Assembly: GCA_024408295.1 (NCBI GenBank)
Contig: JAKSVE010000006.1
Coordinates: forward strand, 1 to 42,757
Source: Bacilli bacterium
Lineage (GTDB): Bacteria; Bacillota_I; Bacilli_A; RFN20; CAG-826
DNA: 42,757 nucleotides
Direction of reading: 5' to 3'
In this document: in pieces, positions 1 to 42,757 of the stretch
Layout of the letters: each line of letters starts with the position of its first letter
Position numbering within the stretch: the first letter of the stretch is position 1
Translations under genes and position numbers: made by a program
The notes under the pieces: model-generated
What the model was told of the DNA's origin: nothing
What the model saw: only the letters and a program-made list of their open reading frames with translations
The model's database searches: none

Positions 1-54
1 ATCTCATAATAAAAACCCCTCCAGTTGGTTGTCCAACTTTTGGGGTTCATATCA
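1..54 (-). mobile_element. Left end of an IS3-family (IS150-like) insertion sequence, truncated by the window edge
   Basis: The minus strand reads TGATATGAACCCCAAAAGTTGGACA (30-54), resembling IS3/IS150-group terminal inverted repeats. It is followed by GGAGG and ATG AGA (start at 7) running off the window, presumably OrfA. Confidence 0.8.
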
Positions 55-82
55 TTTACGCCGGTTTTAATTCGTTTTGCGG

Positions 83-1747
83 TTATTTCTGGAACGCTGC
101 AGCATTGAATGATGACTTCAATGAGCAGGTTCTGTTGAAGATAAGTTCGTCTGAAGTTGATAACTTATCTGTGCAGAAGTATCCGTTTCTGATGAACTGG
201 AAGTGGTCTCCAGGAACTGTGTCTTTGAGGGAGACTTCGATATAGCCTTCCTTAACAACCCAAGAATCCTTGTTCAATCTCTCAAGGAAGCTAAGTCCCT
301 TTGTCTCTTCCGTTTCGTCCCAAATGAGAACATCGAATAAGTTGAACTTTGCTTTCTTTGCAGTTGCCTTATCAACGAAGTGGATTGTTCCATTTGGCTT
401 TCTTCCATCAGATGGGTTATTACCGTACTTTGTTGTTGGGTCATATGTGCAGTGGACAAGGGTGATATTTCCGTTCTCATCCTTTTCAACTGATGTTGCC
501 TTGACGAAATATGCGTTCATGAGGCGGACTTCACAATCAAGTGCAAGCCTCTTCCATTTCTTGTTAGGCTTCACTTCGATGAAGTCTTCCTTCTCGATGA
601 AGATATGCTTTGAGAATGTGATGGTGTGTTTACCGAGTTCTGGGTTTTCAACGTTGTCGAGGACTTCGAGCTCTTCGACTAAGTCTTCTGGGAAGTTGTC
701 GATTACCACCTCGAGTGGTTCGATGACTGCCATAGCACGCTTTGCACTGAGTTTCTGTTCTTCCATTAAGCAAAGGTCGAGCGCGCTTGATTCACAAGTT
801 GAGTTGATTCTTGATAAGCCGGTAGAGAGGATGAATTCCTTGATTGCGTTGGCAGTGAATCCTTTTCTTCTGAGACCTACGAGTGTTGGCATACGTGGAT
901 CGTCGTATCCTGTGACATATCCGCCTTCAACGAGCTGACGGAGATATCTCTTGGACATGATTGTGTTGTTAATGTTTAGACGGCCCCATTCGTACTGATG
1001 TGGAGCTGGTGACATTTCGCAGTTTTCGATAACCCAGTCGTAAAGTGGTCTGTGGTTATCATATTCGATTGAGCAGAGTGAGTGTGTAATTCCTTCGAAT
1101 GCATCCTGAAGAGGGTGTGCAAAGTCATACATTGGGTAAATGCACCACTTGGTTCCTTGTCTATGATGAGCAATATGGATGATTCTATAGAGAACAGGAT
1201 CTCTCATATTGATGTTAGGGCTAGCCATATCAATTTTGGCTCTGAGAGTCTTTTCTCCATCGCCATACTTGCCTTCTCTCATTTCGCTGAAGAGCTTAAG
1301 ATTCTCTTCGACGCTTCTATCTCTCCAAGGTGAGTTCTTTCCTGGTTCGGTGAGAGTGCCACGATATGCTGTTGTCTCTTCTGGAGATAAATCATCAACA
1401 TAAGCAAGACCCTTCTTGATCAATTCGATAGCCTTGTCGTATGTCTTTTCGAAATAGTCTGATCCAAAGAAGACGTTAGCTGGCTTATATCCGAGCCACT
1501 CTAAGTCCTTGATGATTGCATCAACGTATTCAGCGCCTTCGTTTACAGGGTTGGTGTCATCAAATCTTAAGTTTGTCTTGCCGTTAAATGCCATCGCTAA
1601 CTCGAAATCGTTGATGATTGCTCTAGCGTGGCCGATATGTAGGTATGCGTTTGGCTCTGGTGGGAAACGAGTCATGATTGAGCTTACTTTTCCGTCGGCC
1701 AAATCATTTTCCATGATGGTTTTAATGAAGTTATTTATCTCTGCCAT
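83..1747 (-). CDS. glnS: Glutaminyl-tRNA synthetase
   Basis: TRFPPEPNAYLHIGHA (HIGH), RFDDTNP, HSLCSIEY, MSKR, and a C-terminal anticodon-binding region (EVRL, FQFIRNGYF); 554 aa. Confidence 0.97.
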   Translation of the reverse strand: MAEINNFIKTIMENDLADGKVSSIMTRFPPEPNAYLHIGHARAIINDFELAMAFNGKTNLRFDDTNPVNEGAEYVDAIIKDLEWLGYKPANVFFGSDYFEKTYDKAIELIKKGLAYVDDLSPEETTAYRGTLTEPGKNSPWRDRSVEENLKLFSEMREGKYGDGEKTLRAKIDMASPNINMRDPVLYRIIHIAHHRQGTKWCIYPMYDFAHPLQDAFEGITHSLCSIEYDNHRPLYDWVIENCEMSPAPHQYEWGRLNINNTIMSKRYLRQLVEGGYVTGYDDPRMPTLVGLRRKGFTANAIKEFILSTGLSRINSTCESSALDLCLMEEQKLSAKRAMAVIEPLEVVIDNFPEDLVEELEVLDNVENPELGKHTITFSKHIFIEKEDFIEVKPNKKWKRLALDCEVRLMNAYFVKATSVEKDENGNITLVHCTYDPTTKYGNNPSDGRKPNGTIHFVDKATAKKAKFNLFDVLIWDETEETKGLSFLERLNKDSWVVKEGYIEVSLKDTVPGDHFQFIRNGYFCTDKLSTSDELIFNRTCSLKSSFNAAAFQK

Positions 1748-1804
1748 ATATATTCACTCCAATTTTTTCTTAGTGTTTTAAACACGGGCTCTAATTTACC
1801 ACAA

Positions 1805-1829
1805 ATTACTAGTAAATATCACTAGTAAT
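1805..1829. promoter_or_regulatory. 9-bp inverted repeat in the glnS promoter region (possible operator)
   Basis: ATTACTAGT-N7-ACTAGTAAT; each arm contains the palindrome ACTAGT. It lies just upstream of a TGGTAAATT extended -10-like box on the minus strand. Confidence 0.35.
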
Positions 1830-1984
1830 CTTATAAATCTTTTCATTGATCGTTAAATTATCGTTTTTGATCTACAATGAAAAAGGGAAAAAATAGAGAA
1901 TAGAAATCTTTACAATCTGGAAATACCACAGCAAGAAATAACGCAGGAGATGACTTTTGATTTTTATGCGTCTAAAATGTTTGC

Positions 1985-2584
1985 ATGCATAAAACGATTT
2001 TATTTGACTGTGGTAAAGTGTTGATTGGATTCTCGCGTAAGAAGCTTCTGAATGTTTATGTTGGCGAAGATGAAGAATCTAGGGATTTGATTAACGAAGC
2101 CATATTCAAAGATTGGGGTATGCAGGATAAGGGGATGCCAACAAAAGACTATTACGAGTTAGCAAAGTCAAAACTCCCAGAACGCTTGCATCAGTCAGCC
2201 TATAACATCTTATTTCATTGGAAAGAACAGACTTGGCCTCTTCCTGGAATGATGGAAATTGTCCAACGTTTAAAGGAGAAGGGTCATCAATTGATTTTGT
2301 TATCTAACATGCCTGACACATTCTCATACGACCATGATGATATTGATGTTCTTAAGTATTTCGATGATTTGGTTTTTTCCTTTGTTGTTGGCCTTGCAAA
2401 ACCCGACCCTCAGATTTTCGTCTACACACTAAATAAATTTGCAATAAAACCATCGGATTGCTTGTTTGTTGATGATAACCCAGATAATATTTTGAGTGCG
2501 GAGTCAGTTGGTATCGATGGATACTTATTTGACCCCGAAAATACAGCAAAATTTATTGAATTTGCTGAGAAAAACGAATTATAG
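1985..2584 (+). CDS. HAD-superfamily phosphatase/hydrolase
   Basis: FDCGKVL motif I, LLSN motif II, KPDPQIF motif III, FVDD motif IV. Confidence 0.9.
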   Translation: MHKTILFDCGKVLIGFSRKKLLNVYVGEDEESRDLINEAIFKDWGMQDKGMPTKDYYELAKSKLPERLHQSAYNILFHWKEQTWPLPGMMEIVQRLKEKGHQLILLSNMPDTFSYDHDDIDVLKYFDDLVFSFVVGLAKPDPQIFVYTLNKFAIKPSDCLFVDDNPDNILSAESVGIDGYLFDPENTAKFIEFAEKNEL

Positions 2585-2607
2585 AACAAGTTACTTAAAA
2601 AACTTTT

Positions 2608-2622
2608 GCAACCGATAGTTGC
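2608..2622. promoter_or_regulatory. Palindromic candidate operator upstream of the XRE regulator
   Basis: GCAAC-CGATA-GTTGC, with further GTTG/CAAC half-sites at about 2639-2654. Confidence 0.4.
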
Positions 2623-2699
2623 GAACATGAAAACTAGAGTTGGTAGACGCAACTTGGTTATAAATGTTTAGATATCGTTGCGGCAAGGAGGCCGGGACT

Positions 2700-3446
2700 A
2701 TGAATATTAAAACAGCAGACAGATTATGCACACTCAGAAAGGAACACAACCTTTCTCAGGAGGAGTTAGCAGAGAAACTTGGCGTATCACGTCAGGCAGT
2801 CTCTAAATGGGAAAGAAGCGAGGCATCCCCAGACACTGATAATTTAATTGAACTCGCACACATATACGGAATCTCCCTCGATGAACTCATCAACGGAGAT
2901 GAGGCAATCGAGCTTATCAAGGAAAGCAAGGTCGAAGAAGAGGAAGAGATCAAACCTGATTACCGTTACGAAGACGATGGTTATGTCGTTACTATCTATG
3001 GTGATGAGGCCATCTTGGATGACGGCGTTGAGACAAGAAAATATTCAATCAAGGAACATAGAGCTAAAAAGAACAGAATCCACACAGTCAAAGGAATCGT
3101 TGACTCAATCTTTGTTCTTCTTGCGGTGGCAACATTCTTGATTGCAGGATTCCTTACAAATCAATGGGTAAATTTCTATTTCGTCTTTATTTTGATTCCT
3201 GTTGCCGCATCTATTGTTGAGGCAATCTATAGAAGAAGCATGAAGGCATTCGCCTATCCAGTATTGGTTGCAGCAATCTATTGCGCAATCTCGCAGCCTA
3301 CCGGTTTGTGGCATCCATTATGGATCGTGTTCTTAACAATCCCTGTGTATTACGCAATCGCAAATCCGGTCGACAAGAACAGAAAGACCGATGACTTTGA
3401 AGTCATAGACGATGCCTTGGACGAGATGAGATCCAAAAAGAAATAG
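2700..3446 (+). CDS. XRE-family HTH regulator with C-terminal membrane domain
   Basis: LSQEELAEKLGVSRQAVSKWE HTH_3 motif and about 4 hydrophobic segments. Start moved to ATG 2700, downstream of AAGGAGG. Confidence 0.9.
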   Translation: MNIKTADRLCTLRKEHNLSQEELAEKLGVSRQAVSKWERSEASPDTDNLIELAHIYGISLDELINGDEAIELIKESKVEEEEEIKPDYRYEDDGYVVTIYGDEAILDDGVETRKYSIKEHRAKKNRIHTVKGIVDSIFVLLAVATFLIAGFLTNQWVNFYFVFILIPVAASIVEAIYRRSMKAFAYPVLVAAIYCAISQPTGLWHPLWIVFLTIPVYYAIANPVDKNRKTDDFEVIDDALDEMRSKKK

Positions 3447-3456
3447 TGGTATTCAG

Positions 3457-3488
3457 AAATCGCCGTCGCTTGATGGCGATTTTCTTTT
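3457..3488 (+). terminator. Rho-independent terminator
   Basis: AAATCGCCGTC-GCTT-GATGGCGATTT followed by a T-rich tail. Confidence 0.8.
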
Positions 3489-3519
3489 AATATAATTAAA
3501 ATAAACATATAATACGGAT

Positions 3520-4461
3520 ATGCCATTAATCATTATTTCATCATTTATTTTGTTCTTGTTAGTCGCATTCTTTGTAGGGACCTATATAGTCTATAGGATG
3601 GCCTTCTATAACGATATGAAGAACAAAGAAGAAAGATGGGAACCAATGAAGGGTCCTCAGTATAAAAAATTTGAGGATACGTCTAGAGCGATGATCGCCT
3701 CCTCGCGTCAGATTCCTTACGAGGAAGACATTTATATCAAAGCTAAGGACGGAACTAAATTACATGCACGATTGTATAAGTCGATAGTTGATACTGGTGT
3801 TTTCGCTATCGAGTGCCACGGCTACAAAGACCCAGCTGTAAAAGATTTTTGCGGAGGCCTCGAACAATCGTTGAAGATGAACCATAACGTTCTTCTCATC
3901 GACCACCGCGGACATGGCGAAAGCGGTGGCAGAACAATCTCATTCGGAATTAAAGAAAGATATGATGTCATCGATTGGATAAACTACTTAAACAATAGAT
4001 TCAATTCGCCTGACATCTTGCTCTATGGAATCTCCATGGGCGCATCCACTGTCTTGCTTTGCTCAAACATGAATTTGCCTGCAAATGTCATCGGAATCGT
4101 TGCAGATTGCCCATATTCATCTGCGAAAAGAGAAGTTGTTTGGACTGCTAAAAAGATGGGAGTACCTCCAAGTTTAGGATACCCAGCTTTATTCCTTGGG
4201 GCTGCAATCTACGGGCACTTCGATCTAAGAAAAGGCGAAGTTGCAGAAGCGGTTAAAACAAGCTCAAAGAAGATATTGCTAATCCACGGAACAGATGATC
4301 ACACAGTTCCGTTTGAAATGGCTGAAGAAATATATAACGCCAACAAGGACATGATCACATTCGTCCCGGTTGAAGGTGCGCCTCACGGGCTCTCGTGGAT
4401 GGTGGATAATAAAAAGTACCTAGACTCGCTAGATACTTTCCTTAAATCGATTATGCGCTAA
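3520..4461 (+). CDS. Alpha/beta hydrolase with N-terminal membrane anchor
   Basis: CHGY, DHRGHGES, GISMG nucleophile elbow, IHGTDD and a late His (GAPHG). Confidence 0.9.
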   Translation: MPLIIISSFILFLLVAFFVGTYIVYRMAFYNDMKNKEERWEPMKGPQYKKFEDTSRAMIASSRQIPYEEDIYIKAKDGTKLHARLYKSIVDTGVFAIECHGYKDPAVKDFCGGLEQSLKMNHNVLLIDHRGHGESGGRTISFGIKERYDVIDWINYLNNRFNSPDILLYGISMGASTVLLCSNMNLPANVIGIVADCPYSSAKREVVWTAKKMGVPPSLGYPALFLGAAIYGHFDLRKGEVAEAVKTSSKKILLIHGTDDHTVPFEMAEEIYNANKDMITFVPVEGAPHGLSWMVDNKKYLDSLDTFLKSIMR

Positions 4462-4828
4462 ATGTTGCCAAGAAGATGTAAATCGTTATCTCCAAGATTG
4501 GACACATTGCAACCAACAATATTGGTAACCATAACCACATTTTCTTTGCGCCTGCGCGCTTTGCCTTGTTGTTATGGACTATTGCAAATATGAGAGGGAT
4601 TAAACAGAAACCGGAGCATCCTGCTGTGTAATATAATCCGACGACGAATATGATCGATCCTCCGAGTGCAATGCCAAGTGCTGGATCTGTCGCGTCTCCG
4701 CTAGGGTCGTAATTTGCAATGCTTGCTGCCGAATCAATAAGAAATGTAAGAACGTAGAATAATGCGAAAGCACATGCGATTATGCCGATTATTTCAAAAA
4801 TTCTTCCAAAAACTTTAAGAGCTTTCAT
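4451..4828 (-). CDS. Hypothetical membrane protein (3 TM)
   Basis: 125-aa ORF with three hydrophobic segments and AAGGAG upstream. Confidence 0.7.
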   Translation of the reverse strand: MKALKVFGRIFEIIGIIACAFALFYVLTFLIDSAASIANYDPSGDATDPALGIALGGSIIFVVGLYYTAGCSGFCLIPLIFAIVHNNKAKRAGAKKMWLWLPILLVAMCPILEITIYIFLATFSA

Positions 4829-4895
4829 AACTTAGTTGACTCCTTTCGTAAATATCATAAACCTTTTTCGCTCAAGGTGTTATTATATTGCTACT

Positions 4896-4972
4896 GCGCC
4901 CGTAGCTCAGCTGGATAGAGCACTTCCCTCCTAAGGAAGGGGTCAGCCGTTCGAATCGGCTCGGGCGCGCCA
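4896..4972 (+). tRNA. tRNA-Arg(CCT)
   Basis: Cloverleaf; anticodon arm CTTCC-CTCCTAA-GGAAG; A20 and G73 Arg identity elements; encoded CCA; hairpin-T terminator follows. Confidence 0.95.
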
Positions 4973-5054
4973 CCGCTTTGCGGTTTTTCTTTTTGAAACA
5001 TTGACAAAGGCAATACTCGCTAGTATCTTATTCGTGCACTTAAGTGCAGGATTT

Positions 5055-5130
5055 GGGGCATTAGCTCAGTTGGGAGAGCGCCTCCATGGCATGGAGGAGG
5101 TCATCGGTTCGAGCCCGACATGCTCCACCA
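5055..5130 (+). tRNA. tRNA-Ala(GGC)
   Basis: GGGGCAT/ATGCTCC acceptor stem with G3-U70; arm CCTCC-ATGGCAT-GGAGG; CCA. Confidence 0.95.
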
Positions 5131-5228
5131 AACCGCAATCAACCCTTCTATACGAAGGGTTTTCTTTATTTCTTCTTTCATCAAATTGTTGAATTGGAGT
5201 GCTTAAATATTTATATTTATATTGAGAT

Positions 5229-7781
5229 ATGGCAATTTTAAACAACGCTATAAAAGCAGTAAGCAGATTAAACAACAAACAGAAAGCATCCCTTTTATAC
5301 GGAAATGGTAACTGGGAGACTAATTTAGTTAATAATTCGTCTATCGGATCTGTAGTTATGCATGATGGTCCTTGTGGTCTAAGAATTCCTGAAAAGGGGC
5401 TTCCACCTGCAGGATCGTTTGTTCCTAATGGCGATCCTTCCACTTGCTATCCTGCTCCTTGTCTTGTTGCGTGTTCATGGAATCCAGTTGCAGTTGAAAG
5501 GATGACCTCTTCTTATGCATACGAGGCAAGACTCCATGGTACTGATTTAGTCCTTACCCCTGGAGTTAACATTAAGAGAAATCCTTTATGCGGAAGAAAC
5601 TTCGAGTATTTCTCTGAGGACCCTTTGCTCTCAGGCAAAATGGGCGCTGCATATATTAATGGCCTTCAGAAGAATGGCGTTGGAGCTACTATCAAGCATT
5701 TTGCTGCAAATAACCAGGAGTTTTGTAGATGTGTTTGCTCCTCTGAAGTTGATATGAGGGCACTCAACGAAATCTATTTGAAGCCATTCGAAATTGCTAT
5801 TAAAGAATCTGACCCTTGGGCTGTTATGTGCGCATATAACCTGATTAATGGTGTCCCTGCTTCAGATTACACATATTTGACAAAGAATACTCTGCGTGAC
5901 AAATGGGGATATGATGGAGTTCTTATGAGCGACTGGGGCGCAACTTACGATAGCGTTCTCTCTCACGAAAACGGACTCGATCTTCAGATGCCTTGTTTCG
6001 ATAATCATTCATCCAGAATCGCAAAGGCTGTAAAGAGAAATAAGGTATCGCAATACTCGTTGGATAAATCATCTGAGAGAGTTGCGAATATGTATTTCAA
6101 AACCCTTGCAAAGCCTGAATTGAAGCCTTTTGATACCCATGAGGAAGCAAGAATCATGGCAGAAGAATCCATCGTTTTGCTCAAGAATGACAAAATGAGC
6201 AAAACGGGATATAAGTGTGCTTTGCCATTATCTTCATACAAAAACACTTGTGTCATTGGAGCTTTGGCTAATTACGCTGTGTTCCAGGGCGATGGTTCAA
6301 GTAAGGTTACCGTGGCTCATGGTGTAGCAAAATCTTTTTTGGAAGTTATCAACGAAGGAAAGAATGACGCAGAAAAGGTTCCTTATTGTCAGGGTTACTC
6401 ATATTCTTATGAAAAGGACTGCGAATACTTTGGAATCGACAAAGCTGCTCTAATGTCGCACTTTGATAACGACGAGAAGAAGGTTGGAGAATATCTTGAT
6501 GCGAAGTTTATTGCTGAAGCTTCAAATATGGCTTCTGCTCACGACACCATAATCATTTTTCTTGGTCTTCCTCCACTAGAAGAATCAGAAGGTTTTGACA
6601 GGGCTCATATGCTTCTCGATTCACGCCAAATTACTTTATTTAAAACCATTGCTTCATTAAAAAAGTCTGGTTCTGCAAAGAAAATTATTACAGTTGTCTG
6701 TTGTGGATCGCCTGTCGAACTTTCATTTGCAAATATTTCGGATGCTATTTTGCTAACGTATTTGCCTGGCGAAGCTGGATACGAAGCCCTTGATAATATT
6801 GTTTTAGGACGTGTAACGCCATCGGGTAAGCTTGCCGAATCGTGGCCACTCAAAGGAATGGATGTTCCTAGCTATGATTCATTTGGAAAATTCCGTAGAA
6901 GGGCTTTATATAAGGAAAGTATTTTTGTTGGTTATAGATATTATCTTTCAGCAGGCCGTAATGTGTTGTTCCCGTTTGGATACGGCTTAAGTTACACTAC
7001 TTTTGATTATCTTGATGCATCAATATCGGACGATGAGATAAATAAGGGCGATACAATTAAAGTGTCAGTCACTATTAAGAACTCTGGCAAGTATGATGGT
7101 TCAGAAGTCATTCAAGTGTACTCTTCTTTTAACAACGGAGATGTCGAATTAGACCCTGAATATAATGTTATAAGGCCATCCAAGGAATTGAGGGCTTTCT
7201 ACAAGGTCCATTTAAAGAAAGGCCAGAAGAAAAAGGTTACGATCGAGATTCCTGTAGATAATCTTGCGTATTTCGACCCTGTTACCGATTCTTATGTTTT
7301 GGAAGAAGGGAAATATACCCTCTATATTGCGTCCTCATGCGAAAATGTAAAGAAGTCACTAAATGTTATCGTATCATCCGACGATCAAGTTGTTCCTGCG
7401 GATGTTGATAGTGGTTACTTTAAGTTTGCGAAAGCTGGAATTCACATTGTTCCAAATAAGAACTTCTATTCTCACCTGAATCGTCAAGAGCCCGCAAAGG
7501 ATGAACCTAGAAAGTTCACTGTGCATTCTACATTGAACGATATTAGTAAGACGGTCATCGGTTCTATTATCAAAAATGCTTTAACTAATTCGACATATAA
7601 GAATGTTAAAAACGGCAGCCTTACTGAACAAAATGCCGAGAATTATTTGAAGATGGTTCTCAACTCACCTATATTCTTCATGACATGCGGTGGGATGAAA
7701 GAAAAATACGCTTATTGCATTGTGCATATGGCTAACCATAGATGGCTGAGAGGCTTATTTGCTCTCATAATAGGTCATTAG
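5229..7781 (+). CDS. Glycoside hydrolase family 3 (beta-glucosidase-like) with Fn3-like domain
   Basis: DGPCGLR, PGVNIKRNPLCGRNFEYFSEDP, KHFAANNQE, SDWG nucleophile, FPFGYGLSYT. Confidence 0.95.
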   Translation: MAILNNAIKAVSRLNNKQKASLLYGNGNWETNLVNNSSIGSVVMHDGPCGLRIPEKGLPPAGSFVPNGDPSTCYPAPCLVACSWNPVAVERMTSSYAYEARLHGTDLVLTPGVNIKRNPLCGRNFEYFSEDPLLSGKMGAAYINGLQKNGVGATIKHFAANNQEFCRCVCSSEVDMRALNEIYLKPFEIAIKESDPWAVMCAYNLINGVPASDYTYLTKNTLRDKWGYDGVLMSDWGATYDSVLSHENGLDLQMPCFDNHSSRIAKAVKRNKVSQYSLDKSSERVANMYFKTLAKPELKPFDTHEEARIMAEESIVLLKNDKMSKTGYKCALPLSSYKNTCVIGALANYAVFQGDGSSKVTVAHGVAKSFLEVINEGKNDAEKVPYCQGYSYSYEKDCEYFGIDKAALMSHFDNDEKKVGEYLDAKFIAEASNMASAHDTIIIFLGLPPLEESEGFDRAHMLLDSRQITLFKTIASLKKSGSAKKIITVVCCGSPVELSFANISDAILLTYLPGEAGYEALDNIVLGRVTPSGKLAESWPLKGMDVPSYDSFGKFRRRALYKESIFVGYRYYLSAGRNVLFPFGYGLSYTTFDYLDASISDDEINKGDTIKVSVTIKNSGKYDGSEVIQVYSSFNNGDVELDPEYNVIRPSKELRAFYKVHLKKGQKKKVTIEIPVDNLAYFDPVTDSYVLEEGKYTLYIASSCENVKKSLNVIVSSDDQVVPADVDSGYFKFAKAGIHIVPNKNFYSHLNRQEPAKDEPRKFTVHSTLNDISKTVIGSIIKNALTNSTYKNVKNGSLTEQNAENYLKMVLNSPIFFMTCGGMKEKYAYCIVHMANHRWLRGLFALIIGH

Positions 7782-7816
7782 AGGACGATTAATCTTCTAT
7801 TTGAATAAATTTGCAA

Positions 7817-7900
7817 GCGTCGGTGGCGGAATGGTATACGCGTTGGTCTCAGAAGCCAATGGGGCAACCCTTGTGAGTTCGAGTCTCATCCGGCGCACCA
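7817..7900 (+). tRNA. tRNA-Leu(CAG)
   Basis: Arm TTGGT-CTCAGAA-GCCAA, long variable arm, A73, CCA. Confidence 0.95.
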
Positions 7901-8002
7901 ATTGATAATATAGCATCCTCGAAGGGGTGCTTTTTAAATTATATATAAGTAAATTGTCGCAAAATGACCTAAAATCTTTATACTTTAGTATAATAGGTGC
8001 AT

Positions 8003-8079
8003 GCGCCCGTAGCTCAGCTGGATAGAGTACAAGCCCCCGAAGTTTGTTGTCGGCCGTTCGAATCGGTCCGGGCGCGCCA
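8003..8079 (+). tRNA. tRNA-Arg(CCG), atypical anticodon loop (C33)
   Basis: Cloverleaf; arm CAAGC-CCCCGAA-GTTTG; A20 and G73 present; own TATAAT (7989-7994) and terminator. Confidence 0.85.
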
Positions 8080-8188
8080 CATTACCGGTGTAAATACCGG
8101 TTTTGTTTTATCCATTAAAATAATAGAAAACTGTCCATTAATAGACAAAAGCCTTAACAAATTTTGTTCCTTAATATATTATATTGCT

Positions 8189-8722
8189 ATGGCAAAAATT
8201 GATCGTAGGTTCATCAAAAGCGAAAATGAGATCTTAAAAGCCTTTTCTGCTCTTCTAAATAGGTATGAATTGGCCGATATCTCGATTCAGGATCTTGTAG
8301 AGGAAGCTGATATTAATAAGTCGACTTTTTACCTCCATTATTCCAATTTGGGACAGGTTCTCAACACATTGCAAGATAAGCTGATTACTGATGTTTTTGA
8401 AATTTATCAATCTTCTGATGGCGACTTCTGTCTTTTCTTGGTCCGTCTTATCGATGGCATAAAAAAGAGTAGAAAAATCTATAGAACGGTACTCCTCAAT
8501 TCCACTCAATACTTCTTTGAAAATATATATTCGATTTTTTGGGGATCTTATTCTGAGACTGATTTGAAGAACAAACATTTGGATGTTTCAATTTACTCTC
8601 GCATGTCTCTTATTCACTCCCTTTGCAATATTCTTCTTCTTTGGTGCCAGGGAGGATGTGTTTCTTCTAAAGAGGAAGTTATAGAGCGCCTGAACCGAGA
8701 TATTGAACACTATTTAAAATAG
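8189..8722 (+). CDS. TetR/AcrR-family transcriptional regulator
   Basis: DRR...ISIQDLVEEADINKSTFYLHY HTH. True start is ATG 8189; the upstream ORF extension overlaps the tRNA. Confidence 0.9.
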   Translation: MAKIDRRFIKSENEILKAFSALLNRYELADISIQDLVEEADINKSTFYLHYSNLGQVLNTLQDKLITDVFEIYQSSDGDFCLFLVRLIDGIKKSRKIYRTVLLNSTQYFFENIYSIFWGSYSETDLKNKHLDVSIYSRMSLIHSLCNILLLWCQGGCVSSKEEVIERLNRDIEHYLK

Positions 8723-8763
8723 ATATTTCCTTTTATATAGAAATCGTTTTATAATTTCGGAGC

Positions 8764-8850
8764 GCCCGAATGGTGGAATGGTAGACGCGATGGACTCAAA
8801 ATCCATTATCTGATGAGGATGTGCCGGTTCGAGTCCGGCTTCGGGCACCA
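8764..8850 (+). tRNA. tRNA-Leu(CAA)
   Basis: Arm ATGGA-CTCAAAA-TCCAT, long variable arm, CCA, terminator at about 8862-8893. Confidence 0.95.
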
Positions 8851-8947
8851 TAGAATGAAATAGGTCTGGTTATAGCCAGGCCTTTTCTTTTTTCGTGCAA
8901 TACTAAAGTAGTACGCAAATTATTTGTAATAAGGCTGAGAGGTTCTT

Positions 8948-9594
8948 ATGGTGGCATTTGAAGAAATAAAGAAATCAATACATACATTGAAAAGGCAGAC
9001 GAATCACTTAAGGCGTTAGGCTATACAGACATTCGTTTCCGCACGTTACTAAGGTGGCGTCGGATGTCGAATATATTCTTGAAACCTTGGGTTACGATTC
9101 TCATATTGTCGAACTAGGCAAAATTGCCGCATATTTGCATGACATCGGAAATTTGGTAAATAGAACTGACCATTCACAAAGCGGCGCTATTATGGCCTTT
9201 AGAATCTTGGATTATTTGGAGATGGAGCCGTCCGATATTGCTGATGTTGCAACTGCGCTAGGAAACCATGATGAAGGTAGTGGCACACCTGTTAGCCCGA
9301 TTTCTGTAGCCTTGATTTTGGCCGACAAAGCGGATGTAAGAAGATCGAGAACAAGAAACCGCGACACAATGCATTTTGACATTCACGACAGAGTCAATTA
9401 TTCGGTTAAGAAGTCTCAGCTGAAGATTAACTCAGGCCACACAATCATCAAACTTAAACTCGAAATCGATACAAAAATCAGTCCAGTAATGGATTTTTTG
9501 AAATTTTCACAAACCGCATGGTCTTGTGCAGAAAGGCCGCGGAAATGCTGGGTTTAAAGTTCAAACTAATTTTGATGAACAGTCTTTGATGTAG
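8948..9594 (+). pseudogene. HD-domain phosphohydrolase, multiply frameshifted
   Basis: The central frame has YLHDIGN, GNHDE and LILADK. The N- and C-terminal parts (EINTYIEKADESLKALGYT; EIFTNRMVLCRKAAEMLGLKFKL) lie in other frames, with apparent shifts at about 8970, 9028, 9494-9499 and 9570-9573. Confidence 0.85.
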
Positions 9595-9731
9595 GACTTC
9601 TCTGACGCGCCTACGTTTCACATAACAAATATCTATTCAAACTTGATCGTCAGTGCTAATATATATTCATAAACAAAGCCAACAATGTTAGTTACTCATT
9701 TTGGCGCCATTTAAAAGGGAGAAAAAACAAT

Positions 9732-11801
9732 ATGAAAAAGTCGTCAGCAATTTGGCTTCTTTCCGCAACAATGCTTTTAGCAGCTTGCGGCAAGCCAACC
9801 GACACACCAACTTCTTCAGTCTCTGATGAGCCAGCAAGCTCACAGAAACAGGAAGAGAGCAAGCCAGCTTCAAGCTCAGAAGCAAAGCCATCTTCATCAA
9901 GCAGCGAAGCAAAGCCATCTTCATCAAGCTCAGAGGCTAAGCCAGTTGTTCACAACCACAAGTGGGTTGCAGGAACAAAGACCGGCAAGATCACACCTGA
10001 AACATGTGATGACCACAAGGCATATCGTCTTGACGTCACAGACGCAACAGGTTGGAACAAAGCCGACACAAAGATGAACGGAAAACCAACAGCTGATGGA
10101 CCAACAGCGACATCAGAATCAGTTTGGGAAATCGAAGAAGGCCAGCTTCCAGCAGGTAAGTACGACATCGAAATCGTCGCAAAAATGACATATGCTACCC
10201 ACGGAACCAGAGTCTGGAACAACATGTGGGAAACAGAAACAGAAGCAACAGGCGATAAGGAAACAGAATCACCATATCGTTATTGGGTTGAAGTCGGCGC
10301 TACAAAGTACGATCCAAACGTCAAGGAAACATGGGCTGACATCGGTTTAACAGCAACCGAAATGAATTCAGTCAAGAACGCAACAGGCGTCACAGTTGAC
10401 TACGATCAGACAACAATCAAACTCGAGCACGGTAACATCGGATACTCATTAATCATTGAGTCAGTCCGTTTCGTCCTCATCGAAGCAGCTCCAGCTCAGG
10501 AACCAAAAGAACCAGTCGTTACATATGATGGAATCGACTTAGTCTCAGAAAACAACAAGACAATGGTCAAGATCACCGGTTCAATGGAACACGTTAAGGC
10601 TGCAAACCGCAACTTTGCATTCGCACTCGCTCACAAGAAGGTCGATAGCGTTGATGCTGGCGACGGCGGATTCATCGTCGGTTCAGAAACTCCAGCTGCA
10701 GAAGACTACAAGTATGCTCCAACAGTCAAGGCTGACGGATCATTCGAAGTCAAGGTTGACGTTTCAGAAATGACACTCACAGCAGGTGCATATTCAGTCT
10801 ATGCAGGACCTACAGGATTCTACAAAGACGTCACAGCAACATTAAGAGGCCAGTCAAACGGCTCAGCAGAAGGCAGCCAGATCGGTGGAACAAAGGCAAA
10901 ATCAAATGGATACAAGCTCTACTTCCGTGATGACGTCAACGCATTAATCGCAGACGAACTTCCACCAGTTGAACTTGTCGAAGCATTCTACGAAGCAGGC
11001 ACAGGCGACGACGCTGGCAAGACATATGTCCTTATCGGCGGTGAACTCGGCTGCACAGAAGCTGAATTCAAAGCATACACACCATTCGTACAGTTCCAGA
11101 ATACAAGCAACTGGACAAATACACGTTTAGACAACCAGCCAGGAAAGGTTGATTTAGTTGTTAGAGGAACAAAAGGATACGTCAGAGCAGACGTCTCAAC
11201 TCTTGCTCCAGGCAACTACAACACACACTTAAACATCAAGGCTAACTCACAGGCTGACTGCAAGATGGACGCAGCTCTTGACACAAAGGAAACCCCATTC
11301 TACAACGACGGAAAAGACTGGGCTGTCTACTCAAATCCAGCTGGAACTCAGCCAGCTGAATTCTGGGGTAACTTAGGACTTGTCATCGCAGCACATCCAC
11401 TTGATATCACAGAAAACGTCACATTAATCGAAGCTGAAAACGCACCAACAATCTCAGGTGGACAGGTCACAGCTAAAGAAGAAGGCTCAACAGTCTCCGG
11501 AACTGGATATGTCGCAAACATCAAGAAGGGTTCAAACTGGTGGGAACAGTCAGGATCAATTGACTTCTCTCTCAAGACCGCTGCTGATGCTACATACACA
11601 GTTGAAGTTGCATACAAAGGTGCTGCATTCGAACTCAAGATCGACGGCCAGACTAAGGGCAACTTAGGCGAAGCTGGTGATGCTTGGACAACAATCACAT
11701 CTGATCCGTTCGAACTCACAGCAGGCAAGCACACAATCACAATTGCTGGCGCTTCAAGCACTGCTGCTTCAATCGACTACATTAAGCTCATCAAGGCTTA
11801 A
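9732..11801 (+). CDS. Large surface lipoprotein with Ser-rich linker and C-terminal CBM6/CBM35-like domain
   Basis: Lipobox LAAC; SSSEAKP repeats; C-terminal IEAENA...GYV...GKHTITI...IDYIKL jelly-roll pattern. Confidence 0.8.
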   Translation: MKKSSAIWLLSATMLLAACGKPTDTPTSSVSDEPASSQKQEESKPASSSEAKPSSSSSEAKPSSSSSEAKPVVHNHKWVAGTKTGKITPETCDDHKAYRLDVTDATGWNKADTKMNGKPTADGPTATSESVWEIEEGQLPAGKYDIEIVAKMTYATHGTRVWNNMWETETEATGDKETESPYRYWVEVGATKYDPNVKETWADIGLTATEMNSVKNATGVTVDYDQTTIKLEHGNIGYSLIIESVRFVLIEAAPAQEPKEPVVTYDGIDLVSENNKTMVKITGSMEHVKAANRNFAFALAHKKVDSVDAGDGGFIVGSETPAAEDYKYAPTVKADGSFEVKVDVSEMTLTAGAYSVYAGPTGFYKDVTATLRGQSNGSAEGSQIGGTKAKSNGYKLYFRDDVNALIADELPPVELVEAFYEAGTGDDAGKTYVLIGGELGCTEAEFKAYTPFVQFQNTSNWTNTRLDNQPGKVDLVVRGTKGYVRADVSTLAPGNYNTHLNIKANSQADCKMDAALDTKETPFYNDGKDWAVYSNPAGTQPAEFWGNLGLVIAAHPLDITENVTLIEAENAPTISGGQVTAKEEGSTVSGTGYVANIKKGSNWWEQSGSIDFSLKTAADATYTVEVAYKGAAFELKIDGQTKGNLGEAGDAWTTITSDPFELTAGKHTITIAGASSTAASIDYIKLIKA
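9861..9944 (+). repeat. In-frame tandem repeat (24-27 bp x3) encoding KP(A/S)S(n)EA
   Basis: AAGCCA...GAAGCA units repeated three times. Confidence 0.9.
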
Positions 11802-11819
11802 TCAAAGTAGATTAAACAC

Positions 11820-11852
11820 AAAACGGACTCTGTCAAAAGGGTCCGTTTTTTT
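11820..11852 (+). terminator. Rho-independent terminator
   Basis: AAAACGGACTC-loop-GGGTCCGTTTT plus a T run. Confidence 0.85.
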
Positions 11853-11943
11853 GTTTGCCAAATCATCGGCCTGCTTGCAAACAAATCGGTTTTTCTGATT
11901 CTTCTCCCTAACAATGTTTATTCGTTTGTGATATAAAAATGGT

Positions 11944-13326
11944 ATGTCTATATTAGCAGCATTTATTACACCTCATCCCGTCACTTCCATTCCGGAAATC
12001 GGAAAAGGAGAAGAGGACATTATCTACAAAACCGTCGCGTCTTTAGAAAGAGTTGGCAAAAGGATTGCACAGCTTGAGCCTGATACGATTGTTTTGATTA
12101 GCGCTCACGCAGAATCATATTCTGACTACTTTCAAATTAGTGATGGTGACGTTGCAATCGGGTCTTTGGCGCGTTTTGGTGGGGCTAATATCACTTTTAG
12201 AAATTATTACGACAGACGTTTCGTCAAGGCTCTATGTGAAATGTGTGAAGAGGAAGGCTTCCCTGCAGGAATTGATTCGGAAGTTCACCATTATCTCGAC
12301 CACGGAACGATGATTCCTCTATATTTTATTAATCAGCAATACAGGGCATACAATCTAGTGCGTCTTGGTATATCCGGCACTAGTTTGCATTCTCATTATA
12401 GACTCGGAGAGCTCATCAAAAAGGTGTCGAATAAGCTCGGAAGGAAGACTGTTGTTGTCGCTTCCGGCGATTTATCTCATTGCCTTACCCATGATGCTCC
12501 TTATGGATTTAATGAGATGGGCGTTAAGTATGACACCAGAATGATTAAATCTCTCGAAACTGCCAATTTTATGGATTTATTTGGTTTCGGTGAGGATTTG
12601 ATAGATATTTCGAAGCAGTGTATCCATAGAGCGGCATGTATCATGGCTGGCATTTTGGATAGACAATCAATAGAAACGAAAATCTATTCATATGAAAAAC
12701 CACAGGGTGTTGGACTATGTGTAGCAGAATTTGTCACAGGCGGAATGGATGCCTCTAGAGCGTTTGGCGACATATATCGTTCAAGACAACTTATGGAAGT
12801 GGATAGAGTCAAGCAAAACGAAGACGAGTATGTTAAGTTGGCAAGACAGGCAATCGAGAATTATGTCAAGACCTCCACAAAGCTAAGAATCCCGTCAAAC
12901 ATTCCATCTGAGATGCTTGGGGAGTCCAAAGGAGTATTTGTCACGATAAGACAAAACGGAGCCTTACGCGGCTGTTTAGGCTCAACAAAACCGATAGCCA
13001 AGAATTTGGCACAGGAAATTATCACGAATGCCATGAAAGCTGCGACCGAGGATCCTAGATTCGATGAGTTAAATGAAGAGGACCTCCCATATATCTTTAT
13101 ATCGGTCGATGTTATTTATGATCTGATCGAGGTTAAGTCTGTTACGGATCTTGATCCAAAGATTTATGGAGTGGTGGTGGAGCAAGGGAAACGCCACGCT
13201 ACTCTTCTTCCTGGACTTGCAAGTGTCACTACTTCAGAAGAGCAACTCGCTCTCGCAAAAAGAAAAGCAGGCATTCCTCAAAACGAGAAATGCAGGCTTT
13301 ATAGATTTAGTGTTCAGCATCATTAA
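11944..13326 (+). CDS. Fused LigB/MEMO-like and AMMECR1 domain protein (AmmeMemoRadiSam B-A type)
   Basis: N-terminal PHP, DHG and SGDLSH; C-terminal GVFVT, LRGCLG, DPRF and LLP. Confidence 0.88.
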   Translation: MSILAAFITPHPVTSIPEIGKGEEDIIYKTVASLERVGKRIAQLEPDTIVLISAHAESYSDYFQISDGDVAIGSLARFGGANITFRNYYDRRFVKALCEMCEEEGFPAGIDSEVHHYLDHGTMIPLYFINQQYRAYNLVRLGISGTSLHSHYRLGELIKKVSNKLGRKTVVVASGDLSHCLTHDAPYGFNEMGVKYDTRMIKSLETANFMDLFGFGEDLIDISKQCIHRAACIMAGILDRQSIETKIYSYEKPQGVGLCVAEFVTGGMDASRAFGDIYRSRQLMEVDRVKQNEDEYVKLARQAIENYVKTSTKLRIPSNIPSEMLGESKGVFVTIRQNGALRGCLGSTKPIAKNLAQEIITNAMKAATEDPRFDELNEEDLPYIFISVDVIYDLIEVKSVTDLDPKIYGVVVEQGKRHATLLPGLASVTTSEEQLALAKRKAGIPQNEKCRLYRFSVQHH

Positions 13327-13760
13327 TCTCGCTTCTTGCGGGATTTTTTAACGCGCAAAACCCTCATCATTTCGATTTTTTGCACAGAATTCTCCTCGAT
13401 TATTTCTCCGCCGAGATGCTCTGTAAACCCTAGTTTCTTGTAGTGTTTTTCGAACTCTGGGGCCACTCTGATTAAAGAGTTCATCCCACCGATTTCTCTG
13501 ATTTTGGTTTCCGCAAATCTCAAGGTATATTGCGCAATCATCTGATGCCTTAGTGGCTGAAGGACAGCAATGTTTTGCACCAAGTAGTTTTCAGGGTCTA
13601 CTTCGACTATTTCGCAACAGGAAATAGGCGTGCTATTTAACATCACAGTTAGATAAATGGTGTATGTCTCCTTGTTTGGTTCAATTTCATTCTTGAAGAC
13701 GGAGTTCCACACTGAGAGAAACTCGTTGGATGGCTTATATTCGAATTTCGGTGTTACCAT
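13323..13760 (-). CDS. GNAT-family acetyltransferase-like protein
   Basis: IAVLQPLRHQMIA (degenerate motif A) and HYKKLGF. Start moved to ATG 13760. Confidence 0.7.
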   Translation of the reverse strand: MVTPKFEYKPSNEFLSVWNSVFKNEIEPNKETYTIYLTVMLNSTPISCCEIVEVDPENYLVQNIAVLQPLRHQMIAQYTLRFAETKIREIGGMNSLIRVAPEFEKHYKKLGFTEHLGGEIIEENSVQKIEMMRVLRVKKSRKKRD

Positions 13761-13833
13761 GCATGCATTGTATTCTATTTTTAGGAGACATGTCCAAACT
13801 TTTATAAAGTTGAGTTTGTGATACACTAATGGC

Positions 13834-14457
13834 ATGAACATCAAGAACCTTTTTAAAGATTATAGAAAACTGCTCGCAATCACATTTGCGATTTTAGGAG
13901 CTGCATTTGTTGTTGCTGATTTTGGTGTAAGTATCACCATGTCCTATATGGCTCATGACTATTCGTCTAATGTCGTGTTCACGTTCATAAACTTCGCTAT
14001 TATGTGTTTGGTCTGCTTTCATTTGCTAAACGGTAATATAAATAGCAATTATTCTGCCTATCGTGGGATGGCCATGTTTATTTTCCTTATTACCTTTGGC
14101 TATGCTGAAACCGTATTGATCAACGCTCCATTACTGGTTGCTAGTATTATCAATTTCGATATTATCACCCTTGCCGTTTTGCTTCTCATGATTGGTGCGG
14201 TAGTGGTTGGCATTCTATCTTATATTCGCGTTAGGAGATTCCTTTATAGAAGAAACGTCACATATAGATCTCTATTTTGGCTCACATTTGCGTTTACTGC
14301 GATTGTGGTTGTTTCCTCGCTACTCCTTACGGTTCTTCTGATAATACTCAACGGTTCGTTTAAACCAAGTTATCTGGATTATGCAAGCTTAGGCGATGCT
14401 TTCCTATCGATATCGGTCTTGTTTACCGTCACAAGACTTAGTCCTAGATATTATTAG
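13834..14457 (+). CDS. Hypothetical multi-pass membrane protein
   Basis: 207 aa, about 6 hydrophobic segments. Confidence 0.75.
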   Translation: MNIKNLFKDYRKLLAITFAILGAAFVVADFGVSITMSYMAHDYSSNVVFTFINFAIMCLVCFHLLNGNINSNYSAYRGMAMFIFLITFGYAETVLINAPLLVASIINFDIITLAVLLLMIGAVVVGILSYIRVRRFLYRRNVTYRSLFWLTFAFTAIVVVSSLLLTVLLIILNGSFKPSYLDYASLGDAFLSISVLFTVTRLSPRYY

Positions 14458-14500
14458 TTTTCTTGTTAGTTTGACTGACTTAGTCTATATTTATCTAGCC

Positions 14501-14576
14501 GCCGACTTAGCTCAGTTGGTAGAGCAGCTCCCTCGTAAAGAGCAGGTCGCTGGTTCGAGTCCGGTAGTCGGCACCA
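14501..14576 (+). tRNA. tRNA-Thr(CGT)
   Basis: Cloverleaf; loop CTCGTAA; CCA; terminator at about 14583-14607. Confidence 0.93.
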
Positions 14577-14687
14577 TTTAAGAAATCAGCCGCAAGGTTG
14601 ATTTTTTATAATTTGCTCTTGTCTAATTAATCTTTAGTGCATATAATACCTTTCGCGTTAATCGAGAGGTTAACGGAACATACATCT

Positions 14688-14763
14688 GGGTGTTTAGCTC
14701 AGCTGGGAGAGCATCTGTTTGACGTACAGAAGGTCAGGGGTTCGATTCCCTTAGCACCCACCA
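14688..14763 (+). tRNA. tRNA-Val(GAC)
   Basis: Arm TCTGT-TTGACGT-ACAGA; CCA; terminator at about 14776-14800. Confidence 0.95.
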
Positions 14764-14865
14764 GATGAATAAGATAACGTCCGAGAGGACGTTTTTTCTT
14801 TGTTTAGCTCTTTATTGAGCTGAACAATTGTTTTACAATAGGTCACGAGTTCTAGGAGAAAAATT

Positions 14866-15105
14866 ATGCCAGTCACAAAAGCAGCACCAACAAAGGTCTA
14901 TCATGTTTCTCAGACCGAAGATAAGACAATGTGGAGAGTCACACTTGCCGGAGGATCAAAACTCGATAGCGGCAAAGCTAAGATCATAAAGACTTTTAAG
15001 ACACAGAAAGAAGCAATCGCATACGCTGAATCTCTTGGCGATGGAGAGAACACCGTTTTAGTTCACAAGAAGGGCTCAAATGGCGGTGGCATCCGTAAGC
15101 ACTAA
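14866..15105 (+). CDS. DUF2188-like small basic protein
   Basis: YHVS...WRV...FKTQKEAIAYA...LVHKK pattern; AGGAG Shine-Dalgarno site. Confidence 0.8.
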   Translation: MPVTKAAPTKVYHVSQTEDKTMWRVTLAGGSKLDSGKAKIIKTFKTQKEAIAYAESLGDGENTVLVHKKGSNGGGIRKH

Positions 15106-15144
15106 TCTATTTTAATCCAAAGACCTTTATATTGAGGTTTTTGT

Positions 15145-15218
15145 GCACCTGTAATTTAGTGGTAGAATTCCATCTTCCCAAGTTGGCTGTACGGGTTCGA
15201 TTCCCGCCAGGTGCTCCA
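15145..15218 (+). tRNA. tRNA-Gly(CCC)
   Basis: Loop TTCCCAA, U73, CCA; one mismatch each in the anticodon and T stems. Confidence 0.9.
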
Positions 15219-15254
15219 ATCATATTAAAACGGCCTTTTGCGGCCGTTTTTCAC

Positions 15255-15791
15255 TTATTTTCTCGATTTTTTCTTGTTGTGTTTCTCTTTTCTTTCTTCT
15301 CTAGACTTTATTCTTTTTGCGAGTTTTGCCGTCGCTATTATGAATGAGACAAGACCAAATATTATAGAGATTACGGAGAAGCTTGCGACGATGATGTCGT
15401 ATAAAGGTTTTCCGATGAGGTTGAATAGAAGCATTATCGGCACAATCACCTTAATTACTTTGATTAAATATTTGGTGTTGTAGACGGTTTCCTTTATGGC
15501 CCAATCATCTTTCCCTTTCAGTCTTGCTCTTAGAAGGATGTAGTAGAGGAGCAGCACAACTAAATACATAGAGGATGCCACCATGAGTATTATGACTGGG
15601 ATGGTAAAACCACTAGATAGAATTTTGAAAAGAATGCCTATCAGAGAGAAAGCAAGTGTAGCCAATAATATTGATGCGCTCCATATGAATTTGATGATGT
15701 TTATTCCGTTGGAAAACGCCTTTTTTGGCTTTGTTATAAACATGTCGAGTATGGAATTGTCTTCTCTTTCTTCCGCAATTTCTTTTCTCAT
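15255..15791 (-). CDS. Hypothetical membrane protein (4 TM)
   Basis: Four hydrophobic segments, basic tail, -10 box upstream. Confidence 0.7.
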   Translation of the reverse strand: MRKEIAEEREDNSILDMFITKPKKAFSNGINIIKFIWSASILLATLAFSLIGILFKILSSGFTIPVIILMVASSMYLVVLLLYYILLRARLKGKDDWAIKETVYNTKYLIKVIKVIVPIMLLFNLIGKPLYDIIVASFSVISIIFGLVSFIIATAKLAKRIKSREERKEKHNKKKSRK

Positions 15792-15891
15792 AGTGAAATT
15801 ATCTCATAATCTCTATTTATAGTAGAGCGTTATTATTTTATGTTTACAAACGAATGTAATTTGTATAAATTACCACGTGGAGGAAACACAT

Positions 15892-17313
15892 ATGTTACTT
15901 AACGGTATTTTGGCCTCATCGACTGAATGGAACTTCAGTATGGCTAACTATGGCGCAGTCTGGGGCGGATTGGTCCAGATTGGTCTTGTCGTTATTTCTT
16001 TGTTCTTGGGAAACATGCTCAGAAACCTCATTCCTTTTCTAAGAAAATCGCTTATCCCATCAGCTTTAATTGGCGGAACAATATTGTTAATCATCAGCAT
16101 TATCTGCAATCAGCTTGGTTTCCATCTTGTTGATAAACAGTTTATGCAGGTTCTTACATATCATGGACTTGGAATCGGATTCGTCGCAATGACGCTTAAG
16201 ACTTCCAAAGCAACAACAAAAGCCGGAAAGATTAAGGTGGTTGAGACTGGCTTATTGACCGGTGGTACATACATGCTTCAGGCTCTATTAGGTTTGGGCA
16301 TTACAATTATCCTCTTCCTTGCAGGCTCTGGGTTCTATGCTTCAGGTCTTATCCTTCCTTTAGGATACGGTCAGGGCCCAGGTAATGCTCTAGCATGGGA
16401 TATCAACTACACAAATGACTATCCAACCATGTTCAGTGGAAACGGAAGCTTTGGCTTATCTATCGCATCAATCGGCTTCATTGTCGCTTCTGTTGTTGGT
16501 GTTGCATTCATTAACATCAAGAGAAAGAGTGGCAAGATCACAACCGTTGGAGAGATCAAAGAACAAGAAGAAATCTATGCAGAATCCGGAGAAATTCCAA
16601 GTTCTGAATCAATCGATAAGTTCTCAGTTCAGGTTGGCTTAGTTGCTATCGCATACGCTTTATCATTCGGATTCATGGTCCTCCTCGGCTTGATTTCGGA
16701 ATTCACAAACAACCTCGCATGGGGATTCAACTTCCTCTGGGGCGTCTTTGCCGCAATGCTTGTAAAGCTCGTGCTTAAGCTATTGATGAAGGGCAAACTC
16801 GTTAAGAGAAACTACATCAACAACTACCAGATGGATAGAATCTCAGGATTCTGCTTCGACGTCATGGTCGTTGCCGGAGTTGCCGCTATTGAGATCAAGG
16901 ATGTCATGAACTACATCCTTCCAATCATCCTTCTCTGTTTGGTTGGCGCTCTTGCATCCTATGTTTATATCAGATTCGTTACAAAACATTGCTTCAAGGG
17001 CTATGAGCACGAAGCGTTCGTCATGCATTTTGCAACATATACTGGTACAGCTTCAAACGGTATGATTCTCTTGAGAGAAGTAGATCCAAACCTCGAGACT
17101 CCTGTTGCAAATCTCTACGTTATGTCACAGGTCATCGCTATGGTCTCAGCAGCTCCATTGCTTTTATTGCTTGGTTTTGCTGGTAAGTCATTGACTAATT
17201 CGTTAATTGCTCTTGGCGTCTTTGCCGTCTTATTTATCGCGTACACATTGTTCTTATTCAGAAAACTCATCTTCAAAAAGAAAAAGGCTGAACCAGAGGT
17301 AGTAAATGAGTAA
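15892..17313 (+). CDS. Sodium/glutamate symporter (GltS/ESS family)
   Basis: IPSALIGG, GYGQGPG and TGTASNGMILLREVDP motifs; about 12 TM. Start moved to ATG 15892 after GGAGG. Confidence 0.85.
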   Translation: MLLNGILASSTEWNFSMANYGAVWGGLVQIGLVVISLFLGNMLRNLIPFLRKSLIPSALIGGTILLIISIICNQLGFHLVDKQFMQVLTYHGLGIGFVAMTLKTSKATTKAGKIKVVETGLLTGGTYMLQALLGLGITIILFLAGSGFYASGLILPLGYGQGPGNALAWDINYTNDYPTMFSGNGSFGLSIASIGFIVASVVGVAFINIKRKSGKITTVGEIKEQEEIYAESGEIPSSESIDKFSVQVGLVAIAYALSFGFMVLLGLISEFTNNLAWGFNFLWGVFAAMLVKLVLKLLMKGKLVKRNYINNYQMDRISGFCFDVMVVAGVAAIEIKDVMNYILPIILLCLVGALASYVYIRFVTKHCFKGYEHEAFVMHFATYTGTASNGMILLREVDPNLETPVANLYVMSQVIAMVSAAPLLLLLGFAGKSLTNSLIALGVFAVLFIAYTLFLFRKLIFKKKKAEPEVVNE

Positions 17314-18502
17314 ACAAAAGAACCAATTGGTTTTGAAAAGACACCGCTTTTACAGCGTTCTTTTTCGCCCAATCATGGCGTTGTTCAATCTTGTTGCCGT
17401 CGGCTGCAAGGTCAAGACAACCAAATTGAAGAAGGGCGAGAATGTCCTTGTTCTTTCTAATCACCAAACAGATTTAGATCCTGTCATAATGTACCTGTCG
17501 TTCAATAAGCCAATGTACTTGGTTGCGACCGACACATTGCTTTCAAACGGTGGGATGTCAAAGTTCTTGCGCCATACTTATTCCCCTCTTCCGAAGAAGA
17601 AGGGCATGTCCGATATTCAGAATGTAATGGACATGATTCGCGTTGCAAAAGAAGGCGGAAGTATCGCGCTCTTCCCTGAGGGCAATAGAACATACGCCGA
17701 ATTCCAGTTCCCGATTGATGTTGCAACCGTTAAGCTTATTAGAAAACTTAAATTGCCTGTCCTCTTATACAACATCAAAGGGGGAAACGGAGTAATGCCT
17801 CGTTTCTTCTTTAAGAGAAGAAAAGGCAAATTCACCGGTGAAGTCGTAAAACGTCTCGAAGTGGATGAATATTCCAAGATGAGCGATGACGAACTTCTTG
17901 CTGTTGTAAAGGATACAATCAAGGTCTACGACTCCGAATCAGGAGAGCTTTATAAATCTAAGAACAGAGCGATGTACATGGAGAATATGTTCCACGTCTG
18001 TCCAAAGTGCGGATCCGTTTCGAAACTCCATTCCGAAGGTAACTATCTAACTTGCTCCGAATGTGGCTTAAAAGTGGAATACACTGAAGATCTGCATCTA
18101 AAATCAGATGACGAATCATTCAAATATACCAAATTGATTGAATGGTACGACATGCAGAAGGAGTGGACTAGAAATTACGAGCTAAAACCTGGCGAAACTA
18201 TCTTCGAGGATGAAGGCGTGAAGCTCTATCAAATCGAACTTTATAAGAAACGCAGACTCGTCATCGAATCAAAGATGGCCCTCACAAATGAAGAATTGAT
18301 ATTTGGCCACGCTCATTTCAAGGTGTCTGACATCATTGTCGCATCTCCTATTGGAGGAAGGCGCATGTCGTTCACATGCAATGGTAAGAACTATCTCATC
18401 ATGTCAAACAAGAGGTTTAACCCTCTTAAATATATCTTAATGCTGAATAAACTCGATTCTGGTATTAAGAGAATAGGCTACGACCACAATTACTCTTTAT
18501 AA
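17306..18502 (+). CDS. 1-acyl-sn-glycerol-3-phosphate acyltransferase (PlsC-like) with Zn-ribbon extension
   Basis: NHQTDLD, FPEGNRT; CPKC...CSEC. Confidence 0.88.
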   Translation: MSKQKNQLVLKRHRFYSVLFRPIMALFNLVAVGCKVKTTKLKKGENVLVLSNHQTDLDPVIMYLSFNKPMYLVATDTLLSNGGMSKFLRHTYSPLPKKKGMSDIQNVMDMIRVAKEGGSIALFPEGNRTYAEFQFPIDVATVKLIRKLKLPVLLYNIKGGNGVMPRFFFKRRKGKFTGEVVKRLEVDEYSKMSDDELLAVVKDTIKVYDSESGELYKSKNRAMYMENMFHVCPKCGSVSKLHSEGNYLTCSECGLKVEYTEDLHLKSDDESFKYTKLIEWYDMQKEWTRNYELKPGETIFEDEGVKLYQIELYKKRRLVIESKMALTNEELIFGHAHFKVSDIIVASPIGGRRMSFTCNGKNYLIMSNKRFNPLKYILMLNKLDSGIKRIGYDHNYSL

Positions 18503-18506
18503 ATAG

Positions 18507-18533
18507 AGGCGATGTCTGATAACGTCGCCTTTT
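18507..18533 (+). terminator. Rho-independent terminator
   Basis: AGGCGATGT-loop-ACGTCGCCT plus a T run. Confidence 0.75.
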
Positions 18534-18669
18534 ACTTTTGTTTTCGAGCATTCTAAGACGCATATTCCTTTATGTTGCATAGATTTCTGTTCTCAGTCGT
18601 CAGGTCTCCTATAATGCTTAGAATCGCATAAAGAAAAGCACCCCTGAGGATGCTTGACTGTTTAGTTTA

Positions 18670-19527
18670 CTATGCGCCCATTGCCTCACGGCCATAGATA
18701 TAGATTTCTAAGCCGTAGTTGGTCTGTCCGAATTGGATGACGTGATCAATGTCTTCTGCTAAGCCTGGAGGGAATGCGTAATAACCATATTCTGAGTAAT
18801 CATACTCATCGGCATCATCCATCAAATCACCATATGGAACAACCGTGTAGAAGTTATCTTCAAGAAGCTTCGTGTATTCTTCTTCAGCGTCCCAGGCAAC
18901 GTTCTTGATGATGATATCGATATATCCCTCACTGTTGATGTGCGAGTCGTATCTATATTTGCCGTTATCCTCAAGGTGTGGAAGGTCGTGGCCAAGTAGG
19001 TCGACGACTAAATTTGTTGGCCATGCATCCTCTGGAGCATAGGTGTAGTTGTAGGCAAATATGCCTAAGCACTCCTTGCCCTTGTGATTTCCTTCAAGGA
19101 ATTGCATTTCAATTCCCTTTATTGGAGTGATCACCTTATCGGCAAAGTAGACATCATAGTAGTAGCGGGTGAATCCATCTGTATCCCAACCCATTTGCGT
19201 GTCGTAGGTTACCTCGTATCCTGCGATTGAACACAAATCTGCATATGTAACGAGAGCATCCTGGATTTCGTCTTCGGGAATGTAACAGAAAATCTCTACG
19301 AGCGGATCGCCGAAATCGTCCTCTTCGACAATGACGTCAAACTTATCGCATGGAAGACGAGGCAAATCCTCTCCGAGGTTTCCGATGATATCGCTTGTAT
19401 ATTCTTCGCCCCAAGCAGAAGGGCCAACTGGTTTCTTGCTAGTGCTTGAACCTTTATTAGCAGAACCGCATGCTGACATCGCAATTGCTGCGATGCCAAG
19501 CAAGGTATTTCTAACGGTGTTTCTCAT
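18670..19527 (-). CDS. Acidic lipoprotein with two copies of an unannotated ~100-aa repeat
   Basis: Lipobox MSAC; AW...LGxDLPxL...Y...L...(G/F)Y occurs twice. Confidence 0.8.
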   Translation of the reverse strand: MRNTVRNTLLGIAAIAMSACGSANKGSSTSKKPVGPSAWGEEYTSDIIGNLGEDLPRLPCDKFDVIVEEDDFGDPLVEIFCYIPEDEIQDALVTYADLCSIAGYEVTYDTQMGWDTDGFTRYYYDVYFADKVITPIKGIEMQFLEGNHKGKECLGIFAYNYTYAPEDAWPTNLVVDLLGHDLPHLEDNGKYRYDSHINSEGYIDIIIKNVAWDAEEEYTKLLEDNFYTVVPYGDLMDDADEYDYSEYGYYAFPPGLAEDIDHVIQFGQTNYGLEIYIYGREAMGA

Positions 19528-19529
19528 AA

Positions 19530-22500
19530 TTATTTAGAGACGGTCTCTCCTCCGAAGAATGAGAAGTTCTCATAGTCGTTGATGATGAATTCGTCATCGT
19601 TTATTTCGATTCCCTTTTCGCTATTTCTAAGATCAAGTTCGATTGTAACGCTTGGATCATCGTCATATTCGAAGACGTACACGTGATCACCGTGTAATCC
19701 TTTATAAGAGAAACTGTATGAGACATCATCGTTTGAGAGTGTTGCCTTTCCTGCTGCTGTTACAGTGAATGAGAATGGCGCGCCATTTCCGTCTTCGCCG
19801 CTCCATGCTCCGACAACTTCAGCTGGAAGCGAACCTTCTGCAGCTGCTTTGACTGTGATTCTAACTGTTTTTGAGACGTTTCCGTCCTTACCTTTGACTG
19901 TTGCGGTAACTTCAACGACACCAGCAACAGTTCCAACGCTCAATTCGCCTGTCTTTGTGTTGATTGTGGCCTTGGTTGTTGTACCTGAGTTGACGTTGTT
20001 ATTAACTGTCCATGTGATGGTCTTGTCTGATGTGATTGATGAATCGAAAGAAGTGGTAAATGTGACTTTGCCGGTTGTTTCGACTTCAGTTGCAGAAGGA
20101 GTGATGCTCCAGTTTGTGTCATTTGGATAAACGTTGTCCTTGACGACAAACTTGATCTCTTTCTTGACGGATGGGTCTTTCTTTGAGGCGACTGTGATTG
20201 TGACCTCACCTGCCTTCAAGAATTTGACGGTTCCGTACGCTCCAACGGAGATGCCTTCCTCCTCATCGTAATCAGCATCCTGTCCAACAACCGTTGCAAC
20301 AGTCTTGTCCGATGATGAGTAAGTGACTGCGGTAACATTTGCGTTATCTGGATATGCTTTTAAGAGCGATAGGTATGTTGTTGAACCTGCCATAACTTCA
20401 TACTTGCCATCTGCGTTAGGTGTCAATGAGCCAACCTTGACTGTGAAGGATGTCATATAGACTTGAAGCTCAGCGTCGAATGAAGACTTGAGAGGTGACT
20501 TGATTGTGCCGTTATCAAGATACTTGATGTCGCAGACAAAGATTGTTGAGTGTGAGAATTCAAGAGCAAAGCTTTCGCCTGTTTCAGCGTTTGCTAAGAG
20601 GATTCTATCGTTCTTTGCGCCTGTGATTGTTCCGGTTACCTTATGGCCAAAATATTCAATTTCCGCAGTGGTTTCGCTGAGAATTGTAGCGGAAACATAC
20701 TCTCCTTTATATTCGTTGCCAACGTATGATGCGAGAGTTGGCTTGTTTGCGACTGTGATTGTGACTGTGTTTGATTTCACGCCGTTTGAGGCTTCAGCAT
20801 AGACGTTTGCTGTACCTGCAGCTAAGCCTGTGACGACTCCATCAGCGCTGATAGAAACGATTTCTTCTCCGCCTTCCTCGATATGCCATGTGAGTGATTT
20901 ATCTGTTGCGTTATTTGGCGCAACGAGGGTGTGGAGAACCTGTGTTTCGCCAACATAGATTTCTGCTGATGAAGGAGCAGCGGTAACACCTGTGACTGGG
21001 ACTGCGATTGTTGGGTCTTTCCAGTTGTTGCATGTCTCGTCTTTTGAGAAACACATTGAGTCGAATGTGATGCCACACTGTCTTCCAATCATTGAAGCCT
21101 TCATGACGATTTCGACCTTGCTTGCTGCTGCAAACTCGACTTCAATCAACTTGCTGAACTCCCCAGATGCCTTTTGCTTGATTTCTGCAGTGATATCGTG
21201 CTCTTCGTATGTCTCTCCATCGTTTGATGTACGGACAACGATCTTTGAGATGTTATCAATATTGCCCTTATGTGATTCATAGAAGAATCCATAGTTGAAC
21301 GATAATTTTGATACTTGCTGTTCACCGAAGTCAAAGTAGAGTCCTGGGTTGACATCTTTGTTCAAGACTTCCTGATCGGATGGGTTAATGACCATGTAGA
21401 GCTTTCCAGAGTCATACTGGTCTGAGTTCTTGCCGTCCAAGATTTGAGCGCCAGGTCCTGCGGTAATGGTGAATGGTGCATTGGTGTTGATGTTGTTGGC
21501 TGCCAAGACTTCCTTTGTCTTTGCGTCGATTGCGACGAATTCAAAGTCGTAGACCGCATTGCTCTTGTCCTGGGTTGGAGGGGTGTTGACCTTGACTTTG
21601 ATATGTTCTGATTCGAGTGTCTTGTTCTCGCCCTTAACAGTCGCATAGATTTCAGTTTCGCCTGGAGCGATTGTGTGGACTGTCATGGCTTTGTCGCCCT
21701 GAGCATAATCAAGGGAGACGATTTTGCTGTCGTAGTGCCATGTGATGTCAGCATTTTCCTGCTTAACCAAATCCCAAGCTTCGAACTGCGTAGGGGTTAA
21801 GACCGCTTCAACGATGAACTTCTCGTCGATATCGCATGCGACATCGTGATTTGCATCGCCTGAAACACTCTGTCCTGCTTTAACTCTAGCGTGGATATCT
21901 GTGTAGTATGCTTCCTGGTAGTCGTGTGGCCATCCTTTGTACTGCCAATATGTTGTTTTTGTATCGTCTCCGAATTCTGGGATTCTTGATTCATATGGAA
22001 CCGCTGTTTCTCCGAAGTCATCTAAAATGATTTCGACATAGTTCTTTGGATCTGCCTCGTTGACGTCATCGCAGTAGCCAAAGATGTGCGAGATGTATCC
22101 GTCTTCGTTAACGAGAATTGCGATATCGATAATGTCATTGAACCATGCATAGTTGAATGCTGTGTAATTCAATTCCTTGATTTTCTCGTTTGACTTGACG
22201 AAATAGACGCCCTGAGTCATTGCAACGTCTGCTGCGGTTAGGTTGTTCAAGAATGCTGGGAGATAGAAGTATGCATTCCAAATTGAAAGGTCGGAATTTT
22301 TATAGCCTTTCTGGAGCCATCCACCCTTCGATTTTGGATTGCCCTTTTCGTTGTCCCAGAATGTCCATGACTCGCCTTTTTCATCGATATGATAGTAGGA
22401 GAGACAACTCTGGTAGTCGTATCCGCTTTGAGCGAGGTCCCAGCTGTAGTCACAGATGAGATCGCCATCGTAATATTCATAGTCGGTTTCGGTGTTAGCG

Positions 22501-22709
22501 CCGTCATCGTAGCTCTGATAGCTCAAGACGGTGACGTTTGAATAATCCTTCTGAAGAGCCTTATCAAAAGCGGCAGTTGGCTTAACGATTGAGCCTCCCT
22601 GGCTTGATTCATCTCCTGGATTAACGCTTGATGTGTCAACCGGTTTGGTTCTGCATCCTGTCAATACCATGGCAGCCGCAGAAATTAATAATATCTTTTT
22701 GGTTTTCAT
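19530..22709 (-). CDS. Large lipoprotein with bacterial Ig-like (Big_2-type) domains
   Basis: Lipobox LTGC; VPVTGV...PNNATDKSLTW...ISADGVVTGLAAGTA and related repeats. Confidence 0.85.
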   Translation of the reverse strand: MKTKKILLISAAAMVLTGCRTKPVDTSSVNPGDESSQGGSIVKPTAAFDKALQKDYSNVTVLSYQSYDDGANTETDYEYYDGDLICDYSWDLAQSGYDYQSCLSYYHIDEKGESWTFWDNEKGNPKSKGGWLQKGYKNSDLSIWNAYFYLPAFLNNLTAADVAMTQGVYFVKSNEKIKELNYTAFNYAWFNDIIDIAILVNEDGYISHIFGYCDDVNEADPKNYVEIILDDFGETAVPYESRIPEFGDDTKTTYWQYKGWPHDYQEAYYTDIHARVKAGQSVSGDANHDVACDIDEKFIVEAVLTPTQFEAWDLVKQENADITWHYDSKIVSLDYAQGDKAMTVHTIAPGETEIYATVKGENKTLESEHIKVKVNTPPTQDKSNAVYDFEFVAIDAKTKEVLAANNINTNAPFTITAGPGAQILDGKNSDQYDSGKLYMVINPSDQEVLNKDVNPGLYFDFGEQQVSKLSFNYGFFYESHKGNIDNISKIVVRTSNDGETYEEHDITAEIKQKASGEFSKLIEVEFAAASKVEIVMKASMIGRQCGITFDSMCFSKDETCNNWKDPTIAVPVTGVTAAPSSAEIYVGETQVLHTLVAPNNATDKSLTWHIEEGGEEIVSISADGVVTGLAAGTANVYAEASNGVKSNTVTITVANKPTLASYVGNEYKGEYVSATILSETTAEIEYFGHKVTGTITGAKNDRILLANAETGESFALEFSHSTIFVCDIKYLDNGTIKSPLKSSFDAELQVYMTSFTVKVGSLTPNADGKYEVMAGSTTYLSLLKAYPDNANVTAVTYSSSDKTVATVVGQDADYDEEEGISVGAYGTVKFLKAGEVTITVASKKDPSVKKEIKFVVKDNVYPNDTNWSITPSATEVETTGKVTFTTSFDSSITSDKTITWTVNNNVNSGTTTKATINTKTGELSVGTVAGVVEVTATVKGKDGNVSKTVRITVKAAAEGSLPAEVVGAWSGEDGNGAPFSFTVTAAGKATLSNDDVSYSFSYKGLHGDHVYVFEYDDDPSVTIELDLRNSEKGIEINDDEFIINDYENFSFFGGETVSK

Positions 22710-22733
22710 TTGTTTTTCCTTTCCGCCTACCGA

Positions 22734-23858
22734 TTAATAGTAGATTGCAATCGCGATTGTCTGTTGTTCTAAGCAGTACATTAAGCTGAGTAAATGCTCA
22801 TCTTTTCCGTATGAGTAATCGCGGGTTGTGATAGTTAACGATCCTGTTGATTTTCTTTCTTCGACGAACTTGTATCCTTCTCGCTCGAGAACCGCTCCAT
22901 ATGCGGTCATGTCATCGAGTGTGACACCGTCATAGTAGAGGGTCAGTATTTCATCGTCTCCGATGAATCCGAACTCGAAGTTGGATGCGTCATTGCTGAG
23001 CTTTGGCAAATCCTTGCCCAAGAGTTCTGTGATATATAAGTATGGCCATGCGTTTGTGACGTTTGCGGTGAGCACACCCATATAATACTCATACATGATT
23101 GTGACGTATCCGGATGGGCTTATTGCTTCGTTGAAGTAACTGCCAACCTTGATTGAATATCCTGCCATCTTAAGTGATGACTCGTATTCAGTAACGTCCT
23201 TTTCGGTCATGTGGTAGGCATAGATGCTCACTCGCATTTCATTCTTTGCGGTGATACTTGGATAGATTTCGTAGCAATCTGCCTTTATTTCTGGAATCTT
23301 TTCGCCAAGAATCTCTCTGATTGTTTCCTCTGGCCAATAGTCGATTCTGTATTCGTATCTATAGATCATCAACTCGAATGCTGTTTCGCCATCAGCATCT
23401 TGCTTAAGCTCGTATTGAACAATCAAATCATCAGTTAATGAGTACTCGATGAATCCGTATGGCAATTCGCCTGATAACTGATATCCAGCATTGACTAGAG
23501 ACTTCTCATATGTGGCCTCAACAGTCCTTTCGAATATTCCGTAACATCGGATGATAACTAAGTCTAGCGAGTTTCCGTTGTCGTCAGTTTCCTTTGTAAT
23601 TCCGAAATAGTACTCGTCTGCATCAACGGTCGGTACCATTGACGCTTTTTCTTTCTCTGTGATTTTCCCAATTACAGATAGAACATCGTCGTCCCAAGCT
23701 TCTGAATGATAAGTCTCATCGTATTCAACATTAAGTTGAGACTTAGTGGATGAGCTTGGCTGGCTATTGTTATTACCGTTATTTCCGCATGAGATTGCGC
23801 ATCCTAACGTTAAGAGTGATGCGGCAAGTGCCAGTATAGTTTTTTTCTTACTTCTCAT
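22734..23858 (-). CDS. Acidic lipoprotein with three copies of the same ~100-aa repeat
   Basis: Signal peptide ending AISC; AAGGAGG Shine-Dalgarno site; W(P)...LG...P...Y...L...GY x3. Confidence 0.8.
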   Translation of the reverse strand: MRSKKKTILALAASLLTLGCAISCGNNGNNNSQPSSSTKSQLNVEYDETYHSEAWDDDVLSVIGKITEKEKASMVPTVDADEYYFGITKETDDNGNSLDLVIIRCYGIFERTVEATYEKSLVNAGYQLSGELPYGFIEYSLTDDLIVQYELKQDADGETAFELMIYRYEYRIDYWPEETIREILGEKIPEIKADCYEIYPSITAKNEMRVSIYAYHMTEKDVTEYESSLKMAGYSIKVGSYFNEAISPSGYVTIMYEYYMGVLTANVTNAWPYLYITELLGKDLPKLSNDASNFEFGFIGDDEILTLYYDGVTLDDMTAYGAVLEREGYKFVEERKSTGSLTITTRDYSYGKDEHLLSLMYCLEQQTIAIAIYY

Positions 23859-24060
23859 TGAGAAAACCTCCTTTCCTTCTCAAATGAACCCACTTAATAT
23901 AGACATATGTTTATGAAATTCAATGATTATATTCAGATTTTACTATTTTATTTATAAAGGGGTAAGAAATATGGGGTTTTTGCAGGGATTTTCTAAGATA
24001 TTTTGGTAGGATAAATCACGTTTTGATTGATACAAAAACGAGTTATTTGATGTAATAATA

Positions 24061-24070
24061 AAAGCGCTTT
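24061..24070. promoter_or_regulatory. LacI/CcpA-type palindrome between divergent operons
   Basis: Perfect palindrome AAAGCGCTTT with a central CG. Confidence 0.35.
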
Positions 24071-24173
24071 ACTTGTGTATAAAATTATACACGCTTTAAA
24101 ACGTGGTGAATTGGTGTAAGATAATATTCAAGGTCCAAAAGAAATTAATCTTTTGAGACATTGAGGTGGAGTT

Positions 24174-24998
24174 ATGATTACGATTTTTAACACAGGATAC
24201 CTAGCTAACGGAATTATTGACTTAGTTTTGTCGCTTGTTTTGTTCTCGCTTTTGGATTTGCCATTTATTCTTATGGTGAAGAAAAAAGGTCTTTTTGCTG
24301 GTCTTGTTTCTGTTCAGGTCGTTTCAATCTTATCACTCATTCTCTGCCTTGACGTTATCACTTACATCTCAATTGCAGTGGTCATCATGCTTGCTGCTCT
24401 TGGCATATTCGCTAATTTCAACCAGTTCAAATTTTTCTTCTCTGGCTCAGCCAAAGGAAAGAGCATTAAGGATTTATTCAACAAGAAGCCAACCGAGCGC
24501 GCTGTCACTATTTATGACAAGAGTGGTGTCATTGATGAGATCGACGAGGCTGTTAGATTCTTATCAAGCAGAGGCACCGGCGCTCTTATTACCATCATCA
24601 GAAAAGATGACATCCTCAATGTTGAGACCAATGAACCAATCATCAAGCAGAAGGGCGTAGCTCTCGACGCTGTTGTTAATGCAGAACTCTTGGAAACAAT
24701 CTTCTATTTAGGCACCAGACTCCACGACGGTGCGGTTGTCATTAGAGACAACAAGATCATTGCGGGTTCAGTATTCTATGAATCAACGAAGAGACCGTTA
24801 ACAGGAAAGTATGGTGCTCGTCATCAGGCTGCAATGGGTATTTCTGAAAACTCAGATGCAGTTACCATTATCGTTTCTGAAGAAAACTCGAAGATTTCAA
24901 TTTGCCATGATTTGATGATGGACGTTGTTCCGCCAGATCAGTTCAAGGCTCAGTTAGACTTGGTTTTAAGCCAGGATTCAGTTGCGAAGATCCACTAA
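24174..24998 (+). CDS. dacA: Membrane diadenylate cyclase (CdaA/DacA-like)
   Basis: 3 N-terminal TM; GALI, LHDGAVVI, GARHQAAMG, VSEE. Confidence 0.9.
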   Translation: MITIFNTGYLANGIIDLVLSLVLFSLLDLPFILMVKKKGLFAGLVSVQVVSILSLILCLDVITYISIAVVIMLAALGIFANFNQFKFFFSGSAKGKSIKDLFNKKPTERAVTIYDKSGVIDEIDEAVRFLSSRGTGALITIIRKDDILNVETNEPIIKQKGVALDAVVNAELLETIFYLGTRLHDGAVVIRDNKIIAGSVFYESTKRPLTGKYGARHQAAMGISENSDAVTIIVSEENSKISICHDLMMDVVPPDQFKAQLDLVLSQDSVAKIH

Positions 24999-25004
24999 TA
25001 AGAC

Positions 25005-25631
25005 ATGGACTATTCAGTAAAACTAACCATATACATTTTAAGCGCAATCATTGTTTTCGGATTGTTGGTTTTTTGGATTGTTTACTCGCCTATTAAGCAC
25101 TACCTTTGGAGTACAAAATCCAAAGACATGTTCTACAAGAAGGTCTACAACGTAGCCAGAAATTTAGACTTATATCTCGTCAATGGGTTAGATATCAAAG
25201 TTGGGGATGAAATCCACGCTCATATCGACCACTTGATTGGCGGAGACAAATATTTATATTTGATTACAACTTACTATTACGACGGATGCCTTGAGGCTAG
25301 AGGTGATGATAGAAGCTGGATCTACTACGCAAAGAACGGCACTAAATCAAACGTTTCGAATCTTATTTTTGCCAACCAGAAAACCGTTAATGCTTTCTCT
25401 ATAAGAACCGGTTTTCCATCCAATATGATAAAAGGAATCGTCGTTGTTAATGACGACTGCTTCGTAAACAGAAACGACTCTCAAGTCGGTGAGAATGCTT
25501 TGTCTACAATCTCAAGTCTGGAGAATATAGTGGCTCAGTATGAACAAAGCGATGTCGGCTCATTTAACGCCGAGCAATTAAAACAGGTAATCAGAGATCT
25601 TCATGATTCAAATGAGGTGAATAATGGATAG
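25005..25631 (+). CDS. Membrane-anchored NERD-like domain protein
   Basis: N-terminal TM; HIDHLIGGDKYLYLI...YYDG...W pattern resembles NERD, but the E-x-K residues are not evident. Confidence 0.6.
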   Translation: MDYSVKLTIYILSAIIVFGLLVFWIVYSPIKHYLWSTKSKDMFYKKVYNVARNLDLYLVNGLDIKVGDEIHAHIDHLIGGDKYLYLITTYYYDGCLEARGDDRSWIYYAKNGTKSNVSNLIFANQKTVNAFSIRTGFPSNMIKGIVVVNDDCFVNRNDSQVGENALSTISSLENIVAQYEQSDVGSFNAEQLKQVIRDLHDSNEVNNG

Positions 25632-26682
25632 AGAATTATCGCCAAAACAGAAGTATAAGAAGTATTTCGTCGGTGTTTTACCGATGATTTTAGTTTTTAT
25701 TTTGGCTTCTGTCATTGCGTTTTCCATAGGTTTGTTCTCGATTGACATGCTATTCTTGACCGTTCCGTTCATACTAATCCCTGTTCTATTTGCCTTGCAG
25801 GTCAATATGGCAGATGTAGAAGGCGGATCCCAATTCTCCAACAAAGGTCTATGGTCATCATTCAGACGTTATTTCGTCGGTCCTTTCAATGGCTGCTATA
25901 ACGTCATCAACTCTTTCTTCAAAGCATTCCTCTTCTCCCTTCTCGGATCAGTGATATATGCAATCGTATTTGTCTCCATTGCCCAATACGTTTCGCCAAC
26001 ATTAGGCACCACGATTGAAGCGGTTGTTTCGATGATTGAGTCTGGAGTCGGATTCGATGATGTGACAGCATCATTATCATCCTCCCCGACATTCGTGTAT
26101 ATGTTGCTTTCGGTTCAGATAGTCGAAGGACTTATCTTCACCGTCTTGTTCATCCACTATATCTTAGGCTCGGCTCCAATGGCCCTTATCCAAGGCATTA
26201 TGGGAGCAGGAGATAGAAGAGGCGTCAGGATGATCTATCAGGCCACAAGAAAGTCAAATAGAGGCCTTTACAATAAGAATTACAGCAAGTTTGCATGGCC
26301 GTTGTATCCGTTGGTTATCGTCGGATTCTTCATGGGATTAGCCATCTCCCTTCTCGTTTTAGTGAGAGCAGAATTTGTCTATCTAGACGATCCTGTTACC
26401 GTTTTTAATGGCCTTATGTTTGCAATCCCAATGGGCGTTCTAGGATCAGTTCTTCTCTTAGCCTTCTACCTCCCATATTTCTTTTACTCGGTCGAGGCGT
26501 TTGCATTTGAGCTAATCCCTGTAATAAGAGATACATCTGTCAGAATCGCAAAACAAAACTTAGAAGAGCTCAAGCGTATGCGTGAAATTAATGATGAACA
26601 AGCACGTGCGTATGAAGAAGACATAAAGCGCGCTCAAGAAATCGACATCGAATCAAGCGAAGACGATAGTGAGGATAAGTAG
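25624..26682 (+). CDS. Hypothetical multi-pass membrane protein
   Basis: About 6 TM with a charged C-terminal helix; overlaps the previous stop, so probably operonic. Confidence 0.8.
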   Translation: MDRELSPKQKYKKYFVGVLPMILVFILASVIAFSIGLFSIDMLFLTVPFILIPVLFALQVNMADVEGGSQFSNKGLWSSFRRYFVGPFNGCYNVINSFFKAFLFSLLGSVIYAIVFVSIAQYVSPTLGTTIEAVVSMIESGVGFDDVTASLSSSPTFVYMLLSVQIVEGLIFTVLFIHYILGSAPMALIQGIMGAGDRRGVRMIYQATRKSNRGLYNKNYSKFAWPLYPLVIVGFFMGLAISLLVLVRAEFVYLDDPVTVFNGLMFAIPMGVLGSVLLLAFYLPYFFYSVEAFAFELIPVIRDTSVRIAKQNLEELKRMREINDEQARAYEEDIKRAQEIDIESSEDDSEDK

Positions 26683-26737
26683 TGGGCGTGCTCTTTAATT
26701 AATCAAAAGGCTGTTCGCAATAATACTTAATCTAAAT

Positions 26738-26814
26738 ATTCCCGTATCTTGCCTAAAACAAAACCCCCGATTATCTCGAGGGTTTTTAGTTTTACTGGAG
26801 CAAGATACGGGAAT
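26738..26814. repeat. Long inverted repeat joining the tRNA-Gly 3' end, its terminator and an inverted 15-bp copy
   Basis: ATTCCCGTATCTTGC (26738-26752) is the exact reverse complement of 26800-26814; the terminator hairpin lies between them. Confidence 0.9.
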
Positions 26815-26869
26815 CGGACCCGCGTGTCGACCTTGGCAAGGTCGCGTTCTACCATTGAACTAATCCTGC
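26796..26869 (-). tRNA. tRNA-Gly(GCC)
   Basis: Minus-strand arm CGACC-TTGCCAA-GGTCG, U73, CCA; the T loop reads TCCGATT. Confidence 0.93.
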
Positions 26870-26983
26870 AACACGTCGCCTTTCAGCGTGGACTATTATA
26901 ATAATCTAATTTGATATTGGCAAGTGGTAAAATCAACTTTATGAGAATATAATCTTAGAGGCTCCATTTAGGAGGAGATATTT

Positions 26984-28636
26984 ATGGCAGACTACAAAGA
27001 TTTAGCAAACCTTATGTTCCCAGACATCACTGAGACAGTAGATGATTTAGAAAAGAGATACCCAGCAAGAAATTTGCCTGAAGGCGCTCAGGTCACACGT
27101 TTTGCACCTTCCCCAACAGGATTCCTTCATACTGGTTCTTTGTTCACTGCGCTAGTAGGATTCAAATACGCTAAGCAGTCTGGTGGTGTTTATATGTTCA
27201 GACTAGAGGATACAGACACCAAGAGAACAATTGCAGGTTCTGGCGATGAGTTAATCGACCAACTTGGAAACTTCGGCATTGTTGCAGACGAAGGCTACTG
27301 GCCAGACGGCGATAGAGGCGCATATGGCCCATATCAGCAGTCAAAGAGGCGCGATATCTACCGCACTGTTATCAAGCACTTGGTGGAGCAGGGCAAGGCA
27401 TATCCTGATTTCTGCACCGCTGAGGATTTAGAGAAGATCAGAGCATACCAGGAAGCCAATAAGATTCTCCCTGGATACTATGGCGAGTTTGCTAGAGATA
27501 GAAACCTTTCAGTTGATGAGCAGATTGCTAGAATCAACAATGGCGAGCCATATGTCGTTAGATACAAATCACACGGAGACCACAACAACAAAGTCTCATT
27601 CGTAGATGCTATCAGAGGCAAGCTCGATATCGCTGAAAATGATGTCGACGTTGTCATCCTCAAGGGTGATGGCCTCCCAACATATCACTTCGCACATGTT
27701 GTTGATGACCACTTCATGAGAACCACATTAGTTTCCCGTGGTGAGGAGTGGATCCCTTCAACTCCAATTCACTTGGATTTATTCTCGGCTTTAGGTTGGG
27801 AACCAACAAAGTATGCCCACCTACCAGTTATCATGAAGCTTGATAACGGCAATAAGCGTAAATTATCCAAGAGAAAAGATCCTGAGGCTGCAGTGTCCTA
27901 TTTCTTGCAGGAAGGATACCCAACAAAAGGATTGCTCGTCTACCTCATGAACATCGCTAACTCCAACTTCGAGGAGTGGACAATCGCAAATAAGGACTTC
28001 GAGTTATCACACTTCCAGTTCTCATTCGAAAAGATGTCATTAGACGGCGCTTTGTTCGACATCGATAAGCTCCAATATTTCTGCCGTGAAGTATTAGGCG
28101 CTGAACACGCTGATACAATCGTTCCAGCAGCAAAGGCTTGGGCAAAGGAAAACAATGAGAAATTATATGCAAAAATCTCTGCAGATGAGGCATATGTTTC
28201 CCGTATCGTTAACATCGATAAGGATAAGCAGAATCCACGTAAGGACTTCGCAAACTACGCTGAAATCGAAACAAAGACAAGATTCTTCTACGATGAGGAC
28301 TTCGCTCCAATCAAAGCAGCGGGATTCCCATTCAATGAAAAGTTCGATAAGGAATTCGTCAAGTCATTCTTAGCAGACTGCGCTGAAAACATGATCTACG
28401 GCGTAGATGAGATGACATGGTGGAATGGTGTCAAAGACTTGGCTGCAAAGAATGGATTCGCAACCAACAACAAAGAGTACAAAGCAAATCCAACTGCATT
28501 CAAAGGCAACACTGGAGATGCAGCTGAATTAATCCGTATCGCTCTTACCGGATCAAAGATGGCTCCAAACCTTCATGAGGTCATTGAAATTCTCGGCAAG
28601 GACAGAGTTGTTGCTCGTTTATTGTCAGCAATCTAA
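26984..28636 (+). CDS. gltX: Glutamyl-tRNA synthetase
   Basis: TRFAPSPTGFLHTG, RLEDTD, PTYHFAHVVDDH, RGEEW, KLSKR. Confidence 0.96.
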   Translation: MADYKDLANLMFPDITETVDDLEKRYPARNLPEGAQVTRFAPSPTGFLHTGSLFTALVGFKYAKQSGGVYMFRLEDTDTKRTIAGSGDELIDQLGNFGIVADEGYWPDGDRGAYGPYQQSKRRDIYRTVIKHLVEQGKAYPDFCTAEDLEKIRAYQEANKILPGYYGEFARDRNLSVDEQIARINNGEPYVVRYKSHGDHNNKVSFVDAIRGKLDIAENDVDVVILKGDGLPTYHFAHVVDDHFMRTTLVSRGEEWIPSTPIHLDLFSALGWEPTKYAHLPVIMKLDNGNKRKLSKRKDPEAAVSYFLQEGYPTKGLLVYLMNIANSNFEEWTIANKDFELSHFQFSFEKMSLDGALFDIDKLQYFCREVLGAEHADTIVPAAKAWAKENNEKLYAKISADEAYVSRIVNIDKDKQNPRKDFANYAEIETKTRFFYDEDFAPIKAAGFPFNEKFDKEFVKSFLADCAENMIYGVDEMTWWNGVKDLAAKNGFATNNKEYKANPTAFKGNTGDAAELIRIALTGSKMAPNLHEVIEILGKDRVVARLLSAI

Positions 28637-28684
28637 TTAAAATCTTGCAAAGCGATAACCTTAATGGTTTAATATCGCTTGCGC

Positions 28685-28759
28685 GGCCCTATCGTCAAGC
28701 GGTTAAGACACCGCCCTCTCAAGGCGGGTTCCCGAGTTCGAATCTCGGTGGGGTCACCA
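28685..28759 (+). tRNA. tRNA-Glu(CTC)
   Basis: Arm CCGCC-CTCTCAA-GGCGG; CCA; own TTGCAA-17-TTTAAT promoter; terminator at 28771-28793. Confidence 0.95.
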
Positions 28760-28854
28760 ACAAACAAATTACGAGGCCCAGCCTCGTTTTTTTGTGGTGA
28801 ACACATAGAGATGAGAAGAGGGAACCGCAAGAGGCGGTGCAAATATTCGCATTT

Positions 28855-29700
28855 TCATTTCTCTGATGCTTTTTTCTTTCTCTTCTTTTTCTCTCCCTCG
28901 ACCTTAGCTTTATTAGCCTCCCTCTCCGCCAAAGTGATATATCCATCATATTGATAACGGAAGCTACGACCAATCCTCTCTACTTCGTTCTGAAGGCCAA
29001 TCCAAAAGAATCTAACACCCCATCTTTTCGAATCGTCCAACACATCCATATCCGCATATCTTGCTACAGGAGAGAACTGTATTGGACCTATATGTAGATT
29101 CCTTATGTAACTCCATTTCTTTGCGTCTATTTGCTTGCACACTTGGCGAAAATTGCAGCAATATCCCTGCTCTTCCGTTCCGTGATAAATGTAGTTCGCT
29201 TCGACATTATCCTCGTAAAAACCCCTAAAAACCACTCTGTGGACAATGTCCTTAATAAATTCCTTACTCTTATTCAATTCTTCGTTTGCGGCCTCTACAA
29301 GCGATTCTTTCCCTCTTCTGAAATCTTCAAAGCAGTAGCGTTTCTTGCCCGTATTATCCAACGTACCATCGCCAAAATGCATGTACACAATAATCTTTAG
29401 AGTCCTCTCACTTATTCCCTTTGAACGTAGGTACGCAATAAAGTTCTTAAGCCCATACGTTCCAACTGTAGTGGCGGTGCCAGTTTTTAGTGATATGTAT
29501 TTTCTGTCACCCTTAATCTCGATATAGAAGTCCGCTTTATTTGCCCCTTCCACCAGCTCTGATTTTATGAGATCTCCATCATCGAGGTATTTGTACATGT
29601 GCTTCAGATTTCCTTTTATGCCATAAGGTAAATCTTTATAAGTCTTGCCATTGATCACGTTTACAAAATTAATCTCAAGTTTCTTTCCGTCGTTCTTCAT
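28855..29700 (-). CDS. Putative PD-(D/E)XK restriction-endonuclease-like protein
   Basis: N-terminal helix Glu (KKLE), then KADF...YISLKTG; AGGAGG Shine-Dalgarno site. Confidence 0.6.
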   Translation of the reverse strand: MKNDGKKLEINFVNVINGKTYKDLPYGIKGNLKHMYKYLDDGDLIKSELVEGANKADFYIEIKGDRKYISLKTGTATTVGTYGLKNFIAYLRSKGISERTLKIIVYMHFGDGTLDNTGKKRYCFEDFRRGKESLVEAANEELNKSKEFIKDIVHRVVFRGFYEDNVEANYIYHGTEEQGYCCNFRQVCKQIDAKKWSYIRNLHIGPIQFSPVARYADMDVLDDSKRWGVRFFWIGLQNEVERIGRSFRYQYDGYITLAEREANKAKVEGEKKKRKKKASEK

Positions 29701-29889
29701 AAAAAGATCCTCCTAATACTTACTAGACGGAAAATCGGATTTTTTACCAAAAACTTTTCAAAATTGCCATTTTTTGCCGCGTTTTTGCGAAACTTTTTAT
29801 CCAAGAACCATATTTAACACATTAAATTGTGCCAAACGATACCCTGTGCATTAAAAAAAGACAGGCGGCCCTGTCTTAGTTTTGATTGC

Positions 29890-30303
29890 TTATTCGAAGT
29901 AGGTGCAGCTGATATTTATCGAATCATCGATATTGTCGTGTCTCCACAATATATCGTAATGGTTGAGCTTTCCATCAGCATTGAATCCCCAACTGAAATG
30001 GTACTCACAAATACCCTCGCTTCCAGGTGCATCTTCGATAACATTACAGTAGTAGTGGTTATAAATTTCAGCTCCCTTTCCGGCATCTTCTTCGAAATGG
30101 AATGTTGGATTTGTTGAATTGTAGAAGTAGTCGATGCAGTCATCCATGGTGTATGTATCAATGACGTACATCCATTCCTTGAACTTTCTTTCTCCGTTGA
30201 CATCCCAAACCTCAATGATCTCCATAAGCGACTTTAAATATGAGCAGGATACCAAAGTAAACATGCTAGCAACACCAATTGTTATCTTTCCGAGTTTGTT
30301 CAT
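29890..30303 (-). CDS. Small hypothetical lipoprotein
   Basis: Lipobox LVSC; GGAGG Shine-Dalgarno site; hairpin with A run at about 29853-29877 acts as a minus-strand terminator. Confidence 0.75.
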   Translation of the reverse strand: MNKLGKITIGVASMFTLVSCSYLKSLMEIIEVWDVNGERKFKEWMYVIDTYTMDDCIDYFYNSTNPTFHFEEDAGKGAEIYNHYYCNVIEDAPGSEGICEYHFSWGFNADGKLNHYDILWRHDNIDDSINISCTYFE

Positions 30304-30467
30304 GTTAAATCCTCCGCAAAAAGTAAACTAATCTTGAAAATATCGTTTATTATCTAAGGGATAATCAGGACAAATAATCGAAAACACAGGTCTGTTAAGA
30401 GGGTTAAGAGATGATTCTTCAGTCCTCTTGGATTTTCATTTAGCTTAAGCGTGTGTATAATGTGCGC

Positions 30468-32504
30468 ATGAAGAAAAAGACGTCTCTCCTATTAACCTTG
30501 ACCTCAATCATGGGCGCTACATCGTTAGCCGCCTGCAGTTTTGAATTGGAAGGATCATCAATAGAACTCTCTCATCATGAGCACGCTTCTCAAGTAACTC
30601 CTAGTTTGTCAGTAGAGGTGTTAAAGGATTTCGAGGGTCTTACATTCAATGACGAGACAGTCCCCTATGATGGCGCTGCCCATAGCTTATCTGTTAATAA
30701 CCTCCCTGAAGGAGCAGTAGCGGTCTACACCGGAAACAATCAGATCGACCCAGGTACATACACGGTTACCGCAGTAATCTCAAAAGATGGATACAACACC
30801 AAAACCATGGTGGCTAAATTGACCATCACCGCAGCTAAATTCAGCGGTATTTCTTTCAAAGACGACACCTTCATCTACGACGGCAAATACCACAGCATCA
30901 AAGTCGAAGGCGCACCAAGCTTTGCAACAGTTAAGTATTCCGGAAACGACAAGAAAGATATCGGCGATTATCAAGTCACCGCAACAATATCAGCCAAAGG
31001 ATATGAAACCATTACCCTGAAAGCCACAATGCACATCATCAAAGACCCTAGTATCAAACCAATAACTGGAGTCACATTTGAAGATGCTACATTCGAGTAC
31101 GACGGCAAACCACATTCAATCGAAGTAAAAGGCATGCCAAGTGATGCAACGGTTAGATATTCGAACAACAACCAACGTGACAGAGGAACCTATAGAGTAA
31201 CCGCAACAATTACGGGCGAAAAATATGAAACTTTAACCCTCACAGCCACACTCTCAATCATCAATCCATATATCAAAGATCTACAATTTACAGACGTAAC
31301 AATGATCGAAGGAAAGCCAATTAAGCTCAAAGTTGCAGGGAAATTGCCGACAAGAGCAGAGGTTTCGTACTCAATCAAAGGCTACAGCAGCCTAGAACAA
31401 GTAACCGCTCCTGGAACATATGAAGTATACGCAACCGTCACCGCTCCAAACTATTCTCCAACCGTCTTAAAAGCCAATTTGACAATCATCAAAAACGACT
31501 TCTATGGAGTCGACACAAACAAGAACGCATTCCAGTTCACCAGCGACACAAAATACCAAGAACTCAAGGATGAACTCCTCAAAGGAAACTACACCTGCGA
31601 GATTTCAGTTGAAGATGACTATTTCTATCCGGATGGCACCACACGCCACCAATATGGCAATGCTATCACCCATTATGTTGATGGCGATAAATATGTCATG
31701 CATTATGACTTAAGAGATCCAACTGCAGAAGACGAGGATTTCCTCCAGGAACAATGGACGTTCGCAGAAGTGGTAGGGGATTATTCATTCTCGACCACCA
31801 CGATGTTTAGCGCATTCACTGAAGGCATCGGCAAAGCCCCAAAAGACTCATATAAAGAGACCTACCAAATGAGAAGCGCCATGGAGGCTCTATCCCACAT
31901 CTCCGAATCAAGCGATGGTGGATTCGAGGATGGCACAACAGGCGGATATAGAACCAGTTATGGAACTCCAATGATTGACATAGCTAATAACGAAATCAGA
32001 ATCACCGTCCGCAGACACTACTTCCATACGGAATTCAATCACGATGAAATGGAAGTTTATACGCTGAAAAACATCGGCAATACCAAGGTAAATATCCCTG
32101 AAATCGCTAGAGGAAAAGCGGAAGAAGCCAATTCCTATTCAAATGAATCATTCACTCAAAACGGAGTCGATTATACGTGCCTAGAAAGCTTTGACACGGG
32201 AGAATTGAGCTGGAGAGCAAATATCTCTTTCGATGCCGCTGACGTTGAGTACTTGCCTCACGGTGATTACCTTGTCTACGCACAAATCTATGGCGTCCCG
32301 GTCACTACTTTCGACTACGATTATTACGATTCAAGATATGAATTAGATCTTACAGGATACACGCTCTGTTTCTTCTTCGACGACGACGGAATCTATAAAG
32401 GGGATTATGCAAGCCTCGGCTCTATCCCTTTCTCCAACCTAAGGATAATCAACGCTCATTTTGAGGTTTATAACGGCACTGCGAAATATTACGGTGAGTG
32501 GTAA
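30468..32504 (+). CDS. Lipoprotein with four MBG-like Ig repeats and an acidic C-terminal region
   Basis: Lipobox LAAC; F-x-D...YDGxxHSxxV...GxYxVTAxI repeats of about 70 aa. Start moved to ATG 30468. Confidence 0.85.
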   Translation: MKKKTSLLLTLTSIMGATSLAACSFELEGSSIELSHHEHASQVTPSLSVEVLKDFEGLTFNDETVPYDGAAHSLSVNNLPEGAVAVYTGNNQIDPGTYTVTAVISKDGYNTKTMVAKLTITAAKFSGISFKDDTFIYDGKYHSIKVEGAPSFATVKYSGNDKKDIGDYQVTATISAKGYETITLKATMHIIKDPSIKPITGVTFEDATFEYDGKPHSIEVKGMPSDATVRYSNNNQRDRGTYRVTATITGEKYETLTLTATLSIINPYIKDLQFTDVTMIEGKPIKLKVAGKLPTRAEVSYSIKGYSSLEQVTAPGTYEVYATVTAPNYSPTVLKANLTIIKNDFYGVDTNKNAFQFTSDTKYQELKDELLKGNYTCEISVEDDYFYPDGTTRHQYGNAITHYVDGDKYVMHYDLRDPTAEDEDFLQEQWTFAEVVGDYSFSTTTMFSAFTEGIGKAPKDSYKETYQMRSAMEALSHISESSDGGFEDGTTGGYRTSYGTPMIDIANNEIRITVRRHYFHTEFNHDEMEVYTLKNIGNTKVNIPEIARGKAEEANSYSNESFTQNGVDYTCLESFDTGELSWRANISFDAADVEYLPHGDYLVYAQIYGVPVTTFDYDYYDSRYELDLTGYTLCFFFDDDGIYKGDYASLGSIPFSNLRIINAHFEVYNGTAKYYGEW

Positions 32505-32506
32505 GG

Positions 32507-32956
32507 CTACTTATCGAGTTCGGTCAAAATGTCATTGACGCAGCGCCTTAGTTCATCAATCACTAATTGGTAATTATCAGAATACCAAGGATCTTCAATC
32601 TCGTAAATGCCTTTGCTGTATGCGAAAACAGGAAGGCATTTTTTGCTACTATCATTTACAAGATAGGAGAGGATTCTTCTATTGGATTCATCCATGTAGA
32701 AGAGACGGTCACAACCGTCCAAATCCGCCTGAGTCAAGCGTCTTGCAGAGTGTCTGATAAAAGGAATTCCATTGGCTCTCAAAGCCGCTTTCATAGGGGG
32801 ATAAATGTCATTTCCAATCTCTTCTAATGACAAAGCTAAAGAAGTGGTTTCGAACTTGCTTTCGAGACCACTTTTCTTTATCTCATCTCTGAATATCATC
32901 TCGGCAGCAGGCGACCTGCAAATAGAACCGTGGCACACAAAAATTACTTTAATCAT
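32507..32956 (-). CDS. Low-molecular-weight protein-tyrosine phosphatase
   Basis: FVCHGSICRSP P-loop; IEDPWY. Confidence 0.92.
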   Translation of the reverse strand: MIKVIFVCHGSICRSPAAEMIFRDEIKKSGLESKFETTSLALSLEEIGNDIYPPMKAALRANGIPFIRHSARRLTQADLDGCDRLFYMDESNRRILSYLVNDSSKKCLPVFAYSKGIYEIEDPWYSDNYQLVIDELRRCVNDILTELDK

Positions 32957-33146
32957 GCTCTAATAATCCAGAAAATAACGCAGTTTTGCAATGATATTTG
33001 TGAAGATTTGTGGGAAAATGCTAGAAAACAATAATAAAATGACGATATTTGAAAACCAATAAAAATAGGGCTCATTTAAGGAAAATCTTATCGATTATTT
33101 ATATAATTTTTATGAACAATTGAACTATTCAGTGTATTTTCTTGTG

Positions 33147-33202
33147 TGTTAGCGTTTACATAAAAAAATAATAATTGACATTGTTGGCTCTTTTGGTAAA
33201 TT
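33147..33202 (+). promoter_or_regulatory. cre-like operator and sigma-A promoter of the MoxR operon
   Basis: TGTTAGCGTTTACA (33147-33160) fits TGWNANCGNTNWCA; TTGACA at 33175-33180; TGnTAAATT at 33194-33202. Confidence 0.65.
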
Positions 33203-33234
33203 GCAATCAACCTATGTAATAGGAGGCATCAAAA

Positions 33235-34713
33235 ATGAGCGAAAGATTCAATGAGTTCAAAAAGAAAATGACGATTGAAGTGCTTGTGAAAGCTCTTTTG
33301 ATTGGCCTTTCAGTGGGATTTTTAGCATCAGGTGGTGCAATTTTGACACTGAAGCTTATCGGAATAGCTTTGCATCCACTTTACATTGCGTTGATTGTTG
33401 CAGGAGGACTTGCCCTTGGTGCTGGCGTGTTTAGCGCCATCTTCTTCCCATTAAAACCAAGCGATCTCAAAGTTGCAAAACGACTTGATGAAGAACTTGG
33501 TCTAAACGAGAAGATGCAAACCATGGTTATCTTCAAAGATTCCGATGCACCAGTCATGCAATTACAGCGAGAAGATGCGGTCAGCGTTCTCTCCACCAAA
33601 CCAACTAAGAGCGTGAAATTCAGATTCAGCTTGGTTGTCCTTGCGGCATTCATCGTAACAGGCGCTGTGTTCACAACATCACATGTCGTTCCAGTTATCG
33701 ATCACACTGTGCAACACCAAACACCAACTGATCCACCATACATCTTAGACAGTTGGACTGAGCAGGCCATCATGGACCTTATCAAGTACATCAATAGTTC
33801 AGAAGCACAGCCACCTGCAAAGGAACAGTTGGTCGGAAACCTCGAGGCCTTATTGAAAAACCTCAAGGTTGATGGAGTAACGATCCCACAGATGCAGGAG
33901 TATGTTGAGAATACAATCTACATGAACACCTCATCAATCAACAGGGTCAACGTTGGTGATGACATCGCTCTTGCTCTCTCAACAGCAGACGAAAAGGCAA
34001 TCTTACACATCTCATCAGCAATGCTCAAAGCTGATAAGAACGGTCTTGAGAAAGCTATCCTCGAATTAAAAGATATCCTCGACTCAGACGGATTCATGGT
34101 CATGGCACCAAGAATTCACAAGCAGATGGGTCAGGCAATGGAAGCTGCTGGTATTGATAAAACTGAGACAGATATCGCAAGACAGCTTTATAGACTCTCA
34201 AACTTAATTGATTTCACAGCCAAGAACGAAAGCAGATATGCAACATTCATGGCATCAATCGAGCCAGTCTTAAACGAAGCTTCAAGACGAGTACCTGAAG
34301 CAATTATTGAAGAAAAAGTTAACATCGCAGTTAAGGACTATGTAAACGACAGATTGGTTAAGATCTTCCAGATCAACCCACCTGAGCAGCAAGGTCCACA
34401 GTCCGGCGGACACAACAACGAAACCGGAAACAACGATGTCGGCGACCACACAGGTGGTATGGGTACCGGCGAACTTATCATGGGTAGTGACGACGTCATT
34501 CTCGACTACGAGGAAGGCTACGTTCAATACAAGGATGTTATCTCTAAGTATTTAGCAGACTTACTCGCTCTATACGAAGACGGTACACTTCCGGAAGAAT
34601 ACAAGGATTTAATTGATTACTATTACGGTTTATTGTACGGATCAATCAAAGCCGATGAAGAAGGCGAAGAGACAGGTACACCAGGCAGTGATGGTGATGG
34701 AACAGGAGTATAA
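33235..34713 (+). CDS. Membrane protein, first gene of the MoxR operon
   Basis: 3 TM, a long helical region, a Gly-rich linker and C-terminal LPEEYKDLIDYYY. Confidence 0.8.
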   Translation: MSERFNEFKKKMTIEVLVKALLIGLSVGFLASGGAILTLKLIGIALHPLYIALIVAGGLALGAGVFSAIFFPLKPSDLKVAKRLDEELGLNEKMQTMVIFKDSDAPVMQLQREDAVSVLSTKPTKSVKFRFSLVVLAAFIVTGAVFTTSHVVPVIDHTVQHQTPTDPPYILDSWTEQAIMDLIKYINSSEAQPPAKEQLVGNLEALLKNLKVDGVTIPQMQEYVENTIYMNTSSINRVNVGDDIALALSTADEKAILHISSAMLKADKNGLEKAILELKDILDSDGFMVMAPRIHKQMGQAMEAAGIDKTETDIARQLYRLSNLIDFTAKNESRYATFMASIEPVLNEASRRVPEAIIEEKVNIAVKDYVNDRLVKIFQINPPEQQGPQSGGHNNETGNNDVGDHTGGMGTGELIMGSDDVILDYEEGYVQYKDVISKYLADLLALYEDGTLPEEYKDLIDYYYGLLYGSIKADEEGEETGTPGSDGDGTGV

Positions 34714-34717
34714 AACA

Positions 34718-35704
34718 ATGGAAAACATCGAAAAAGTCAAATTATTCAGTGAATCAGTCTCAAAGATTAAAGAGCAGATTCACAAAGACGTCGTCGGTCA
34801 GGAAGATATCATCGACAGCGTTATCATCGCAATCGTATCAGGCGGTAACGTCCTTCTCGAAGGTGTCCCTGGAATTGGTAAGACCAGATTGGTCAGATCG
34901 TTATCAAAGGTCTTATCATTACCATTCTCACGTATTCAGTTCACACCTGACTTAATGCCTTCAGACGTTACAGGTACAAACGTCATCGAAAAAGACGAGA
35001 ATGGCAACATGAAACAGAAGTTCGAAAAGGGACCTATCTTCGCTAACTTAGTCCTCGCCGACGAAATCAACCGTGCTACCCCAAAGACCCAGGCAGCTAT
35101 GCTTGAAGTCATGCAGGAGCACAAGGTCACAGTCGCTCACGAAACATATAAGATTGAAGAACCATTCTTCGTCATGGCAACTCAGAACCCAATCGAGCAG
35201 GATGGTACATATCCACTTCCAGAAGCTCAGATGGACCGTTTCATGTTCAAGCTTCTCATGAAGTTCCCTAAGCTCGAGGAACTTTCAGAAATCGTCAACA
35301 TGACACAGATCACCATGGACGAAACAGCAGAATCAGTCGTCGACGGACCAACAATCCTCGAAATGAGAGAGCTCGCTAAGGGAGTTCCATGCATCGACGA
35401 CGTCACAGACTACGCAATGAAGCTTGTCGCTGCAACACATCCAGAACTCGAAGGAGCAGGAGAAGTCGCAACAAAGTACATCAAGTACGGTGCTTCACCT
35501 CGTGCTTGCCAGGCTCTCATCACAGCAGCTAAGGTCCGTGCTTTAGTCTACGGAAACTACAACGTCTCAATCGCTGATATCGACGCACTCGCATATCCAG
35601 TTTTAAGACACAGAATCAAAGTCGGATTCAACGCAATCTCAGAACACTTATCAGTCGATGATGTCATCGGTCTCTTAATCAAGGAAGTCAAGAAGGCTAA
35701 GTAA
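34718..35704 (+). CDS. moxR: MoxR-family AAA+ ATPase
   Basis: GVPGIGKT, RIQFTPDLMPSD, LADEINRA, ATQNPIE, YPLPEAQMDRF. Start is ATG 34718 after AGGAG. Confidence 0.95.
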   Translation: MENIEKVKLFSESVSKIKEQIHKDVVGQEDIIDSVIIAIVSGGNVLLEGVPGIGKTRLVRSLSKVLSLPFSRIQFTPDLMPSDVTGTNVIEKDENGNMKQKFEKGPIFANLVLADEINRATPKTQAAMLEVMQEHKVTVAHETYKIEEPFFVMATQNPIEQDGTYPLPEAQMDRFMFKLLMKFPKLEELSEIVNMTQITMDETAESVVDGPTILEMRELAKGVPCIDDVTDYAMKLVAATHPELEGAGEVATKYIKYGASPRACQALITAAKVRALVYGNYNVSIADIDALAYPVLRHRIKVGFNAISEHLSVDDVIGLLIKEVKKAK

Positions 35705-35715
35705 GGTAAACGACT

Positions 35716-36603
35716 ATGGGAACTTATGCAATAAATGAAGAATTTTTGCAGCAAGTAGAGACCCTTCAGTTACTTTTAAAGAACAACGTCGCTGGAATGT
35801 TTGGTGGAACTCACCAAGCAAAGACATTCGGTTCAAGCTGCGACTTCGCAGACTACCGTGACTATAAAGCCGGTGACGATATCACAAAGATCGACTGGAA
35901 CGCATATGCGCGTTTCGAAAAACTCTATGTGAAGCTCTATCTCGACGAGAGACAGGTTCACACAAGAATCTACATCGATGCCAGTCGCTCAATAGACTAC
36001 GGAAGGGGAAGCAAAGCTTTAAAAGCTCTACAGTTAGCTGCCACTTTCGCTTACATCTCGATTTGTAACATGGATAAAGTATCCATCTACTACATCCAGA
36101 ATAAAGCGGTACACACTCTTATCTCCAACATGGTTGGAAAAGAGTCGTTCTACAACCAGATCATCAAGTTGAATGACATTGTCTTCGACGGTGATAGCTA
36201 CATCTCCGAAAGTCTTTTACCAACAACCGTCGGCTATGGAGACGGACACTCCGTCATCATCTCCGACTTCTTAACGGACAATGACTATGACGCCGCAATC
36301 GATTTCCTCGTCTCAAAGAAGAGGGACGTCGTCTGCGCACAGGTGCTCTCAGCCGATGAGATTGACCCACTCCAAAGAGGTAAGGTTCATCTCTTCGATT
36401 CTGAGAACAACGAAAGACAATATAAAAAGAATATTAATAAGGACGTAATGGCCGCGTATCGCGCAGCCGTGAAGTACATGACGAGTCGCTTGCAGAATTT
36501 CTGCTCAGCTAGAGGCGCAAACTATCTCTTAGTTCCAGCCGATAAGACAATGCAGCAGATCTTCTTCCAGGACTTCCCTGAAATGGAGGTAATTAAACAA
36601 TGA
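35716..36603 (+). CDS. DUF58 domain protein
   Basis: FADYRDYKAGDD...IDWNAYAR, IDASRS, IISDF. Confidence 0.92.
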   Translation: MGTYAINEEFLQQVETLQLLLKNNVAGMFGGTHQAKTFGSSCDFADYRDYKAGDDITKIDWNAYARFEKLYVKLYLDERQVHTRIYIDASRSIDYGRGSKALKALQLAATFAYISICNMDKVSIYYIQNKAVHTLISNMVGKESFYNQIIKLNDIVFDGDSYISESLLPTTVGYGDGHSVIISDFLTDNDYDAAIDFLVSKKRDVVCAQVLSADEIDPLQRGKVHLFDSENNERQYKKNINKDVMAAYRAAVKYMTSRLQNFCSARGANYLLVPADKTMQQIFFQDFPEMEVIKQ

Positions 36604-38492
36604 GTTTCTTATTTCCATTAGGTTTACTCGGATTAATTGGTATTCCAGTAATAATCATCATCTACATCATCAAGAATAGATATACAGAACAGACGGTCTC
36701 ATCAACCTATATCTGGACATTATCTGAACGTTTCTTGAAGAACAAGAGACCAATCTCAAAGCTCAAAGGCTTGATTTCCTTGCTTTTGCAGCTTGCAGCG
36801 GTCTTCTTCATCTCAATCGCGGTTGCTCACCCTGTCTTTAAGGTCAAAAACGCCGCAAAAGAGTACTGTTTCGTTCTCGATTGCACAGCTTCAATGGCTA
36901 TCGACACCGGAAACGGAACTAGATTCGAAGTCGGAAAACAGCAAATCGCTGATATGATCAACGGAGCTGCTGATGGTTCAACATTCACCCTCATCCAAAT
37001 CGGAGTCACGACAAGAACCATCTACGAGCGTTTCCCTAACAAGGAAAAGGCAATCGAAATTCTTGAAGGCGTCGAGCAGAGCGATATCACATCAAACACC
37101 CTCTCAGCATGGGCACTTGCAAAAGACTACTTCGACCAGAACTCTTCAACCGAAGTCTATCTCGTCACCGACACTGCATACGAGACTGAAAACGTCACCC
37201 TTGTCAATGTCGCAACAGAAGTGGACAACTTCGCAATCACAACTGCCAACTATGCAACAATTGGCGAAAAGCTCAGATTCCAGGGCAAGGCTATTTCCTA
37301 TCAGAACGACGCTGAATTGGAGTTTAATCTCTACCTTGATGATGTCGAAATCACAGACTACGAATTGCAGGTCGAGACATTAGGAATCTTAGTCACCAAA
37401 GATAACTTAGCTCTTACAGCAGGAGTGGAGAAAGACTTCTTCCTCGAACTCCCACAGAAAGACTTCGTCACAGCAAAAATCGAAATCAAAAATCAGGATT
37501 CCCTTGATAAAGATAACGTTTATATGCTCTACAACGTCTCTCAGGAGCACAACTATTCAGCAATCGTCATCTCTGAGACACCATTCTTCATCAAGTCGGT
37601 CATCGCTACCGTCTCAGATGCCAGCGTATACTGCATCAAGCCAGAAGAATACGATGAATCAGTCCACGGACACGGATATGACCTATACGTTTTCGATGGA
37701 TATTCACCATCCACACTTCCACGTGATGGTTCAATCTGGTTCTTCGATATCAGAGAAAACATCCCTAACTCAGGATTCACAATCCAGGATGAAATTGAAC
37801 TTGGAGAAGCTTCACAGATCACATATCGTATCTCGAACTCATCTGAATATAGAAAGTTCACCCAGGGCACAGTCGGAAGCAACATCTTTATCGGTAGATA
37901 CGTCAAGTACGGCATCTATGCGAACGGATTCACAACCATTCTCACCTACGAGGGCGACCCAGTCGTCTTCACAGGCCTCAACGGTTATGGAAATAGACAA
38001 GTTACCTTCGCATTCAACCTTCATGACTCAGACATGCCAATGCAGGCTGACTGGCTCATCTTGGCCAAGAACTTCATCTCATATTCATTCCCTGAAGTTA
38101 TTGAGACATCAAACTATGTTTGCGGTGACGAATTGAACATCAACGTTCTCTCAAGCTGCAAATCAATCAAAGTCGAAGCTCCAAGCGGAGAAGTCACATA
38201 TTTGGACACAAACGAAGCATTCGCCTCAACACCATTGACCGAAGTTGGCGAGTACAAGATCTCTGTCCTCTTAGGCGACCAAATGAAAGAATTCAGGGTA
38301 TTCTCATCCTTGCCTCCACAGGAAGGACAAGTTATCCCTAATGTCTACGAATCGTTCTTACTTGAAGGCGAAAAGACCGAGAATTACATCGATGGCAAAT
38401 TTGATAAGCTATGGATCATCATTGCCATTATCGGAGTCATATTCGTCGCAGATTGGATAATTTACTGTTATGAGCAATATCAACTTCAATAA
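36600..38492 (+). CDS. BatA-like N-terminus plus vWA domain membrane protein
   Basis: MSFLFPLGLLGLIGIP...SSTYIW double-TM; VLDCTASM MIDAS-like motif; VTD; C-terminal TM. Confidence 0.88.
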   Translation: MSFLFPLGLLGLIGIPVIIIIYIIKNRYTEQTVSSTYIWTLSERFLKNKRPISKLKGLISLLLQLAAVFFISIAVAHPVFKVKNAAKEYCFVLDCTASMAIDTGNGTRFEVGKQQIADMINGAADGSTFTLIQIGVTTRTIYERFPNKEKAIEILEGVEQSDITSNTLSAWALAKDYFDQNSSTEVYLVTDTAYETENVTLVNVATEVDNFAITTANYATIGEKLRFQGKAISYQNDAELEFNLYLDDVEITDYELQVETLGILVTKDNLALTAGVEKDFFLELPQKDFVTAKIEIKNQDSLDKDNVYMLYNVSQEHNYSAIVISETPFFIKSVIATVSDASVYCIKPEEYDESVHGHGYDLYVFDGYSPSTLPRDGSIWFFDIRENIPNSGFTIQDEIELGEASQITYRISNSSEYRKFTQGTVGSNIFIGRYVKYGIYANGFTTILTYEGDPVVFTGLNGYGNRQVTFAFNLHDSDMPMQADWLILAKNFISYSFPEVIETSNYVCGDELNINVLSSCKSIKVEAPSGEVTYLDTNEAFASTPLTEVGEYKISVLLGDQMKEFRVFSSLPPQEGQVIPNVYESFLLEGEKTENYIDGKFDKLWIIIAIIGVIFVADWIIYCYEQYQLQ

Positions 38493-41151
38493 TCCTTGGC
38501 TGCTTCTAGTTCTCGTTCCTTTCCTAGCAGCGGTCATCACACCATTCTTCATAGCAATCAAGAAAAGAAACATGAACGGTTATGCGATTACCTCGCTTAT
38601 CGCTCACATCCTCATCGTTACACTCGCATCATCAGTCGTTGCGGGCACAACATACCAAAGAGTCATCACCGAGACCAATGTCTATGTCCTCGCTGACGTA
38701 TCATATTCAGGTGATCAGAACTTAGATAGAGTCGACCAATACATCGTCGATCTCTCAGAGAACCTCCCAAAGAACTCGCTCATGGGAATCGTTGCATTCG
38801 CAAAAGATTCCGAGTTGTTAGTTGAGCTCGGCGGAGAAATCAAGTCCGTCAAGGAGAATAATCTCGACAATACCGAGACCAACATCGTTGACGCACTCCA
38901 GTACACAGCATCACTCTTCAAAGAAGACGTCATCAAGAGAATCGTCATCATCTCCGACGGTAAGGAAACCAACTACAGTTCCATCGTCTCAGTTGTTGCA
39001 GAACTCGCAGAAGACAACGTCTACGTCGACGCTATCTTCCTTGATAACAACCTCACAGAAGAAGACAAAGAAGTCCAGCTTCACGCAGTTGAGTACAACC
39101 GCTCTGTCTTCCAGGGCAAGAAGGAAAAACTCGAAGTCATGGTCCAGTCATCATACGACGTAAACGGATACTGCACACTTTATAAGGACGAGACCCTCGT
39201 ATATAAGAAGCCAGTCTCATACGTCGATGGCTTAAATATCATCGATTTCGACCTCGACACAGAAGAAGCGGGCGACTTCGATTACAGAGTTGTTGCAGAA
39301 GTGGAACACGATTACTGCTTATTCAACAACGAAATCAAGTTCACACAGTCAGTCTCTGATGAAGTCAAGACACTCTTCCTATCAAGTGACTATGACCTCC
39401 AGGACACCGCAGTCAAACTCTACGGACAGGGCAAGGCAACAGTCGATTTCTTCTTTGCCAACAAAAACGGCATCGCTCAGCTCATGGGCAACGACGATGT
39501 CAAACTCCCTATCACAGTTGAAGAACTCTGCGCCTATGACCAGTACATCTTCGCCGATATCGACTTCACAAAAGTCTTCTCATCAGGCCAGTTCCTCGAA
39601 TCAATCGACACCTGCGTCTCTGAGTTCGGCAAGACCCTCATCTCCATGGGTAATACATATATCCAGACAGATAAGGACGGCACTGACGAAACTCTTAATG
39701 CTTACCAGGCTATGCTTCCAGTCAAGTATGGCGCTAGCGCAACAGACAAGAAACTCGTCACCCTCATCATCGATATCTCCAAGTCCATGGTTAACTACTC
39801 CCGTGTCTTAATCGGTAGAGCAGCAGCATGCCAGATCTTGGACCTCTTAAACGACAACGACATCGTCAACGTCATCAACTTCGCTGGCGATACCCAGATC
39901 CTTCAGGCTCCAGTTCAGGTCGGACCAAACAAAGAAGAGATCAAGAAGAAGATCCAGACTGCAAAAGCTCAGCAGGGCACCTTCTTATCAACCGCTCTTC
40001 AGGATACCTTGAAGATGATTAAGGACCTTCCATATGAAAATAAGGAATGCTTCTTGTTATCAGACGGTCTTCCATATACCGGCGGAACAGTCACTGAAGA
40101 ATCAATCCAGAACGTCGCTAAGGAATATGCAGCAGAAGGCATCGTCCTTTCAACCATCAACACCGCATGTCCTGACGGCGAAAGCCTCTTAAACACTCTT
40201 GCAATCTATGGCAACGGTTCATACTTCAGAATCGACGAAGAAAAACAAGTCGAGAAAGTTATTCTCAACCAGGTCTCAACAGAACTTAGAGATTCAGAAG
40301 AAGAAGGCAAGTCCTACACCGTCTCATCTCTTAAGAACAGCTCTGAAATCTACGCAGACGTCGATATTGAGAACTTAGAGAAACTAAGAGGATTCTACTT
40401 AGGAAAGAAGAAGTCCAACGCAACAAACCTTGCAGTCGTCTCCTATAGCAAATTCGGCGATGAGAGAATGACAGACTCACCTCTCTTCACCTATTGGAAC
40501 TACGGAAACGGCATGGCCTATTCCCTCTCAACCACATTCTCAGATAAGAAGACGTGGTGCATGAACTGGAAAGAAGACAATTCTGAGGGCATGAAGTTCC
40601 TCAAGAACCTGATTCCAGCAACAATTCCACAGCTTAAGCAATCAACCCCATATATCTTCGGATACGAGACAGAAGGAACAAAGACCACAGTCAGCGTCCA
40701 CGCTCCATCAGTCCAGGTTGGTTCAACAATCACCCTTGAGGTCACAACACCAAAGGGCAACCAAGTCACAAGAACCCTCATCTTCGACCTCGAGAACTAC
40801 ATCACATCACTCGACACATCAGAAGTCGGTAAGTACCAGATCCACCTCAAGTACAATAAGGGTAACCTCGAGTACAGCGCAGATTCCGAATTCTTCATCT
40901 ACTACCCACCAGAGTACAACAGATTCGAAGTCTACGAAGCTTCAACCCTCTACTACATGGTCTCAAGTGGTGGAACGGTATCAGAGGATGGCAAGCTCGA
41001 AATCGATAATGGAGATCTTGATGTCGCAACATACATCTATGACTTCACACCATCATTCTTAACCGCAGCAGTCGTCTTGTTCGTCATCGACGTCTTCGCT
41101 CGTAAGATCAAGTGGGCAGACATCAAAGCCCTCTTCAAAAAGAAAGCCTAA
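38470..41151 (+). CDS. Membrane protein with two vWA domains
   Basis: FNNPWLLL N-terminus; MIDAS motifs DVSYS...ISDG and DISKS...LSDG; C-terminal TM. Confidence 0.88.
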   Translation: MSNINFNNPWLLLVLVPFLAAVITPFFIAIKKRNMNGYAITSLIAHILIVTLASSVVAGTTYQRVITETNVYVLADVSYSGDQNLDRVDQYIVDLSENLPKNSLMGIVAFAKDSELLVELGGEIKSVKENNLDNTETNIVDALQYTASLFKEDVIKRIVIISDGKETNYSSIVSVVAELAEDNVYVDAIFLDNNLTEEDKEVQLHAVEYNRSVFQGKKEKLEVMVQSSYDVNGYCTLYKDETLVYKKPVSYVDGLNIIDFDLDTEEAGDFDYRVVAEVEHDYCLFNNEIKFTQSVSDEVKTLFLSSDYDLQDTAVKLYGQGKATVDFFFANKNGIAQLMGNDDVKLPITVEELCAYDQYIFADIDFTKVFSSGQFLESIDTCVSEFGKTLISMGNTYIQTDKDGTDETLNAYQAMLPVKYGASATDKKLVTLIIDISKSMVNYSRVLIGRAAACQILDLLNDNDIVNVINFAGDTQILQAPVQVGPNKEEIKKKIQTAKAQQGTFLSTALQDTLKMIKDLPYENKECFLLSDGLPYTGGTVTEESIQNVAKEYAAEGIVLSTINTACPDGESLLNTLAIYGNGSYFRIDEEKQVEKVILNQVSTELRDSEEEGKSYTVSSLKNSSEIYADVDIENLEKLRGFYLGKKKSNATNLAVVSYSKFGDERMTDSPLFTYWNYGNGMAYSLSTTFSDKKTWCMNWKEDNSEGMKFLKNLIPATIPQLKQSTPYIFGYETEGTKTTVSVHAPSVQVGSTITLEVTTPKGNQVTRTLIFDLENYITSLDTSEVGKYQIHLKYNKGNLEYSADSEFFIYYPPEYNRFEVYEASTLYYMVSSGGTVSEDGKLEIDNGDLDVATYIYDFTPSFLTAAVVLFVIDVFARKIKWADIKALFKKKA

Positions 41152-41169
41152 TAAGAAAGGAGAAAAGAT

Positions 41170-42564
41170 ATGAAACTTAAACCATTAGCAATGTTGATTT
41201 CTTCTCTTCTTCTTGCGGGCTGCGCAGGATACATCGATGAAAATCCATATGTCCCAAGCAAGAACAACTCCACCAACACCTCTAGACCTGCCCAAACAAG
41301 CAAGCAAGACGGAGGTAACCAGGGAGGAGAAGCGGGCGACACATCAGTGGCCCCAGGAGAGACATCATCCGAACCAGAAGAAGAGGACTTCACCTACACA
41401 GTTTGCCTCATGCTCAACGGCAAACTCTATAACGAGGATGATTTAGAAGAATGCCAAGTCGTCTTCTACGACCTCAATAGAAAAACCGAGTTCCCAGTCG
41501 ACTTCGATGAGGATGGCTATGCAATCACCGATCAGTTAGACGGTGACTACGCTATCCACCTCAGAAACTGCCCTGAGGACTACACCTATGACCCAAATAT
41601 CTACTTTGTAGACTATGTCAACAAGTACACAGAGATCAACTTGATCCCTCTCATACCTCTTCTTGGCACCGGCAAGACCCCATATGATGACATCTATAAG
41701 ATGACAAAAGTTGGAACCTACCGTTACACCATCAAGAACAAGAGAACCGACCTCCTTTACGCTCAGTTTGAACCTAGAAAGTCAGGCGTTTACACAATCG
41801 AGACACTCTGTGATATCTACGACGACAACATCGACCCAACAGTCGAGCTCTATTCTGGCTCAGCTGTTTACAAGAACCTTGATAACCCAACCGTCTTAAA
41901 CGATGGTGGCGCTGTCCGTAAAGGCGGATACACCAAGAACATCAAGTACACCGTCAAGATCGCTCAGGAGTTCATTGGAAACGTCTTCGCTTATGGCCTT
42001 AGAGCTACAGTCAAAGACGGAGTTTACCCAATTTATATTGACTTCAGAATCACATATCTTGAAGACTACATTTGGACCGATATTAAGGCTGAGTCAATGG
42101 AGTCAACCGTACCGGAGTTCAAGACACCAGATTTAACCGGCGCATACACATACGCTAACCTCGGTGGACTTGTCTTTGATGGCAAGAACTTCGTCTACAA
42201 CCAGGCCGATGGATTCTTCCACTATAAGACGGTGGATGGACCAATCGTCTGCGCTGATATCGACTCACCAACACAGTTCTTAGACGTCTCATTGACACAC
42301 GTCCAGGATGCAGGAAACAAGAACCTCACAGTCTCCGATGGCACAGAGAATTACACCGAGTTCATCTGCACTATATATAAGAGAAGATGCAACTCCGCAG
42401 GTAGATGCTATGTCACCATGGAACTTAAGGAATTCTTGCAGAAATATTCTGACTCACAACTCCTCTTCCAGGACGGTAACGGATTCATCGAATATGAGAC
42501 TCACCACTATGCCGCAGAACCTGATCAGTGGCTCTGGGCTTGTGGCTTCTACGGAGTCGCTTAG
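41170..42564 (+). CDS. Hypothetical lipoprotein, last gene of the MoxR operon
   Basis: Lipobox LAGC; low-complexity linker; aromatic C-terminus DQWLWACGFY. Confidence 0.8.
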   Translation: MKLKPLAMLISSLLLAGCAGYIDENPYVPSKNNSTNTSRPAQTSKQDGGNQGGEAGDTSVAPGETSSEPEEEDFTYTVCLMLNGKLYNEDDLEECQVVFYDLNRKTEFPVDFDEDGYAITDQLDGDYAIHLRNCPEDYTYDPNIYFVDYVNKYTEINLIPLIPLLGTGKTPYDDIYKMTKVGTYRYTIKNKRTDLLYAQFEPRKSGVYTIETLCDIYDDNIDPTVELYSGSAVYKNLDNPTVLNDGGAVRKGGYTKNIKYTVKIAQEFIGNVFAYGLRATVKDGVYPIYIDFRITYLEDYIWTDIKAESMESTVPEFKTPDLTGAYTYANLGGLVFDGKNFVYNQADGFFHYKTVDGPIVCADIDSPTQFLDVSLTHVQDAGNKNLTVSDGTENYTEFICTIYKRRCNSAGRCYVTMELKEFLQKYSDSQLLFQDGNGFIEYETHHYAAEPDQWLWACGFYGVA

Positions 42565-42581
42565 GCCCCTCTAAAATATTG

Positions 42582-42637
42582 AAAGTGCTTACATCGTTTG
42601 CAACGTCAAAAAATTGCAAATTAGTGAGCACTTTTTT
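42582..42637 (+). terminator. Long hairpin / probable terminator
   Basis: AAAGTGCTTAC...TTTGCAA-loop-TTGCAAA...GTGAGCACTTT plus a T run. Confidence 0.55.
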
Positions 42638-42722
42638 AAATCTTTTATTGACATAATTTAATATTCTTGCATTATCTACACATAAACCGCGGATTCGTAT
42701 GTAACCGCAGGGAGGAAAGAAT

Positions 42723-42757
42723 ATGAAAAAGAAGAACTTATTAATCCTTTCTCTTAC
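42723..42757 (+). CDS. Start of a secreted protein or lipoprotein (truncated by the window)
   Basis: GGAGG, then MKKKNLLILSL; TTGACA at 42648. Confidence 0.65.
   Translation, partial: MKKKNLLILSL

Follow-up and report, generated by a model that had tools for sequence, protein, structure and literature searches.

Several genes in the stretch analysed here, a 42,757-nt piece of a Bacilli metagenome-assembled genome (MAG) that we call the window, carry a -10-like hexamer immediately before the ATG and no Shine-Dalgarno (SD) site, which raises the question of whether their mRNAs begin at the start codon itself. We propose that they do: with a probability of roughly 0.8, sigma-A promoters that start at the A of ATG give leaderless mRNAs and constitute a second initiation regime in an SD-dominated genome. 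The evidence consists of fixed spacing, promoter features, ATG dependence, operon-head position, N-termini that look correct and restriction to one lineage.

Promoter sites in the window

An earlier note on this DNA listed ten such sites, and all are present in the sequence as described. The 6-nt gap to the ATG was verified at 1985, 3520, 8189, 11944, 13760, 13834, 15791, 30468 and 32956, and the tenth site has a 5-nt gap. Each is listed below with its score on a position matrix (threshold 3.96, equal to a null tail of 0.003); this matrix scored the very sites used for its training.

1950..1987, plus strand: borderline candidate leaderless promoter and start of a HAD-hydrolase gene (CDS 1985-2584, Pfam HAD match); -35-like ATGACT 1950-1955, 17-nt spacer, -10 TAAAAT 1973-1978, C at -1; score 3.1, slightly below threshold
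3485..3522, plus strand: candidate leaderless promoter and start of an alpha/beta-hydrolase gene (CDS 3520-4461); -10 TATAAT 3508-3513; score 7.1
5218-5223, plus strand: TATATT, 5 nt before ATG 5229 of a GH3 glycosidase gene (CDS 5229-7781); score -0.9
8154..8191, plus strand: candidate leaderless promoter and corrected start of a small, possibly TetR-like gene (CDS 8189-8722); -35 TTAACA 8154-8159, 17-nt spacer, -10 TATTAT 8177-8182; score 10.4
11908..11946, plus strand: candidate leaderless promoter and start of a LigB-AMMECR1 fusion gene (CDS 11944-13326, matched by Pfam and NCBIfam); TGA plus TATAAA 11929-11937; score 8.5
13758..13836, both strands: candidate divergent leaderless pair with a 73-bp intergenic region in common
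13760, minus strand, minus gene of the pair: ATG 13760, -10 TACAAT 13767-13772, -35 TGGACA 13791-13796; score 6.3
13834, plus strand, plus gene of the pair: ATG 13834, TGA plus TACACT 13819-13827; score 11.3
15789..15826, minus strand: candidate leaderless promoter and start of a 178-aa gene (CDS 15255-15791); TGA plus GATAAT 15798-15806; score 10.0
30433..30470, plus strand: candidate leaderless promoter and corrected start of a lipoprotein-like MBG-domain gene (CDS 30468-32504); -10 TATAAT 30456-30461; score 9.05
32954..32991, minus strand: candidate leaderless promoter and start of a low-molecular-weight phosphotyrosine phosphatase gene (CDS 32507-32956); -35 TTGCAA 32986-32991, 17-nt spacer, -10 GATTAT 32963-32968; score 7.5

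The base at -1 is C or T at 10/10 sites, and GGAG, GAGG and AGGA are absent from -18 to -5 in 10/10, although part of this absence is inevitable, since the SD position is covered by any -10 box at -12 to -7. By contrast, a clear SD site precedes gltX (26984) and the lipoprotein-like genes at 9732, 22709, 30303 and 41170, as the earlier note had said, and also the GlnRS-type gene (1747); moxR likely starts at 34718 behind a weak AGGAA, as read from the sequence. For the glycosidase a leaderless start is not supported: ATG 5229 falls below the matrix threshold, and a 5-nt gap occurs at only 5/667 starts genome-wide, with no enrichment. No SD lies upstream of it either. One further matrix match in the window, at 38470, is operon-internal and probably false. 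At ATG 3520 the closest orthologue that we read (locus L082, 42% identity) has TACAAT, also with a 6-nt gap, and more distant homologues have SD sites or different spacings.

Under the proposed explanation these would be ordinary sigma-A (sigma-70-type) promoters whose -10 hexamer lies at -12 to -7 from the A of the start codon, and transcription should therefore start at that A. RNA polymerase would then yield an mRNA with neither a 5' untranslated region nor an SD site, and ribosomes would initiate directly on the 5'-terminal AUG through the leaderless pathway. What we infer is where transcription begins and how the ribosomes load.

A genome-wide signal at a single spacing

The genome is a 1.02-Mb MAG, 64% complete and without a 16S gene, and its genes and starts come from our own crude caller rather than a validated one. 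The standard code reads long open reading frames (ORFs) in it, with TGA terminating 32/431. A genome-wide histogram of TANNNT against shuffled sequence, proposed in the earlier note, gave the expected peak at -12 to -7. Of 667 first-ATG starts, 58 have TANNNT at a gap of exactly 6 nt; when the 60 nt upstream were shuffled 300 times with dinucleotides preserved, the figure was 17.5 +/- 4.4 (maximum 33; z 9.2). The positional baseline averages 17.6 over gaps 14-40, and gaps other than 6 hold 4-25 sites each. There is no gap-6 peak at deep internal ATGs (53/5381), nor at GTG (4/78) or TTG (4/103) starts of this genome.

The gap-6 sites also carry other promoter features. The -1 base is C or T in 55/58, compared with 60% of the 609 remaining ATG starts (Fisher p 7e-9); a TGn element precedes 25.9% of the 58 vs 8.3% of 555 control hexamers (p 2e-4); and a -35 match of at least 4/6 at 16-18 nt is found in 43% vs 19.5% of controls (p 1.5e-4). 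The median upstream gap is 79 nt rather than 23 nt, a divergent upstream neighbour occurs at 34.5% rather than 19%, and GGAG, GAGG or AGGA appears in only 2/56 (first gene set). The matrix, slid along upstream regions, gave 56 matches at offset 0 vs 1-13 at each offset 1-69. Spacing, promoter features and ATG dependence are as expected for leaderless genes, and the claim of a second, SD-free initiation class is supported.

The matrix selects 85/849 genes (10%) genome-wide, with an estimated 3.7 false positives; coding ATGs supplied that estimate, which probably understates the number for AT-rich intergenic DNA. Among operon heads, defined by a divergent upstream neighbour or a gap >30 nt, candidates make up 68/426 (16%). 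In the window 8/33 genes (24%) exceed the threshold, or 9 counting the borderline 1985, so that the suggestion that a quarter to a third of coding sequences are leaderless describes the window but not the genome. SD initiation dominates: an SD lies at one of the first candidate starts in 555/849 genes, a loose SD rule is also satisfied by 8/85 candidates, and 209/849 genes have neither signal.

The same note assigned leaderless starts mostly to first or stand-alone accessory genes. Position bears this out, as 72 of the 81 candidates having a called upstream neighbour are operon heads, but the word accessory does not stand, since candidates include housekeeping genes; among them are uvrA, aconitase, cysS, fba, mnmG, recN, recG, plsX, rpsP, ung, secG, spx, tadA and gmk.

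Start codons

Three start corrections proposed in the window, at 8189, 13760 and 30468, withstand scrutiny. The ORF 7997-8722 passes through a tRNA gene, which lies within a spurious 5' extension:

8003-8079, plus strand: tRNA-Arg (ccg)
7989-7994, plus strand: TATAAT, 8 nt from the mature 5' end of the tRNA

None of 47 homologous matches begins before residue 35 of the ORF from 7997, and most begin at 55-73; ATG 8189 is residue 65 in that numbering, and homologue N-termini fall within 9 nt of it in the alignment. The protein has no family match, and its N-terminus reads as though it may be TetR-like. The matrix also matches ATG 8001, which opens merely a 3-codon ORF. At ATG 13760, 3/3 homologues begin at query residue 29-45, with open frames of 141-155 aa. 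ATG 30468 opens MKKKTSLLL...LAAC, that is, MKKK followed by a lipobox as read from the sequence, whereas with the ORF-track GTG 30453 as start the TATAAT would itself be coding. For the phosphatase, position 1 of the Pfam LMWPc model meets protein residue 4.

Across the genome the candidate starts appear to be right. An NCBIfam match was found in 43/85 candidate proteins, and in 16 of these 43 the best model aligns protein residue <=5 with model position <=5; in RecN, S16 and Spx, residue 1 aligns to model position 1. SD-expecting standard gene callers extend or misplace the starts of leaderless genes, with the ORFs from 7997, 13844 and 30453 as examples in the window, and such errors in turn distort signal-peptide, operon and promoter calls across MAGs of the lineage.

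Alternative explanations

A chance origin would require that TA-rich hexamers, common in AT-rich intergenic DNA, had been picked where favourable. The window is 58% A+T, TANNNT occurs at ~2.6% of any upstream position, and the inclusion of 5229 and the borderline 1985 reveals some cherry-picking. Against this stand the z of 9.2 over dinucleotide shuffles, a Poisson p of 4e-11 against the positional baseline (first gene set, 56/771), the TGn, -35 and -1 pyrimidine that accompany the gap-6 sites, and a signal that is present in a congener of 55% G+C and absent from a genome of 29% G+C. We give chance almost no credence; the shuffle test rejects it for the class as a whole, and any single site may still match randomly. 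It is likewise very improbable that the start codons are wrong, with true starts downstream behind an SD and the -10 boxes serving short-leadered mRNAs. In 27/85 cases the ORF holds an earlier possible start, and some family models begin well inside the protein (DegV at residue 60, guanine deaminase at residue 44), but a downstream in-frame SD-bearing start is no commoner in candidates (11/85) than in controls (59/392), 16 best models align at both N-termini, and homologues back 8189 and 13760.

The promoters might instead be real and the mRNAs not strictly leaderless, either because transcription starts 1-4 nt off the A or because it comes mostly from promoters further upstream, with translation by an SD-independent, leadered route of the kind that has been described for many transcripts of Mycoplasma. 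Gaps 7 and 8 are mildly raised, with 17 and 18 sites compared with 4-5 for gaps 4-5 and 9-11 for gaps 9-10; within the genus, -10-like hexamers stand at gaps 7-9 before cysS orthologues (read by eye); and the 209 genes with neither signal mean that another SD-free route must exist. In Mycoplasma pneumoniae, moreover, "leaderless-like" is defined by a 5' UTR <=8 nt, in the portion of that report available to us (PMC10568206). The peak, however, spans a single nucleotide and coincides with the canonical -12 to -7, and GTG and TTG starts have none, whereas a leadered route would not demand ATG. A pyrimidine at -1 followed by A at +1 is the usual context of a transcription start site, and 55/58 sites have it. 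We regard this reading as unlikely and retain strictly leaderless mRNAs as the preferred one.

Comparison with known leaderless systems

The following comparisons draw on the parts of each source available to us. A "TA-like" (Pribnow) signal ~10 nt upstream has been predicted for leaderless genes across bacteria (Zheng et al. 2011, BMC Genomics 12:361, PMC3160421), including 56/209 Firmicutes genomes, where they average 4.2% of genes (range 2.4-16.6%). They cluster in Lactococcus-Streptococcus, Oenococcus-Leuconostoc and Mycoplasma. The signature described there is the same as ours, with a TANNNT core at a fixed distance, a TAtAAT plus TG peak in low-GC Firmicutes and no SD, and the MAG's 10% sits high within the Firmicutes range. 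The MAG differs in belonging to an uncultured, small-genome gut order of Bacilli outside the 2011 coverage, in which the signal is patchy between families.

In GeneMarkS-2 "group C", first genes of operons have their Pribnow box at 6-8 nt from the start, and SD sites serve internal genes and leadered first genes in a mixed model (Lomsadze et al. 2018, Genome Res 28:1079, PMC6028130). The group comprises 859 genomes, of which 773 are Actinobacteria, with Deinococcus-Thermus also represented and only 36/1064 Firmicutes; 25-50% leaderless transcripts are reported for its bacteria. The MAG resembles it in the promoter-box spacing at first genes and in the additional use of SD, and our estimate of 16% of operon heads is below 25-50% of transcripts. 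M. pneumoniae is a genome-reduced relative from the wider Bacilli/Mollicutes radiation. There, a 5' UTR <=8 nt characterises 16% of transcripts, and these are translated as efficiently as leadered ones (PMC10568206, Mol Syst Biol 2023); that species is almost without SD (8.1% of genes), unlike the MAG. The arrangement seen here is an established one (Zheng 2011; GeneMarkS-2), and what is unusual is its frequency relative to related bacteria.

Distribution across relatives

Relatives were compared using the marker TAWAAT-N5-Y-ATG, counted relative to the same motif shifted to gaps 9-12. The ratio is 2.41 in the window's genus (33 genomes), and 109 genomes of other orders of the class have no excess (median 1.00, maximum 1.65). 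The signal is strongest in the genus and patchy between families of its order, with no gap-6 peak in one genome from another family (4/287). Leaderless starts are uncommon elsewhere in the class, in line with what the earlier note said of model Bacilli, and the available parts of Zheng 2011 and the GeneMarkS-2 paper agree.

The congener of 55% G+C, G009, has a gap-6 peak at ATG starts (20/236) and also at GTG starts (11/53), with none at TTG (1/62). Mycobacterial leaderless mRNAs reportedly begin with AUG or GUG; G009 is like them in this respect, unlike the window's genome, where GTG has no clear peak (4/78).

We raise only tentatively, and with more doubt than belief, that the genus and much of its gut order have increased leaderless initiation beyond the level in the 109 other-order genomes, as a lineage-wide change rather than a set of isolated promoters. 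Such a change would fit the GUG leaderless starts in high-GC congeners, tRNA genes with -10 boxes merely 8-11 nt from the mature 5' end, and housekeeping orthologues of the cysS type that switch quickly between SD-led and leaderless arrangements. Taken together, these observations would suggest that the lineage has altered its initiation machinery or its promoter-to-product spacing, with 5' leaders being lost generally as the genome was streamlined.

The leaderless class in this MAG reveals no new mechanism; its interest is that in an SD-dominated, small-genome member of the Bacilli a second initiation regime of appreciable size would serve core genes. Since close relatives differ in whether a gene is SD-led or leaderless, the group offers a natural comparative set for the gain and loss of leaderless starts. 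Among orthologous cysS genes of the genus, 4/19 read as leaderless and 8/19 as SD-led; the arrangement is not conserved, and individual sites are therefore evolutionarily labile.

A fixed-distance promoter signature ahead of ATG starts

Some ATG starts in the window's own MAG (G000) carry a -10-like hexamer at one fixed distance, and the histogram proposed as a check in the earlier note came out positive. Of 667 first-ATG starts, 58 (8.7%) have TANNNT at positions -12 to -7, which leaves 6 nt between hexamer and start codon (gap 6). At the same starts, gaps 14-40 average 17.6, and 300 dinucleotide-preserving shuffles gave 17.5 +/- 4.4, at most 33 (z 9.2). The peak is absent in this MAG from first GTG (4/78), first TTG (4/103), and deep internal ATG codons (53/5381).

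Promoter features that are independent of site selection were compared at these 58 sites. The base at -1 is C at 30, T at 25, A at 2, and G at 1, a pyrimidine frequency of 95% versus 60% for the remaining 609 ATG starts (p 7e-9). The TGn prefix occurs at 25.9% of the sites versus 8.3% of the 555 upstream TANNNT hexamers used as controls (p 2e-4). A -35 element that agrees in 4 or more of 6 bases, with a 16-18 nt spacer, is present at 43% versus 19.5% of controls (p 1.5e-4), and an A directly 3' of the hexamer at 65.5%. Gap-6 genes also have a longer median upstream gap (79 nt versus 23 nt) and more often a divergent upstream neighbour (34.5% versus 19%). A position matrix trained on gap-6 sites (-17 to -1) and slid along upstream regions produced 56 matches at offset 0 and between 1 and 13 at every further offset up to 69. 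Ahead of first genes that are SD-led, matrix matches form a low hump at offsets of 12-25 nt, a pattern suggesting that in many leadered mRNAs of this MAG the leader may extend hardly beyond the SD.

Predicted share of leaderless genes

Our own gene caller, a 3-periodic fourth-order Markov model with gap filling, yielded 864 genes, 849 of them with a closed 5' end, and 91% of the genome is coding. Upstream regions are mostly of the SD type, with an SD peak 5-11 nt ahead of starts across the MAG. At a threshold that 0.2% of coding ATGs exceed, our own matrix, trained on the sites that it scores, predicts 85 of 849 genes (10.0%) to be leaderless, 3.7 false positives being expected on the coding-ATG null; the looser 1% tail returns 113 candidate starts versus 18 expected. 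When genes with a divergent neighbour or a gap above 50 nt are counted as operon heads, 68 of 426 heads (16%) exceed the threshold, and at a 30-nt cut only 9 non-heads remain among the 81 candidates whose upstream neighbour was called. Of the 849 genes, 555 have an SD ahead of one of their first candidate starts, and 209 lack both an SD and a leaderless signal.

The organisation is of a known kind, and this lineage is probably a new case of it. In earlier studies, leaderless genes were predicted from the same type of signal as here, TANNNT at a fixed distance, in 56 of 209 Firmicutes, at a mean of 4.2% of genes (range 2.4-16.6%), low-GC genomes showing a TG peak (Zheng et al. 2011; PMC3160421); GeneMarkS-2 models leaderless genomes as "group C", with 36 of 1064 Firmicutes assigned there (PMC6028130); and 16% of transcripts in M. 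pneumoniae are leaderless-like by experiment (PMC10568206). The predicted share here lies high in the Firmicutes range, in a genome dominated by SD sites.

Within the window, 8 of 33 genes lie above the threshold (binomial p 0.014, for a window chosen post hoc), plausibly because the contig holds many single-gene units separated by tRNA genes. Ten tRNA genes are scattered along it, and the contig is thereby broken into many short transcription units.

4896-5130, 7817-8850, 14501-15218, 26796-26869, 28685-28759: tRNA genes, single or in loose pairs between protein genes, unclustered
8003-8079: tRNA-Arg (ccg), with a consensus TATAAT 8 nt before the mature 5' end, within the spurious 5' part of ORF 7997-8722 (TATAAT plus tRNA, 7989-8079)
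13761-13833: divergent intergenic region of 73 bp, with two predicted back-to-back promoters for genes 13323-13760 (minus strand) and 13834-14457 (plus strand)

Across the 28 tRNA genes of the MAG, TANNNT matches number 3, 4, 3, and 3 at gaps 8, 9, 10, and 11 to the mature 5' end and 0-2 at each of gaps 0-7, some genes being counted at more than one gap. This cluster at 8-11 nt suggests that tRNA 5' leaders are only a few nucleotides long.

Individual sites in the window

The ten sites singled out by the earlier note are as it described them. Nine have a -10-like hexamer at exactly 6 nt from the ATG (1985, 3520, 8189, 11944, 13760 minus, 13834, 15791 minus, 30468, and 32956 minus) and one, 5229, at 5 nt; the note had correctly read a TGn prefix at 11944, 13834, and 15791, and likewise the TTGCAA-17-GATTAT element at 32956. 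None of the ten has GGAG, GAGG, or AGGA within -18 to -5, and all ten have C or T at -1. The contrast drawn with SD-led genes also stands, strong SD sites being present at gltX, the GlnRS-type gene, and four lipoprotein-like genes. Searched against Rfam at gathering thresholds, the window returned tRNAs alone; ahead of the cited genes there was neither a riboswitch nor a leader element. A search for RNA sequencing runs holding 1901-11900 listed none.

Scored with the leaderless matrix, eight of the ten are retained (6.3-11.3), 1985 is borderline (3.1, tail 0.003), and 5229 drops out (-0.9); the gap-5 spacing of the latter has no genome-wide enrichment. For 3520, most orthologue matches are distant paralogues, and the rows used are plus-strand loci only. 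The 73-bp spacer between 13760 (minus) and 13834 (plus) is just long enough for its two predicted back-to-back promoters, an arrangement that would leave no room for leaders; neither of the two small genes that it separates has a Pfam match. The matrix also scores 5.6 at ATG 38470 (38453-38472; VWA-domain gene of the Bat/MoxR operon) despite a 23-nt overlap with the upstream gene, and this match is probably either spurious or due to an internal promoter.

Support for the predicted starts

NCBIfam models match 43 of the 85 candidate proteins at an E value of 1e-10 or better, and in 16 of these 43 the alignment to the best model begins within the first five residues of the protein and the first five positions of the model. 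Among the 16 are UvrA, aconitase, CysRS, Fba, MnmG, RecN, PlsX, S16, Spx, Gmk, and YbaK, and the proposal that the class consists mostly of accessory genes is contradicted. Downstream in-frame starts bearing an SD are no commoner in candidates (11/85) than in SD-led controls (59/392).

The corrections to ORF-track starts made in the earlier note hold at three sites. At 8189, the ORF from 7997 crosses the tRNA-Arg gene, and the homologues agree with the later start: 0 of 47 matches begin before residue 35 of the 7997 ORF and most begin at 55-73, 8189 being residue 65. At 13760, which is query residue 29, homologues begin at 29-45 in 3/3, with open frames of 141-155 aa. At 30468, what reads as a typical lipoprotein signal (MKKK...LAAC) begins at that very ATG. 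Two further ORF-track starts seem too long: the HTH gene (start region 2664-2702) probably starts at ATG 2700 behind AAGGAGG rather than at 2664, and moxR (start region 34613-34720) probably at ATG 34718, just past the stop of the upstream gene, rather than at TTG 34613.

The signature in relatives

In a 400-kb sample of a congener with 55% G+C (G009, loci L107-L126), the gap-6 peak is found at ATG starts (20/236) and at GTG starts (11/53), with none at TTG starts (1/62). Given how sharp the GTG peak is, this high-GC congener seems to use leaderless GUG initiation. The spx and cysS orthologues there are examples. G028, from another family of the order (29% G+C), has no gap-6 peak at ATG starts (4/287). 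In the 400-kb samples, orthologues of the 85 candidates were classed as leaderless in 2/8 cases in the congener and 0/6 in G028, 14 pairs that are too few to conclude from.

A wider survey used the marker TAWAAT-N5-Y-ATG, its count being normalised to the average obtained when the motif is shifted to gaps 9-12; a reverse-pattern control was dropped as confounded by G+C in favour of this shifted-gap control. The ratios are descriptive, related genomes being non-independent: 2.41 in the window's genus (33 genomes, 1199 versus 497, among 301 genomes of the order) and a median of 1.00 in other orders of the class (IQR 0.87-1.16, maximum 1.65; 109 genomes, each at least 90% complete). Ratios of at least 2 occur in 26/33 genomes of the genus versus 0/109 in other orders. 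The marker requires a gap of exactly 6 and a -10 box close to consensus, so a ratio near 1 elsewhere is compatible with Mycoplasma-like variable short leaders.

Marker ratio by family (f1-f8) across the 301 genomes of the order
f1: 1.60
f3: 1.60
f4: 1.38
f7: 1.19
f5: 1.10
f2: 0.93
f8: 0.90
f6: 0.84

For cysS (orthologue loci L213-L242), the classifier assigned 19 orthologues in the genus to leaderless at gap 6 (4), SD-led (8), and other (7). By eye, a -10-like hexamer is visible in several of the "other" rows, with gaps of 7-9, and one of the rows classed as SD has a GTG start preceded by a gap-6 -10 box. Among the orthologues read from other families of the order, 8/9 are SD-led, and no T-box-sized leader was apparent within the 40 nt read upstream of the orthologues. 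These mixed states within one genus indicate that the predicted initiation state of cysS is evolutionarily labile there.

Genome and window

The window (the whole of contig C37, 42.8 kb, 42% G+C) is part of a 40-contig MAG totalling 1.02 Mb at 64% completeness, in which a search with RF00177 found no 16S gene. The standard code keeps long ORFs open, TGA being the stop in 32 of 431. The window encodes GlnRS-type and GluRS synthetases, a CdaA-type cyclase, a MoxR/DUF58/BatA/VWA operon, and hydrolases, along with several proteins without a family match. Its GluRS has a best match of 91% identity, and the closest records are animal-gut MAGs of uncultured "Bacilli bacterium". The GlnRS-type synthetase (83-1747, with Gln/Glu class Ic C-terminal domains) lies on the same contig as GluRS (26984-28636); to our knowledge, GlnRS is absent from many Bacilli.
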